A stretch of 64,000 nucleotides of DNA from an uncultured virus (IMG/VR IMGVR_UViG_3300044542_000402) (taxonomy: Duplodnaviria; Heunggongvirae; Uroviricota; Caudoviricetes; Herelleviridae). The position numbers and the translations under genes were made by a program. Under the pieces are notes generated by a model. It was not told where the DNA came from. It was given only the letters and a program-made list of their open reading frames with translations, and ran no database searches. The stretch lies in the IMG/VR virus record IMGVR_UViG_3300044542_000402; one strand, 5' to 3'. Numbering within the stretch: the first letter of the stretch is position 1; each line of letters starts with the position of its first letter. Below are positions 1-64,000 of this stretch, piece after piece.

Positions 1-47
1 CCCTCATAGCAACATACTCTTTAAATGTCATAACTCACCATGATGGC

Positions 48-81
<34 letters not shown>

Positions 82-116
82 CTGCGGGCGTGCGGACCGG
101 GGGCGTCAACCTGGAC

Positions 117-3100
117 TCAGACGTCCAGATTGATCCAGTTGCGGGTGTAGACGTCGGCGAGCATCTGCGTGTAGACCTCCAGATCGAGGCTGTCGAGCAG
201 ATGTCGCAACTCGTCGGCGCTGGCGGCGTGGAGGTCCTCGTTGCGGATGAGCATCGGCCATGACGGGTCGATGCTGTTGATCCGGCGGGTCGTCACGTCC
301 TGGTCCGCGGGCACCAGCATGAGCCGGGGGTTGGCGCGTCGCTCGCGATGGGTGAACGCCCACCCGTTGTCGCGCAGCACCTGCATGGCGACCCGCCCGT
401 CGGGATCGTCGTCGCGGACCACGTAGCCGTTCTCGCGCTTGAGCCGGGAGGCCGCTGAGACTTTCCACGCCCCGGCGTTGCGCAACTGGATCGCGCCGGG
501 CGTGTCCGATCGGACGATGAAGGCCCGGTTGACCGGCTGCAGCGACTCGAACCCGGCGATCCGGCCCTCGACATCCGTCTCGGTCACCGCGAAGGGATAG
601 GTGATCGAGCCCACCGAGGCGGCCAACGTGGTGGCGAACATCATCGCCGCGTGCAACGGGTCGTCGCCGTCACGGATCGCGGTGAGAATCCCGAGGCCCA
701 GATCGGTGTCGAAATCGCGTACCAGTGCGGGTTCCCCACCGTCGGCGAGAATCCGGCGCAGGTAGGTCGCCAGACCGGCGTCGATGACGGCGGGGTGGGC
801 CAGCGACCTGGCCGGAGTGGGCCCCGCGAAGCAGGCCAGCGTGCCACCGGAGGCTGACAGGATCGGTGAGTCCGGGTGCAGGACCCGGTCGGGGCCGATC
901 CCGATCTCCATTCTGTTGTTCGAGTCCTTGCTCACCAGGTACATGGGCTCCGGCTCGATCTGAACGCCGATGGAGGCGCTCTCCGCGGTCAGGATGCGGT
1001 CGTTGACCTCCTCGGTGTAGCCGTGAGCCGGATCCAGAGCGGCGTACAGGCCGTCGGTGTTGGTGCTGATGATGCGGGCACCGGACAGGGTCTGGGCCTG
1101 GGCGATGCGCCAGGTGAACAGCTGACCGATGATCCGCATGCTGATGATGCGGTTGTTCATCCGGATCGGGGAATCGCCCATCGTCATGTCACCGGCACCC
1201 GAGGCCGAGTTGAGGATGAGTTTGGTCCCGGCGCGCAGCACCTTGAGACGAGCCTTCTCGTCGGGTCCGACGCCCGGGTCCTTCAGCATCCGCCCGTAGC
1301 GCTGCTTGTCCTGATAGATGGCCGCGTACCGGTCCTCGCCCAGCTCCTCGTTCCAGAACGCCCGCATGTTGCGCAGCAGATTCGGATAGTAGGAGGAGAA
1401 GTCCTCATGAATCACCATCGCGGCGCTCGTGTATCCGTACAAGGGGTGCAGTCTCGTCGAACGGTCCGACGGTTCAGTGCGGGCCCGGGTGAACAGAACC
1501 GGTTCGCCGCCGGTCGCATGGTCGCGGTAGGCGGCGTTCTTCTCAGAGGTGTTGGACAGTACGACCCGCCCATCGATGACGCCTTCTTTGATCCGGGCGG
1601 GATCTCCCCACACGAGCAGTGCGTCGTCAGCCGGGCGCTGGGTGGCCAGCAGGTCGGCCGGGTCGGCGAAGGCCGCCCGGGCCCGTTCCAGCTGTGCGGT
1701 CTGCTCCGGATCGTCCCTCTTCGGCCTGCGCCAGCGCACGGTGGTCGGATTCGAGCCGATGAGCACCAGGCGCTTGTCGACGACCGATCCGTCGGGCAGG
1801 GTCAGCGTGTTGTGCTGATTCCTGGCGGCACGCACCAGATCGGCGGGGTCGGGGAACACCTCACGGGCCGTTTGGAGCATGCGCACTCTGTCCTCGTAGT
1901 CCTCCTGATCGGCCTCGAAGGCCGCCAGATCCGCCTCGGCCCCGTGGATGCCCCCGTAGGAGAATGTCGCGAAGCAGCTCGTCGGTGTGGCGTCGGCCGC
2001 GAAGTACGGCACGTTGTTGGCCACTGTGGGCACCTCGTGCAGGGACCGGGCGGCCCCGAGGGTGTTGTTGAAGTTGCTGCCCTCGATGTCGCGGTAGTAG
2101 CTCAGTACAGGCTCGAACGCCTCCCAGGCGTGGTTGCGCCGGTCCCACAGCGCCCCCGCGGACGCCTCAGCAGGACGTGTCGTCATCGCACCGTCGGAGT
2201 CGAAGAGGCCAGGGACCACGCGGTCCTTGAAGAACCGCTCCGTCTCGTTCAGCACGTTGACCTGCTCGCGCCCGGTCTCGGCGGCCACCACGGCGTCCGG
2301 ATAGTCGAAGGACACCGTGGGGATGTCGTCCAGGGGCTTGTAGGGGGCCAGGATGCGGGCCACGAACTGGGCCGACGGGGTGTCGATCCGCAGCCTGCGA
2401 CGCGCGCGCACGGTGATGCCGTCACGGTCGAAGCGGGTCTCGGAGTACTGGTTGAGCAGGCCGGCCTTGAGGTCGAAGCCGCCCGAGTACACCGGGTGGG
2501 CGAACAACTGGGCCAGGCCCACGCAGTCGGCCACGTTGTAGGCCAGCAGTTCGTACAGCTCATCGGTGGTCCTGATCACCGAGTCGTGACCCAGCTTGTC
2601 CGACTCGCGGATCTGATGGCCGGTCATGCCCAGCAGCCGCTTGAGGCCCACCGTGCGCTGATGTTCGTTGAGCCGGGCCACGTCGATATGGCGTCCCGAG
2701 TCCAGGAACCCCTGGCGAATCCGGGCCGCCGGGGAGTCGAAGTCCAGGGCCTTCGGCATGAACTCGCGGAACTCGTCGGAGAACAGCCGGTCGTTCTCGG
2801 TGCGCATGTCCGCCGCGCTCGGCGACATGACCGTGCCGTCGGGAAGCGACCTCACATGATCCAGCCGGGTCTGCAGGGCCTCCAGCGATTCACCGGCCGC
2901 GACGGTGTCGGTCTGGCGGGCGTGGTTCTTGGCGGCCCTGCGACGGGCCGCGGTGATCTCGTTCTCGATGAGCGCGATCTCCCGGGCCTTCCACACCGTG
3001 GTGACGAAGGCCTTGTCGAGATAGAGGGCCAGCATCGTCGTGTCGTAGTTGAAGGAGTTGTAGCCGGCGAGGAACGGGTGCACGCCGGGGTCGTACCCGG

Positions 3101-3494
3101 GGTCGGTGTCGCAGACCGGCCGCAGGTCGGCCGGATAGGAGGAGCGCTGCGACCGGTCGCCGACAGGACGGGAGTCGGCAAGCCCGAGCATCCCGGCCAG
3201 ACCACGGATCCCGGCGGCCGTCGACAGGTCGCGGAACGCGATCGTCGTACTCGCCGGCAGGCCCGGGTTGGCGTCCCGGATCGCCTTGTCGAGGCCGGCC
3301 GGGTCCATCCGGGACGCCAACTCCTCGTCGTCGATCCGGGCGAATACGTCCAGATGCGGACCCGAGGCGTGGCGCGGGGTGTAGGCCGAGACGCTGAACA
3401 CATTGGACAACGACTCGATGTCGTAGAACGTGAACAGTGAATCGGCCGCCGTGGCGGGTGAGGCCATGATGTGCTCCTGGGAGTTGATGAACAT
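117..3494 (-). CDS. Family B-like DNA polymerase (N-terminal 3'-5' exonuclease-like region plus polymerase motifs)
   Basis: 1125-aa ORF with FYDIES (ExoI-like), GYNSFNYD (ExoII-like), YNVADC (ExoIII-like), EDFSSYYPN (motif A), KLILNSASG (motif B), STNTDG (motif C). True start may be the downstream MASP ATG. Confidence 0.8.
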   Translation of the reverse strand: MFINSQEHIMASPATAADSLFTFYDIESLSNVFSVSAYTPRHASGPHLDVFARIDDEELASRMDPAGLDKAIRDANPGLPASTTIAFRDLSTAAGIRGLAGMLGLADSRPVGDRSQRSSYPADLRPVCDTDPGYDPGVHPFLAGYNSFNYDTTMLALYLDKAFVTTVWKAREIALIENEITAARRRAAKNHARQTDTVAAGESLEALQTRLDHVRSLPDGTVMSPSAADMRTENDRLFSDEFREFMPKALDFDSPAARIRQGFLDSGRHIDVARLNEHQRTVGLKRLLGMTGHQIRESDKLGHDSVIRTTDELYELLAYNVADCVGLAQLFAHPVYSGGFDLKAGLLNQYSETRFDRDGITVRARRRLRIDTPSAQFVARILAPYKPLDDIPTVSFDYPDAVVAAETGREQVNVLNETERFFKDRVVPGLFDSDGAMTTRPAEASAGALWDRRNHAWEAFEPVLSYYRDIEGSNFNNTLGAARSLHEVPTVANNVPYFAADATPTSCFATFSYGGIHGAEADLAAFEADQEDYEDRVRMLQTAREVFPDPADLVRAARNQHNTLTLPDGSVVDKRLVLIGSNPTTVRWRRPKRDDPEQTAQLERARAAFADPADLLATQRPADDALLVWGDPARIKEGVIDGRVVLSNTSEKNAAYRDHATGGEPVLFTRARTEPSDRSTRLHPLYGYTSAAMVIHEDFSSYYPNLLRNMRAFWNEELGEDRYAAIYQDKQRYGRMLKDPGVGPDEKARLKVLRAGTKLILNSASGAGDMTMGDSPIRMNNRIISMRIIGQLFTWRIAQAQTLSGARIISTNTDGLYAALDPAHGYTEEVNDRILTAESASIGVQIEPEPMYLVSKDSNNRMEIGIGPDRVLHPDSPILSASGGTLACFAGPTPARSLAHPAVIDAGLATYLRRILADGGEPALVRDFDTDLGLGILTAIRDGDDPLHAAMMFATTLAASVGSITYPFAVTETDVEGRIAGFESLQPVNRAFIVRSDTPGAIQLRNAGAWKVSAASRLKRENGYVVRDDDPDGRVAMQVLRDNGWAFTHRERRANPRLMLVPADQDVTTRRINSIDPSWPMLIRNEDLHAASADELRHLLDSLDLEVYTQMLADVYTRNWINLDV

Positions 3495-3615
3495 GAGGAC
3501 GGATCGGTGAGCGGGGGCTCAGCGTCGACCTGAGGACGAGGACCCGGCGGTGCATCTGCCGGCCGCACGCCTCGGACCGTTCGCACCCGGTTCACCGGGT
3601 ACGGACGGACGGCGG

Positions 3616-5499
3616 TCAGTCCTGCTCGTCGCCGTCGTCAGCGCCGGAATCGTCGTGAACCGTGCGCAGCAGGCCGTAGTAGCCCGGCTTGATGTGGGGA
3701 CGGGACCGCTGAATCGGATCGTCGCCGGTGTAGCCGGGGGTGTACCAGTCCTTGAGCTCGTACTCGGCGATGAGGGGTTCGGGGGCGTCCATCATCGAAC
3801 CGGGACGGATCTTGCGCCTCCGGTCGGCGCACGACCAGTCGGGATCGGATTCGATGACCGCCACCAGATCACGGTTGAACTGCTGGGCGCTCAGCGTCTT
3901 CCCCGAGGGACTCACCCTGGCGAACCACGCCTTGAACAGGGAGTAGGCGAAAACGAACGGGAGCAGGTCCCACACGAAGTCCAGGCGGAACGTCTCCCAG
4001 AAGAACCGGACGGGGTCGTTGTTCTCCTTGTACTCGGCCAGGAGCTCATGGGTGGCCGGCGGCTCGTCGAACTCGTAGTAGTCGGGGATCTCGCTCAGGA
4101 CGTGGCGCACGATCCACTCCAGGACCTCGGGGCGCTGCAGGTAGTCGTTCTTGATCGCCTTGTTCTCCGCGCCGGTGAACGACTTGCGGAACGGGACGAA
4201 GAGCTGGCGGCGGTAGAACGACTCGGACTTGTCCTTGAAGCGGGGCATGTCGTTGAGGCACTGGACCATGAGCCCCCAGAACTGGAAGGCCACCGGGATC
4301 CGGTGCTTGCGGTTGACCTCGATGACGTCATTGGTCTGGATGGCCTTGATGTTGGCCGCACGATCGATGAAGGCCCCCACGTCGTTCTCGTCGACGACGA
4401 TGGCCAGAGCGCCCAGCAGGGGCTCCAGGGCGAAGTCCTTGCCCATCTCGTCGATGGGCACCGAGGCGCAGGCCTCCGGGCCCAGCAGGTTGCGCAGGAT
4501 CTGGCAGATGGTGCCCTTGCCGTTGTTGCCCGACTCCGAGTAGAACCAGGCCGACTTCCCCCAGCGGACGCGGGGGCGCAGGACCGCACCGATGATCTGC
4601 CAGAGAAGCGCCTCCATGCCCGTCTGGTCCGCGTCCTCGAACAGGTCGGCCAGCCAGGCCCCCATCTCCCACGTCGAGCCGTCGGGCTGGGCGATCGTCA
4701 CCGGTGCGGCGTCGGGGTTCCAGGCCACCGGGGGCTTGGACAGGAGGATGATCGCCGGATCGAAGCGGTGCAGGCTCTTGGCGGTGAAATGAAAGCGGGT
4801 GCCGTTGAGTGTGAGGTCACGGTCGCGGGAGCCGTAGAAGAACACCCCGTTGTCCAGGGCGATGAGATCGCGTTCGGGGCAGCGCTGGACCCGTTCAGAG
4901 TCCTCGTGGAGGATCTGGGTGATCTCCTCCCAGTCGCGCTTGGTGAGAGAGCCGTTGTAGCACCGGGCCACATGGCGCATCTCGTCCTCCGACGTCGTGT
5001 GGATCCCGGTGCGGGGGCCGGCGGCGACATACATCGCCAGGACGTCGTGCTCACGGGAGTGGGACATCATCGAGGGGGCCACCAGAACGACGTGATGGAG
5101 GCGCTGGAGCGTCCAGGCGATCTGGAGGTTCGTGAGCATCCTCAGATACGGATGGGTGGGCTCCCCCTTGGCGCTCTTGGCGTTCTCGGCCTTGAGAAGG
5201 GTATTGACCAGGTGGAGGAGGTGCTGCTCGACGACGCGGGGCTCGGGGGGATCGGCGGGGTCCAGGCTCTCCAGGTACGTCTGCGTCGTCGTCATGACGA
5301 TGTCGTTGTAGGGGGCCGGGGCCTGCGGGTAGCGGTTTTTGAAGGTCCGGCCCAACGACAGCAGCAGAGGGGTGCCGTCGTCGGAGACGGCCGGGTCCCC
5401 GACAGTGGTGCCGTCATCGAACTCGGGGGGCACGTCGCCGTCGAACTCGCCGTCGAACCCCGTAGCGGCGGAGCCGGATGATGATGTGGATGAAGCCAT
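3616..5499 (-). CDS. Phage/plasmid P4/D5-family primase-associated SF3 helicase
   Basis: Walker A SGNNGKGT, Walker B IVVDEND, motif C QCLNDMPRF; upstream IALDNGVF resembles D5_N. Confidence 0.85.
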   Translation of the reverse strand: MASSTSSSGSAATGFDGEFDGDVPPEFDDGTTVGDPAVSDDGTPLLLSLGRTFKNRYPQAPAPYNDIVMTTTQTYLESLDPADPPEPRVVEQHLLHLVNTLLKAENAKSAKGEPTHPYLRMLTNLQIAWTLQRLHHVVLVAPSMMSHSREHDVLAMYVAAGPRTGIHTTSEDEMRHVARCYNGSLTKRDWEEITQILHEDSERVQRCPERDLIALDNGVFFYGSRDRDLTLNGTRFHFTAKSLHRFDPAIILLSKPPVAWNPDAAPVTIAQPDGSTWEMGAWLADLFEDADQTGMEALLWQIIGAVLRPRVRWGKSAWFYSESGNNGKGTICQILRNLLGPEACASVPIDEMGKDFALEPLLGALAIVVDENDVGAFIDRAANIKAIQTNDVIEVNRKHRIPVAFQFWGLMVQCLNDMPRFKDKSESFYRRQLFVPFRKSFTGAENKAIKNDYLQRPEVLEWIVRHVLSEIPDYYEFDEPPATHELLAEYKENNDPVRFFWETFRLDFVWDLLPFVFAYSLFKAWFARVSPSGKTLSAQQFNRDLVAVIESDPDWSCADRRRKIRPGSMMDAPEPLIAEYELKDWYTPGYTGDDPIQRSRPHIKPGYYGLLRTVHDDSGADDGDEQD

Positions 5500-5857
5500 G
5501 TGGAAGGTGTCCTTGCAGGGTCGCCGAGGACCGGGGGGATCGTCACGGAGCGGATCGACCCGAACTCGAAATGGAACAGAACGTGGGATTCACTCTAGAC
5601 GATTCAGGACGATCCGGCAACGATCCCGTCCCATCCGGATCATCGATCACATCGTTCCGGCCTGTCGCGCCGCCACGTGGTGGCGGCGCAGGCGAGAACC
5701 GGCCCGGGGACGGCGTCAGCCGTCCCGTTCCCGGGTCCGCCGGGACGTGCTGGGGGATCGGTCCGGGCGAGTGCTCCGAGGACTTCCAAGGTGCGGCGAT
5801 GCACGCGGTGACACGGTGGAGGGCGATCCCGGCGACATGGCGGGGATGGGGCGGTGC

Positions 5858-6185
5858 CTGTTCTCGTGTTCTCAACCCTGTTCTCAGCTTTTCTGCAAGT
5901 TGAGAACACGTTTGACGGCTTCATAGCAGGGTTTGAAGCCCAATGTTCTCATGTTCTCAACTTTTTCAAGTTATATATAGGGCTCCCCCATCTCCCCTCC
6001 CTGTCCCGTCCGGATCGTGATGCAATCGTGACTTGAATGATGTTCCGGATCGTGTATCATCACGCGCATGCGCGCACACGCAGGGACAAAGTTCAAAAAG
6101 TTGAGAACATGAGAACAGGCCCCTCAAACCGCGTCATGACGCGGTCTGCGCTGTTCTCAGTCCTGAGTACAAAGTTGAGAACAGC
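5858..6185. repeat. Putative replication origin: clustered direct and inverted TGTTCTC(A)/TGAGAACA repeats around an AT-rich core
   Basis: About 10 copies of TGTTCTC/GAGAACA; long inverted repeat tgttctcatgttctcaactttt (about 5944) versus aaaagttgagaacatgagaaca (about 6096); AT-rich ttatatata centre; upstream of helicase/polymerase genes. Confidence 0.65.
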
Positions 6186-6336
6186 CCGATCGACAGCCTG
6201 TTGACGGTCGGGCGGGACGATCCTCGTATCATCCGATCGCGCATCTGTTGCGTGGCCGGATGATCATGTGTTACTGTAGATGCAGTCGTGTGATGCACAC
6301 GGTGAGTCATCTGGACGACATGGTGACGGAACGTGA

Positions 6337-6376
6337 CAGAAGGCCCGGGTCCCCTGACGGGGACCCGGGCCTTCTG
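6337..6376. terminator. GC-rich stem-loop, probable terminator
   Basis: cagaaggcccgggtcccc-tgac-ggggacccgggccttctg inverted repeat downstream of 6514-6876. Confidence 0.55.
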
Positions 6377-6513
6377 CCGTCCTGCGACGTACGGGATCGC
6401 GCGGCCGTTGCCTGCGCACACCGGCGCGGGGATCGTCCATGGCGGACGCACCCCGCGGGTCTCCCGCGGATGCCCCGAACTCGATCGGGGCCGGATCATG
6501 GGTGAGGGGCGTC

Positions 6514-6876
6514 TCAGTAGAAGCCGCCCCCGCGTTCGGTCCTGCGGCGCTCCAGGCGCTCGCTCAGCGACTCCCTGCGGGCGTACTGGCGGGCCCAGGG
6601 GCTGCCCTGGCTCACCAGCTTGCGGATCTCGTGACGCTCCCTGTCGGAGCGCCAGCCCTGCAGGCTGTCCATCGTGTACCCCGGCCCGTAGCGCCGGCGC
6701 ATCTCGGCGTTCGCCTCGAGGTTGAGCCGCGTCATCTCCTCGATCCGGTCCCGTGAGCCGCGCACGTGGTCGCGGACCTGGCGGTTGAGCCGGGCCGAGT
6801 CGCGGCGCTCGACAGTGCGCCACACCTTGGTGACGACGAAGAAGCAGACCGCGAGGAAGATCAGAAGCTCGAGCAT
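6514..6876 (-). CDS. Small membrane-anchored hypothetical protein
   Basis: GGAGG RBS, N-terminal hydrophobic helix LLIFLAVCFFVV. Confidence 0.6.
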   Translation of the reverse strand: MLELLIFLAVCFFVVTKVWRTVERRDSARLNRQVRDHVRGSRDRIEEMTRLNLEANAEMRRRYGPGYTMDSLQGWRSDRERHEIRKLVSQGSPWARQYARRESLSERLERRRTERGGGFY

Positions 6877-7029
6877 GACAGACACCTCCTGTGCACGTGA
6901 CCCGTCACCGGCGAGTACCGGTGATCATGATCGTCGTCATCGTACGGGAGTCGCGGATGGTCCTGATCGATGGCTCGTAGTTTTTTCTCACCCGCCCACC
7001 CGGCGACCGGCCACCCGGTCGCTCCACCC

Positions 7030-7851
7030 TCACCCGAGCCCGGACACGTCAGTGTCCGGATGCCCCTGCTCCCGTCGTCCGCTCGCCGAGCGGAACCACA
7101 CCACGAGCCCTGCGGCGACCAGTCCTGCAAGCAGGACGACCACCGGCCAGGTCGCCAGATCGGCCACCAGCCTCGGCGGCAGCAGTCCGGCCGCCAGGTT
7201 GAACCCGAGATGGGCGGCCACCGCCGGCCACAGCCGGCCGGTCACCTCCACCAGCAGTGCCGCGAGAATCCCCAGCGGCACCACCGCCACCGCCTGCACG
7301 AGATTGCCGTGCAGACCCATGAACACAGCCGTCGTGGCCACCACGGCCACCGGGACGTTCGAGATCCGCCGCAGCAGCGGGTACATCAGCCCTCTCAGCA
7401 GCATCTCCTCGGCCAGGGGCGCGGCCGCCAGCGACAGTGCCAGGCCCATCCACACCGGTGCGTCCGTCGTCGCCGCCTCGTGCGCGGCGAAGCCCGGGGA
7501 GCCCCATGTCAGCCCGGTCCGCACCGAGGCGGTCTGGCCGGCGACCACCACCAGGGCCGCCAGACCTACGGCCCCCCATCCCACCCGCGCCCCACAGCCC
7601 GTCATCCGGGCGGCGGGCAGGTGCACCGTCCCGGTGGCCAGCAGCACCGCACCGATGACGGCCACCGCCGCGTCGGCGATCAGGGTCGCCGCGATCGTCC
7701 CGTCGGCCACCAGCAACGCGCCCGCCGCGATGAGCAGGTAGGCCACCGGGATCCCGACGAGCACGAGGGCCCCCAGCCCGATCCGGGCCGGGACCGACCG
7801 GCGCGACGGACGTACGGCCGCCGATGTTCTCTCCGTGTCAACAGATGTCAT
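7030..7851 (-). CDS. CPBP (CAAX/Abi) family intramembrane metalloprotease
   Basis: Multi-TM protein with EEMLLRG, FMGLH and AHLGFN motifs. Confidence 0.85.
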   Translation of the reverse strand: MTSVDTERTSAAVRPSRRSVPARIGLGALVLVGIPVAYLLIAAGALLVADGTIAATLIADAAVAVIGAVLLATGTVHLPAARMTGCGARVGWGAVGLAALVVVAGQTASVRTGLTWGSPGFAAHEAATTDAPVWMGLALSLAAAPLAEEMLLRGLMYPLLRRISNVPVAVVATTAVFMGLHGNLVQAVAVVPLGILAALLVEVTGRLWPAVAAHLGFNLAAGLLPPRLVADLATWPVVVLLAGLVAAGLVVWFRSASGRREQGHPDTDVSGLG

Positions 7852-7860
7852 GACATGACC

Positions 7861-9705
7861 TCAGCCGGTAATGCGGGACTCGATGATGCCCTGCACGCTC
7901 GTGGTCCCGCGGAACGTGTTGAGGCTCAGGTGCCCTACCAGGTGCAGTGGTCCGGCGTCGGGGTCCCCCACCATCGCCTCCAGCTCGTCACCGTGATCGG
8001 CGGCGGCGTTCCACCACAGCGCCTTGAACCCCGAACGGGTCATCAGAGACAGGTGCTGGCCCTCCGATCCGATCCGGTCCAGGCGGCACGAGCCGGTGTC
8101 CAGCACCAGTTCCACGACCGGGGCCGGGAATCCGTGGCCGAACGGGCGCAGCGTCTCGGTCCGCTCCACGAACTCGATGAGCGGGCTGGACGCCTCCAGG
8201 CCCGCGTCGACACCGGGCCCCGACCCCAGCACCAGGTCCGCAGCCGGTCCCGTGAGCCCGGTGGCCCCGGCGTGCAGCCGTGCCGACTCACCGGCCAGCC
8301 GCTCGGCCAGGTCGGTGGTCAGCACCACGTCGGCGACCTTGATGCCGCACGCCTGCTGATGGCCGATGCCGTACACGCCCTCGACCGGTTCGAGGGCCTC
8401 GATGAGACCGAACCAGCCCGGGGCCCGTCCCGATCCCGACACCGGGCCCATGCCTCGGCGCGGTCGCTGCAGCACCACCGCCGGCTCCCCGGTGGCCGAC
8501 ATCATTCTGTTGGCCAGCAGCCCCAGCATTCCGCCCGGTGCGTCGGAGAACCACACCCACGGGGCCAGGGGCTGATCAGTGCTCACCAGATCGGCGGCGA
8601 AGGAGGCCACCATCTCCTTGCGCGTCTCGTTGCCCTCGATGATCCGTTCGGCGGCCTGTACGCGGGCCGCGGCGTCGCCGGGGGCGAACACGGTGAAGCA
8701 GTCGCCCACGCTCGTCCCGATCCGTCGCGGGCTGTTGAACGCCGGTGCCAGATAGAACCCGTAGAAGTCCTCATTGATGTCGCCGCGCAGCTTGTCAGCA
8801 CGCTCGAAGGCTGCCAGCATGATCGAGAACCCCTCCAGCGCCGCGGTGAACACCGGGTGGTGGGTCTCGGCGTCCAGGATCCGGCGCAGGGGTGCATCGG
8901 TGATGTCGATGTTCGCGGGATCGGGCTCCAGGTCCCCCCACTGGTTCTCGATCGTGGGGGCCGGGGCCCGCAGCAGCCTGGCGATCGACAGCGAGTCGCG
9001 CACCATCTGCCGGTTCTCGTGGACCAGCGGCATCACGTCGGAGATCGTGCCCAGCCCGGCGAACAGGCGCAGCAGGCCGATCTCCCAGGTCTTCTCCGGG
9101 GCGAACCGCTCGGTGTAACGCTCCAGCACCCGGTACAGCACCACCGCGCCGCAGATGCCCGGCAGGGGGTACGACTCGTCGATCCGGCACGGGTCCACCG
9201 TGATGTCGGCGCTCGATCCGGGATCCAGCTCCTCGTGGTGGTCGGTGACCAGCACCCGCCAGCCCCTGCCATGCGCGTCGGCCACCCCGGCGGCCCCGTT
9301 CACCCCGCCGTCGCAGGTGATCACCACCGACGTGTCGGGGAAGCGGACCGCGATCTCGGCCATGTCGGCGGGCCCCACGTCGTGGCCGCGCCGGTAGTCG
9401 GGGATATGCAGTCCCACGGTGAAGCCCAGCTCGGCGAGCCCGGCATGGCCCAGTACTCCTGATGAGATGCCGTCCATGTCGAAGTCGGGGATGATGACGA
9501 TCCGTTCACCCGACTCGTGCACGATGTGCAGCGCCTCGGCCATGGCATCCAGATCCTTGAGGTCCGGATGGGACGGATCGTCGAGCTCCGTCAGCCTCTC
9601 GGGGGTCCAACCCCGCCTGGCGCACATGAGTGCGAACAGGTCGGTGCCCCGATCGGGATCGAGGGCACCGATGGCAGAGCCCGGCCGTGACATCACATCA
9701 TTCAT
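7861..9705 (-). CDS. recJ: RecJ-like DHH-family ssDNA exonuclease
   Basis: PDFDMDG, ITCDGG, VTDHH, GTISDVMPLVHENR, SGSGR, GHQQACG, LRPFGHGFPAP motifs. Confidence 0.9.
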   Translation of the reverse strand: MNDVMSRPGSAIGALDPDRGTDLFALMCARRGWTPERLTELDDPSHPDLKDLDAMAEALHIVHESGERIVIIPDFDMDGISSGVLGHAGLAELGFTVGLHIPDYRRGHDVGPADMAEIAVRFPDTSVVITCDGGVNGAAGVADAHGRGWRVLVTDHHEELDPGSSADITVDPCRIDESYPLPGICGAVVLYRVLERYTERFAPEKTWEIGLLRLFAGLGTISDVMPLVHENRQMVRDSLSIARLLRAPAPTIENQWGDLEPDPANIDITDAPLRRILDAETHHPVFTAALEGFSIMLAAFERADKLRGDINEDFYGFYLAPAFNSPRRIGTSVGDCFTVFAPGDAAARVQAAERIIEGNETRKEMVASFAADLVSTDQPLAPWVWFSDAPGGMLGLLANRMMSATGEPAVVLQRPRRGMGPVSGSGRAPGWFGLIEALEPVEGVYGIGHQQACGIKVADVVLTTDLAERLAGESARLHAGATGLTGPAADLVLGSGPGVDAGLEASSPLIEFVERTETLRPFGHGFPAPVVELVLDTGSCRLDRIGSEGQHLSLMTRSGFKALWWNAAADHGDELEAMVGDPDAGPLHLVGHLSLNTFRGTTSVQGIIESRITG

Positions 9706-9838
9706 AATGAGATTCTATCATTGTCCTCATTCGAATACTGCTGTGACAGCATCCCGAACCCCCTGTTTCATCGTGATTCCCAGCATTCAGCAGGGGTGAT
9801 CGCCGGTCATCATCGCGGGATCATGTAAGGTGCGCGTC

Positions 9839-10186
9839 ATGGCTATACGAAGCATCATTGAATCCGACATGAGTGGCGAGGCCGGAGCCAACACCCTCAC
9901 CTTCGGGCTGGAGGGTCAATGGTACGAGGTCGACCTCACCGACGCTGAGGCCGACGATCTCAGGAAGGCTCTGCAACCCTATCTGGATGTCTCTCGCCAG
10001 AGCACCAGCCGCGCCACCGGTCACGCACCCGAGGTGCCCGCCATGACCCCTGACGAGCGCGAGGACGTTCGCGAGTGGGCCCGGAACAACAACTACGAGG
10101 TCGCCCCCTACGGCCGGATCAACAAGACGGTCATGCGCGCCTACGCCAAGGCCCATCCCGAACGCCGCATCGCCCTGCCCTGGTAA
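9839..10186 (+). CDS. lsr2: Lsr2-family nucleoid-associated protein
   Basis: FGLEGQWYEVDL dimerisation motif and VREWARNNNYEVAPYGRI DNA-binding motif. Confidence 0.9.
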   Translation: MAIRSIIESDMSGEAGANTLTFGLEGQWYEVDLTDAEADDLRKALQPYLDVSRQSTSRATGHAPEVPAMTPDEREDVREWARNNNYEVAPYGRINKTVMRAYAKAHPERRIALPW

Positions 10187-10260
10187 TCACCTTCCGCCCG
10201 TTCCTGACCATCTCGATCATCTTGAACCCCCGGTGTCGCGGCACCGGGGGTTCGTTCTGC

Positions 10261-10767
10261 TCAGAACGGGGGCAGTCGTGGCGCGAAGACGTCGAGGATC
10301 TCGATCCCGGCACGGGAGGCCAGTGTGCGCGTGTGCATGGTCCCGTGCGAGTAGTGGCCGCCGATGCCGGTGGAGTTCCTCATCTGCTCCTGGTCCGCGT
10401 TCGGGCAGTCGGGCCTGTCGCACAGGTCGATGAACGTCGTGCACGCCACCCGCGCGCCGTCGTCGCGGGCGGCCGAGACCAGCTCCACCATCTCGCGGTT
10501 CCTCCGGATCCCGGCCCGACGCCCGTACTGCTGCCAGTCCGCCGGTACGCGCCGCACCTCCAGGCCGATCCCGGTCCACAGCCGTTCAGCCATGGCGTCC
10601 GCGCCGACGGGACAGCCCCCGCTCACCAGCAGTGGACGCGTCACCGTCAGCGGGTTCCATCTGTCCCACAGCCGGGCGAACGCCGTCCGCATCGACAGCT
10701 CGTCCGACCATGTTCTGGCACCGGTGACCAGGACGACATGGGAATAATTTACGAAATCATTCGTCAT
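10261..10767 (-). CDS. SLOG-family (YspA/DUF2493-like) protein
   Basis: VLVTGARTW, VSGGCPVGADAMA, ADWQQYGRRAGIRRNREMV, HGTMHT. Confidence 0.8.
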   Translation of the reverse strand: MTNDFVNYSHVVLVTGARTWSDELSMRTAFARLWDRWNPLTVTRPLLVSGGCPVGADAMAERLWTGIGLEVRRVPADWQQYGRRAGIRRNREMVELVSAARDDGARVACTTFIDLCDRPDCPNADQEQMRNSTGIGGHYSHGTMHTRTLASRAGIEILDVFAPRLPPF

Positions 10768-10768
10768 A

Positions 10769-11056
10769 TCATTTAGTTGCCATGTCATCGACGACCGTGA
10801 CCCGCAGCTTCGAGGCGTCGACCAGGGGCTCGATCCGCATCTCGTACGATCCGCCGGTGTCACGGATGACCCGCACGACGCACACCGTCGCACCTTCGTC
10901 GTCGTCGAAGTCGACCTTGCCGAAGTTCTCGGCCGGTGTGATGTCGCTCACAGGGGTCCCGGCCGGGATCCACGAGTGCGGCTCGCAGGCGACCCCGGTG
11001 TCATAGGGGGTCAGATCATCGGTGGTCACCGGATCGGTGCCGATGGGGTACGTCAT
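10769..11056 (-). CDS. Hypothetical protein
   Basis: 95-aa ORF with AAAGGA RBS, directly upstream of the SLOG gene. Confidence 0.6.
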   Translation of the reverse strand: MTYPIGTDPVTTDDLTPYDTGVACEPHSWIPAGTPVSDITPAENFGKVDFDDDEGATVCVVRVIRDTGGSYEMRIEPLVDASKLRVTVVDDMATK

Positions 11057-12279
11057 GACTGGATCCTTTCGTCGTCATCGGATCGGGGTGCGCCGGACGA
11101 TCCGGCGCATCGATGTCGTACCCGGGCCGGCGGCCGCCGGCCGGCCGATTCCGGTCCTGTCGATCGACCGGCCTCTGCGAGCAGCGCCTGCGCTGCGACG
11201 CACCCCGTCCACCAGGAGGGTGGGGGCATTGACCGAGACGACGCCCCGGTGGGGCGTCGTCGAAGGGATCACCAGGGCCGCTCGCGGCCCGTCCAGAACC
11301 CGCCGGCTGTGCCGGCTATCACCCGGGCGCAGCCCGTGCCGACGTAGTCGGTACCTCAGGGGGTGATATCAGGTTCTCTTATGCCCTTTCCGTTCCATGT
11401 CCCATCATCCACGTCCGGAGCGCCAGCGGAGGACTGGATCGCGGTGCCAGGGGCGTATTCGTCGTACGTACGAGAGTGCTGCGGGCCCAGTCATGGGCTG
11501 CACTCTCGTACGTACGTGTGCGTCGCCCCTGGTCACGCCCGATTGAGCAGTACACGTTTTTCGTACTGCGTGCTATCGCGGTACGCGGCCCCGTGACGGC
11601 CCCCGCAGGGGGCTTCTTCAGCCTGGTGCAACGGGTTCTGTTCCATGTGCCGCAGCCCCCGCCGACGCCGCCGTCAGGCGACCGTTCGTGATCGTGGGCG
11701 GGGGCGGTGGTCCCGAGCCGCGGCCGGGTTGCGGCCGGACCGTCCCTGACTGTGCCGTTTCACATGTGGGCGGTCCGGTGGCTGCCCGCGGCGAGGGGGA
11801 AAAGGTGTGCCCGCCCCCGAGCCGGGGGCGGGCTCCGATGCGTGTGGTGGCGATCCGGTCCTGTGCCGGTCGATGGCCCCGGTCGCTGGTGACGGGTCTG
11901 TTCTCGGCGGAGGCCGCGGTCGGTTGTTCCGGGAGGTTGTTGACCGCCGGCTCCGCCCGGTCGGTCGCCGATCGGTGGACCGGGTACCGGTCATCGGGGT
12001 CGGTTCGACCAGCTGCCGCCGGTGTCCGCGACGCCTGGTCGCGGGTCCTCATCGGCGGCGGCATCGGGGTGCCGGCGCGTGCCGTCGACCTGGTCGTCGT
12101 CCTCGTCGTGTCAGTGGATCGCCGGGTCCGAGCGGCGGTCGCAGGGGGTTGCCACCGCGTCCGAAGGTGGCTCTCATCTGGTCGCATCATGGCCGGGCGG
12201 TGGCCACTGCGGAGCCACTCGTGACCATATCGGGGCCACGAACAGTCCATATGAGGGGATTGCGGTTCTCCGGTGGCCT

Positions 12280-12975
12280 GTGTGGTCGGTTCGTGGTCTG
12301 TCTGTGGTCTCTCGCCGGCCAGCTGGAGACTACGCCCATGGAGATTCGCTGCCTGGTGGTCCTCAGCTGGCCGTTCTGTGGCCTGAAGGAGACCATCGCG
12401 GAGACGCTGGCCTTGTCGTGGTCTCTTGATGGTCTCCCGGTGTCCGTTGCGGGACCAGTCGCAGACACGTGGTGGTCTCCTCCTGGTCCCGTGGTGGCTG
12501 TGAGGAGACCATGATGCGACCAGCGGTTGTCGGCCCGTGATCACCGGGGTGGACGATCTCTGGTCTTCAGCTGGTCCTCAGCTGGCCATCGGAGGGCCAC
12601 GGCTGTCATCCCGGTGCGGCCGTCGACGGCGATCGTGGCCCGCGATCGGCTCCCTGATGGCCATCGCGGGACCACATCGTGCTCGGGCTGTCGTTCGTGG
12701 TGGTCGTTCTCCGGTCTCAAGGTGGCCGTTCCGGGACCAGTGCCGGCCGTGATCTCTGCCGATCATCGGCCTCGTGGTGGTCTCCGCCGGGTCACCTCCT
12801 GTCCATCGGGCGACCACTCGTCTGGTGGGGTCGTCGATGAACACGGTTCCTACTTGCTCTCCCCTGGTCTCCGGCTGTCCATCACGAGGCCACCCGCATT
12901 CGGATCATGATGTCCGGCTGGTCTCTTCGTGGTCTCATCGTGGATTGACAGAGACCATCAGGAGACCATAGAATG
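12280..12975. repeat. parC-like centromere/operator field of TGGTCTC/GAGACCA repeats
   Basis: Many exact or near copies of TGGTCTC/GAGACCA in both orientations upstream of an RHH + ParM-type operon. Confidence 0.6.
12945..12974 (+). promoter_or_regulatory. Sigma70-type promoter of the partition operon
   Basis: TTGACA-18 nt-TAGAAT; the spacer holds two GAGACCA repeats. Confidence 0.7.
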
Positions 12976-13011
12976 ATGTCATGCAGATGATCATTCACAC
13001 CGCATCCGGGG

Positions 13012-13497
13012 ATGACGGCCATGGTGTCGGGTGATACCGGGCTGCGGCGGGTCCGCTTCTCCGTCCCGCCGGCCGATGTCTCGGTGGGATCCTGGCTCGA
13101 CGCCCAGTACTCCATCTCGGAGTCGCTGCGTGCCCTCATCCGGGATGCCATCCGCCGCGACGGCATCGTCGACGTCATCAACCGGCCGGTGCGCCAGGAG
13201 CCCCGTCGCGGCCGTCCGCCACGGACCGGGGACGAGCCGGCCGACCCGGTGATCGAGTCCGCGGCCGAGGATGCGGAACCCGTCGTCGAGCCGGCGGCCC
13301 CGTCCGCGCCCGCCGTCGAGTCCGGGTCCGCACCGACTCCGGCTCCGGCACCCGCACCGGCATCCCCGCCGTCGCCACCGGCTTCTGAACCGTCCGACGA
13401 GTCGATCCTCGACGAGGACGGACAGGTCGATATCAATGTCCTGATGGCCGGTGCCTACGGCCGGAATACGCGGTCGGCATCCGGTACCGCCGGATAA
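13012..13497 (+). CDS. Putative ParR-like ribbon-helix-helix adaptor protein
   Basis: RRVRFSVP...SISESLRALIRDAIRRDG followed by a Pro/Ala-rich linker; first gene upstream of the actin-like ATPase. Confidence 0.55.
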   Translation: MTAMVSGDTGLRRVRFSVPPADVSVGSWLDAQYSISESLRALIRDAIRRDGIVDVINRPVRQEPRRGRPPRTGDEPADPVIESAAEDAEPVVEPAAPSAPAVESGSAPTPAPAPAPASPPSPPASEPSDESILDEDGQVDINVLMAGAYGRNTRSASGTAG

Positions 13498-13583
13498 CGA
13501 TCCATAATGGTCATTCCCCGACCATTCCCATTCCCTGATCGCATCAACGTTCCCATCACCTGTTTCGAGAGGACTTATCACTC

Positions 13584-14888
13584 ATGAGCGACGACACCAT
13601 TCACCTGGTGGCCGGAATCGACGTCGGCAACGGCTATGTCAAGGGTCTCATCACCAATACCGGAACCGGCGTCACCGACGAGATCGACATGCCCAGCGCC
13701 GCCACCAGCCAGTCCGGTTCCACGCCGCGGGTCCCCGAGCCCGACGCCTCGGCCGCCGATCTGCTGGGTCCCGGCTCCGACGTCGACTTCTACAACCGGC
13801 TGGACGCTTCGATCGATTCGCCGCTGGTGGCCCGGGCCGATCGCAAGATCTTCGGGCGGGCCTCGCTGAGCGTCCGGGGCTCGGGCTTCTCCGAGTTCGA
13901 GGTGATGGGCCCTCACTCCAAGGCCGAGCAGGAGCTGTCGAAGGTGCTCGTACTGGGGACCCTGGCTGCCAAGGTGCTGCGCGACCATGTCGCGGCCACC
14001 GGCGAGCTGCCCTCGGGCGAGCTCGCCGCCGACGTCCATATCGGCCTGGCGCTGCCCATCGCCGAGTTCGTGGCCAAGCGCCACTCCTACGCCGCCGCCT
14101 TCACCGGGACCCCGGCTGATCCGGTGACCCATCTTGTGACGATCAAGAATTTCTCCACCCCGGTGCGGGTGCGGCTGTCCTTTATCGGGGTCCAGGTGAT
14201 GGCCGAGGGCGCATCGGCCCAGTTCGCCATCACCGATCTCGGTGAGCCGCTGGCCGCCGGCCTGCTGGCGGACCTGAGGTCGCGGGAATCCGATGCGCTG
14301 CCGGGGGTCTCCCCCGCCGACCTGGTGGCGGTGCGCAACACGATCGGGGTCGATGTCGGCGAAGGGACTGTCAACCTTCCCACCTTCACCGACGGCCGGT
14401 TCAACGCCGAGGCCTCGGCCACGCTCGGCCAGGGCTACGGCACCGCGCTCACCAACGCCATGGCGCGGATGGAGACCGCCGATCCGCCGCTGCAGTTCGC
14501 CAGCCGCAAGCAGCTGGCCGCCTTCCTCACCGCCGTCCCCAGCGCCCTGCAGCGCGGCCGTCATGACCGGGCCTCCGGGTTCGTGACCACCGAGGCGGGC
14601 TATCTCGTCGAGGAGATCGTCTCCTCGTTCACCGACGTGCTCTCCCAGGCCGGGGCCACCACCGAGGCCGTCTACGTCTACGGTGGGGGTGCCGGTCCGA
14701 TCAAGGACCAGCTGTACCCGGCGCTGTTGGGTGCCGCCGGTGACATCCCGGTGCTCTACCTGGACTCGGCCTACTCGCGCAACCTCAACCGGCAGGGCCT
14801 GTTCCTGGCGGCCCGGGCCGTTGCGGCCGCCACGGGCGCGCCCACCCCGATCCGCACCGCCAAGAACAAGAAGCACTCGGCGGCCTGA
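13584..14888 (+). CDS. ParM/StbA-family actin-like segregation ATPase
   Basis: GIDVGNGYVK, VMAEG, GVDVGEGT, VYGGGA actin-fold motifs. Confidence 0.85.
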   Translation: MSDDTIHLVAGIDVGNGYVKGLITNTGTGVTDEIDMPSAATSQSGSTPRVPEPDASAADLLGPGSDVDFYNRLDASIDSPLVARADRKIFGRASLSVRGSGFSEFEVMGPHSKAEQELSKVLVLGTLAAKVLRDHVAATGELPSGELAADVHIGLALPIAEFVAKRHSYAAAFTGTPADPVTHLVTIKNFSTPVRVRLSFIGVQVMAEGASAQFAITDLGEPLAAGLLADLRSRESDALPGVSPADLVAVRNTIGVDVGEGTVNLPTFTDGRFNAEASATLGQGYGTALTNAMARMETADPPLQFASRKQLAAFLTAVPSALQRGRHDRASGFVTTEAGYLVEEIVSSFTDVLSQAGATTEAVYVYGGGAGPIKDQLYPALLGAAGDIPVLYLDSAYSRNLNRQGLFLAARAVAAATGAPTPIRTAKNKKHSAA

Positions 14889-16931
14889 TGCCCGGCCCCC
14901 AGTCCCATACCCCCGCCCCGGTCCCGGTGATCGGGGTGGGGCCCTGCCCCGATGATCCGCGCCTGACGGTCATCACGCTGGGCACCGACCCGCCGATCCG
15001 CCTGGTCACCGCCCGGTCCCGCGACGAGATGCTGGCCTCGGTGGCCACCCCCGCCGAGCGCGCCGAACTCGCGGCGGCCTGGAGGCGGTCGTGAACGCCG
15101 ACCGGTTGTGGGCCGCACTGACCGGTGACAACAGGCCCGATCCGCGTCCGGCCACCGTGCTGCGCGGCCCGGTCCCGGACCGGCCCACCGTGCCCCCGGC
15201 CACCGACGACTTCGCACCCGAGCCGGCCGCGCTCAACGCCCGCTCCGAACTGGTGGAGCGGCTCTATGCCTACTTCGGCATCGATCCGGTGCTCCGTCCG
15301 CAGGTCGATGCGACGGGCCGGCGGGTCCTCGACGAGAACGGTCACCATATTTACGTCCCCGAGCGCACCGAGCAGGTCCGGCTGGACCTGCTCACCGACG
15401 CCCTCGTCGACGCGTTCACCCGCTCCGCCGAACTCTCCCGGATCGCCGGGCGGCTACGTGCGATGGTCCGTCAGGATCGCGACCGTGCCGCCGCGCTGGC
15501 CGCCATCGCCGAGGACGGGGCCCGCGACGCCGCCAGGGCCGCCGTCATGTCCGACCGGGGCATGGTCTACGACGCCGGTGGTCTCGACGAGCTCGAGGGC
15601 GTTCTGGAGCGTCCGAACCTTCGCCGGCACCGTCGTGCCCGTCACCGTACTTCCACCGACATCGACACCGAGGAGTTCTCATGACCTCATCGTCCGTATC
15701 CTCCGTCGCCGGCCGCGACCCCCGTGTCGTCTTCGCACGCCACGGCGCTGGCGAGGGATCCAATGAGTTCCAGCGCGAGCGCAATCTCCGGCTCGCGGTC
15801 TGTGACTGGTTCGCCATCACGCCGGGACGGATCCAGATCCATACCGCCGACGGCGAGCCCAGGTATGCCCGTGATGGCCATCCGGTCACCCGTTCCGACG
15901 GTGGCCGTCAGGAGGCCCGCCAGTTGGCCGATCGGCTCCTGGCCACGATCGAGGCCGCCGGGCAGCGCGATCGTCTCCGGGCCGAGCGCGACGAGTTGGC
16001 CGCCCGGCTGGAGGTGTATGCCGAGGCCGCCGACGCGACTCGCGTCCGGATCGCCGACATCGTCGATCTGGCGGCCGCCATTGTCACCGGCGATGTTCCG
16101 GTCACTCTCGATATTGATTCCGAGGACCCCTGCTGTCCGGATGTGCTTCAGGCGGAGGTCGAGCGCCGGGCCCGACCTCATGCCGGCCGGTTCACCCGCC
16201 TGCGGGCCCGCCGCGCTGCCCGGCGGAGGTTCGTGGCATGAGTACGAACACGGGTCTTACCCGCCGGGTGAGCCTGTCGGAGGGCCTGGTCATCGTCGGC
16301 GTCGCCCTTCTCGGCGCACTGGTGTTCCGGGCGCTGACCGGCAGCACACTCTGGGCGCTGGTCACTGCACTCGTCGCGGTGATCGCGGTGTTCGTCGAGC
16401 AGGACATCGCCGCCCGGCGGTCTCAGAAGAAGCAGAAGAAGCAACAGCAACAGAAGGAGTTGGATCATGACGCTGATTGATGAGCGGACGGACACGGAGC
16501 AGATCCGTAGGGCGATCACCTGTCTTGCCGATGCCGCCCAGGCGGCGTACGACGAGGACTACAGGACCGCTGTCCTCGTGGTGGACAGTTTCGCCGATCA
16601 GGTGTTCCCGCAGTTCGATGACGACGGTGATCCGCTGTGGTCGAGCGCGGCCCGGCTCCGGCTGACGAGCCTGGCGTGCCTGGCCCTGATCGTCCTGCCG
16701 CCGCATGTCACGATCGCCTCGCTCGTCGAACTGCGGAGCGGACACGTCGACACCGTCGATCTGTGCATCGGGATGCTGCATCTCGGTCCCGACGTCCAGG
16801 TGCTGCGCGACCGGATGCTCGCCGCCGACGATGCTTTTCAGGCCCTGTGCGGCACCCGGAAGATGCTCGATGCGATCGATGCCATGGTCGATGAACGTCT
16901 GGCGGCGCTGGATTCCCTCGCACGCGCCTGA
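14888..16931 (+). CDS. Five translationally coupled hypothetical genes (14888-15094, 15091-15684, 15681-16241, 16238-16480 membrane, 16467-16931)
   Basis: Overlapping start/stop codons continuing the partition operon; no recognisable motifs. Confidence 0.55.
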
Positions 16932-17043
16932 CGCCGGTCTTCGACAAAGCACCAGCCCCGCAGCACATGTGCTGCGGGGCTGGTGTCGATCCTGGTAAAG
17001 TACGGGTAGTTGATAGTTTCGCTAATCGATAGGAGTGTCGCGG

Positions 17044-18888
17044 ATGGCTCACGCCCGTCCCGCATCGGGGATCAATGATCTGGCCACCGTGCGTCCTGAT
17101 CTCGCGGCCCAGTGGCATCCCATCCTCAACGGTGATCTCACCCCGGCCGATGTGCGGTTCTCCAGCAACAGGCCCGTCTGGTGGCTCTGCCCCGATCATC
17201 GGGACCATGCGTGGCGCTCCTCCCCCAACTCGAGGTCCCGAGGCACCCGGGTCACCGCCTCGCACTCCGGGTGCCCGTACTGCGGCAATCGTGTCCTTCT
17301 CCCCGGTTTCAACGACCTGGCCACGGTCCACCCCGACCTCGCTGCTCAGTGGCATCCGGTTCTCAACGGCGATCTCACTCCTCACGACGTGTTCGCGAAC
17401 CGGAACGCGTCGGTGTGGTGGGCCTGCTCCGATCATCCTGATCACGTGTTCCGGGCCTCGCCCGCCAACCGGGCGAGGCAGCACAGTGGCTGCACGGTCT
17501 GCTCGGGCCGGACCGTTCTGGCCGGCGTCAACGACCTGGCCACCGTGCGACCCGATATCGCGGCCCAGTGGCATCCGACCCGTAACGGCGATCTCGCGCC
17601 CACCGATGTCGTGCGCACCTCTCACAGGACGGTGTGGTGGGCCTGCCCCGATCATCCCGATCACGCCTGGCGCATGTCAGTGGCCAAGCGCACGACCCGC
17701 GACCAGGGCTGCCCGATCTGCTCGGGCCGCCAGGTGCTCGCGGGCTTCAACGACATGGCCACGATTCGTCCCGATCGGGCCCGCCTGTGGCATCCGACGC
17801 GCAACGGGGACCTCACCCCTGCCGATGTCACCGCCGGCACCGATCTGCGGCTGTGGTGGCGCTGCCCCGACTGCGGGCGGGAGTGGCAGGCGCACGGGTA
17901 CGCGGTGGGTCCGTGCCCCGGATGCCAGCAGTTCTCCAGCCTTCCGGAGGGCGAACTGGCCGATGTGGTGGTGGCTCTGCTGCCCGGCGAGACCGTGTTG
18001 CGTAATGTGCGTTCGATCCTGCCTGACGGGCGGATGGAGCTGGACATCTGGCTGCCGGGTCGCCGCGTCGCCATCGAGTTCAACGGGGTCTACTGGCACA
18101 GTGAGCCCATGGGCCACGACGCCGCGGCGCACCGGGCCAAGCTCACCGCGTGCAATGCGGCCGGCATCAGGCTGATCACGGTGTGGAGCGATGACTTCCA
18201 GGACCGTCGTGACGTCGTCATCCGGTCCCTGGCTCACAAGCTCGGAGTCGTGCACCGTCTGCCCGAGGTACTGGGGGACGGTGCGCCGGCCCATGTCGCC
18301 GACCGGGTCTTCGCACGCTGTCTCGTCCCGGCCCCGATCACGGTCGCGGCGGCGAACCGGTTCTTCGCCGCCAATCACATCCAGGGCCCGACGTCGTTGA
18401 CCCGGGCGTTCGCGCTGCTCGACGATGACGGCGCTCCTCGTGCCGTCCTGGGGCTGCGCGCCCCACGCGCCGGCGCGCGCACTCATCGCGGGCCCGGCGA
18501 GTGGGAGATCGTCCGCTACGCCACGCTGGGCCTGGTGCCCGGCGGCTTCACCCGGCTGGTCGCCCACGCCGAGCGGGTCCTGCGGTCGGAGGGTATCGCA
18601 CTGCGCCGGTGGATCTCCTTCGCGGCCGCCGAGATGAGCGACGGGGGTCTCTACGCGCGCGCCGGGTTCGCCCCCGTCGCCGAGCTGCCGCCGGACTACT
18701 GGTACGCCGGCTCGGCGACCGGCTGGCATCGCATGGCCAAGGAGGGCTATCAGCGTCGCCGGTTCCGCGACGATCCGTCGCTGGACTACGTCGAGGGCCT
18801 CAGCGAGCGCGAGCTCGCCGAGCTCAATCATCTGGTGCGCGTCTGGGACCTGGGTAAGACGCGCTACGTCAAGGACGTCGCCTGCTGA
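17044..18888 (+). CDS. Repeated zinc-ribbon protein with PD-(D/E)XK nuclease-like domain and GNAT-like C-terminus (Hef-like homing endonuclease type)
   Basis: Four NDLATVRPDLAAQWHP...VWWxC..H.W...GCPxC repeats; ELDIWLP...VAIEFNGVYWHS; C-terminal NHIQG/WEIVRYA/LYARAGF/PPDYWY/RVWDLG. Confidence 0.75.
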   Translation: MAHARPASGINDLATVRPDLAAQWHPILNGDLTPADVRFSSNRPVWWLCPDHRDHAWRSSPNSRSRGTRVTASHSGCPYCGNRVLLPGFNDLATVHPDLAAQWHPVLNGDLTPHDVFANRNASVWWACSDHPDHVFRASPANRARQHSGCTVCSGRTVLAGVNDLATVRPDIAAQWHPTRNGDLAPTDVVRTSHRTVWWACPDHPDHAWRMSVAKRTTRDQGCPICSGRQVLAGFNDMATIRPDRARLWHPTRNGDLTPADVTAGTDLRLWWRCPDCGREWQAHGYAVGPCPGCQQFSSLPEGELADVVVALLPGETVLRNVRSILPDGRMELDIWLPGRRVAIEFNGVYWHSEPMGHDAAAHRAKLTACNAAGIRLITVWSDDFQDRRDVVIRSLAHKLGVVHRLPEVLGDGAPAHVADRVFARCLVPAPITVAAANRFFAANHIQGPTSLTRAFALLDDDGAPRAVLGLRAPRAGARTHRGPGEWEIVRYATLGLVPGGFTRLVAHAERVLRSEGIALRRWISFAAAEMSDGGLYARAGFAPVAELPPDYWYAGSATGWHRMAKEGYQRRRFRDDPSLDYVEGLSERELAELNHLVRVWDLGKTRYVKDVAC

Positions 18889-18952
18889 CGTCGCCAGAAA
18901 CAAGCAACCGCCCCGCAGCACTATGCTGCGGGGCGGTTGTCATCATCAGTCA

Positions 18953-19171
18953 TCAAGCCCCTGGTCCGTCGTCACTCCGGTGGGCTTCGACGGCGAGGCG
19001 GTAGGCCCGTGCCAGGGCCTGCTGATAGACGGGGTAGGTCCGGTCCTCGGGGATGTACTCCCCGTTCTCGCCCTGGGCCTCGACCTCGTAGCGCCCCTCG
19101 ATCTGGCGGACCCTCGCCGCCGCCGGGGTGTCGGCGTGCACCATGACGCGCTGCTGCTTCTGCTTCTTCAA
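18953..19171 (-). CDS. Hypothetical protein
   Basis: 72-aa ORF with GAGGAGA RBS. Confidence 0.5.
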   Translation of the reverse strand: MKKQKQQRVMVHADTPAAARVRQIEGRYEVEAQGENGEYIPEDRTYPVYQQALARAYRLAVEAHRSDDGPGA

Positions 19172-19591
19172 TGTTCTCCTCTGTGTACCAAGGTGTGCCT
19201 GCCGCGGATCATTCGTGGCGGATGCCGGTCCGCTCGATCCGGATCGATGATCCTGCTACGATTCGGATGTCTGTTCCCGTGCCGATATGAATGTCATCGC
19301 CGTGTCCGTTCCTTCCAGCATCATTCCTACCCGTCCCCGGGCCCTGCCCTACTCCCGGCACCCTCGCGCCCGCCGGGTCGCCAGGCGTCTGGCCGGCCTG
19401 CTCCTGAGCGCGATCTGGTCGACGGTGCTGCTGACGACCGGCGTTCTCGTCGCAATCGTCACTGTCGTCTCGCTCATCGTGGCCGCCTGGGTCTATATCC
19501 GGTAGGTGGGCGGGAGAGAGTGAGACCCCGCCCCGCAGCGGCGGGACGGGGTGCGTGCCGGACTCGGGTGCCGACGATTCTCGCGTGGGCC

Positions 19592-20563
19592 TCACACGGT
19601 GGTGGACAGGACGTCGAACCACGCGAGGAACAGTTCGGCGGCCTGACGCGACATCCGGTCCAGATCGCTCTCGCCGAATACGACGGACGCCGGTCCGATC
19701 GCGCTGCCGATGTAGCCGTGGGCCAGCCATGGATCGTCGGGCATGAACGTCCTGACGATCGGCATTTTGCGACGGCCCAGCTCGCTGTTTCTGTTGCGAC
19801 CCGACGTTCTGCGCAGTTCGAAGCGAGTGGCCTCGTTCGCCAGCACCTCGTCGCGCAGGATGATCAGCGCCTTGATCCAGAAGGGCGGGTCCTCGGGGTT
19901 CTCGGGGAGGTCCGTCTCATTCTCGCCCATCACGCAGCCCACGTAGTACTCGAACAGCACCGGTTCACCCGGTGCAGGCGTACTGCGTCCGTATCGTTGA
20001 ACCTGGCCCATGAGCTGGTGCCCGTCGGGCAGGACCGGGCTGTGGATGACGATGCTCGGTGCGCCGCTGTCCCCGTCGCCGGGGTCGACCATCCAGTCCT
20101 GTGGCAGGAACGATTCCATACCGACCCGGCGCAGCGTCCGCCGCACTCTCATCTTGGTCATCGGCAGGGTTTTGATGTCGCTGATCAGCAGTCGGGGTTC
20201 GGTGAACCGGTCCAACAGTTCGGACCAGGTGAGCACGGCGGCGACCTCGTCCTCGTGACCGCGGGCGTCCAGCGTTGAGTCGACCAGCAGGACGAGCCGG
20301 TCGACGACTCCGGCCTCCTGTTTCAGCTGGTGATCGGTCACCTCGTGGTCGACCTTGGCCTCGATGCCGACGGTGACGCCGGCGTAGGTGACGATGATGT
20401 CGGTGCGCTCGGCCCCCTCGCACTCGACGTCGGACAGCCTGAGATCGGTTCCGGCGAGATCGGGGATCTTCTCGATGAGGATCCGGGCCAGGGCGTCGGG
20501 ATCGTGGCGGATCTCGGCGGCCAGGGCCCGGGTGAGCATCGGCTCGGTGGTGAACAGGGACAT
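19592..20563 (-). CDS. PD-(D/E)XK nuclease-like protein
   Basis: ERTDIIV...GIEAKVD...QL motif; AAGGAG RBS. Confidence 0.6.
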   Translation of the reverse strand: MSLFTTEPMLTRALAAEIRHDPDALARILIEKIPDLAGTDLRLSDVECEGAERTDIIVTYAGVTVGIEAKVDHEVTDHQLKQEAGVVDRLVLLVDSTLDARGHEDEVAAVLTWSELLDRFTEPRLLISDIKTLPMTKMRVRRTLRRVGMESFLPQDWMVDPGDGDSGAPSIVIHSPVLPDGHQLMGQVQRYGRSTPAPGEPVLFEYYVGCVMGENETDLPENPEDPPFWIKALIILRDEVLANEATRFELRRTSGRNRNSELGRRKMPIVRTFMPDDPWLAHGYIGSAIGPASVVFGESDLDRMSRQAAELFLAWFDVLSTTV

Positions 20564-20715
20564 GTTGAGTGCTCCTTGTCGATGGTGCGGTGCGGCTCGT
20601 GGTTCAGGTGTGCGGACCGGTTCCAGGGCGTCGCTTCACAGATCTGTACCAAATGAGGTGACGGTGGAGGAACACGCACCCCGCGACGCGAGTCGCGGGG
20701 TGCGTACCGGCTGGT

Positions 20716-20979
20716 TCAGCGGTCGCGGTCGGTGACGGGCACGAGTCGCGGCTCCGGTCCGGTGAGATCGAGGATCTCCCGGCCGGCGTCGGCGCGCATG
20801 CGCTCCAGGTCGGCCAGAAGCTCCTGGCGGGACTCGCCGGAGGGGGCGACGGGCCCGGCGGTGTAGCCGAACTCGCCGTCCTCGGTGGGATAGAGCTCGC
20901 GGATCTGGAACAGCGTCTCACTGTCGACGCACGATCGGCTGACGACGTATCTCCAGGTGTGCGACGGGCCGGTGTCCAT
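20716..20979 (-). CDS. Hypothetical protein (phage-like)
   Basis: 87-aa ORF with AGGAG RBS. Confidence 0.6.
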   Translation of the reverse strand: MDTGPSHTWRYVVSRSCVDSETLFQIRELYPTEDGEFGYTAGPVAPSGESRQELLADLERMRADAGREILDLTGPEPRLVPVTDRDR

Positions 20980-21141
20980 GATGGTCTCCTTGTCTCGATG
21001 TCATTGTTCGCCCCGGAGCAGGCGTTGCCTGCTGTGTACGGAGAAGACACCAGAATCCCGCAGCGCATGCTGCGGGATGCTGGGATTCTGGATATGATGA
21101 TGATCGTTATCCATATCGTCGTGTGGAACGGACCATCAGTC

Positions 21142-21669
21142 ATGCCATCGCAGATCGACGACACCCTCAAGCGGCATCGTGTGCGTCGGTGGTGGCGCGC
21201 TCGGAGCCAGCTGTTCCGGATCGGTGCCGTCATCCTGGCCATTCCCGTTGTCATCGTGATCGCAGTGGTCGGCTTCCTGGGTGTCCACCAGGCGCTGCAG
21301 CCGGATCCGCCGCCTCCCGTGCCGCAGACCGCGGAGGGGTATCAGATTCCCTACGACCATCTCGATGGTGCATATTTGAGTCAATGGTCTGATTACAAGA
21401 TCATCGATGACACCCATATCGCTATTGAGTTTGGAATGAGCGATGTTCGTGATGGTCATGAGGTTGATTGTTTCAGGCATGTTGTCAAAGTCGAGAAATC
21501 GGACACCGCTATTACGATATCTATGTACACTCGAAATATGGCCGACAAGTACGAGTATTGCAGGTTCGAGTCACGTACTATGATGCAGATGGCGTGGACC
21601 GGGTATTACGTACTTGTCGATGTGGGATCCCCGATTCATGGTCGAGAAGTTGTCGATGGTGGGCGTTGA
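21142..21669 (+). CDS. Membrane-anchored extracytoplasmic protein, paralog A
   Basis: Basic N-terminus, TM helix, PDPPPP linker, two Cys, C-terminal DVGSPIHGREVVDG. Confidence 0.7.
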   Translation: MPSQIDDTLKRHRVRRWWRARSQLFRIGAVILAIPVVIVIAVVGFLGVHQALQPDPPPPVPQTAEGYQIPYDHLDGAYLSQWSDYKIIDDTHIAIEFGMSDVRDGHEVDCFRHVVKVEKSDTAITISMYTRNMADKYEYCRFESRTMMQMAWTGYYVLVDVGSPIHGREVVDGGR

Positions 21670-21686
21670 TGAATTAGCGGGGGTAT

Positions 21687-22830
21687 CTATTTTCTATTTG
21701 AGGTATTGCTGTCCAGCTGGTGATACATCAGCGCCGTGTCGGCATTGTTCAGTTTACCCAGAAGGGTGTCCTTGCTTGTCTTCATGGGGCTGCCGTCGGT
21801 GGGCCAGCGCTCTTTTCCTTGGAATGTACCGATGACGCTGGGACCACCTGGTTGATATTCGATGAATGATGCGCCGCTCGCGCCTCCGGTGATGGGTTCC
21901 TTGCATGGCATCTGGATTGCACCGGGATAGAGATCGTCTTGATCAGCTGCCGATGAGGTTCCTGTACATTTATAGACATGCGTCTCGTCAGGTCTCGTCA
22001 GGTTGTGCATTCTCTGGATATCTGGGATCGCGTCCTGGGTATCCGTACATCGCCAGCTCCGGCAGTGCATCGTCAATCGCGCCTCTGTTCGGCGAACCGC
22101 CCACTGTCAGACCCATGCCCCCGGTGACTGACTGCAGCGTTGATCCGTCATCCTGCGGTGCGACCTTGAGAAATATCTGATCGCATTTTTCGTTCGTTCT
22201 GTTCGAACCCATCTCATAGATCCAGCAGTCCAGGCCGATAGCGGCTGTGACGTTCCATCGGCCGACGGGTGTCTGGGCGTGTCCTTCACTGTCGATGTAA
22301 TATGCTGGTACGAATGTGACGTCTGACACGGTCGCCTTGTTCTCCGGCCAGATGCAATGCCCGGCCGTGATGAGCAGCGAATCACTGACACTTGTCACAA
22401 CTGTCGCCGTGCACGTCCCGTCTGTTGCCTTACCGTCTTTCGTCTTTGTGCTGAACAGTTTACCCACTGCTCGAGGGTGTTCTATGCCGTACTGGATGAT
22501 CGGTTTCGTCTCGGGTGGGAGCCATGTGTAGTCGGCTGGCCATTCCTCTTTTTCCTCGGGAAACGACGTGGCATTCTGTATGGTCTTGCTGTCGTTCTCA
22601 TCACGTGTATTCAGTCCCGGCTCCTGCTCGTCCTGCGTCTCGGCCATGCGCTCATCGGTCCAGTACCCGTCGGGTGCCGCCGTGAAGTTCTGGATGGTGT
22701 ACCTGGGGTTTGCCTGAGGGCTCGGCGTTGCTGTCGGTGAAGCTGTCGCGAACGGGGCGGTCAATGAACTGATCAGGAGAAGACTTGCCAGCAGTGCCGT
22801 ACCTGTTGCAATTCGATGTTGTTCGTGAAT
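21687..22830 (-). pseudogene. Secreted trypsin-like serine protease, frameshifted
   Basis: Signal-like LLASLLLISSLTAPFATA, TAGHC (His) and CDQIFL (Asp) in one frame; TGGASG (Ser) in another; a 10-bp tandem duplication at 21982-22001 explains the shift. Start uncertain. Confidence 0.75.
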
Positions 22831-23031
22831 GGCATTTCCTATCTGTTGAACATGAATACAGGGAAGCGCCACGTTCGGCGCTTCCCTGTATTCATCCCGG
22901 AGCAGGCGTACACCTGCTCCTGGTTCGTCGGAGAAGCCAGCACCCCGCAGCATGCGCTGCGGGGTGCTGAGATCCTGGATATGATGATGTTGATCGTTAT
23001 TCATATCGTCTTGTGGAACGGACCATCCGTC

Positions 23032-23589
23032 ATGTCATCGCAGATCGACGACACTCTCAAGCAGCATCGTGTGCGTCGCTGGTGGCGCGCTCGGAGCCAG
23101 CTGTTCCGGATCGGTGCGGTCATCATGGCCATCCCTGTGGTCATCGTGATCGGAGTGGCCGGCTTCCCGGGCGTCCACCAGGCGCTGCAGCCGGATCCGC
23201 CGCCTCCCGTGCCGCGGACTGCGGAGGGGTACAGGATCCCGTACACCCACCTTGACGATGCGCATCTGAGTTATTGGGATGATTACAAGATCGTCGATTC
23301 CACGCATGTGCGGATCACGATCGGGTTCACAGGTCCTGTCAAGCAGTATGAAGAGGATTGTTATAGGAACTCGGTGAGTGTTAAGCAATCCTCTGACAAG
23401 ATTGTCATATCCCTCTATACACAAAATGTGAGCGAGGAGTATGAGTACTGCAGGATAGAACCCGGTACTTTTCGGGATTATGCCGCCGAGGGTGATTATG
23501 TGATCGTTGATGTGGGCTCGCCCATCAATGGCCGTAAAATCACTGATGGACGTCATAATCGTAAGATTATCGATGATTATCATCGGTGA
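23032..23589 (+). CDS. Membrane-anchored extracytoplasmic protein, paralog B
   Basis: N-terminus nearly identical to 21142-21669, diverged middle, C-terminal DVGSPINGRKITDG. Confidence 0.7.
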   Translation: MSSQIDDTLKQHRVRRWWRARSQLFRIGAVIMAIPVVIVIGVAGFPGVHQALQPDPPPPVPRTAEGYRIPYTHLDDAHLSYWDDYKIVDSTHVRITIGFTGPVKQYEEDCYRNSVSVKQSSDKIVISLYTQNVSEEYEYCRIEPGTFRDYAAEGDYVIVDVGSPINGRKITDGRHNRKIIDDYHR

Positions 23590-23659
23590 TGTCTATATTC
23601 TGCTCCACCGACGTCGGAGAAACCAGCACCCCGCAGCTCTCGCTGCGGGGTGCCTGTGG

Positions 23660-24276
23660 TCAGTTCAGTGCGATGGTCTCGCCGTCGATGACCACCGTGT
23701 CGACGGCGAACAGCCCGTCGTCGATCTGGGCCGCCAGCGCGGTGCGCAGGCTCACGCCGGGGATGAGTTCGCGGTCGATGTCGGTGTGGGTCTGGCCGAT
23801 CTCCAGGCCTCCGCCCAGGACGGTGATCCGCCCGGTGATCGTGGTCATGCCGGGGTCCCCGGCGACGTCGTTCCAGGTGAGCTTCTTCTCGGCGACGGCA
23901 GTGCTCATGGTGATCTCCTCAGAATCTGGTGATGGTCTTTCCCGTCACCAATCCCGGAGGCAGCTGTGCTGCCTCGGCTGCTGGCTGTTCTTGAAGAAGA
24001 GAAGAACTTGCCCCGCAGCATGACTCTGCGGGGCAGGATTCAAAACGGCGCTGCGGCGGTGAGCATCGGCTCGTGAGCGTCCTGGTAGCCGGCCAGCGCC
24101 ACGGCGGTGCGGTTGTGCGTGTCGGCCGCGTCGACGATCTTCTCGGCGGCCTCGACGAGATCGTGGGCGTCGACGTAGGGACTCAGGATCCACATGGTCT
24201 CCTTGAGCCGGCCTGACAGGACGACGCGGTGCTCGGTCTCGTAGGCGGTGATGATGTCCTCGACGAACAGTTGCAT
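23660..24276 (-). CDS. Two small hypothetical proteins (23660-23908, 24040-24276)
   Basis: Each has a GAGGAG RBS and an upstream hairpin-CCGGG element. Confidence 0.6.
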
Positions 24277-24344
24277 GATGGTCTCCTCGGTTCGGGGCTG
24301 ATGTCACCATCGGCCCCGGAGCAGGCTCCGCCGGCTCGGCCGCC

Positions 24345-25034
24345 TCACTGCTCGGCGAGCAGGTCCCACAGGCTCCGGGCCAGCGCCGTCATCTCGGTGG
24401 AGACCCCGGTCTCGCCGATCCTGTCCAGCCCGTCGACGACGGCCGGGATCACTGTGGCGTACTTGCGCGCACGGCGCAGCATCTTCTCGTCCTCGCCGTG
24501 ATCCATCTGGTGGCCGATCGAGCCGGCGTTGTCCTTGAGGTCGCTGGCCTTGACGAGCAGGGCGGGTGACCCGGAGGCGGCCAGCATGGCGATGTGGTCG
24601 TGATAGCTCGTGCCGTCGGTGGGGTTGGTCACCTCGGACACCAGGGTGGCGATCCGGGCACCGTAGAGGCGCGCCATGGTGACCGGCGGGGTCTCTCCTG
24701 GCGGGCCGAAGACGGCGGCGAGCTCGTCGCCGGCGTCCTCGAGGGTGTCGTGGAGCAGGCCGGCGGCGATGAGCTGCGGGTCGGTGACGCCCCAGCGGAC
24801 CAGGCGTAGCGCCACCCGCAGCGGGTGCTCGATGTAGGGCACCCTGGGCAGGTCGCCGCGCATCGAACGGGTCTGGTGGCGGTGGAGGAAGCCCGCCATG
24901 GTGACGGCCGAAGTGATCAGTTCGGAGGCGTCGGGCATGAGGCGGCCGGTCTCCCGGTCCAGCTCCAGGACGAGCATGGCGGAGTCCATGGCCTTCAGCG
25001 GGACGCGCGGAAAGGTGGTGGGTAGTGCGGTCAT
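24345..25034 (-). CDS. HD-domain (p)ppGpp hydrolase-like protein (Mesh1/small alarmone hydrolase type)
   Basis: HRHQTR, PYIEHPLRVA, AGLLHDTLED, VSEVT, LVKASDLKDN motifs of the RelA/SpoT hydrolase domain. Confidence 0.8.
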   Translation of the reverse strand: MTALPTTFPRVPLKAMDSAMLVLELDRETGRLMPDASELITSAVTMAGFLHRHQTRSMRGDLPRVPYIEHPLRVALRLVRWGVTDPQLIAAGLLHDTLEDAGDELAAVFGPPGETPPVTMARLYGARIATLVSEVTNPTDGTSYHDHIAMLAASGSPALLVKASDLKDNAGSIGHQMDHGEDEKMLRRARKYATVIPAVVDGLDRIGETGVSTEMTALARSLWDLLAEQ

Positions 25035-25184
25035 GTTGATCCCCTCCTGGAGTGCGCCGTTGAGGATGTGTGTCATCGACCACCCCGGAGACGGCTGTGC
25101 CGGCTCTGCCACCGGGCCGCCTCGAGGAGACGGGAGAAGAGGATCCCGCCCCGCAGCGGTGCTGCGGGGCGGGATCTGATCATC

Positions 25185-25331
25185 GGTGGATCCTGCGGGA
25201 TTCGAACCCGCATCCTCCGTGCGTCGCCATGCGACTGGCCTGTCCCCCGGATCTCCCCTGCCGGTGGTTGTCGAGGAGTCGAACCTCGGGGAGCCGGAAC
25301 GCCGGATGCTCGGCCGTCGAGCTGAGGACCC
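25185..25331 (-). ncRNA. tRNA-like RNA with Ala identity elements and a large insert in the anticodon arm
   Basis: Acceptor GGGTCCT/AGGATCC (G3:U70), A73, CC; D-arm GCTC/GAGC; T-arm GCGGG-TTCGAAT-CCCGC; about 75-80 nt in place of the anticodon loop. Confidence 0.55.
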
Positions 25332-25417
25332 TTCGTCATCCACCCCGGAGCCGGCTTCGCCGGCTCCGTCACCATGACCCCCACCCCGCTGCATTGCAGC
25401 GGGGTGGGTTCTGCGGT

Positions 25418-26061
25418 TCAGTCGTGGTGGCCGTCTCGTGCGGTCCGCTCGGCGTAGCCGTGGCCGCGGATGAACAGCTCGTCGCACGGCCCCTCCCCCT
25501 GGATCTGCCGGCGTGCGGCGCTGATCTCATCGCCGATGACACGCCGTGCCACCGCGGCCAGTGACTGCACCACCCCGTCGAGCACGTGGACGCCCCGCTT
25601 CTCCAGGCGGTACTCCATCTTCTTCTCCAGCGGATCTGCCACGGTTCTCACTCCCCCGGTGTCTTTGCAGGGGCGGCCAGGAGGTCGATCGGTTGTCCCC
25701 GGCGCAACTCGGACTCGGAGACGATGATGTCGTGCCCGCCGTTCGCGTAGGACGTGTAGACCGGGTCGTCCGAGGCCACGACCAGGCAGCCCCACGCCCC
25801 GTCGTACCTCCGGGGCGGACGCTCGTCGTCGGGGGTGTTGTACCAGTCCGCCCCGGAGGTGGGGCCCGTCCGGAACTCGGTCGGGACGACGATGATGCGG
25901 TGACCGTTGTGCACCGGCGGGAGTTCGAGGACCTGGCCGCGGTCCGGATGGGGGTTGGTGACCGGCAGGCCGGCGAGGGTTCTGCTGCCTGAGCCCTCCC
26001 ACGACCGGTTCAGGCGTGCGATCTCGTCGGCGTCGCTCTCGAAGATGGTGATGAATGCCAT
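25418..26061 (-). CDS. Two hypothetical proteins (25648-26061; about 25418-25651)
   Basis: MAFITIFESD ORF with AGAAGGG RBS, followed by an overlapping ADPLEKKMEY ORF. Confidence 0.5.
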
Positions 26062-26138
26062 GATGTGTTGCCCTTCTGCTCGCTTGTGGTGTGATGACGA
26101 CGCTCCGGCGAGGATGATCCTCGCCGGAGCGCTGGTGG

Positions 26139-26213
26139 TGGTGGAGCACGAGGGACTCGAACCCTCTCCTCCTGCATGCGGAACAGGTGCGCGACCGGTT
26201 GCGCCGGTGCCCC
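26139..26213 (-). tRNA. tRNA-Ala(CGC), with atypical C8 and C33
   Basis: GGGGCAC/GTGCTCC acceptor with G3:U70, D stem GCGC/GCGC, anticodon arm CCTGT-TCCGCAT-GCAGG, T arm GAGGG-TTCGAGT-CCCTC, encoded ACCA. Confidence 0.75.
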
Positions 26214-26420
26214 GGAGGCTCGTGGGGCCTTTCACCCCATCTCCCGGAGACGATCCGGGCGCTCTTCTCGACCCGCGTCCCGTGCGAGGGACGCGGGTTC
26301 GGCCGCGGGTGAAGTGACGTTCATCGGGGTCGCACCCCCGATGGCGTTCACCGTTCGCGGTTGAGCCAGCTTGCCAGTGCTTCTCCCGGATGCCGCGCTG
26401 CGGCATCGAGATTCGTGTTC

Positions 26421-27410
26421 TCAGCAGAGCTTGACGTCCTGACCCACTGTGATGAGCGGGATTCCCGCCATCGAGACCCTCGGGATGCTCACCGCGATCC
26501 GGTTGAGCCGGTCGTTGATCCACTGGGCGAGGAATCGCCCGGCCCACGCCGCTCGGGAGCCGCCGGCGGTGGTGCCGGCGTCCTTGGCACGTCCGACGAT
26601 CAGGCCGTTGAGGTAGTCGACCGCGACGTTGTCACAGGCCTCACGGACACTGCCGAGATCAGGGTCGTCGTCGGCATGGTCGAGGATCCAGGTGAACGCG
26701 CCCAGAAGGTTGGCGCTGAGCGCCCTGTTCGCGACCGCGCCGTGAGCGAGGAACGGCTCCACAGCGCTGATGATCCACGTCAGAGTCGCGTCGCCGTGGG
26801 CCAGCTGCTCATCGGTCTGCGTGTGGCGGAAGTCCATGGCGGAGCGTCCGTAGACCTTGCGGAGGGTGGCAGGGGCCGTGATGCACATCGGCCCCGTGCT
26901 TCCCAGGGCGGTCATACCGTGGGCCTTCAGGATCCCCTCGATGTGGCACGTCACCGCCTCTCCGGCGACGTGGAGGGCCCGGTACTGGTCATGGGCGCTG
27001 AGGCTCTTGGTGGTCTTGTCGAACAGGGCGAACAGCATGGCCTCCGAGAGCCCTGCGAGCTCGTCGGTGCGGATGAGGATGACCTGGATGAACTGCTTGC
27101 CGTTGTTGATCGCGGTCTGGAGCCGGTGCTGTCCGTCGACGACCCAGTAGGAGCCGTCCGGACGTTCGACCACGACGATCGGGGTGTAGAGCAGGCCGGT
27201 CCAGTTCGCCATCTCGCCCAGATGCGAGTTGTCAGCCTCGCGCTGGTAGGGCCCGATCCTGATGACGTCGACGGGCAGGATCATGGTCGTGCAGGCGGCG
27301 GTGTTGGCCGGGGTGCTCCGAATGGTCCTGGGGCGTTTGGGGCCCTGGTGCGGGGCGGGCTTCTTCGAAGAGGGGCCGCTGGTGGTGCTGCCGGAGGGCG
27401 TGGTGGTCAT
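26421..27410 (-). CDS. ParB/Srx N-terminal-like (DGQHR) domain protein
   Basis: YQRE...PIVVVERPDGSYWVVDGQHRL...EAMLF. Confidence 0.75.
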   Translation of the reverse strand: MTTTPSGSTTSGPSSKKPAPHQGPKRPRTIRSTPANTAACTTMILPVDVIRIGPYQREADNSHLGEMANWTGLLYTPIVVVERPDGSYWVVDGQHRLQTAINNGKQFIQVILIRTDELAGLSEAMLFALFDKTTKSLSAHDQYRALHVAGEAVTCHIEGILKAHGMTALGSTGPMCITAPATLRKVYGRSAMDFRHTQTDEQLAHGDATLTWIISAVEPFLAHGAVANRALSANLLGAFTWILDHADDDPDLGSVREACDNVAVDYLNGLIVGRAKDAGTTAGGSRAAWAGRFLAQWINDRLNRIAVSIPRVSMAGIPLITVGQDVKLC

Positions 27411-27535
27411 GATAATCTGATGTCTCCTGGTACTTCTCATTAACGGTTGGGTACTGGGGCTGACGGAGCCGAGTTCGTACCTCGGCTCCGTCGTCGTGTC
27501 GTACAGGTCTTCCCGGGTGGAGTGAGACCGGATCG

Positions 27536-29390
27536 TCAGGTTCGCTTCTCCGCCGTGGCGAAGGCGATCGCCGCCTCCCAGGTGTCGAAGTGCCGGACGC
27601 TTCGCCGGTCGGGCGACAGGACGAGCCACGGACACACCGACGTCCCGTAGGTCTTGACGATCTTCGGCCGGTGGGACAGGGCCCTGGCCATGCGCACTCC
27701 GAGCCAGTTATCAGGCTCGTCATCATCGATCGGCGTCCGGGCCCGCTGCCTGTTCGCCCTGATGGCCCGGACGAAGGGCGACTGTTCCGGTGTCGGGTGG
27801 TGCGGGGCGGGTATCGGGCCCAACAGCCGGTGATACACAGCACCGGCCGGCGGCTGCGGGTCGCCCTCGACGAGCGGGAATGCCGATCCGTGGGGGTACC
27901 AGGCCACCGAGCCGTCGTCGGGGTCGTACTCCAGGAACGGGGTGCCCGGTGGGATGCGGGTGCCCGGTTCGATGGGGACGGTGGCTGCGAACAGGGCGTC
28001 GATGATGCCGGGAACCGGCGATGTCATGATGTCTCCTCCTCGTCGACGACCGGCAGGTCGTCGAAGGCGTGCTCAGGGTCGACTTCGGACCGGTACGGGT
28101 TGGTCACGAGCTGGCCGTCGGACCGGGTGTTCATGAGGTACCGGGCGTTGTAGCCCTCGTTCCAGGCCTTCTCCAGCGCCTTCAGGTGTTCAGTGTTCTG
28201 CCGGGTGGCGAAGGCCTCCAGTGAGCTCTCGAAGCGGGCATGGTGATTGATGACGGCGTTGGCCAGAATCTGGCGCAGCAGGGTCTCGGCGCGCTCGGCG
28301 CGCTCGGCGCTCATCGGTGTCTCGCTGTTGGCGGCACCCAGCAGTTCGTCGACGGGACTGATGGTGTTCTCGGGCATGGTGTCTCCTCGTGGATGCTGTG
28401 TCTCCGGTGGTGGTGTCAGTCGGCGCGACCCGCGTTCCGGGTGCTTCTCATGACGTGCCGTGCGGTGATGATGACGCCGAGGATCCGGCGCACGCTGCGC
28501 AGGTGACGCAGAAGGATGAACATGTGTGTCTCCTCGTGTCAGTAGAGAACGATGACAGGCAGCTGGGGGATCATGCCGCGGGTCTCGTGCTCGGTGCTTC
28601 CCGGTGACAGCCAGCCCTGCAGAAAGCGCTCCCACACCGAGGCCGTCGTGTGCTTCCCGGTCTCGCGGACGACGGAGCCGACGGGCAGCAGGTCGAGCTT
28701 CTCGCGGTCGTTGATGATGTAGACCCGGTCGTAGCCGAGTGAGGCGAGGTGGACCGCGATCTCGCGGGCCCGCTCGTCGTCGAGGGGCACCGGGTTCCGG
28801 TGGAACCCGGCTCCGGCCTCCTGGATGTGCTCGATGAGTGCGGTGATGCCGCGCTCCTCATCGGGATCGGTCCTTCCGGTCATGGCGTTCCCTCTGTCTC
28901 ATCTGTCTCGTTGGCGACGTCGCAATGCCACATGCGCTCGCCCTCGGTACGGGTGCGTCCGTACAGGCGGGTCCGCCGGCGGCTGTCGACGTACCAGCTG
29001 TCGGTGTACTCGTAGCGCCGTCGCTTCTTGTCATGGTGCCCGCCGCGCTGATCGCGGTCGTCATGGCTCATGATGTTCTCCTTCCGTGCTCGGCCCACAT
29101 CCCCGCACCGCCGATGACGATCGCCACCAGCAGGATCCAGGCGACGGCTGTGATCCACGTCGTGACCAGGGGCCGGGCGGCGTGACAGCGCGACCAGGTC
29201 TCCAGGCCGCGTGCCCCGAAGTTGTAGACCTGTTCGCCGGCGGGGGCGAGCAGGGCGATGATGCGATCGCTGACCGTGGTCACCGGGTCTCGGACCAGCC
29301 GCACTCGTCGCACTGGTAGTGCACGTGCGTCTTCACGTGGATGCCGTCGGTGTCGTCGTTCATCTCGGTCAGGCAGTTGGGGCAGATCAT
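27536..29390 (-). CDS. Run of small phage-like hypothetical genes (27536-28027, 28024-28377, 28539-28883, 28880-about 29069, small membrane and Zn-finger ORFs)
   Basis: Overlapping ORFs with RBSs; last is MICPNC...YQCDECGW. Confidence 0.5.
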
Positions 29391-29646
29391 GATGGTTCTC
29401 CCTGTGAGGTCGATGAGGGTGTGTCGCCGCCTCCCCCGGATCGGCTCTGCCGATTCCCGGTTCAGTTCGTCCTCGTGTTCCAGTCCGTCCCGGCTCCGAC
29501 AAGGGGCTGGACCCGGTCTGTGAGGACCCTGGGAGAATGTGCGGATCGGATCGCACATGTGCATGGCCATGCCCTGGTCCGATAGGATCGTGGTCATCGT
29601 GGCATTGAATGCCCATTCGTCATCATCTTGAGAAAGGACGTCTCAC

Positions 29647-29958
29647 ATGAGCGCCCCCGTACTTCCCGTCCCCGCATTGGTCGCCGACGACCGGGTCCCG
29701 GTCGTCATGAGCGCCGACGGACGTCATGCCGTCGTGGTGGCCGGATCCGGGGGTGGCCGGGTTGTCTCCGGGTTCGCCTCGCGGATCTCGGCCCTGGCCT
29801 GGGCCGACATCTACGCCGCCATCACCGACCTGTCCGGCTATCCGGAGCTGCGGCTGTCCCAGGCGTGTCACCGGTGGGCCGCCACCGAGGAGCTGAGCAC
29901 CTCCGACGCCGAGATCGATGCGGTGATGGCCTCGATCGGGGTGCATCGGGAGGTCTAG
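29647..29958 (+). CDS. Hypothetical protein
   Basis: 103-aa ORF with GAAAGGA RBS. Confidence 0.55.
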   Translation: MSAPVLPVPALVADDRVPVVMSADGRHAVVVAGSGGGRVVSGFASRISALAWADIYAAITDLSGYPELRLSQACHRWAATEELSTSDAEIDAVMASIGVHREV

Positions 29959-30096
29959 TGCTGCTGGCGCAGAAAAAGAAGCCGTCCCCGGTCCCGGGCA
30001 CAGCAGGGAGACCCGGAACAGGGGACGGCGATGGTGGTGCGGTCGCGCGCAGGAAAGGAGGGAAAGGACGCGCGATCCGCACCGGATCGTGGAGCC

Positions 30097-30507
30097 TCAG
30101 GCCAGAGCGGGCTCGGGCTCAGTCGCGGGGACGGCCACCGCGCCGGCGCGGGCGGCCAGCCGCTGCTCGACGACGGCCTTGGAGTCCAGGAACTTCACGC
30201 CGCGGATGTCGGGGTTCACGGTGAGCTCGTAGACGTCCTCGCCGCCCTTGGCGTAGTGGTCCAGCTGCAGGGAGCCGGAGATCGTCACGAGATCGCCGGT
30301 GTGCAGGTGCGAGAAGGGGCTGTTCGCCAGGTCGCGCACGTAGGTCTTGAACGGGACGGCGTCGGAGTCGACGCCGTTCTTGTCGGTGTAGGTGCGGTCG
30401 GCCATGACGGTGAAGCGCACGGTGGCCGAGCCGTCGCGGTTGCCGAAGGCCTTGGGGTCACGGGCCAGACGGCCGGTGACAACGACAGTGTTGGAGGGGT
30501 TGCTCAT
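30097..30507 (-). CDS. ssb: Single-stranded DNA-binding protein (copy 1)
   Basis: NTVVVTGRLARDP, LHTGDLVTISGSL OB-fold pattern; no acidic C-terminal tail. Confidence 0.85.
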   Translation of the reverse strand: MSNPSNTVVVTGRLARDPKAFGNRDGSATVRFTVMADRTYTDKNGVDSDAVPFKTYVRDLANSPFSHLHTGDLVTISGSLQLDHYAKGGEDVYELTVNPDIRGVKFLDSKAVVEQRLAARAGAVAVPATEPEPALA

Positions 30508-30784
30508 GAGGGCTCCTTGAGAAGGATGTGCGGATGTGCGGCCCCCGTCACCGGGGGTCGCGAGGTTCTGCGATGTGGTTCTTCGGTTCCTGTCCCGGAT
30601 CAGCTTCTGCTGATGGGACGCCGGCCCCTGCTGAAAGGGTTGGTGAGGGCGGTCCTCCCGCGGCCGGTACGGTGCGCGGGAGGACCTGGATGCGTGTATG
30701 GCTGTACGAGGCATCCCGGTGGTTTCCCCGGATCGGCTGTGCCGATCGGAACCCCGGGGACCGGCCGGTCCCCGGATCCCGATG

Positions 30785-31293
30785 TCACAATGTCTGCTCC
30801 AGGTCGTGCATGGTGTTCTGGCGGGCCAGGTCGCGGGCCATGGCGCTGTACTGGTCGGCGGCCGCGATGTCGCCGCGCTCGGCCGCATCGGTGGCCAGGC
30901 CGATGAGTCGGGTGCGGAACTCGCCCGGGACCGTGGCGTCGATGCGGTCGCGGACTTGTGCGGCGTTGTGCAGGCTGCGCAGGATCACGGCGATGATGCC
31001 CGCCCAGACGGCGAGGGCTGCGATGACGGGGATGATGATGTGCATGGGGTGTCCTCCTACGTCCGTGTCACAGGGGTGTGCTGCTCCTCGGCCGTCAGGA
31101 CGGATCGGGAGACATCGGCCAGGCGTTCGGCCACGTGGACCGCGAACTCCTCGAGGGGGTCGGCCTGTAGCCACGGATGCTCGACGCGGCTGCTGGTCCA
31201 GCCGCACAGGCATTCGATCTGGGGCACTCCCTCTGCGACGTACCGGTGACGGCGCTGCTCGTCGAGCAGCGCGGTGGCGAGGTGATCGGTCAT
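30785..31293 (-). CDS. Two small hypothetical proteins (30785-31045 membrane; 31057-31293 Cys/His motif)
   Basis: ORFs with RBS; second has CLCGW...HVA. Confidence 0.5.
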
Positions 31294-31308
31294 GATCTGT
31301 CTTCCCCC

Positions 31309-32076
31309 TCAGTGGTCGGCCCGCCACGTGCCGGTGGCGTAGTCGATGGTGAAGCCGGCCGCCGTATTGGGAACCACGACGTGTTCGTCGACGGTCCGAT
31401 TGCAGCTGGCGATGTCGATCGTCACGGTGCGCGGCACGAGTTCGGAGCCGGTGTAGTTGGCGGTGGCCGCGTAGTAGAGCGGGCAGTTCCTCACCCTGTC
31501 GTGCGTCAGGTAGTCCCGGGCCAGAGTCTCGGTGTGGGCCATCCCGCCGGCGTACTGGCCGTCCACCTGGGTGCTGCCCACGTTCTGGGTGCGGGTGCCG
31601 GTGATGATGTTGGCCCGGCTCGGGGCTCCGCCCAGGGAGTCGGCGACCAGGTGCGACCGGTTGAACAGGTATCCGTGGTAGGGCCTGGAGCCCGTCACCG
31701 CGATGGCCGGGATGTCGACCTCGCGGTTGTGCCCCCAGCCGGGCGGGTCGACGTCGATCTCCTGGCGTCCCCTCTCCTGCGCCCGATGTCGCAGGTCCAC
31801 GGTGAGCTCGCCGTAGGCGCACACCGGCCGGTTCAGTCGGTCCAACGAGCAGTACTCCACCTCGCCGGCGCGCTTCGGGGTGTAGGGGTGCCGGGCCCGG
31901 CCCTGCACCGTGTAGTAGTCGTTCGCCGGGGTACCGGGGCCCGTCGAGGTGCTCGGGGCGGCAGCTCCGTCCAGCAGGCGCGAGGGGGCCGGGACGAGTC
32001 CGGCGGATGCGGCCGGACCCCAGACCAGTGCTGCGGCGACGATGATGACGGCCAGGCCGGTCATGGTGCGCCTCAT
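31309..32076 (-). CDS. Secreted DNA/RNA non-specific endonuclease (EndA/streptodornase-like)
   Basis: Signal peptide; LDRLNRP, FNRSHLVADSLGG, NIITGTRTQN, ELVPR, VPN motifs. Confidence 0.85.
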   Translation of the reverse strand: MRRTMTGLAVIIVAAALVWGPAASAGLVPAPSRLLDGAAAPSTSTGPGTPANDYYTVQGRARHPYTPKRAGEVEYCSLDRLNRPVCAYGELTVDLRHRAQERGRQEIDVDPPGWGHNREVDIPAIAVTGSRPYHGYLFNRSHLVADSLGGAPSRANIITGTRTQNVGSTQVDGQYAGGMAHTETLARDYLTHDRVRNCPLYYAATANYTGSELVPRTVTIDIASCNRTVDEHVVVPNTAAGFTIDYATGTWRADH

Positions 32077-32765
32077 GAGGCTCTCCTGATGGCGATGACA
32101 ACAGCGGTCTGCGAGCCGTCGGGCTCGTCGCGGTACCGCAGTTCGGTCCCCGCGGGGGCGGTGTAGTGTTCGACGCCCCCGCTGGCGTCGTGGACCTCGA
32201 TGGCACCGGGCCCGACGGTGTCGATATGGCCGAGGTCGACCGGTCTCAGCCAGTCGAACGACGAGTCGTCGCTCATGGCGGCCACGGGGATCTCGTAGAC
32301 GTAGAGCCCGCCGGCATGACTGGAGCGCCAGTACATGACCCCCAGGATCGATGCCCGGACCCGCCACAGCAGGTCCTCGTCGTCGGAGTAGCCCCCGGTG
32401 ACCATCTCCACCCGGTGGTAGAGGCGCTCGTCGTCGGAGCGCAGCGGTTCGGCGGAGGGGGCCGGGTCGCTGATCCGGATGCCCCCGTACTGCAGGCGGG
32501 TCCCGATCCAGGCCAGGAACCCCGCCAGGGTCCCGGTGTAACCGATTTCGGCGTCGGTGCTCGTGACGGTCATGATGTGCTCCTCTCAGGCGGCCATGTC
32601 GTGCAGACGCAGCCGTGCGGTGATGTTGATGAAGTGGGATCCCGCGACACTGAACAGCTGGGCGTCGGGGAACCGGCCGACGAGACCGGCGAACGCGGAC
32701 GCGGCCGCCGGGAACGTGGAGAACGTGGCGGCCGAGTTGTTGTAGACGATGGCGTAGACGGGCAT
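32073..32765 (-). CDS. Two hypothetical proteins (32073-32573, 32586-32765)
   Basis: ORFs with GAGGAG RBSs in operon with the nuclease. Confidence 0.55.
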
Positions 32766-33013
32766 GACGGCCTCCTCGACCGGGTGACGGGTCGGATCCG
32801 CTGTGGTGCGCGGATCCTGTCTCAGCCCCTGTCCCGTATCGGCCACCGCCGATACGCCCTCCCCCCTCACCTCTTCTCATCCGGATGTTCATCCGGATGC
32901 ACAATCTACGTCGATCCACCATCATCTGTCCATATGCGGACTCGAAGACGAGTCGGATTCATCGGTCCTCTGATAGAATCGACGATGATGATCGTTGTGA
33001 GTCGGAGGTCTCT

Positions 33014-33568
33014 GTGAGTCAGATCCTGTTCCCCGTCAGAAAGCGCTGCCGTACCTGCGGCCGCGTGCTGGGGCGCACGCCCGCCGATCCTGTCTACAAG
33101 GGCCAGTACGACACTCCCGCCTGCGCCGGTATGGCCGCCCCGGCCACCAGCCCCGACCAGGCTCCCCGCGAGTGCCGGACCCTGCGCGACGGCCGGTGGG
33201 TGTTCAAGCGCCGCTATCGCAGCACCGGTGAGATCCCGGCGAAGATCCTCGCCGATCCCTCGGCCGAGCAGTACGTCTGCGAGCACTGCGGGCATGTGCA
33301 CACCGGCCATTCTCGGTTGTCCGGTCCCGAGCGGTTCAGGATCTTCGACGACCGGACCTCGATCGCCGACATGCTCGTCAAGGCCCGTGGGCACGCCACC
33401 CGCCGCCAGGTCGCCTCGGTGGCCGGCATCCGCCCGATCCGGCTGGCCGAGCTCGAGGAGCCCTCCCGGACCGATCGCGTCGACCTGGACGCCCTGTTCA
33501 AGGTGGCGCGCGTGCTGCACCTGCGTCTGGGCGCGGCCATCGCCGCCACGCCCGGGAGGTCCTCATGA
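33014..33568 (+). CDS. Zn-finger plus XRE-like HTH protein
   Basis: CRTC, CEHCGHVH, and ARGHATRRQVASVAGIRPIRLAELE; GGAGG RBS before GTG. Confidence 0.65.
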   Translation: MSQILFPVRKRCRTCGRVLGRTPADPVYKGQYDTPACAGMAAPATSPDQAPRECRTLRDGRWVFKRRYRSTGEIPAKILADPSAEQYVCEHCGHVHTGHSRLSGPERFRIFDDRTSIADMLVKARGHATRRQVASVAGIRPIRLAELEEPSRTDRVDLDALFKVARVLHLRLGAAIAATPGRSS

Positions 33569-33897
33569 GTGCTGCAACCTCTGGCTCCACCACCCGCAGG
33601 CAGGTGCTCGTCCGTCTTCATCCCGACGTCAAGGAGCGGCTGGACTACTGGGCCGCCAAGCGGGGCGTGGCGGCCAACGAGTACATCACCGATGCCATCG
33701 AGGCCGCCATCGCCCGGGAGAACGGCGACTACGACCTGCCCACCCTGGAGATCGCCCGGCTCAACCAGCTCGTCGACCAGATGGCCGCGCTGTCGACCAA
33801 CGCCGCCAACCTGGAAAAAGTGGTGACCTCGGGCTTCGACTCCCTCCTGGGGCTCACCCGCGGTGACAATTATCTGTTGGACGGGGACGGTGCGTGA
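33565..33897 (+). CDS. Ribbon-helix-helix DNA-binding protein
   Basis: QVLVRLHPDVKERLDYWAAKRGVAANEYITDAI. Confidence 0.7.
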   Translation: MSAATSGSTTRRQVLVRLHPDVKERLDYWAAKRGVAANEYITDAIEAAIARENGDYDLPTLEIARLNQLVDQMAALSTNAANLEKVVTSGFDSLLGLTRGDNYLLDGDGA

Positions 33898-35162
33898 TGG
33901 ACGGCATGGACGATCTGTACTCCGATCTCCAGGCGGCCCTGGGTCCCGATGTGAGGATGCCCAGCCCCGATGACGCGATGCCGTGGATCCATGACAGGGC
34001 CGCCGATCTGACGCCCGCCCCGGAGCCCGGGCCCGGGCCGCAGTCAGAACCTGATGAGCCCGATCCGGAGCCGGAGTTCGACGGAGAGGACGGGCTCGAA
34101 CCCGAACCTGGGGCCGAGATCCCCGATGGTCTCGAACAGGACACGGAGGAACCCGAGAGGGACCACGAGGAGACCACGGAGGGACCACCAGCTGATCGGG
34201 TGGTCCCCGAGGAGCCGCGGCGGGGCCATGAGGAGACCACGAAGACGCCACGGGGGAACCATCTCCGGCCCGGCGGTGGCTCCGGCAGTTCCGGTGGCAC
34301 GGAGGCCGCGCCGTTGATCTCCTCGCCCTCGTCCCGGCCGTGGGACGCCCCACAGTCTCCGCCGCCGTTCGAGCCGGTGGTGGATCCGGAGAAGGACACG
34401 GGCTCCGACGATGTCGCCGCCGAGCGCGAGGCCGTCGCCCGCGATGTGGCCGAGCGCGGCGAGCAGGCGCGTGAGCTGGCCGCGGTCGGACGTACCGACT
34501 ACAAGGAGGCCGTCGCCGATGACGCCCGGCACGCGGGCGGTCCGGGCACCGGCGGCACCGGTGGGTCCGCGCCCCTGCCGCTGATCGGCCGGTTCCAGGT
34601 CGTCGGGCTGCAGAGCCCCGATGTCAAGCGGATGCCCGACGTGATCGCCAGGGCGCTGCGGGACCGGTTGGCCCGGTGCGCCGCCGAGGCCGGGTACACC
34701 CCCGATCAGGTCGAGCAGCTGGTGGGCGGGCCGAACGCCCGGGGCCTGTCCATCGCGGCGCTGGTGACGGCCTTCCTCGTCGCCGAGCTGGATCTGGATC
34801 TCGAGCTCGACGAGGCCTCCCGTCTCGCCGTGAGGCTCTTCCGGTCCTCCGATCCCCTCATGGCCGCCGTGCTGACCACGCTGGGATCGATCGAGAAGCG
34901 ACACGCGGCCACCGCCGCGCGGATCGAGCGCCTGGAGCACCGGGTCGCCGACGCGGCGGTGGCCGGGCGGACCCTGGAGCAGGGGGTGGCCTGGCTGCTG
35001 GCCGACCGCAATGGGGAGAACTCCCTGGCCGACGACGTGAGGAGTATCACCGACGCCCGCCTGGACGACGAGATCGTCGACACGAGTCTCGATCTGCTGC
35101 GCCGGGCCGCCAAGCACTCCGAGACCGTGGAGGCCCGCCGCGAGGGCCGCGCCTACCGCTGA
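33894..35162 (+). CDS. Hypothetical protein with acidic disordered N-terminus
   Basis: 422-aa ORF coupled to the RHH gene. Confidence 0.65.
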   Translation: MMDGMDDLYSDLQAALGPDVRMPSPDDAMPWIHDRAADLTPAPEPGPGPQSEPDEPDPEPEFDGEDGLEPEPGAEIPDGLEQDTEEPERDHEETTEGPPADRVVPEEPRRGHEETTKTPRGNHLRPGGGSGSSGGTEAAPLISSPSSRPWDAPQSPPPFEPVVDPEKDTGSDDVAAEREAVARDVAERGEQARELAAVGRTDYKEAVADDARHAGGPGTGGTGGSAPLPLIGRFQVVGLQSPDVKRMPDVIARALRDRLARCAAEAGYTPDQVEQLVGGPNARGLSIAALVTAFLVAELDLDLELDEASRLAVRLFRSSDPLMAAVLTTLGSIEKRHAATAARIERLEHRVADAAVAGRTLEQGVAWLLADRNGENSLADDVRSITDARLDDEIVDTSLDLLRRAAKHSETVEARREGRAYR

Positions 35163-35223
35163 TCGGAACTGAACGAACCGCCCCGCAGCGTCATGCTGCG
35201 GGGCGGTGTGGTGTACGGATCGG

Positions 35224-37975
35224 CTACTGGTGCGCCGTCGGGCCGTATCCCCGGTCGGCCAGAAAGGCTGCGACCAGGATCCAGGACGTGTCGACGATCT
35301 CGTCGCCCCACTCGTCGTCATGGCTCCATGTGGCGATCTCCTCGACGCCCTGCCGCAGGGCGGCCGCGAACCCTTCGAGGTCGTCGGCGCTGGCCCACTC
35401 GACGACCGAGAGGGAGAACTGTCCACGGATCCGCAGTCGGATCGCGGTGCGCGTCCCGCTCAGCAGGTCGATGCGCCGGGGCTCCCGGGGGTGCTCGGGA
35501 CGGAACTCCACCATGCCGGTGATCGTCGTGCCCCGGCCGTTCTTCTGATCGCCGAGCAGGACCAGACCCACGGACTCCAACTCCGCAGCACCATTCACCC
35601 GGATCACGGTGCGATCGGCCATCGTGATGATGTTGTGACCCATCGACGCCACGGATCGTCCGTTGAGGAGCCGGGCTACGTCGCCGGGCGTGGCGTTCTT
35701 GATGCACTGCAGATGCGGGGCCGCGCTCATCACATGCTCCCGTCGTCGGTGTTCTGCGGGTTCTCGGCCGTGTCGTCCCGGTGGATCCAGCCGGCCGCCA
35801 CGAGGTGCTCCGCCAGCCACCGTGCGGCCTGCGGGTCCGACTCGAAGGTCGGGTCATCGGTGAGATCGCCGATGAGCTTCTCGACGATGGTGTGGTCGAT
35901 CACAATGGACTCCTTGTCAGATGGATGGTGGCCGGGTCCGATCAGATCTCGGACTGCACGGTTCCGTGCCGGGCGACCTCGGTCAGCTCGACCGGGACGT
36001 ATTCGGGCCGTCCGTACTCGTTGGTGATCAGGACGGTGGCGTACAGGTCGTCCAGATAAACGATGCGGCCCTTGACCGGGCAGGCCCTGTTGTCGACGGC
36101 GAGAGTCTGGCCGGCGGCGAGTGGTGTGCCGGACGAGTCAAGGGGTGCGGGCCCGGCGGGAACGAGGTCGCGTACCGGATCGTCCGCCGGGAGCCCGCCG
36201 GGGTAGAGATCGATGAGGTACTCGGGCAGGTCCTCGTCGTCCAGGAAGCCGGACACGGCGTCCTCGGCGTCATCGGCGATGGAGGCGTCGCCGGTCAGGC
36301 GGGCGATGCGACGAGTGCGAAGAATGGTGATGGCCGCTTGACGGCGTTCGTGGCTGAATCCCATGCTGTGACTCCTTGCTGTCGATGGTGAAGATGATTC
36401 AGGACTTCTGGTCGTACCTGGCGCTCACAGATGATGAAAGAGGGGGAACAGGTCGGCCCCGCACTCCGAACAGGACTCATCCCAGTTCGCGCCGTCGATG
36501 CCCAGGGTGTGACCGTTGGAGTCGACCGGTTCGCCGCAGATCTCGCAGGTCATGACGTCGTCATCGTCGGTCAGCAGGGCCTGGACGACGCTGCGGGCCA
36601 TCTCGTCGTAGTCCTGGCCGTCGAGGGTCTCCAGTACGTCGGCCACGCGCCGCAGCGATTCCTCGCCGGTCAGGATGGTCTGCACGGCCCGGGTCATGTA
36701 CTCGGCCATGTCGGACTCGGGGCCGTACAGCTTCTCGGTGTCGTCTCCGGCGACGCAGGCACCGTACGACTCGGCCTGGGCGTCGACGGCGGAATGGATG
36801 CGGCCCAGGCCACTGGTGGGACTGATGTTGCGCATGACGGTTCTCCTCAGAACTTGATGGTCCGGTCTGTGTACTCGATGGCGTGCAGGTGCACCTGGGG
36901 GCACTCCAGGATCCGGTTCCAGGTCGCCCGGCTCATCTCGTTCCGCACGACCCTCTGGTGGATGCGGGCTCCCAGCAGGTCCAGGCTCACGTGGACCGCG
37001 ACGATGTCGGCCTCCGGGTCGGACTCGGCGACAGCGTGCTTCTCGATGAGTGCAGTGCTCATGGCGGTCTCCCCCACTGGTGATGATCTTTGTCACCACC
37101 ACCCCCGGATGCAGCTGTGCTGCATCGGTTGACAAGCTGCTTGTTGCAACGGAGAGGACGGAGAAGAAGAAGAAGCACCCCGCCGCATCATGCGGCGGGG
37201 TGCTTCAGGGTCGGTGATCAGATCTTTTTCACATCGTGGATGCCGTTGACGTAACGCGAGGTGAGATCGAGGAGCCGGCAGCGGGCGAGGTGCTCGTCCG
37301 GACGGTTCGTGGTGAATGATCTCGCCCACTGCGAGACGGCCTCAATCTCGCGGGGATCGATGGCTCCGGCCGCCTCGGCGAGTGCGCCGATTTTCTCGGT
37401 GAGGGCACTGAGATCGATCGATTCGATGCTGGGCAGTTCGTAGTCCTGGAACGACATGGGGCCTGTCCTTCTTCGTTCGTGATGGATGGTGGCGGCGGGA
37501 CCGCTGCGATCTCAGGTCACGATGGACTGGATGCGGCCGACGGTCTCGCCACCACCGACGGGCTCGCGGTGGCACCGGTCAGCTTCGAGGTGTCGACGAT
37601 GGCGTCGGCGGGTACGTGGATCTCGATGCGGATCCGGTGGAATGCGTATTTCAGGCCGTCGGGGGCCCTGCAGCCGGTGAACTCCAGTCGCCGGCCGCTC
37701 CGGTCCCGCTCGTCGTAGTTCTTGATCGTCCGGTCGGAGTAGTCGCAGCCCAGGAACACGATCCGGGGTCCGTGACCGGCCCGGGTCTCCCCGGCCGCGA
37801 CGTCCTGGTAGATCACGACGTCGCCGGCCGCCTTGCGGTAGTCGGAGTAGACGGGCTGTTCCTTGACCGCCCTGGTGACCATCGTCGTGTACTCGCTGGA
37901 CAGCAGGACCTGGTGCAGGCCGCCGTCGGAGCCGCGCCACGCGTAGCGGTAGTCGATGATCTCCCCGGAGTGCAC
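35224..37975 (-). CDS. Run of small hypothetical genes (35224-35730, 35942-36364, 36425-36835, 36847-37062, 37218-37457, 37517-37975)
   Basis: Co-oriented ORFs, most with GGAG-type RBS; no recognisable family. Confidence 0.5.
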
Positions 37976-38136
37976 CTCGCCGTGGCCGTAGCCGCCGCGG
38001 ACGTAGAACTGTCCCTGGATCCAGGTGCGCTGACTCGTGTCGATGGCGGCGTGATGGTTCTTTCCGTATGGTCGTGCCGACAGGCCGGCCCCGCGGAATG
38101 GTCCACGGAGCCGGTCTGTCGGTGAGGACGGGGGTC

Positions 38137-40452
38137 TCAGGCCACGACGGCCCAGGATCCCTCGATGCGCTCCAGGTCGTCGAAGACTCGGGCGAGGTCC
38201 AGCCTCGCAGTGCCGTCAACACCCGTGATGGTGTAGCCGTTGCGCAGCCGGTCCCAGATCCCGGCCGCGACGAGGCGCTCCTCCAGACGGGCGTACCGCT
38301 GGGGCAGGTGGTCGGCGCGCCCCCGCCACACCCGTTCCAGGGCGGTGCGCGCGCGCTTGCGCTCGGTGTACTCGTCGGCCTTGACCTTGGAGCGGTAGTC
38401 GGCGGCGTCGATGAGCACGACGCCCTCGTCGGGCCGCCGTCCGGCCTGTTCCAGCAGGGCCCTCAGCTCAACGGGGTCATCGGCGGTGCCCACGGTGGCG
38501 GCGCACTCCAGGCCGAACCGCTTCGCGATGCCGTCGCGAATCTTGTCGTCAGTGCTGAACTCCACGGTGTTCCTGATGGCGTCCAGCAGGACGAGCCGGT
38601 CGGGTCCGGTCTCGGCGATCGGATGGGTGTCGTGGGCGCTGATGACCTCGAAGACCGCGGTGGTCCCGGTGCGCTCCAGCATCCCGGCCAGGGCCTGTCT
38701 GCCGTCGGCTCCGATCTGGCCGGTGAGCAGCCGGTCGGCGAACCGGGAGTAGGCGGTGACCCCGGACTTGGAGAACACCGTCAGCTCGCCGTCGATGGAT
38801 GCGACCAGGGCCAGGTACCCGTTCCACTTCTTCCGGGCGATGACCGGCCAGGCGGTGATGTCCGGGTTCAGCCAGCCGTCGAGATCACGGCCGGGGGCTT
38901 CACCGATGTGGAAGAACTTCTCGTAGCCGCGGGCCGCGATGCTGTGGCGCTCAGTGTCGATGAACAGGCCTCGGGCGTGCATGGTGAGCTCGTCCCAGGC
39001 CCCGTCGACGAACGCCTTCCTGGTGAAGTTGCAGGCCACCAGGTTCTCGTGGTCCTCGACGGGACGGACCTTCACCTGCTCGGAGGCGCGCATACGCTCC
39101 AACAGGTCGTCGATCCTCTGCGACTCGCTCATGGTGCGCCTCCTGTCCCAGGGCCGCAGCCGGTTGTGGGCGGCCGTCGCCGGATCGACGCGGTCGTCGT
39201 ACTCGTGGATCTCGGGATCGGGATCGCGGTTCAGCACGGCGGCGCGAATCGCACCGCCGGTCGAGGCCCCGGTCTCCAGGCAGACGACGGGCCGGCCGTC
39301 CGGGGTGAACCGGACCGGCTGCACCGCGGGCTGGCCGGCGGCCGAGTTGCGGTGGCCGTGGAGCTGATATCCCGCCAGGGGCATGTCGCCGACGTTGTAG
39401 GAGGACTTGGCCCGGTAGGTGTGGGCCCGGTCCCCCAGTCCGTAGACGCACTCGACCTCGCTGACGCGCAGCAGACCGTCGATCTCCAGTCTCGCCCTGG
39501 TGTCGGTCCCGACGCCGCCGTGGGTGACGAGCCATTCCGGCCCGTCGCCCACCCGGACCCTCAGGGCCGGGATGGTGGAATCGACGAAGGCGGTCTGCTC
39601 GGCGGCCATGATCCCGGCTCCCAGCAGGGCGTCGCGGGTGTCCCGGGTGTCGGGGAACCGGCCGGTGCCGGCGGTGCCGGTGTTGATCGCCCGCAGGTTG
39701 AGCTCGTGGTTGCCGCACACCACGCTCGCCCGGTGCTGGTCCATCAGCTCGTGCACGATGGTCCAGACGCCCACGGGGTCCGGCCCGCGGTCGAACAGGT
39801 CGCCGGCGAACACCCAGTGGGTGCCGGGCTCGTCCAGATCCGTGACCGCCTCGTGCAGGGCGGCGGCGCACGAGTGGACGTCGCCGACCACGACGACTCG
39901 CCGCGCGGTGACGGTGGGTACGACGTTGATTCCGGTGATGACCTCGTCGTAGTTGTGGATCAGCTCGGTCGTGTTGGCACCACTGATGACCTCGGTCAGG
40001 GCCGGGCTGAACGTCTTCTCGGCGCATCGGGCGTGTATGTCTCCCAGCACGTCCTCGTCCACCCGTTCGATACCCCTGTTTCTGTTGCGTTTCAGCAGGA
40101 CGTCGAGAGGCGTGTCGCCCTGGACGTCGATGAGATATGTGGCGTACCCGTATGTGTGGGCGAGCCGGGCGAGCTTCGTCTGATCCTTGATGCGTGAGGC
40201 CGTGGAGTCGAAGAAGATCGTGGTCCCGGCTGCCATACGGGACTCAAGTGCGGCGTGAGTCGCGGAAATGACGTTCTTCTCGGCCTCGGGCCGCAGTCGC
40301 AGGCTGTTGTCGCCGTCTGCAGCCGGGAAAGGCGCGCTGAACATGGACCTGAACTGGTCGTATCCGATGGTCAGGGATGTCAGCCCGAGAAGCCGGATCA
40401 ACCGGGTCTTCCCGGATCCCGGTGCTCCGTGGAGCAGGAACAGGGCGCGCAT
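38137..40452 (-). CDS. Polynucleotide kinase - metallophosphoesterase - T4 Rnl1-type RNA ligase fusion
   Basis: GAPGSGKT P-loop; GDVHS, GDLFDRGPD, GNHE, THGG, HGH phosphoesterase motifs; ARGLF, RGYEKFF, KKWNG, FEVI, EGVV, KVK ligase motifs. Confidence 0.88.
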   Translation of the reverse strand: MRALFLLHGAPGSGKTRLIRLLGLTSLTIGYDQFRSMFSAPFPAADGDNSLRLRPEAEKNVISATHAALESRMAAGTTIFFDSTASRIKDQTKLARLAHTYGYATYLIDVQGDTPLDVLLKRNRNRGIERVDEDVLGDIHARCAEKTFSPALTEVISGANTTELIHNYDEVITGINVVPTVTARRVVVVGDVHSCAAALHEAVTDLDEPGTHWVFAGDLFDRGPDPVGVWTIVHELMDQHRASVVCGNHELNLRAINTGTAGTGRFPDTRDTRDALLGAGIMAAEQTAFVDSTIPALRVRVGDGPEWLVTHGGVGTDTRARLEIDGLLRVSEVECVYGLGDRAHTYRAKSSYNVGDMPLAGYQLHGHRNSAAGQPAVQPVRFTPDGRPVVCLETGASTGGAIRAAVLNRDPDPEIHEYDDRVDPATAAHNRLRPWDRRRTMSESQRIDDLLERMRASEQVKVRPVEDHENLVACNFTRKAFVDGAWDELTMHARGLFIDTERHSIAARGYEKFFHIGEAPGRDLDGWLNPDITAWPVIARKKWNGYLALVASIDGELTVFSKSGVTAYSRFADRLLTGQIGADGRQALAGMLERTGTTAVFEVISAHDTHPIAETGPDRLVLLDAIRNTVEFSTDDKIRDGIAKRFGLECAATVGTADDPVELRALLEQAGRRPDEGVVLIDAADYRSKVKADEYTERKRARTALERVWRGRADHLPQRYARLEERLVAAGIWDRLRNGYTITGVDGTARLDLARVFDDLERIEGSWAVVA

Positions 40453-40508
40453 GATGATCTCCTTTGGTGAATCGGTGTTCGAGGGCCACCCCGGATCGGC
40501 TGCGCCGA

Positions 40509-41636
40509 TCAGACGGTCTCTCTGGCCGCGAGCGTCCCCGGCACCCGGGTGCGGTAGCCACGGTCCGAGGCCGTCACGAGCGCGTCGAACAGGGCGTCGG
40601 GGTCCGCGGCGAACAGTCCCGCGTTGGGCAGGCTGTTGAGTTCGACGACCACCGGCCTTCCCGGGGTCGCGGTGTCCGCCAGGTCGAGAACGTAGGTGCC
40701 GGGGTGCTCCCGCACCATGCCGGCGGCGGTCTGCGCCAGGTCCGCCACCATCTCGGGAAAGGCGATGACGGGGTCGACGGTGCCGCCGAGTGCCCCGCGT
40801 CTCACCCGCACCCGGTCGTCGAGGACGACCGGGCCGGTGCCGAGACCGACTTCGATGACGTGGTCGGGGTCACGGTCGTAGGGGGTGAACTCCTCGATGT
40901 TCGCGGCACCGGTGACGATCCGTCCGCCGACGACGAAGAAGCGGTACTCGCAGATCATGGGGATCTGCTCACTCACGAGGAAGGCGTCGGGCCGCCCGGC
41001 CAGCAGGTCGAGGTTCCAGCCGAACCCGTCGATGAGGTCGTCCATGAAGCCCTGGTAGTTGCGGCCGGGCAGGTCGATCGCCACCGGGCGGTTCAGTTTG
41101 GACGGCGCGGTCTTGACGACTGCGGACTGAACTCCGGCGTCGCGCCAGGCCTCCAGGGTTCCGATGAGATCGGCCGGGGCCGATCCGGTGCGCTCGGTCA
41201 GTTCGGCGAGCTCACCGGCCTCGAAGAAGCCGGCACGGGCCAGTCGTCGTCCCACATGATGAGCGAGCAGCGGATGGTCCAGCAGCGGGTCGAAGGCGTG
41301 CGGGTTCTCCTCGGCGCGGTCCACCGGCCCCAGACGCCGCGAGAGCTGATCGTCGTTCCAGTTGCGGGCCTCGCGGACGGCCAGCTCCAGGCCCGCCCGG
41401 CGAGCTGCACGGGAGGCGGCCGCCATCCGCGCCACGTCCTCCCAGAAGTCCTGGAGATCGGCCTGCGGGTCGGCCGTTGCGGTGTGGGTGCGCAGGACGT
41501 CGTCGCCGAGTACCCGGGCGCACTCGGCCAGGTCCCGGTTCGCGGCCAGGACCTGGTCCCGGGCCCACGATGGGTCGAACCCGGGGAAGGGGCGCAGGTG
41601 CCCGGAGAACAGCTGGGGCGCGGTGGTGTCGGGCAT
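40509..41636 (-). CDS. ATP-grasp domain protein (DUF4343/R2K-like)
   Basis: VVK, VSEQIPMICEYRFFVVGG, YVLDLA, VVVELNSLPNAGLF. Confidence 0.75.
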   Translation of the reverse strand: MPDTTAPQLFSGHLRPFPGFDPSWARDQVLAANRDLAECARVLGDDVLRTHTATADPQADLQDFWEDVARMAAASRAARRAGLELAVREARNWNDDQLSRRLGPVDRAEENPHAFDPLLDHPLLAHHVGRRLARAGFFEAGELAELTERTGSAPADLIGTLEAWRDAGVQSAVVKTAPSKLNRPVAIDLPGRNYQGFMDDLIDGFGWNLDLLAGRPDAFLVSEQIPMICEYRFFVVGGRIVTGAANIEEFTPYDRDPDHVIEVGLGTGPVVLDDRVRVRRGALGGTVDPVIAFPEMVADLAQTAAGMVREHPGTYVLDLADTATPGRPVVVELNSLPNAGLFAADPDALFDALVTASDRGYRTRVPGTLAARETV

Positions 41637-41706
41637 GGTGGTCTCCTGTGGTGTTGTGATGGTCACCGGCCGCCCCGGATCAGCTGTGCCGATCAGTTCG
41701 ATGCGA

Positions 41707-42012
41707 TCAGCCTTCTGCGATGCCGGTGATGTGGTCGGGTCCCAGCAGTGACGCCGGGACTGCATAGTGCGATTCCCAGGTGCCGTCGTCAAGCTCGAAC
41801 TCATCGTCGAGGCGAGCGGTGCCGTCCTTGATCCAGGCGGTCGGTATTCGCAGGGTGACCACGACGGGTCCGTAGTCCCGTGCGTTCTCGTCGTGATGGG
41901 TCGAGCACCAGATCTCACCGGTGTTCTCCAGGCTCGTGAATTTCCCTGTGGCCCGGATCTGGCGGGCCGCGGTGGCGCTGGTGCGGTGGTACAGGACGAC
42001 AGTGTCGGTCAT
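41707..42012 (-). CDS. Small protein, possible ADP-ribosyltransferase fold
   Basis: LYHRT...AARQI...GKF, IWCST, YG.VV.L pattern, late Glu. Confidence 0.45.
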   Translation of the reverse strand: MTDTVVLYHRTSATAARQIRATGKFTSLENTGEIWCSTHHDENARDYGPVVVTLRIPTAWIKDGTARLDDEFELDDGTWESHYAVPASLLGPDHITGIAEG

Positions 42013-42074
42013 GGGCTCATTCTCGCCTATCGCTGTTCCGCGTTCTGAACAGATTCGGCCGCGGCATGTTCGGC

Positions 42075-42807
42075 TCACCAGACCTCGAAGCCGTCGTGGT
42101 CGGTGGCCAGGCGCAGCCAGGCGATCCACTCGCTCCAGTATTCGCCGCCGATGGTGTCCCGGGTGTGTTCGTCGAGAGCTGGCGTGCTGGCCCCGGCCGC
42201 ACGGGCGTCCCAGGCCGCCAGGGCGGCGCGGATCTCGTCGGGGGTCACGATCCAGCCGTCGTTGGGGCACAGCTTGTGAATCGGAATGGTGTCCGGTTCG
42301 TTGGCGGCGTGGAAGGTCAGGAGAGGGCGTCGGGTTTGATTGTAAGTGGTTTCGTCATCGAAGTCGTCATGGTCGGGCCACGGATCTTCTGACGAGGTCG
42401 AGTTGTGGGCCATGTCCAGAGCGAGCATCGCATCGCGGTAGGTGCTCATTCTGTCGTCTTCTTGTCGGTACGCCGCCAGCCGTTCTTCTCGATGGCTGTG
42501 GCGATCGGCCAGGCCTCGTCGTGGGAGATGACGATGCCGAGCCTCGCCGCGGCGACCCGGATGGTCTCGATGAGGTCTCGTTCCTCAGCCCACTCCGGAT
42601 GGGCGTCGAGGACAGCCTGAATCTTCTTCCTGTCAGTCACAATCGGATCTCCTGTCCGTACTCACGAGTGATGTCGCGGTGCCACATGCGTCGTCCTTCG
42701 GTGCGGGTGCGTCCGTAGAACCGGGTTCTGCGCCGGTTGTGGGTGCAGTACTCGCAGTCGCAGCAGCGCCGCGTCAGATCAGCGAGGTGGTGAACGGGCC
42801 GGCTCAT
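42075..42807 (-). CDS. Three small hypothetical genes (42075-42449, 42446-42640, 42637-42807)
   Basis: Overlapping stop/start codons. Confidence 0.55.
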
Positions 42808-42968
42808 GATGTTCACCCCTGGTGTTCGTCGCGCAGGATCCCGGTGCCGCCATGACGCAGGATGATCAGATCCTCGTGGGGCCGGACAATGGTGTAGTCG
42901 TCGATGGCGACGGTGGAGTCGTGGTCGGGCGCGGGTCTCTCCTCGGGGTGTGCTGAACAGGTGCCGGG

Positions 42969-43226
42969 TCAGTCCCAGCGGCGGGTGGCGACGCGCTGGT
43001 AGCGGGTCCAGTCCTCGAACGGGACGCCGGTGGCTGCCTCCAGTCTGCGGGCCGTGACGGCACCGACGCCGATTGAGCCGGCGAGGATCGCGTCGAGGGT
43101 CGCAGGCCCGATCCCTGTGTTCAGGAGCCGAGCGACGGCCTGGACCGGGCCGGGCTGGCCGTTCATCCAGGCGCGCAGGCGCAGTCCCGGGGTCGCGGTC
43201 GCAGTGGTGATGACGGATGCGGTCAT
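42969..43226 (-). CDS. HigA/XRE-like HTH protein
   Basis: TPGLRLRAWM...LDAILAG...VTARRLEAATGVPFEDW. Confidence 0.6.
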   Translation of the reverse strand: MTASVITTATATPGLRLRAWMNGQPGPVQAVARLLNTGIGPATLDAILAGSIGVGAVTARRLEAATGVPFEDWTRYQRVATRRWD

Positions 43227-43669
43227 GACGGTCTCCTCGATCGATGTCAGAACACTGTGGTCAATGCCTCTCCCGGATCGACCCCGTCGATCTCCGGTCC
43301 GAGACGCCGGTCCCCCGTCCACCCGGAGGAGACGCCGGGCGGACGGGGGACCTGTGTGTGCGATGTTCGGTTGTCGGATTTGATTGTTCATGGAGTTGTG
43401 GCGACGGCCGGCCGGTGCGAATGATCCGCGTGGGTGCGGGTTCCACCGCGACGCGCCGTCGCCGGGTCCCCGTGCATGCGCGGGGACTGTTCCTGGGGGT
43501 CTGCGACCCGGAGCTGGGGGCCGGGATCGAACCGGCGACCTGCTGTACCACAGAGTCGATTCCGGAGCATCCAGTCATCAGGCGATCGATCTCGCTTCCA
43601 TCGCGCGATTCCAGCGGATCAGAGGAATTCGCACAGGGTCATCGGGGATCAGGAGGTACGCACGGAGGA

Positions 43670-44100
43670 TCACGCTTCGTGCGTACCATCGTGCGTACCC
43701 GCCAGCGCCGCGGCCATGGTGTCGGACATGGGGGTGAGATCGGTGAGGTCGGTGTACGACTGGCGGTTCTCGTCCTCGGTGTGGCCGAACGACGCCGACC
43801 GGACGTCGGCCGGGACGCCGAGGTTCATCGCGATGGTGTTGAGCGTGGCCCGCCATACGTGGGACCGGGCGGTGGCCAGCAGCTCAATGTCGAGGGCCTC
43901 GGCGGTGGCCACGTAGAGCTGGGCGATGGCCCGGGCCCGTTGGCGCTGCTCCCAGGTTTTCTCCGGCTTGGCCGGGGAGCCGATGACCGGGACGGTGGGG
44001 TCGTCGCCCTCGCGGGCCCGGATGCGGTCGGCCACCCGCTGGTCCAGCACGGGGACCGTCCGGGACTTGTGGGTCTTCGACAGCCCGGCGCGGACGGTGA
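43670..44100 (-). pseudogene. Tyrosine integrase C-terminal fragment
   Basis: SKTHKSRTVP (Lys), HVWR, FGH and SYT (Tyr); N-terminal part missing. Confidence 0.75.
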
Positions 44101-45538
44101 CCTGTACGACGACGAGGGCATGCCGGTCTGGGTCCGCGACGAGAACGGCGAGATCGTCCGCGACGAGAAGGGCCACCGCGTCCACGAGGTGAACACATGG
44201 ACCGACATGACGCCGGCCAAGCGGAAGGAGACACTGCGGCTCCTCCAGGTGATGGCCGACGAGGTGCGTAGGCAGTTCCCCGACTGCACGGTCCTGTTCG
44301 AGGCGATCCACCTCGACGAGACGAACCCGCATCTGCAGATGGGCATCGTGCCGACGACCGCCGACGGCCGGATCAACGCCCGCGAGGTGCTGGGCGGCGG
44401 GAAGGGGAAGAAGGCGGCTCAGGCCGCCTGGTCGCGTCGCCACGACGACATGCGCGAGAGGCTCCAGGAAGAGAACTACGACGCGACGATGATGCGCCTC
44501 GACCCAGACCCGAGCCGGCCCCGAAAGGACCTGAGGGGCTACAAGGAGGACCGGCGTCGGGCCGACGAGGAGGCCGAGGAACGGCGCGAGGAGCTGGAAC
44601 AGGCCCAGAAGCTGGAGGCCGATCTGGAGCCCCGACTCCGGCACGTGGCTGCAAAGGAGGCCGGTCTGAACGCCCAGCAGCGGCACATCGAGGCGGGCCA
44701 GACAATGATCGACACGAAGAAGGACGAGCTGCGGACCAGGGAGGCCGCCCTGGATGCCCGACAGGCCGGGCTCGATTCTCAGCGACTCTCGATCGAAGCG
44801 AGTCAACGAGCGCTCATCTCCGAGAAGGAGGACATCGACCGTCAGTGGGTCGAGATCAAGGCCGAGCGGGCGGCCGCGAGCGAGGCGGCGGCCGGGATCG
44901 CAGCTCAGGCCCGCCGAACGGCTACCGAGACGCTCTCAGAGGCCCGCAGACGGGCCGAAGAGTCCGATCTTGGGAGGTGGTTGCGGGAGCATGACCCAGA
45001 GGTGCTGCAAGCGTTCGAGGAGTCTCTGCGCCCGCCTCGTGGCCCCCGGAGCGTGGCTCTGCTCAGGGTGGACCGTCTCAAGGGTGAGAAGCGTCTGGGC
45101 CGGGAACTGCTGGCTGTGCCGGTGAAGTGGGCCGATGGTCGGCGTGACGTGCGCCTGGAGTTGCGGGCCGACGACCCGGCGGCCCGTGGGCAGGCCGGTC
45201 TGCAGATCGGCAAGTGGACGAAGCAGGGCCCGCTGAGGTCGGCCCACATGTCTGAGGGGGTGCAGGGCGAGATCAAGGCGGCCGCCGCCCCGATCCGGGT
45301 TGGGAAGACGGCTGTCTACCCGATCCGGGCCGACCTGACGACGTCGCTCATGACGGGGCTGACGGTCAAGCAGGGGACGGTGCGTCCGTCTCAGCTCCCG
45401 GCCGGTCCCGACGTGCTCGACCGTCAGCAGGACGCCGAGGAGTCCGTGCAGGCCCGCCAGGAACAGGCGCGGATGGCCGCGTATGCCGACGAGGACGACG
45501 ACCAGGACCAGACCGACGACGGTCCGGAGATGGAATGA
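44100..45538 (+). pseudogene. MOBV/Pre-type relaxase, 5'-truncated
   Basis: IHLDETNPHLQMGIVP followed by a long coiled coil; no N-terminal relaxase motifs. Confidence 0.7.
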
Positions 45539-46032
45539 TCTGCCCCGATGACCGCGACTTCGCCCTAGTCGGGATCGTTTCGCTCGTCGCGGTGGCCGGC
45601 TTGGGCCTGGAGAGGACCGCCCTGCACCCATCAGTCTTCCTCGCTACCGGATGTCACCAGAGTGGTCGGTCTGATCCTCGTGAATCTCCGGGCCGCCTAC
45701 AAGATTCAGGATCTGTTCGGCTCGGGCGCAGCACACTCTTGTCGAGCACCGAATCGGCCGCTCAGCGGCCTTGATGCCCTCCCTCGACACCCGACCGGTT
45801 CCTGGGCAGGCCCCAGATCCTGGCCATTCCATCAACAGCGCCAGCTACCACCGGATGGATGCCTCAGGAGGTCGATTCACTTATTTTGCTCAGATGAGCA
45901 ATGCTCCAGAAACCAGCACCGCCTGCGGACGAATATGAAAATCTAGGTCCGGTGGGCCACTCAACCACCACAATATGAGAATCAGACCGCCGCATCTGCG
46001 AGGTCGAATTCACTAGGCTAGGAGTATGAATT

Positions 46033-46386
46033 ATGCACTCTTCCACAAAGAAAACAGCACTTACGATCGCATCGGTACTCGCGCTCGCCGGAACGTCCGT
46101 CGCCATTCCTACCAACGTGGCTAGCGCGGCCGAGAGTGGAACCCATAAGGTCAGCTGCACTGGAGCACACCATGTACTTGTCCTTAGCTCCACCCATGGA
46201 AGGTACTGCTATCAGGGGTCTGGCAGTATATCCGTCTCCATCTCGAACGTGTACTCCTATGAGTCTTCAGTGAGTGGTCACATGTGGGTAGCGACCACAT
46301 CATCTGGATGGTACAGCGTGAACTTCTACAACGGTGATACCAAGTCCCCAGTCTGGTCGCGTGTGTCGTCCATCTCCATCAACTAA
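46033..46386 (+). CDS. Small secreted Cys-containing protein, possibly killer-toxin/beta-gamma-crystallin-like
   Basis: AGGAG RBS, Sec signal ending ASA, two Cys, beta-rich YCYQGSGSISVSISNV. Confidence 0.6.
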   Translation: MHSSTKKTALTIASVLALAGTSVAIPTNVASAAESGTHKVSCTGAHHVLVLSSTHGRYCYQGSGSISVSISNVYSYESSVSGHMWVATTSSGWYSVNFYNGDTKSPVWSRVSSISIN

Positions 46387-46536
46387 AGGAACATCACCGT
46401 TCACCTCAGATGGCGGAGCGCAGCGCCCACTAAGTCGGAGCTGCGCTCTGTCCGCGTCTGGTACGCTTGGTTCAAGTCCATCGCAGGTAAGAGCTCGCAG
46501 CGAGATGGGCTACGCCGCTTTGAGGAAGGTGTATCG

Positions 46537-47343
46537 ATGAGCGAACCGCACTACTCGCGTCGCCAAGCACTGCACGCCCAGCAGGATGCCGAGGTCAGAG
46601 CCGCCAAGCGCAAGAAGCTTTTCGCGATCATCGGCGGGCTCGTGGTGGTGATCGCCGTCATTGCGGCCGCGATTGGAGTTGTCAACCATCACCGTTCCGA
46701 CGCCGCAGTGGCTTCTGGAGTCACGAGTGCTCAGATCACGCCTCCCGATGGGGACGCTAGAACGGGCATCTACACAGTGAATTCGAAGACCGCCAAGGAA
46801 AACGCACCAACTCTGACTCTCTATGAGGATTATCAGTGCCCGAACTGTAAACAGGCCGAGGAGACCTATGGCCCGGCTATTCAGTCACTGGCGGCCAGCG
46901 GAGATATCAAGCTCCAGTACAGGACACTGACCTTTCTTGACAACAATTATCAGGGCGGTTCGTCATATCGTGCCGCTATGGCTGCGGCGTCGGCTGACAC
47001 GGTTGGGAAGCTTGAGGCCTACCACCGAGTTGTGTACGCTCACCAGCCAGATGAAGGTGTCGGGTTCACTGATGATCAGCTGCGCAACGTGTACGCACGT
47101 GAGGCGGGTATTACAGGGGCGGATCTAGCCAAGTTTCAGAGGTACTACGACACCAAGGCAACCTCCACGTTCGTCAAGAAGGCGGCCTCGGAAGGCCTAA
47201 AGGCTGGCTCGAAGCTCGATAGTCAGTTCGGCACTCCCTTCTTCACGGTGAACGGTAAGAAGTACACCGACTGGCAGACGCTCTCCACCCCGACACCGTC
47301 CAGTCTGTTGGCCTCCATCAAGAAGGCCGCCAATAGCGGCTGA
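46537..47343 (+). CDS. Membrane-anchored DsbA-family thiol-disulfide oxidoreductase
   Basis: TM helix, YEDYQCPNCK, GTPFF cis-Pro loop. Confidence 0.88.
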   Translation: MSEPHYSRRQALHAQQDAEVRAAKRKKLFAIIGGLVVVIAVIAAAIGVVNHHRSDAAVASGVTSAQITPPDGDARTGIYTVNSKTAKENAPTLTLYEDYQCPNCKQAEETYGPAIQSLAASGDIKLQYRTLTFLDNNYQGGSSYRAAMAAASADTVGKLEAYHRVVYAHQPDEGVGFTDDQLRNVYAREAGITGADLAKFQRYYDTKATSTFVKKAASEGLKAGSKLDSQFGTPFFTVNGKKYTDWQTLSTPTPSSLLASIKKAANSG

Positions 47344-47643
47344 GTTGCAGAGCATCTTCCCTAGTCACCGCTCATGCTCATTGGGTCACTTCTTGCGGGG
47401 CGGCCCTAGTGTCCAAGATGGGGTAAGGCCAGATGGCCCATGGTGCGGCCGTGGAGTCCGCGAACACCGCCCAGTAGAGGGCCCGTGGCCCCGCGGCCGC
47501 CGGCCTCACTGACGACGACCAAGATCAGCCCAATGATGGACCTGAGCTGGGATGAATGAGTACTTATGTGAGTACCACCCTTATCAGCGCATCTCCGAGA
47601 AAGCTACCGACTCGCTACTTGAGCCCGCAATGACGCAATTCAC

Positions 47644-47719
47644 TGGAGCCGGGGGCCGGGATCGAACCGGCGACCTGCTGTTTACGAGACAGCCGCTCTA
47701 CCTGTTGAGCTACCTCGGC
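47644..47719 (-). tRNA. tRNA-Thr(CGT)
   Basis: Canonical 76-nt cloverleaf GCCGAGG...GCTGT-CTCGTAA-ACAGC...GTTCGAT...CCCCGGC-T-CCA. Confidence 0.92.
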
Positions 47720-47760
47720 GCGGAACCTCTCGCAGTGCTGCGAGGGGTCCGGGTGCCGTC

Positions 47761-48180
47761 TCAGACGGTGGCCTCGAGCTCGGGATCGGCGGCGGCCGCG
47801 GTGGTGGCGGCGGCGACACGGGCCGCGAGACGGTCGGCCACGATCTTCCTGGAGTCGAGGAACTTGACGCGGTCGGGCTCGACGGTCGGCTCGTAGACGT
47901 CCTGGCCGTTCTTGACATAGTGGTCGATCCTGAGCGCACCGGTGATCGTCACCAGGTCGCCCTTGTGAAGGTGGCTCCACAGCTTGAGGTAGACGTCTTG
48001 GGAGGCCACGTATGTCTTGAACGGGATGGCGTCGGAGCCGACGCCGTGCTTGTCGGTGTAGGTGCGGTCGGCCATGACCGTGAATCGTACGGTGGCCGAT
48101 CCGTTGCTGTTCGGGAAGACCCTGGGGTCGCTGGCCAGCCGGCCGGTGATGACGACGGTGTTGGAGGGGTTGGCGCTCAT
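47761..48180 (-). CDS. ssb: Single-stranded DNA-binding protein (copy 2)
   Basis: Close paralog of 30097-30507. Confidence 0.85.
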   Translation of the reverse strand: MSANPSNTVVITGRLASDPRVFPNSNGSATVRFTVMADRTYTDKHGVGSDAIPFKTYVASQDVYLKLWSHLHKGDLVTITGALRIDHYVKNGQDVYEPTVEPDRVKFLDSRKIVADRLAARVAAATTAAAADPELEATV

Positions 48181-48327
48181 GAGGTGCTCCTGGGAGGTGT
48201 GTGGAGGTTTCTGTGATGACTGTGGTCATCTGTTGTCCCGGATCAGCTCCTGCTGATGGGACCCCGTCACGGTGCGTGACGGTGTGCTTTCTGCTCTGCC
48301 CCGCGTCATCTGCGATGACGCCGGTCC

Positions 48328-48401
48328 GGTGATCCCTGACGGAGTCGAACCGCCGACCCCCCTACCCATCGGGGGAAGTGATGCCGTTTCAACAGAGGAT
48401 C
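48328..48401 (-). ncRNA. Degenerate tRNA-like sequence
   Basis: Acceptor GATCCT/GGGATC-A-CC, T arm GGCGG-TTCGACT-CCGTC; irregular D and anticodon arms. Confidence 0.45.
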
Positions 48402-48626
48402 TTGGGGGCGGTCCTCCCGCGGCCTGACGGTGCGCGGGAGGACCTGGATGCGTGTATGGCTGTACGAAGCATCCCGTTTCTTCCCCGGATCAGACTCTGT
48501 CTGATCCACCGCTCACTGACCCGTTGGTCATCAGCACGCCCTCTCGCCCGCCGCACTCCCGGAATGGACGAGAGGTCCTGCTCCGGTGTGGAGCAGGACC
48601 TCTCGCGGGTCTCGTGTGCTGATGTG

Positions 48627-50273
48627 TCAGACGGGCCATTGCGCCCAGAACAGGACGGCCGCTCCCTCGGGCAGGTGTTTCAGGCAGGCCGCCTTCGCCT
48701 CATCCCAGGTCCCGGCCGCTGCGTGGATCGTCGTCTTCTCGCACTCGTCGGTGTCCTGGTGGACTATGGTGCCGTCCTCGGCGGTCGACAGGCGGTCCAG
48801 GGCGATGCGGGCGTAGGCGGTGATCACCCTCTCAGGCTACCGGTGGTGCTCCGGAGGCGTGTCCGTACCGGGTTGCGCGGACGGGTTGCCGATGGCCTGG
48901 TCGTCCAGATAGGCATCGAGGTCCATGAGGCGCTGGAGTTGCTCGTCCATCGTGGCGTCGGCGGGGGGCTCCTCGGCCAGGTGCGCCGTGAAGTCCCCGA
49001 GGTCGACGGTCTCGCCGCGCCGGGACTGCTCCAGCCCGGCGGCCAGCAGTTCACGGAATCTGTCGTGATCGGTCATGTCTTCATCTCTTTCTTCCAGTGG
49101 TGGCGATCAGAGGTTCTCGGCGAGGATCCTGTAGGTGCCCGGTTCGGTGAGCATGAGATCGTCGCGGACACGGACAGCCTCGAAGATCTCCTCGGTCTCG
49201 GCGGACACCCGCACGATGGATCGGTGCATCATGACGCCGCCACCGTTACGGGTCCGGGACACGGGCAGGGATGTCGGTCATGCCGGTTCTCTCTGTGAAG
49301 GTGGGGGCGGGGATGCGCCCGTGTGTCCTGGGGTGGCGGGTTCACAGCGGGGTACTACGTGCGACGTGTTCTAGATGAGGTCGTGGCTCGCGATGACGTC
49401 GGGCAGGGTGAACCCGATGATCACGGCCAGGGCGACGGCCAGGCCGCCGAGAGCCGCCACGGCGGCCATGCGGTGATCAGAGGACAGCCCGGTGGCGGTC
49501 CGGGCCGACCAGGCGGCGTGCGCCGCGGTGATCGAACCGGCCGTCTCCAGGACCACGGCGAACCAGGTGGTGATCATGCGAGGCCGGCCTGTGTGGCCGG
49601 CGTCAGCAGGGCCAGGGCGATGATGACGGCCAGGGCCACGAGGAGTCCGGCGGTGACGATCCAGCGGTACCCGGACGTCACCGCCACCCCGCCCGCCAGG
49701 ATCGTGTAGACGGTGCTCACGATCGCGATGATCATGGTCGGTCCCGCGCTCATCGCTCCGGTCCGTTCCCGTGGGTGGTCCGGATCGTCGACGGACCGGT
49801 GATCCCCGAGTCGCCCCGGTCCATCTCGTGCCTGCGACGGAGTGCGGCCAGTTCGTCGCGGGTCGCCACGGCCCCGGGGCGGGCCGGGCGCTCCTCGAGG
49901 GCCCGGACACCGGTCATCGGCCGATGATCCGTCAGACGGGCCTCCAGCGATCGGTGGCGGGCGACGACCGGGGCGATGACGGCGATCCCCATGAGGATCA
50001 GCAGGACCCAGGACTGCAGGGGGCTGAGTGGCATCACGGCGCTCACCCCTCCCCGATGATGCGGATGTCGTAGTCGAAGGAGGACTCCGGGTCGCCCAGG
50101 CCCCGGTTCAGGTCCTCCAGGTGCAGCAGGCGTGCGAGCACCTGCTCGGCCTGCCGGCGGGTGCAGCCGTCGATCGAGACGGTGAACGGGTGCTCGCCCA
50201 CCGGATCGTCGGGTACGGACGTCGGAGCGGCCGGAGCCGTGAGCACCGTTCCCGGTGCGATGAGAGCAGTCAT
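48627..50273 (-). CDS. Run of small hypothetical and membrane genes (48627-48827, 48837-49076, 49371-49577, 49750-50046, 50043-about 50273 and others)
   Basis: Co-oriented short ORFs, several hydrophobic. Confidence 0.45.
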
Positions 50274-50488
50274 GATGCGGACTTTCGTGACGAGGGTGTG
50301 GGGCCGTCGGTCGAGCGGCCTGTCACGGGCCGGCCCGGACCCGGTGCCCCGGGTCCCTCGGGGATGATCATCCCTGAGCCTTTCTCCATGATCCGCATCG
50401 TATTCCAATCAGCATTCTGATACTGTTCTCATGGTCACATCCGTGTCCGTTCCGACTGGAGACGGATCATCGCGAAGGAAGGTCATTC

Positions 50489-52732
50489 ATGACGAGTCGT
50501 ACCGCTACTACGATCCATTCGGGGGGAGGTGGCACGCACTCGACCTCTACGAGGTCGACGGCCGGTCTGCTGGCTCTGCTCATGGGCTCGGCGGCACTGG
50601 TCGGCACCGGTGCGATCAACCTCCATCAGGCTCCTGAGGCGCACGCCGCCGCCACCATCCCGACCGTGGACTGCTCCACCGACAAGTCCTTCATCAACAC
50701 CGGATGGAACGGGTCGAAGGTTCTCGGCAAGAACACGGACGATGACAACTGGGAGGTGTCCTACAACACCGATCCCACTAAGGGCTATGGCTGGCCGAAC
50801 GGCACCGGCTCGACTATCGCCCTGCCGCCGTCGGACGCCACATGGCATCCCGCCAAGGTCGGGAAGATGTCGAGCGGCTGGGCCGCCTCGCCCTACAAGA
50901 ACGCCAACTGGATCAGCGCCCAGTTCACCCCCATCGACAAGGGGTACACGAACAATCAGGCCGTGCCCGCCGGGCAGGACGAGTCGCGGGCGGACTGGTA
51001 CTACCGCTATCAGTTCAACCTCGACCCTGCAGTGGACCCCCAGGTCGTCGACCTGTCGGCCACCTGGTTCGCCGACAACTCGGTGGCTGGGCTGTGGGTC
51101 AACGGCCATCAGGAGGTCACCGGCAGCACCGACTACGCCTCGAAGAACTACGCGAAGGGCAATGGCACCTCCGCCCACCTCAATAAGGACTGGAAGTCCG
51201 GTCTCAACACGATCATCGTCCAGGTGAAGTCCAACGCCATCACCCACGGTGCCGAGGGCTTCGACGCCCAGACCGAGCCCGGCTCGCTGTGCACCACCGG
51301 GTTCCAGGTCTCCAAGATCGTCAAGGGTACCGATGCGCACGGCAACGCGTCCCCCGGGACCAAGCTCACCTATGACATCGCCGTGAAGAACACCGGTCAG
51401 GCCGACTACACGGCCGACGATCCGGCCTCGTTCACCGACGACCTGTCGAAGGTCCTCGACGACGCCACCTACAACAAGGACGTCTCGAACGGTGCGACTG
51501 TAGACGGCAACAAGCTCTCGTGGAAGGGGGCCCTCAAGCGGGGTGAGACCACACACATCACCTACTCGGTGACGGTCAACACCCCCGACAAGGGTGACAT
51601 GAAGCTCGACAACGCCGTGGTCCCGGGTACCGGCGGTCACTGCACCACGTCGGCAGACTGCACCACCGACGTGCCCGTCGGCGGCTTCACCGTGGCCAAG
51701 ACCTCGGCGGAGATCATCAAGTCCGACGGATCATCGGCCTGGGCGTCGCCGGCCCCGACTCCCTCCGCCTCGCCGTCGTCCGCCACGTCGACCTCGACAC
51801 ACCGTCTGGTGGCCGGTGATGCCATCAAGTACACCGTCACCGTGACCAACACCGGCAAGACCGACTACACGGCCAGCGATCCGGCGAGTTTCACCGATGA
51901 CCTCTCCAAGGTCACCGATGACGCGACATACAACAAGGACGCCACCGGCGGGGCCACCGTCTCCGGCACCACGCTGTCCTGGAAGGGCGCGCTGGCGCAG
52001 GGCGAGTCGAGGACCATCACCTATTCGGTGACGGTCAACAAGCCCGAGAAGGGCAACTACTCGGCTGACAACACCGTGACCCCCGGCAAGGGCGGCTCCT
52101 GCGCCACCGGCAAGGTGTGCGCGACGAGCAACCCCATCCACGCCTACACGGTCCGCAAGTCCTCGGACAAGAAGACCGTCAAGGCCGGCGAGGTCATCAA
52201 GTACACCCTGACGGTGAAGAACACCGGAAAGGGCGACTACACCGCCGACTGGCCCGCCACCTTCACCGATGACCTCTCCAAGGTCACCGATGACGCGACA
52301 TACAACAAGGACGCCACCGGCGGGGCCACCGTCTCCGGCACCACGCTGTCCTGGAAGGGCGCGCTGGCGCAGGGCGAGACCAAGGTCATCACCTACTCGT
52401 TCACGCTCAACAACCCCATCAAGGGCGACAAGAGGCTCACGAACGTCGTGACCCCCACCGGTCCCGGCGGATCGTGCGACACCGTGTGCACGACCACGGC
52501 CACGGTGCCCCCGACACCGGCCGCACCCCCGTCGACGCCCTCGGCCACCCCGACACCGGCCGCACCCCCGTCGACGCCCTCGGCCACCCCGACCCCTGGT
52601 GCTGGGATCAACGCCGGCGATCCGACCGGTCATGACGGCTGGGGTCCGATGGCCGGCCTGGGTGCCGGTGTTATCGCCCTCGGCCTGGGTGCCGGAGGCT
52701 ACGGCATCTACCGTCGCCGTCACGCCGCCTGA
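50489..52732 (+). CDS. Cell-wall-anchored surface protein with three Ig-like (DUF11-type) repeats
   Basis: Signal peptide, three YT(V/L)TVxNTG...FTDDLSKV.DDATYN repeats, Pro/Thr stalk, INAG + TM + RRRH sorting-like tail. Confidence 0.85.
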   Translation: MTSRTATTIHSGGGGTHSTSTRSTAGLLALLMGSAALVGTGAINLHQAPEAHAAATIPTVDCSTDKSFINTGWNGSKVLGKNTDDDNWEVSYNTDPTKGYGWPNGTGSTIALPPSDATWHPAKVGKMSSGWAASPYKNANWISAQFTPIDKGYTNNQAVPAGQDESRADWYYRYQFNLDPAVDPQVVDLSATWFADNSVAGLWVNGHQEVTGSTDYASKNYAKGNGTSAHLNKDWKSGLNTIIVQVKSNAITHGAEGFDAQTEPGSLCTTGFQVSKIVKGTDAHGNASPGTKLTYDIAVKNTGQADYTADDPASFTDDLSKVLDDATYNKDVSNGATVDGNKLSWKGALKRGETTHITYSVTVNTPDKGDMKLDNAVVPGTGGHCTTSADCTTDVPVGGFTVAKTSAEIIKSDGSSAWASPAPTPSASPSSATSTSTHRLVAGDAIKYTVTVTNTGKTDYTASDPASFTDDLSKVTDDATYNKDATGGATVSGTTLSWKGALAQGESRTITYSVTVNKPEKGNYSADNTVTPGKGGSCATGKVCATSNPIHAYTVRKSSDKKTVKAGEVIKYTLTVKNTGKGDYTADWPATFTDDLSKVTDDATYNKDATGGATVSGTTLSWKGALAQGETKVITYSFTLNNPIKGDKRLTNVVTPTGPGGSCDTVCTTTATVPPTPAAPPSTPSATPTPAAPPSTPSATPTPGAGINAGDPTGHDGWGPMAGLGAGVIALGLGAGGYGIYRRRHAA

Positions 52733-52757
52733 TCCGACGGACGGATCCTGATCCGCC

Positions 52758-52811
52758 CCGGACGACGAGGAGCCCCGCCACCGAATGATGGCGGGGCTCC
52801 TCGTCGTCCGG
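52758..52811. terminator. Bidirectional stem-loop between convergent genes
   Basis: ccggacgacgaggagccccgcca...tggcggggctcctcgtcgtccgg. Confidence 0.7.
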
Positions 52812-52817
52812 CGATCC

Positions 52818-54902
52818 TCAGCGCACCCGGACGAACAGGTGCCGCTGAGGCCTGGTCACGGTTACGGTGAGACTGCGGCCAGACACCGACGCCATGCCGT
52901 CCCCGTGGAGCACCGTGGCGCTCGACAGATCGGCTCTGGGCAGAGTGAACGACCAGGTCGGCCCGGCGTTGCGCGGGCGAATCACCACGGCGAAGACGTC
53001 GCCGGTCTCCGGCGCTGTGACGAACCCGGCCCAGTTGGTGTACCCGTCGGGAACCGACCCGATCGGGAGGATCGGACTGGCATGGATCTCGTCGCGGACG
53101 GGTCTCCACACCTTCAGGATTGAGGCCAGATCGTCCCGATAGGCCGCCGGGGCCTTCGACAGCTCCATCCACGCCAGGGGGCTGGCCATCATCACCATCG
53201 CGAACAGCGTCGAGGCCGGGTAGTTGGACGGGGCCATCTGCTCACCGCGGTAGTAGGCGGTGTTGCGGGTGTTGTCGAGGAACTCCATCCGCAGTCGCAT
53301 CGGGTCGATGTAGTGCGACAGCTGCCATAAATGCTGGAACGTCTGGTGCGGGTAGTAGGTTGTGGGGGCGTTCGCCATCCGGTGGGAGTCGGTGTAGCGG
53401 TTCTCCACGAACACCGGCCCTGCGGCCAGCGACCCCCAGTACCCCAGACGCCGCATGTTGGTGACGTCCAAGTCCAGCGTGCAGGTCCGCTCAGTGGCCC
53501 TGGTGACGTTGTCGAGCAGCCAGCGCAGCCTCTCCTCGCCGAGGGCCGAGGTGAGGAGGATCCCGTCCAGCTTGACGTTGACGAGGTTGAACCTCCGGAT
53601 GAGGTAGACGAGCTCGTTGACGTCGCGTCGCCACTGGGAGAAGTCGTGGGCGCACGACGGTGCGTACCACAGTCCCAGACCCACTCCGGCGCGTCGGGCG
53701 GCGTCGGCGACGGGCCCCAGCCCCCGGGGGAACCGGTACGGGTTGGTCTGCCAGAACTTCGAGGAGTACCCCCAGTAGTCGCCCCAGGAACTGTTCTGGG
53801 GGCCCTTCTGGGCGTTATGGGTGTTGCCGTACTGCCATCCGTCATCGAGCTGGACGGCATCCAGGCCCATCCGCTGGGCGGCTGCGATCTCGGCCAGGGC
53901 GAAGCTCTCGGTGACGGCGGCCGCCCCTGCCCGATCGCCCCACGTGTTGGACATCGCCAGGCCGTCGCGCCCCGGGATCGCCGGGTGCAGTTCCAGTTGG
54001 AGTCTCTGGGCGGCGATCGTCCTGGCGTTCTCGCCGGGCGTGTAGGCGATGAACCATTCGCGCCGCCCGATGAGGGCCGATCCATGGCCGTAGTTGTAGA
54101 GATGGTTGCCGATGACGGCGGCGTCGTTGGGGTTGGGCGGGAACCTCCAGGCCGGCCCCATGGTGTCCTTGATCACCAGGAGTCCGGCCTCGGCGGTGCG
54201 GTCCTCCAGGTACCACACGTTGGCTCGGATACCCACGTTCCCCGATCTCGACAGGTCCCTGGCGTTCTCGGAGAACAGGTCGTTGGTGTGATCGGTCTGC
54301 TCGGTGAGGGAGGCCCAGCCGAGGCTCAGGTGCGATCGGTCGATCCGGATGGCGTCGACGATGTCGGTCATCTGCTCGAAGGGGGCTCTGCCGTACCGCT
54401 GCGGGGCTGCGGTCTTGTAGACCGTTTGAATCTGGGTCCCGATCACCGGCAGGTCCTCGGGGATGAAGAACCGACGGATGAGGGCACCGGCGCGGGTGGG
54501 TGTGGTGAGGGTCACCTGCAACATGGTCTTGCTCACACCGTCGACGGCCACGTAGGCCGTCGACATCGTCGAGGCCCCGGTGGCCCGTTCGATGTTGCGG
54601 GCCAACGACTGGATGTCCGGGGAACCGGCGACCCACTGCTTGCCCCGAACCTGATCCTGGATGCTGATCGAGGCCAGGATCGGCCCGTTCACCCTCCACG
54701 ACCGGGTGAACAGGCCGTTGCCCACGGTGAGCACGTTGTTCTCCAGGCTGGCGAAGGCCCGCCCGTCCGGCGGGGCCGAGGCCTGTGCCGACGAGGACGA
54801 TGAGGAGGAGAGGGATCCGGCCAGAGCGACGGCGGCTCCGGCCCCGAGCAGGCCCGACAGGACCGTTCGCCGGGGGATCCCCGGACTCTGGTGATATGGC
54901 AT
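52818..54902 (-). CDS. Tat-exported GH36-like glycoside hydrolase (alpha-galactosidase type)
   Basis: PRRTVL Tat signal; SNTWGD, QLDDGWQ, RFPRGL, GLWYAP, VKLDG motifs. Confidence 0.8.
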   Translation of the reverse strand: MPYHQSPGIPRRTVLSGLLGAGAAVALAGSLSSSSSSSAQASAPPDGRAFASLENNVLTVGNGLFTRSWRVNGPILASISIQDQVRGKQWVAGSPDIQSLARNIERATGASTMSTAYVAVDGVSKTMLQVTLTTPTRAGALIRRFFIPEDLPVIGTQIQTVYKTAAPQRYGRAPFEQMTDIVDAIRIDRSHLSLGWASLTEQTDHTNDLFSENARDLSRSGNVGIRANVWYLEDRTAEAGLLVIKDTMGPAWRFPPNPNDAAVIGNHLYNYGHGSALIGRREWFIAYTPGENARTIAAQRLQLELHPAIPGRDGLAMSNTWGDRAGAAAVTESFALAEIAAAQRMGLDAVQLDDGWQYGNTHNAQKGPQNSSWGDYWGYSSKFWQTNPYRFPRGLGPVADAARRAGVGLGLWYAPSCAHDFSQWRRDVNELVYLIRRFNLVNVKLDGILLTSALGEERLRWLLDNVTRATERTCTLDLDVTNMRRLGYWGSLAAGPVFVENRYTDSHRMANAPTTYYPHQTFQHLWQLSHYIDPMRLRMEFLDNTRNTAYYRGEQMAPSNYPASTLFAMVMMASPLAWMELSKAPAAYRDDLASILKVWRPVRDEIHASPILPIGSVPDGYTNWAGFVTAPETGDVFAVVIRPRNAGPTWSFTLPRADLSSATVLHGDGMASVSGRSLTVTVTRPQRHLFVRVR

Positions 54903-55168
54903 GGCTAGTGTCCTTCGATGTGGATGGGCATTGACAGGATCATTCTAAATGATGATCCTTTTCATGGGGTTGAATGTTCGATCGCGACGATGATCGATCG
55001 TCCCCTGTGCTCACCCGGATCGGCATGGCCGATCTCAGGATCGACGGGGCGACCTCCCACTCTCCCGCCCATTGACTCGTCTTCCAGAACCATGACAGAA
55101 TGATCAACGGCATGTCCATCCGGATCATGCAATCTCATCACTCGGATCCAGGTGGAGGACAACCGCCC

Positions 55169-55516
55169 ATGTCGCACCTCACAGCCCGTCCGGCCGGTGA
55201 CCTCATCCGTCTGAGTCGAATCGTCAGCGGAAGGCCCTTGATGCCCCAGAAGCTGTTCCCCGCCCGCAAGAAGTGCCTCACGTGCGGGCGCACCCTGGGG
55301 CGCACGCTGCGCGATCCGGTCTACGACGGCCTGTACTGCAGTCCGTCCTGCGCCGGGATCGCCACTCCGCCGCACACCGCCGCCGGGGTGCGGCCCATCC
55401 GTCCCGCCGAGCTGGAGGAACCCGACCGCGGGGGCTTCGATCCCGACGCTCTGTTCGCCGTCATGCGGGTGCTTCACCTGCGACCCGGGGTGGCCATCGA
55501 GGGGGCGCGGTCATGA
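55169..55516 (+). pseudogene. Internally deleted paralog of the 33014-33568 Zn-finger/HTH gene
   Basis: Matches the N-terminus (LFP.RK.C.TCGR.LGRT..DPVY) and C-terminus (G.RPIR.AELEEP...DALF...RVLHLR) but lacks the middle. Confidence 0.6.
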
Positions 55517-56256
55517 TCTACACGGGCGAGGGTCCGCAGCCGCGACGTCGATCCCATCGAGTGCTGCGATGGCTCATCCCTCTGCTGGCTGCGGTCCTCG
55601 TGGCGGCCGGGATCGCTCTCATTGTCGGCGGTCATCGGACTGTCTACGACCCGGCTCCGCTGCCGGCGCGCACCTGGTCGGCGGCCAGCCCCTCGCCTGC
55701 CGGTCCCTCGACGGCGCGCGTCCATCCTGACGGCCGTCCCGCCGATGCCGAGACCGATGGCCACGGCACTGGATCCGGAGACGACCGCGATCGGGTGCCT
55801 ATGGCCCCGGCCACGATGGGCCCCGACCGTGTCTTCATTCCCAGCCTGAACGTCTACGCCCGCGTCGGCGACGTCGACATCGCCGACGGGAACATCGAGA
55901 TCCCGGGCAATCCGCTGCGACTGGGCCGATGGGTCGGCGGTGGGCCTCTGGCCGGCGGGTCGGCGGGCAGTCATGGTGAGACGCTGGTCGTCGGACACGT
56001 CTCCGAGGGTGGGGTCGACGGCGCGCTGCATCATCTGGCGTACCTGCGCCCCGGCGCACGGGTGTGGACCACCGACGGGTCTGGACACCGCTCCGCCTGG
56101 ATCGTGGCGAGCATGCGCACCGAGCCGCGGTTCTCCGGCCATACCGACCTGTTCACCCCCGCCGGCCAGCGCCGTCTCGTGCTGGTCACCTGCGGCGGGT
56201 CCGTCGAGCACGGCCATTATCAGCGCACCGTCGTCGTCACCGCCGTCCCGGCATGA
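55513..56256 (+). CDS. Class F sortase
   Basis: N-terminal TM, VVGHV, LVLVTCGG, downstream Arg, VVVTAVP. Confidence 0.85.
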   Translation: MIYTGEGPQPRRRSHRVLRWLIPLLAAVLVAAGIALIVGGHRTVYDPAPLPARTWSAASPSPAGPSTARVHPDGRPADAETDGHGTGSGDDRDRVPMAPATMGPDRVFIPSLNVYARVGDVDIADGNIEIPGNPLRLGRWVGGGPLAGGSAGSHGETLVVGHVSEGGVDGALHHLAYLRPGARVWTTDGSGHRSAWIVASMRTEPRFSGHTDLFTPAGQRRLVLVTCGGSVEHGHYQRTVVVTAVPA

Positions 56257-56415
56257 GGTTCGAATCTGTTTGTCATCGAACACCCCGATGTTCGTGCGGC
56301 CGGTCTGTCGCAGCAGTATCCGGGGCATCTCCCGGGATCATCATTCGAGAGGCGTTCCGCATGATCATCGGATAGACTCATCCAGGAATACGAACCGAGT
56401 CGATCTGGAAGGACG

Positions 56416-59013
56416 ATGCGGATGACCGCCATCATTGTGGCCGAGAAGCCGTCGCAGGCCAGGAACTTCGCCACCGCTCTCGGTGGCACCCGGGGCAGCT
56501 ACAAGGGCACCCCCTACGAGATCACCCACCTGCGCGGTCATCTCTACGAACTCGTCAAGCCCGACGAGATGGCGGTGGACGGCAGGGCCGCGAAGTACAA
56601 GCAGTGGTCGCTGGCCAATCTGCCATGGGACCCCGATGAGCTCACGTGGAAGCGACGCCCGGAGAAGGACGCATCCGGCACGTTGCGCGATGTCAAGGCG
56701 GCCCTGGGTCGTGGCGACGAGCTGGTCGTCGCCACCGATCTGGATCCCTCCGGTGAGGGTGATCTGTTGTTCTGGGAGGTCATCGACGAGCTCGGCTTCA
56801 ATTCCCGGGGCAAGACGTTCTCCCGCATGGAGTTCACCGACGAGGCCCCCGCCTCCATTCAGAAGGCGTTCGTCAAGCGCCGCCCGATCACCTCGATGAC
56901 CGATGAGGGCAACTACCGCAAGGCCGAGTACCGCAACCGCTGGGACTACATGTCCCAGCAGTGGTCGCGGATCGCCACGATCGCCGCCCGTGAGTCCGGT
57001 ACCGATGCGGTGCTGCGCCAGGGCCGGCTCAAATCTGCCATGGTGCGCCTGGTCGGCGATCAGCAGAAGGCCTACGACGATTACGTGAAGAAGCCGTTCT
57101 TCCAGAACAGGTTCCACGATGAGAACGATGTGGTCTACACGAACCCGGACGAGCCGAGGTTCGACACCGAGGACGAGGTGCCGCAGACGTATCGCGCCTC
57201 CGATGTCGTGGTCGACGGCACGCAGATGAAGTCCACCGCCCCGGTGCGTCAGCTCGATCTGGCCGGACTGGCCTCCCGGCTCGCCGGAAAGGTGAAGTCG
57301 AAGGACCTGCTCAAGGTGTATCAGCAGATGTACGAGGCTCAGATCGTCTCCTACCCTCGTACCGAGGACAAGACGATCACTCCGGAGCAGTTCAAGGAAC
57401 TGGAGCACAACGCTGACAGGATCGCCCGTGTCGTCGGCGTCGACCCCGGCCTGCTCACCCACCGCGAGCCGCGGAGAACCCACGTGAAGCCGAAGGGCGC
57501 GCACGGTGCCAACCGGCCAGGGCCCACCGTGCCGGCATCCCTGGACGCCGTCGAGGCGAAGTTCGGGACCACCGGCCGTCTCATCTACGAGACGCTGGCC
57601 AAGAACTCCCTGGCCATGCTGGCCCCCGACTACCAGTACGAGCAGCAGAAGGGCCATGTCGCCGACTATCCGGCGTTCACCGGGATCGCCAACGTGCCGA
57701 AGGTCGCCGGCTGGAAGGCCGTCTTCGACGCCGGTGAGGATCCCGACGACGACGAGTCGGCGAAGGGTCTGGGCACCCATGCCGATCCGTTCTGCTTCGA
57801 AGGGGCCAACAAGCGTCCCGAGCATCCCTCCATGAAGTGGCTCATGAAGCAGCTCGAGAAGCACGACGTGGGCACCGGTGCCACCCGGACCAGCACCTAC
57901 GCCGATGTCACCAACGCGAGGACGAAGTGGCCGCTGCTGGCCGAGAAGGGCCGGCGGGTCTATCTCGCCGAGGCCGGGCGGATGAGCTGGTTGCTGTTGC
58001 CCGGCACCCACATCGGGGACCTGGCCACCACCGAGCGGGTCTTCGCCCAGATGCGCGAGATCGCCGAGGGCACCGCCGACGCACACACCTGTCTGGCCGG
58101 CATCGCCGACCTGGTGAGAGAGGACATGCAGATCATGAGCAAGAACGCCGAGACCATGCGCAGCGAGCTGGGCCTGACGAAGACCGAGGGCGGCTTCGCA
58201 CACAAGGAGAAGGCCGAGGGCCACTGGTCGGTCACCGACGAGGACGTGAGCTTCAACCGGACGTGGGCCGGCCACCGCTTTTCGGATGAAGAGATCTCAC
58301 TGCTGCTGAGCGGCCATGAGATCTCATTCAGCGATGCGGTCAGCAAGGACGGCCGCAGTTTCGATGTTCACGGCAAGCTTGCTCGTCAGTCCAAGAAGCT
58401 GGAGAACGGCAAGACCATCAAGTGGCTCGGGTTCGCCATGTCCGGTTTCGGTCTTCTCGACGCCTCCGGTGATGTTCTGCCGCCGTCGAGCTGGCAGGGT
58501 CACACGTTCACCGCCAAGGAGCGGGGCATTCTCGCCGCGGGCGGGGGTGTGAGTGCCGATGACTTCTTCTCGAAGAGGACGCAGCGCACTTACACCGCCA
58601 CGGTGTACTTCAAGGCTGAAAACGCGGGCGAGGACAAGAAGATCGTTCCCGACTTCCCCGAGCGCTCCGACCATCCCGATTCCTGGTGCAAGCGGAAGTT
58701 CAGTTCGGCGGAGATTGCCGATCTGGAGGCCGGCAAGGTGCTGGAGCTCGACGGTTTCGTCTCCAAGACCGGCAAGACCTTCTCGGCCGTGGTGAGTTGG
58801 GATAACGCAGCCAAGAAGATCGTCCCACACTTCGACGAGCCGCCCATGTCCTGGTGCCAGGTCAAACTCACCGACATCCAGCGCAAGGACCTGGCCGCCG
58901 GCAAGCCGGTCGAGGGCAAGGGATTCGTCTCCAAGGGCGGTAAGAAGTTCAACGCGAAGCTCTGGTGGCGTGACGAGGGTGGTAAGAAGAAGATCGTCCC
59001 GGAGTTCGTCTGA
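56416..59013 (+). CDS. Type IA DNA topoisomerase (TopB-like) with C-terminal repeats
   Basis: AEKPS, ATDLDPSGEG, GRLKS, catalytic SYPRTE, VGTGATR; repeated F.SK.GK.F.A tail. Confidence 0.92.
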   Translation: MRMTAIIVAEKPSQARNFATALGGTRGSYKGTPYEITHLRGHLYELVKPDEMAVDGRAAKYKQWSLANLPWDPDELTWKRRPEKDASGTLRDVKAALGRGDELVVATDLDPSGEGDLLFWEVIDELGFNSRGKTFSRMEFTDEAPASIQKAFVKRRPITSMTDEGNYRKAEYRNRWDYMSQQWSRIATIAARESGTDAVLRQGRLKSAMVRLVGDQQKAYDDYVKKPFFQNRFHDENDVVYTNPDEPRFDTEDEVPQTYRASDVVVDGTQMKSTAPVRQLDLAGLASRLAGKVKSKDLLKVYQQMYEAQIVSYPRTEDKTITPEQFKELEHNADRIARVVGVDPGLLTHREPRRTHVKPKGAHGANRPGPTVPASLDAVEAKFGTTGRLIYETLAKNSLAMLAPDYQYEQQKGHVADYPAFTGIANVPKVAGWKAVFDAGEDPDDDESAKGLGTHADPFCFEGANKRPEHPSMKWLMKQLEKHDVGTGATRTSTYADVTNARTKWPLLAEKGRRVYLAEAGRMSWLLLPGTHIGDLATTERVFAQMREIAEGTADAHTCLAGIADLVREDMQIMSKNAETMRSELGLTKTEGGFAHKEKAEGHWSVTDEDVSFNRTWAGHRFSDEEISLLLSGHEISFSDAVSKDGRSFDVHGKLARQSKKLENGKTIKWLGFAMSGFGLLDASGDVLPPSSWQGHTFTAKERGILAAGGGVSADDFFSKRTQRTYTATVYFKAENAGEDKKIVPDFPERSDHPDSWCKRKFSSAEIADLEAGKVLELDGFVSKTGKTFSAVVSWDNAAKKIVPHFDEPPMSWCQVKLTDIQRKDLAAGKPVEGKGFVSKGGKKFNAKLWWRDEGGKKKIVPEFV

Positions 59014-59990
59014 TGCCCCGACGTCTCACTACCGAGGAGTGGATCGAACGCGCTCGGGCGGTGCATGGGGATAAGTATGACTATTCCCAGGTCGCATATG
59101 TCAACAAATACACCCCTGTGACGATCATCTGTCCTCGGCACGGTTCGTTTCAGCAACCGCCCAGGGAGCACTCGACGCACGGACACGGCTGTCGTCGATG
59201 TGCGTGGGAGGATAATGGGCGTTGGCGATCTGATCGTGTCGCACGTGAGTGGATCGAACGGGCTCACAATGTTCATGGCTCCAAGTATGACTATTCCCAG
59301 GTCGTGTACTGTGATGCGACGACTGTGGTCATGATCGTTTGTCCGGTACATGGAGAGTTTCTACAGACCCCTGCATCCCATGTTCAAGGTCGTTGTGGAT
59401 GTCCCGATTGTGGTGGCAATCACCGATTGACCACCGAGGAATGGATTGCTCGAGCTCGAGCGATTCATGGTCATCGCTTTGATTATTCACAGAGCGTGTA
59501 TGTCAATAATCATACTGGAGTGAATATCGTCTGTTCTCGTCATGGCCTCTTCACTCAATTGCCTAACGATCATCTCAAGACACAGGGGTGTCCCTCATGC
59601 AGTGCATCGACCGGTGAGACGATACTGTGCGCGGCGCTTGATGGCTGTGGCATCGAGTATTATCGTCAGTGGACCCATCCGACGTGTTGTGACAAGCGCG
59701 TTCTTCCGTTCGATGTTTTTATTCCCGAATTACGTGAACTCGTTGAATTTGACGGTGAACAACATTTTCGTCCTGTCCGGTGGAGTTCTACTATGTCGGA
59801 CGATCAGGCATTTGAGTTGTTCAAGTATGTTCGACGTCATGATCGGATGAAGACTGAATGGGCAAAGAATAATGGTTATAGTCTCGTCAGGATCACTGAT
59901 GTGAACCAGGCATGGATGGTGGCCGAGGCGCATCTGGCCAGCGTTGAGTACGCACAGGAATCTATCGCGATGCTCGGGACCGAGTGCTGA
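59013..59990 (+). CDS. DUF723-type homing endonuclease (three Zn-binding repeats plus PD-(D/E)XK/Vsr-like domain)
   Basis: Three HG.KYDYS.V.Y...I.CP.HG.F.Q.P..H...GC..C repeats; LPFDVFIP...VEFDGEQHF...HDRMK; visibly lower GC. Confidence 0.85.
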   Translation: MPRRLTTEEWIERARAVHGDKYDYSQVAYVNKYTPVTIICPRHGSFQQPPREHSTHGHGCRRCAWEDNGRWRSDRVAREWIERAHNVHGSKYDYSQVVYCDATTVVMIVCPVHGEFLQTPASHVQGRCGCPDCGGNHRLTTEEWIARARAIHGHRFDYSQSVYVNNHTGVNIVCSRHGLFTQLPNDHLKTQGCPSCSASTGETILCAALDGCGIEYYRQWTHPTCCDKRVLPFDVFIPELRELVEFDGEQHFRPVRWSSTMSDDQAFELFKYVRRHDRMKTEWAKNNGYSLVRITDVNQAWMVAEAHLASVEYAQESIAMLGTEC

Positions 59991-60030
59991 CCCGGTCCGA
60001 GTCGTCGTGATCCGGCCCTTCACGCTCACC

Positions 60031-60074
60031 CGACGCACCCCCATCCACATCATGATGTGGATGGGGGTGCGTCG
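60031..60074. repeat. Perfect 44-bp palindrome
   Basis: CGACGCACCCCCATCCACATCA|TGATGTGGATGGGGGTGCGTCG. Confidence 0.85.
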
Positions 60075-60179
60075 TATCATCATGATGTGGCTCCGACAGA
60101 TGATCTCCGCTAGACTGTGATCATCACGGGTTCGTGTATCAACCCGATCCGAATCATCATCCTCATGGAGGGCGGCGCG

Positions 60180-61103
60180 TTGGCCAAGGACTCGTACAAG
60201 ATCGCTCCGGCGCTCAACAGGTCGTTCCTCGAGCACGAGATCGCGATGCCCGTCCCGGGGTTCGACTCCCGTCCCACCTCCATCAAGCAGCTGCTGTTCT
60301 ACCTCGCCGGCCTGCTCGTCATCATGTGGGCCACGACGAGCACGTTCATCAAGAGCGCCGGGGCGCTGTGGATCGTCCTGTTCGTCGCCTGGTCCGTCTC
60401 CGCGGTGGTCTATCTGGGCCTCATGAGCCGTACCAAGCAGCTCAAGGCCGAGACGCTGCCCACCCTGGTCAACTACATCCCGCGGACCTCCCGGATCGTC
60501 GTGACCCGGCGCAGCGCCAACCCCACCGCGTTCGCCTCCATCGTCGGCATCGAGTCCATCGCCCCCGACGGGCGCATCACCTTCTTCGACGGGGGCGCGG
60601 GCCAGCTGTACTCCATCGTGGGCAGCGCCTCCTACCTGCTGTTCGACGAGGACCGGACGGCCATCATCAATCGCGTCGACTTCTTCTGGCGCAACGTGCC
60701 GCCATCTGCCGAGTTCATTGTCATCACGACCAAGGAGCCCCAGCGGGTGTACCGCCAGATCGCCGGGCTGGAGCGGCGCAACCAGCGCCTGGCCGCCGAT
60801 CCGGTGGCCGGTTCCGATCCCGATCTGCTGGCCCTGCAGTCCGAGCAGTACGGCATCCTCCACGACTACGTGGGCGGCCGGTTCTCATCCATCCAGCAGT
60901 ACATGCTGGTGCGCGGCAAGTCGCCCGACGCGCTGCGGGCCGGCTGCATCCAGCTGGAGGCCGAGATCGAGTCCAGCTCGCTCATGATCAAGGAGGCCTC
61001 CAAGCTCGACCGCGAGGCCACCCAGACCCTGCTGGCCACTCTCTATCAGGGGTCCACCAGCTTTGATCTTCCCGCTCCGACCCTCGCTGGAGGCGAGTCA
61101 TGA
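60180..61103 (+). CDS. Conjugation membrane protein (PrgI/VirB3-like position)
   Basis: Two TM helices then a cytoplasmic domain, coupled to the VirB4-like gene; GGAGG RBS before TTG. Confidence 0.55.
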   Translation: MAKDSYKIAPALNRSFLEHEIAMPVPGFDSRPTSIKQLLFYLAGLLVIMWATTSTFIKSAGALWIVLFVAWSVSAVVYLGLMSRTKQLKAETLPTLVNYIPRTSRIVVTRRSANPTAFASIVGIESIAPDGRITFFDGGAGQLYSIVGSASYLLFDEDRTAIINRVDFFWRNVPPSAEFIVITTKEPQRVYRQIAGLERRNQRLAADPVAGSDPDLLALQSEQYGILHDYVGGRFSSIQQYMLVRGKSPDALRAGCIQLEAEIESSSLMIKEASKLDREATQTLLATLYQGSTSFDLPAPTLAGGES

Positions 61104-63307
61104 CGATCACCGCACCGGCACCCGTCGTTCCCGACGACGGACCCGATCCCACTCTGCCGGACTCCCCGGCGTCTCCTGACACCGCCCCTGCGCCCGCATC
61201 CGCTCCGGCACCCGCGAGGGGCCGGCGTGGGGGTCGCAAGGCGCGCCGGCACCTGGAGGGCCGGTTCTCGACCTACCCGCACCTGCTGGCCTGCAAGCCG
61301 CGTCAGGGCTATGTCTTCCGGTCCGACTACTTCCACGTCGACGACTCGGTGGCCACCATCCTGGCCTACTTCCACAATGACGCCGCCCACGACGGCTGGC
61401 CGCCCTTCTGGGGCATCAACCGGATCCCCTACGGCCTGGACGAGCGGGTCACCACCGTCGTGCTGGAGCAGGTGGCTCGTCACGACGACCGGTGGGTCGA
61501 CCAGTACACCCGTCAGTCCGAGAAGCTGGACAACCTCGACGCCCGTGAGACCAGCGACACCGGCTCGATCGCCGCCCGGCGGCGTGCCGCCAAGGTGAGC
61601 GGCGACCTGGAGGGCATCATCGGGGAGATCCAGGACGGCGCGTCCTATCTGTCGGTCCAGGACCGTCTCCTCGTCAAGGCCCCCGACCTGGAGACTCTCG
61701 ACGCGTCGATGGAGCGCATCCGCAGGCTCTACAACGAGCTGTTCAAGACACTGTCCGCAGCGCCCTACACCGGGGCCCAGCGCGCCGAGCTGGCGGGCCT
61801 GCTGGCCCCCAACGATTCCAAGAAGGGTCCGGGCTTCCACCTCACCAGCACCGAGTACGCCGGCTCCTACTCGCTGGTCACCAACGGGCTCAGCGACCCG
61901 AACGGCGAGTACGTGGGCACGCTCACCGCCGACGTCAATTCGTCGGCGGTGCTGTTCGACGTCGATCGCTGGGCGCATCACGTCGTGGTGGCCGACGACG
62001 CCCGCTACGAGGAGCTGAACCGGGTCCACGTCTCCGACCTGTGGTGCTCCAAGATCAGTCAGGCCGGGCTGCTGGGCACCCACTCGGTGGTCCACATCGT
62101 GCTCGACGGGGCCGATCTGGATCAGCTGGGGCCCCGGTTCGACCGGCTCACCGCACGGGTCGATCTGGGACGCGGCGATGTCAACATGTTCGAGATGTTC
62201 GGCGATGTCGATGACGAGCTGGCGATCTACTCCACTCAGATGGAGAAGCTCAAGCTGATGTTCAACCAGCTCTACGAGTCCAGCGACGGCGCGGTGGCCT
62301 CCATCGTCGACTCGGCTCTGGAGCGCACGCTCACCGATTTCTACGTCGATCAGCGGATGTGGGTCCCCAACGCCAAGGCCCATCGCGACAAGTTGCGCGT
62401 GGTGGGCATCCCCCACGAGCAGGTGCCCCGCCTGCAGATGTTCCAGTCCTACCTGGACACCCGCTTCAAGGCCCTGTCGTCGAACTCCAGGTCGGCCTAC
62501 CAGGATCAGATCCGGGCCTACGACGTGCTGCGCGGCATCGCCCGCAGCATGCTCTCCACCAACGGCGACCTGTTCAACAACTTCACCGCCGACGCCGTCG
62601 ACGGGGTGCGCGACTCCCGTCGCGTCGTCTACGACCTGTCGCGGCTCATGCGACGGGGCCGGGGCGTGGCGATGGCCCAGCTCGTCAATGTGCTGGGCTT
62701 CGCCGTGGGCAAGCTGGGGCGCGGCGACATGGTCATCATCCACGGCACCGAGCACGTCGACGACCGGGTCAAGGACTACATGCGGACCCAGTTCGAGGCG
62801 CTGGCCGATCGCGGAGGACGGGTCGTCTACTCCTACAACAAGATCGACGCGATGATCGCCGACCGGGACTTCAACACCTTCGACGCGGCCGACTACACCG
62901 TTCTCGGCCCCATGCGCGACAAGACGGTCGAGGACTATCAGACGGCCCTGGTCCAGAAGATCGCCCCGGATCTCAAGATCGCCATCACCCAGCGCAGCGT
63001 TCCGATCTCGTATGTGCGGCGGGGCTTCACGAACGTGGTCTTCCGGTGGGACCTGGCCCTGGGCATCAATCCGGCCCGGGAGGCCGAGCGCCGCGAGATC
63101 CGGTTCCAGGCCGCGCGCGCCGAGACCGAGCGGCATTTCGCCGATCTGGCCGAGGCCGACCCGCAGACCGGGGCGGGCCCGGCCGGCGGCCGGACCACGC
63201 TGAGGCGCGGCCGGCCGAAGAAGTCGCGGGCGCGTCTGACGGCGCGCGCACAGCAGCGATCCGGGGCCGAGGGCTCTGTGGACGAGCAGAAGGAGAACAG
63301 CCGATGA
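61100..63307 (+). CDS. VirB4-like conjugation protein with degenerate ATPase motifs
   Basis: GLSDPNGEYVG...AVLFD, VNMFEMF, L.T.GDLFN, VVYDLSRL pattern typical of VirB4-family proteins; no Walker A. Confidence 0.55.
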   Translation: MTITAPAPVVPDDGPDPTLPDSPASPDTAPAPASAPAPARGRRGGRKARRHLEGRFSTYPHLLACKPRQGYVFRSDYFHVDDSVATILAYFHNDAAHDGWPPFWGINRIPYGLDERVTTVVLEQVARHDDRWVDQYTRQSEKLDNLDARETSDTGSIAARRRAAKVSGDLEGIIGEIQDGASYLSVQDRLLVKAPDLETLDASMERIRRLYNELFKTLSAAPYTGAQRAELAGLLAPNDSKKGPGFHLTSTEYAGSYSLVTNGLSDPNGEYVGTLTADVNSSAVLFDVDRWAHHVVVADDARYEELNRVHVSDLWCSKISQAGLLGTHSVVHIVLDGADLDQLGPRFDRLTARVDLGRGDVNMFEMFGDVDDELAIYSTQMEKLKLMFNQLYESSDGAVASIVDSALERTLTDFYVDQRMWVPNAKAHRDKLRVVGIPHEQVPRLQMFQSYLDTRFKALSSNSRSAYQDQIRAYDVLRGIARSMLSTNGDLFNNFTADAVDGVRDSRRVVYDLSRLMRRGRGVAMAQLVNVLGFAVGKLGRGDMVIIHGTEHVDDRVKDYMRTQFEALADRGGRVVYSYNKIDAMIADRDFNTFDAADYTVLGPMRDKTVEDYQTALVQKIAPDLKIAITQRSVPISYVRRGFTNVVFRWDLALGINPAREAERREIRFQAARAETERHFADLAEADPQTGAGPAGGRTTLRRGRPKKSRARLTARAQQRSGAEGSVDEQKENSR

Positions 63308-64000
63308 GCACGGTGAACGTGCAGGTCTCGCGCCGGTTCGTCGAACGGCACCGGTGGACCCGGATCACCGGGCTGGCGATCGTCGTGGTGATGATCGTCA
63401 CGGCCCTGGCCGCGGTGCTGGCACCGACGGCCCATGCCGACGACGGGGACGACTTCAGCCTGTACAAGGTGGCGTCCAGTGCCGCCAGCTACTTCAGCGA
63501 TCGGATCACTCCTGACAAGGGCGGTACGATTCCCGGTCTGGAGAACGATTGGCAGGGTATCGGCGACAGCACCTCATCGGGTGGTTCCCTGCTCGGCTAT
63601 GCCGACCAGTCCATCACCAAGGGCTTCAACAAGTGGTTCCAGTCCAACGTCTCCGGTTCCGCGCAGACCATCCAGTACAGCGCGCTGAAGAGCCTGGGCA
63701 GCCATTCCGCCGGTCCGTTGAAGTTCGCCCGCTTCGGGGCCGCCAATGCCGATCTGGGTCTGGACTCGATGCACTCGGGATTCGGCGGGGCCTCGGTCTT
63801 CCACCTCCTTGGCGGCGGGCTCATGCTCATCGTCTACCTGCTGAGCTACGCGGCGTCGTGGATCATGGGCCTGGTCATCCGGCTCCTCCAGCTGCTCAAC
63901 CCGTTCGCATGGTTCCGCACCGGGATTGAGAACACCACGTTCGCCTCGGCGCTGTCCGGCGACACGAAGGTGCCCGGGGTGCTCGGCGGGGCCGTCGGCT
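63304..64000 (+). CDS. Large membrane protein, truncated by the window end (possible T4SS channel subunit)
   Basis: ATG overlaps the previous stop; open to 64000; signal-like and TM segments. Confidence 0.55.
   Translation, partial: MSTVNVQVSRRFVERHRWTRITGLAIVVVMIVTALAAVLAPTAHADDGDDFSLYKVASSAASYFSDRITPDKGGTIPGLENDWQGIGDSTSSGGSLLGYADQSITKGFNKWFQSNVSGSAQTIQYSALKSLGSHSAGPLKFARFGAANADLGLDSMHSGFGGASVFHLLGGGLMLIVYLLSYAASWIMGLVIRLLQLLNPFAWFRTGIENTTFASALSGDTKVPGVLGGAVG

Follow-up and report, generated by a model that had tools for sequence, protein, structure and literature searches.

A covarying hairpin motif on the gene strand of an actinobacterial mobile element most likely marks transcription starts

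A hairpin motif ahead of minus-strand genes and RNAs

The window analysed here, a stretch of 64,000 nucleotides recorded as an uncultured virus (IMG/VR IMGVR_UViG_3300044542_000402), carries a short hairpin motif ahead of two SSB genes, a kinase-phosphatase-RNA ligase gene, genes for an ATP-grasp protein and an HD protein, and tRNA-like RNAs (Table 1). A preliminary description had listed about 18 copies, and single copies are named below by its coordinates. CCC(C)GG runs into an inverted repeat at 18 of 18 of these positions and 17 are true hairpins, to which we add one unlisted copy at about 55017; every copy lies on the minus (gene) strand. The exception, copy 26210, forms only about 4 pairs and was unreported at E<=10 by both covariance models, and we therefore treat it as a doubtful member. 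Stems of at least 6 bp are perfect in 13 copies, whereas 22896, 24314, 25083 and 41673 contain one non-Watson-Crick pair each. The loop measures 3 nt in 14 of the 18 copies, in keeping with its earlier description as usual.

The conserved unit proved larger than had been described. Its stem is 7-8 bp long (GAKC...GMTC), with fixed outer pairs (GA.../...TC) and a fixed apex (GC-RNA-GC), whereas any change in the middle pairs is compensated. The 3-nt loop is R-N-A with a C-G closing pair, a combination that produces extra-stable DNA mini-hairpins. Directly 3' of the stem stands CGG(G/A), of which CGG is kept in 98-100% of copies. About 9 variable bases then lead to a box, nTGAnn, 12-17 nt after the stem, with its spacing fixed at 11 nt and its G at exactly 14 nt. 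Loop centre, CGG and TGA are about one helical turn apart on the same helix face. In several copies a GGTGG run stands ahead of the box, and in several a second stem begins at the G run or at the box. No sigma-70-type -35/-10 pairs were found at the copies, as had been noted earlier, although the conserved nTGAnn box had been missed.

Most copies had been placed 30-90 nt upstream of a start codon or RNA. From the CGG tail to SD and ATG we measured 36-53 nt in 8 copies and, by eye, about 48 nt to the start in copy 29433; three further copies lie at 60, 90 and 115 nt, the last (55001..55034, ahead of a 694-aa ORF) beyond that range. Downstream of the remaining copies is a non-coding RNA or, for 22896, an unclear unit. 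The ribosome site, GGAGAYCNYCATG, is very uniform and occurs 7 times in the window.

Table 1. Motif copies and neighbouring features in the window
Feature	Position	Strand	Details
Motif copy	20999..21034	-	Stem CAGCAGGC/GCCTGCTC, loop AAC, CGGGG, box ATGACA; ATG at 20979
Motif copy	22883..22919	-	4-nt loop, one T.G pair; E 0.046; low-GC stretch downstream
Motif copy	23940..23975	-	GAGGCAGC-ACA-GCTGCCTC; ATG at 23908; canonical terminator just 5'
Canonical intrinsic terminator	24009..24035	-	GC stem and T-rich tail; 5' of copy 23953
Motif copy	24302..24337	-	8-bp class, C.T mismatch; ATG at 24276
Motif copy	25071..25106	-	8-bp class, C.T mismatch; ATG at 25034 (HD-domain protein)
tRNA-like / tmRNA-like RNA	25184..25344	-	Starts within CGGGG tail of copy 25343
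Motif copy	25331..25366	-	GAGCCGGC-GAA-GCCGGCTC; ahead of tRNA-like RNA
tRNA	26142..26213	-	Rfam 46.4 bits; Ala identity pair G3:U70, anticodon CGC by alignment
Listed copy 26210	26198..26235	-	Has only CTCCGGGG in common; doubtful member
Motif copy	26372..26407	-	GATGCCGC-AGC-GCGGCATC; ~170 nt 5' of tRNA
Motif copy	29422..29455	-	Ahead of small Zn-ribbon gene (MICPNC...)
Motif copy	30581..30615	-	4-nt loop; ahead of SSB gene 30097-30507
Small-RNA-like unit 1	30651..30730	-	CGGGG tail to GC hairpin near-identical to 48410-48487
Motif copy	30714..30747	-	Ahead of 80-nt small-RNA-like unit
Motif copy	37091..37126	-	GATGCAGC-ACA-GCTGCATC; ATG at 37062; canonical terminator just 5'
Canonical intrinsic terminator	37172..37206	-	16-bp GC stem and TTCTTCTTCT; 5' of copy 37102
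Motif copy	40477..40510	-	GA of the motif overlaps TGA stop of ATP-grasp gene; ATG of kinase-phosphatase-ligase gene at 40452
Motif copy	41661..41694	-	One G.T pair; ATG at 41636 (ATP-grasp protein)
Motif copy	43259..43292	-	GATCGAC-GGG-GTCGATC; ATG at 43226; first in 43-21 kb block
Motif copy	48224..48258	-	4-nt loop; ahead of second SSB gene 47761-48180, then tRNA-Thr 47647-47719
Small-RNA-like unit 2	48410..48487	-	78 nt
Motif copy	48471..48506	-	Ahead of small-RNA-like unit 2
Motif copy	50321..50355	-	GACCCGG-GGCA-CCGGGTC, box GTGACA
Extra motif copy, previously unlisted	55001..55034	-	GATCGGC-CAT-GCCGATC; weak, E 9.5

Strand bias, covariation and linkage to downstream genes

The single orientation reported for the motif was borne out by counts against shuffled sequence. 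Between 20001 and 56000, hairpins with a perfect stem of at least 6, a loop of 3-4 and CCGGG numbered 16 in the minus sense (two of them, 40815 and 30757, outside the family) versus 2 in the plus sense, while 200 dinucleotide-preserving shuffles of the same region gave means of 0.445 and 0.45 and a maximum of 3. The same bias emerged from covariance-model scanning, the route suggested in the preliminary description: a model trained on 8 copies recovered 6 held-out copies at E<0.05, 3 further copies at E 0.3-0.6 and the one at 55009 at E 9.5 only, and its 13 best matches were all on the minus strand.

That stem sequences vary while pairing is kept was likewise upheld. Compensatory changes occur in 5 of 8 pairs among the window copies, with 96% of cells paired, and among 45 copies from ten elements 97.5% of cells are paired, a figure biased, like others from strict-scanner sets, by the scanner's demand for 6 or more of 7 pairs; the score was reached by 0 of 500 shuffles in either set. 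In the larger set pair 8-16 is AU in 27 copies, GC in 17 and GU in 1, and pair 9-15 is GC in 35 and AU in 10. For an unbiased test we scanned genomes with the pattern GATCNNCNNNGNNGATYCGG, in which no pairing is required at NN. Near PolB this returned 18 matches in four genomes and 1 probable match in a fifth, each perfectly complementary, versus 0 of 14 elsewhere in the genomes, where one match had a single G.T. The stem pairing is under selection.

Such compensation bears on the possibility that the motif is an operator, similar to a stoperator, at which a global repressor or activator binds the palindrome, CGG and TGA as duplex DNA, close to an unrecognised promoter. The disposition of loop centre, CGG and TGA on one helix face would suit such a site, as would the recurrent GGTGG run and the divergent HicB/RHH-like gene block within the motif region, and the stoperators of cluster A phages also occur in many copies of one orientation in short intergenic spaces. 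Compensated middle pairs and stems of either 7 or 8 bp, however, are neither needed nor tolerated by a rigid duplex dimer, and a separate promoter is not visible; we consider an operator improbable.

Elements with PolB in nine other actinobacterial genera also carry the motif, and strict copies across all ten elements number 57 in the gene-strand orientation versus 2 antisense. In the five genomes scanned with the pattern (33.7 Mb in total), no complementary match lay farther than about 60 kb from PolB, and all were on the PolB strand, so that the motif is element-specific and absent from the remainder of these genomes. By homology of the genes downstream, 32 of the 57 copies fall into 6 groups that span different elements, among them SSB (7 elements), which in relatives has 2-4 tandem copies ahead of it, and the Zn-ribbon gene (6 elements), whose copy is retained at orthologues in 5 other elements. 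Homologous upstream genes form only 3 groups of 2. The motif thus behaves as a 5' element that travels with the downstream gene. This linkage, the tandem arrays with no genes between copies and the lack of the motif in host genomes all argue against a role confined to the upstream gene, whether as its intrinsic terminator or as a 3' stabiliser. A GC-rich hairpin directly after stop codons does resemble such a signal, but it lacks a T tract and has CGG and a downstream box instead, and canonical terminators with T tracts are separately present in the same region, making this reading very improbable.

Terminators, RNA 5' ends and the distribution of copies

Copies 37102 and 23953 are each preceded, at 30-45 nt, by a canonical terminator with a T tract, and the interval from terminator to ATG holds no TA dinucleotide at either copy and hence no TANNNT -10. 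Transcription would thus appear to restart at the motif. Several predicted RNAs begin at its tail. As had been claimed, the G run at 26210 supplies the first bases of a tRNA, since Rfam places the tRNA start at the first G after CTCC; ARAGORN made no call for 26142-26213. The tRNA-like RNA at 25184..25344 could pair GGUGGAU (25344-25338) with the AUCCACC adjoining its T-arm GCGGGUUCGAAUCCCGC; it scored 19.3 bits with the tmRNA model, below gathering, and its fold was no better than shuffles (z -0.32, not significant). The resemblance between the two small-RNA-like units starts at the tail; the hairpins ahead of them are of different stem classes. The predicted 5' ends of the tRNA, the tRNA-like acceptor strand and the duplicated units suggest a start at or near the tail. 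A search of RNA runs found none containing the window.

The same 5' ends would be equally expected from processing, if the hairpin acted within a long polycistronic transcript as the target of an endoribonuclease of the element, as a stabiliser or as an antitermination site; a cut at the stem foot would leave downstream RNAs starting at the G run. Such an RNA-level role would fit the adjoining or overlapping upstream stop codon (cTGATC), the excess of G.T (7) over A.C pairs (3) on the sense strand, and the absence of any detected ordinary promoter for the whole 43-21 kb block; GNA-type triloops are also found in RNA. It is nonetheless unlikely, if less so than the readings above. Two copies immediately follow canonical terminators, inner G.T pairs account for only 1 of 21 non-Watson-Crick pairs among 411 pairs in total, and compensated A-T/G-C swaps are common, unlike in most RNA helices. 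No nuclease candidate conserved with the motif was found, and with loop centre, CGG and TGA set at a fixed spacing of one helical turn, recognition would seem to take place on DNA.

No copies occur in 1-20 kb, though minus-strand replication genes and intergenic gaps are present there, and none occur in 10 kb of plus-strand genes or ahead of any plus-strand gene. This one-strandedness would be expected if the sense strand, when single-stranded during its transfer or while serving as template for the lagging strand, folded into sites at which a P4/D5-type primase and family-B polymerase start the complementary strand. The cognate machine (primase-helicase, PolB, SSB and RecJ-like) is conserved in all relatives compared, the loop is of an extra-stable type with few G.T pairs on the sense strand, and entry of the VirB4-like and topoisomerase genes last would make the sense strand the transferred one. 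As to a conjugative leading region, a MobV-like relaxase match in the window is weak (35.8 bits versus a cut-off of 100), with no match in the compared stretches of five relatives. Hairpin-type priming signals are known from the phage G4 complementary-strand origin and RSF1010 ssiA/ssiB, where primase reads, on one strand, a short stable hairpin with an adjacent conserved single-stranded stretch, much as seen here. These signals, however, occur once or twice per replicon within the origin, not before some 18 genes, and have no linkage to downstream genes. The patchy, regulon-like distribution of the motif, its movement with the downstream and not the upstream gene, its copies ahead of small RNAs and the narrow 36-53 nt to start codons all count against priming, which would still leave genes after terminators without a promoter; we therefore regard it as rather unlikely.

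A candidate hairpin promoter

The structure had originally been read as a signal for start, processing or antitermination. Its character as a structure-based, strand-specific 5' signal shared by a set of co-oriented genes and RNAs stands, and of the three roles we favour a start, because copies follow canonical terminators and travel with the downstream gene. Our tentative proposal is a structure-dependent promoter or initiator that would begin transcription at the G run. A DNA hairpin, in place of -35/-10 boxes, would direct initiation, with a putative element-made factor recognising it in extruded or single-stranded form and RNA synthesis beginning at the G run immediately 3' of the stem. 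GG(G/A) would form the 5' end of the transcripts; the TGA box would follow at about +12 to +14, in many cases within a 5'-proximal stem, and after it the uniform ribosome site. Several observations sit poorly with a promoter. The model assigns no function to the conserved box at 12-17 nt past the stem, and conservation to about +24 could just as well place +1 some 25 nt beyond it. The hairpin at tRNA copy 26210 is poor and the tRNA-like RNA does not fold convincingly; the R-N-A loop with C-G closure lies on the non-template strand. A cognate polymerase or sigma factor was not found: PF00940 (T7/N4-like polymerase) had no match in five relatives' genomes, with control genomes equally silent, Sigma70_r2 had none inside the elements of five genomes, no sigma-54 was found, and 0 of 68 window ORFs scanned held a cognate polymerase or sigma domain.

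With +1 at the G run, the loop centre would fall at about -10/-11, as in the promoters of phage N4 virion RNA polymerase, which in the portion of PMC4496689 consulted are conserved from -17 to +1, with a GC-rich heptamer centred at -11, flanking inverted repeats and a 3-base loop, GNA on the template strand. The motif also shares with them a short hairpin, a purine-N-A type loop with C-G closure, conserved mixed with freely covarying stem positions, a GC-rich heptamer at the apex and the prominence of SSB genes in the regulon. It differs in its stem (7-8 bp versus 5-7 bp), copy number (about 18 per element versus 3), extra TGA box and carrier, an actinobacterial integrated or plasmid element and not a schitovirus. 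The preliminary description had drawn parallels with N4 and Frpo; membership in the N4 family, as characterised in that portion, was rejected on the non-template loop and the lack of a T7/N4-like polymerase match. Frpo-type promoters, in the part of PMC12672017 consulted, are large stem-loops in which -35/-10 boxes are re-formed for host holoenzyme, and were mined at folding energies below -75 kcal/mol. Frpo/ssi promoters resemble the motif as strand-specific folded signals before ssb and establishment genes, several per element, and a dual priming role is conceivable for both; by that account, a hairpin of 17-19 nt with no -35/-10 boxes, absent from host genomes, does not belong to the Frpo class.

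The SAS/ESAS of cluster K mycobacteriophages are likewise actinobacterial mobile-element repeats. They occur in 11-19 copies of one orientation, precede only some of the non-structural genes, are conserved along with gene families and do not occur in the host genome; a uniform ribosome site is found in the window too. SAS, however, spans 13 bp and coincides with the ribosome site, whereas the hairpin lies 36-53 nt upstream. In the excerpt of PMC3203893 consulted, which also mentions cluster A stoperators, some SAS are preceded by inverted repeats of 17 bp with variable spacers, which according to its authors show no compensation that would support a hairpin; the hairpin here is compact and clearly covarying. 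The literature searched held no earlier description of the motif family, in agreement with its earlier designation as undescribed. The motif most likely marks transcription starts in a manner that differs from ordinary bacterial promoters, and may serve an element-specific, probably early regulon.

Hairpin, tail and downstream box

All 18 sites of the preliminary description are present in the sequence as described, and on the minus strand each reads as a hairpin followed directly by CGGG(G). The unit it proposed, a hairpin plus CCGGG, is real, and the actual unit is longer, since it includes a downstream nTGAnn box. The stem is 7-8 bp long, starts with GA(G/T)C and ends with G(A/C)TC; its apex is GC-RNA-GC, that is, a 3-nt purine-N-A loop with a C-G closing pair; 14 of the 18 window copies have loops of this length. 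After the stem comes a CGG tail, then G or A, and the box begins after eleven bases 3' of the stem, with ATGACA, GTGACA, TTGACC and TCGAAG among its variants. Perfect stems of at least 6 bp were found for 13 window copies, and four copies carry one non-Watson-Crick pair. The site at 26210 has its CCC(C)GG, but its hairpin amounts to only about 4 pairs and its membership is doubtful. One further copy, previously unlisted, lies at about 55017.

The single orientation claimed for the copies was borne out: between 20001 and 56000 a perfect hairpin with CCGGG occurs 16 times in the minus sense versus twice in the plus sense, while dinucleotide shuffles predict 0.45. A covariance model, put forward earlier as a check, was trained on 8 copies and, of the copies held out, recovered six at E<0.05 and a further three at E 0.3-0.6; the extra copy (55009 in this search) scored only E 9.5, and 26210 was not recovered. 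Its 13 top matches were all on the minus strand. Plus-strand matches in the window at 9064, 12980, 16955, 39277 and 15487 were rejected as not the motif, and a looser hairpin scan allowing one mismatch per 7 bp showed no strand bias and was uninformative.

That the stems vary while pairing is kept also holds, with compensatory changes in 5 of 8 stem pairs among the window copies. We then compiled strict copies from ten elements with a scanner that favours paired stems, which gave 57 copies in the sense orientation versus 2 in antisense. In these 57, conservation is 98-100% at C1, G2 and G3, 91% at G14 and 70% at A15, and decays past about +24. Of the stem pairs, the outer GA/TC and the apical C-G do not vary, and those in the middle covary; in the 7-bp class (45 aligned copies) two variable pairs swap A-T and G-C with full compensation. 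Sense-strand loops are GGA (17), ACA (16), AGA (11), GCA (6), GAA (5) and AAA (2), so that the template strand of the loop reads T-N-Y. A duplex operator is a very unlikely explanation of the motif, contradicted both by the stem compensation and by the coexistence of 7- and 8-bp stems.

Copies of the 8-bp class (GAGC...) repeatedly have two mismatched pyrimidines (C.T, C.C or T.C) in place of a fourth pair; window copies 24314 and 25083 and Microbacterium copies show this, in two distant elements, and it looks as if it were a conserved unpaired position. The box is frequently the 5' arm of a second stem, and a second hairpin starting at the box was found in 3 of 6 orthologous copies, with fold z-scores that are mostly not significant. 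As a leaderless start codon the box was ruled out, many copies having CG instead of TG there. The TraB recognition sequence of Streptomyces plasmid clt sites is the 8-bp GACCCGGA. The motif end GATCCGGA or GACCCGG (for example at 50321-50355) resembles it; among the window's proteins no FtsK/TraB domain was seen.

The element family and its motif copies

The window has a GC content of about 67% and is known only from sludge and digester metagenomes; the 17 sequencing runs listed for it are DNA or of unknown kind, and no near-identical DNA was found in plasmid or phage collections. Its family-B polymerase-like protein, PolB, had no sequence match in Pfam, NCBIfam or PDB (this and other features are located in the table). 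Other genes encode a P4/D5-type primase-helicase, a RecJ-like nuclease, Lsr2, a ParM-like protein, two SSBs, a kinase-phosphatase-RNA ligase, an ATP-grasp protein, an HD protein and a topoisomerase. The ligase is a fused protein of 771 aa with tRNA-Ala, tRNA-Thr and tRNA-like genes nearby and no relative in IMG/VR; the RNA-repair-like set to which it belongs suggests defence against tRNA-cutting nucleases. A weak MobV-like relaxase match in the window had no counterpart in the stretches compared from five relatives. Atlas placed a 735-aa window protein near VirB4/TraG ATPases, a lead only, and gave nothing for a 422-aa protein; NCBIfam named none of 26 candidate-factor proteins except for weak MobV and weak ParB matches. 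A near-perfect 54-nt palindrome at 60025-60078, to which an unrelated microRNA model matched in both orientations, just precedes conserved genes for a 328-aa and a VirB4-like protein.

Features of the window considered in the text
Feature	Position	Strand	Remark
PolB	117-3494	-	1125 aa; exonuclease and family-B polymerase motifs DFTSYYPN, KLILNxASG, TNTDG
GGAGAYCNYCATG translation starts	43236, 41646, 40462, 37072, 24286, 23918, 20989	-	very uniform
Small-RNA-like unit 1	30651-30730	-	upstream of one SSB paralogue
Small-RNA-like unit 2	48410-48487	-	upstream of the other SSB paralogue
tRNA-like/tmRNA-like RNA	25184-25344	-	160 nt; motif copy in front
tRNA-Ala	26142-26213	-	about 170 nt downstream of copy 26385
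tRNA-Thr	47647-47719	-	
Canonical terminators	37172-37206; 24009-24035		separate from motif
RNA-repair-like set	38137-41918, 26142-26213, 47647-47719	-	ligase fusion, R2K ATP-grasp, HD, tRNA neighbours

Among the candidates scored, PolB had 435 relatives at E<=0.001, and 101 loci were found in reference genomes of many genera. The relatives share about 50% identity across many actinobacterial genera, where they lie mostly within chromosomes, and 35-43% in Firmicutes; tblastn returned 3 plasmids and 0 phage records. Because PolB relatives are mostly chromosomal, with three plasmids and no phage record, the window is a member of a large family, as yet undescribed, of elements that are integrative or plasmid-like and carry replication genes of their own. 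In the Arthrobacter element PolB is split into overlapping ORFs of 562 and 697 aa (L098:13234-16538), reflecting either a frameshift or an assembly error; none of that element's large ORFs is polymerase-like.

By covariance model or scanner, the motif was found in PolB-carrying elements of Arthrobacter, Brevibacterium, Streptomyces, Kribbella, Promicromonospora, Pseudarthrobacter, Saccharopolyspora, Actinomadura and Microbacterium, on the polymerase strand and for the most part 20-60 kb upstream of PolB. The least biased test of pairing employed a pattern in which the middle stem positions are free, applied to five genomes (33.7 Mb). Near the polymerase it gave 18 matches in four genomes and one probable match in the fifth, all perfectly complementary; of 14 matches elsewhere in these genomes none was. 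The perfectly complementary matches lie only near the polymerase gene, and the motif is therefore element-specific and no host-wide signal. Firmicute PolB loci had no comparable motif within +-10 kb. Several PolB loci had opposite-strand model matches at about 7 kb, which were discarded as long, GC-rich, terminator-like hairpins containing TCCGGGG by chance. A motif-pattern search of IMG/VR gave 15 single matches, which we took as chance since the stem was complementary in only three and none had a second copy nearby.

Copies in different elements share what lies downstream of them: six groups of downstream homologues account for 32 of the 57 strict copies, the largest being SSB (seven elements) and a Zn-ribbon gene (six), whereas upstream homologues form only three pairs. 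In the relatives in which it was found, the SSB gene stands behind a tandem array of two to four copies, repeated every 42-48 nt (Arthrobacter, Streptomyces, Promicromonospora, Pseudarthrobacter, Saccharopolyspora and Actinomadura). The copies might instead be priming sites for the element's own primase and polymerase, which would agree with the conservation of the replisome genes and with the sense strand having the more stable loop; the linkage to downstream genes and the patchy distribution do not fit, and we consider such a role improbable.

Surroundings of the copies and the putative RNA start

The distribution in the window is regulon-like: no copy lies among the replication genes at 1-20 kb, and no plus-strand gene is preceded by one. 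The hairpin adjoins or overlaps the stop codon of the preceding gene. The distance from the tail to the Shine-Dalgarno sequence and ATG is 36-53 nt in eight copies, and that from the box to the ATG only 19-36 nt. Of the genes behind these eight copies, seven have the ribosome site GGAGAYCNYCATG in common, each behind a motif copy, and the site has no occurrence on the plus strand. Copies also precede RNAs. The two small-RNA-like units (78-80 nt, no Rfam match) are near-identical from the tail on, although their hairpin classes differ; the hairpin GGTCCTCCCGCG...CGCGGGAGGACC forms the end of each, and each precedes another motif copy and an SSB gene. In the tRNA-like/tmRNA-like RNA two hairpins resemble T-arms (GAGGTTCGACTCCTC and GCGGGTTCGAATCCCGC), and a 7-bp acceptor stem is possible; this RNA scored 19.3 bits with the Rfam tmRNA model, under the gathering score, and was not called by ARAGORN. 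No motif copy stands in front of the 19-tRNA array on the polymerase strand of the Brevibacterium element (L099:934-5827).

Canonical terminators with T tracts precede copies 37102 and 23953 by 30-45 nt, and no -10-like sequence precedes the ATG behind these copies. It follows that the terminator is not the hairpin and that transcription has to begin anew there. That the motif is itself a terminator is extremely improbable, its tail being CGG(G/A) rather than a T/U tract. A site acting in RNA, for processing or stabilisation, would account for the coincidence with RNA 5' ends and for the position after stop codons; the terminators upstream of copies weaken this explanation, as does the near absence of inner G.T pairs (one was seen), and we hold it to be unlikely. 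The sharing of downstream genes, the position behind terminators, the tandem arrays before SSB genes and the regulon-like spread together point to a 5' signal that starts transcription, and on this sequence evidence we give a promoter or initiator close to an even chance.

Judging from the tRNA and small-RNA boundaries, RNA would start at or near the G run. The tRNA begins at the first G after CTCC; within the CGGGG tail an acceptor-like stem of the tRNA-like RNA can start, the small-RNA-like units are alike from the tail on, and the box can open a second stem. If +1 instead lay about 25 nt beyond the stem, this would agree with loop centre, CGG and TGA being one turn apart and with conservation fading past about +24, but it would cut the tRNA, the tRNA-like RNA and the small RNAs.

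Known promoter classes and the meaning of the motif

Promoters of the sigma-70 type have a -35 TTGACA and a -10 TANNNT at a spacing of 16-19 bp. The motif has a TTGACA-like box, but no -10 follows 16-19 nt further; the earlier remark that clear -35/-10 boxes are lacking agrees with the absence of sigma-70-type pairs at every copy. The motif is absent from host genomes, and no sigma-70-family genes were found inside the relatives' elements. Promoters of the sigma-54 type combine GG and GC elements one turn apart and depend on an rpoN gene. The motif agrees in its 11-nt GG...TG spacing, but in 70% of copies an A follows, and no Sigma54_DBD match above cut-off was found in five genomes.

Two structured promoters had been named as parallels. 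Frpo-type promoters are large stem-loops that rebuild -35 and -10 boxes (PMC12672017). The motif hairpin measures 17-19 nt and reconstitutes no such boxes, so membership in that class was dropped. The promoter of the N4 virion polymerase is a short hairpin with a 3-base loop and both conserved and merely complementary stem positions; its GNA loop, with a sheared G:A pair, is on the template strand, and the start lies about 11 nt from the loop centre (PMC4496689). This parallel survives in its hairpin geometry: the motif, too, is a short hairpin with a 3-nt loop and fixed as well as covarying pairs. As to distance, the likeness would hold only if +1 is the G run, which would put the loop centre at -10/-11 (PMC4496689). 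It fails in that the purine-N-A loop is on the non-template strand and in the extra downstream box. PF00940, the T7/N4-like polymerase family, had no match in five relatives' genomes, nor in the control genomes, so that this search lacks a positive control, and none among the 68 window ORFs scanned, where a very divergent enzyme could escape. The closest 'start-associated' parallel in actinobacterial mobile elements is SAS/ESAS of cluster K phages, described as a 13-bp GGGATAGGAGCCC at the ribosome site and 17-bp inverted repeats without compensation (PMC3203893); the motif differs in sequence and position, and its stems are compensated.

Full-text literature searches did not find this motif. 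More tentatively, the copies may form a new class of hairpin-dependent promoters in Actinobacteria, read by an unrecognised polymerase or specificity factor and turning on establishment genes; stated in full, this proposal is rather unlikely. N4-like 'structured DNA' promoters would then have their first example outside the N4 phage group, with a reader encoded by the very widespread PolB-element family, and SSB, RNA-repair and other establishment genes would come on in single-stranded or highly supercoiled DNA, as at cell entry.

The covariance model and the simple pattern provide a sequence handle for delimiting these elements and their presumed early regulon, and the motif offers a route by which the missing polymerase or factor may be sought. 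If a rival explanation holds, it would still be a new, testable cis-element of a self-replicating element, serving either in processing or as a priming signal in many copies. If it is a promoter, the reading of a DNA hairpin in place of -35/-10 boxes would not be peculiar to one coliphage, since a large family of mobile elements in Actinobacteria, so far unstudied, would use it, and the motif might serve as an orthogonal, compact promoter for Streptomyces and its relatives.
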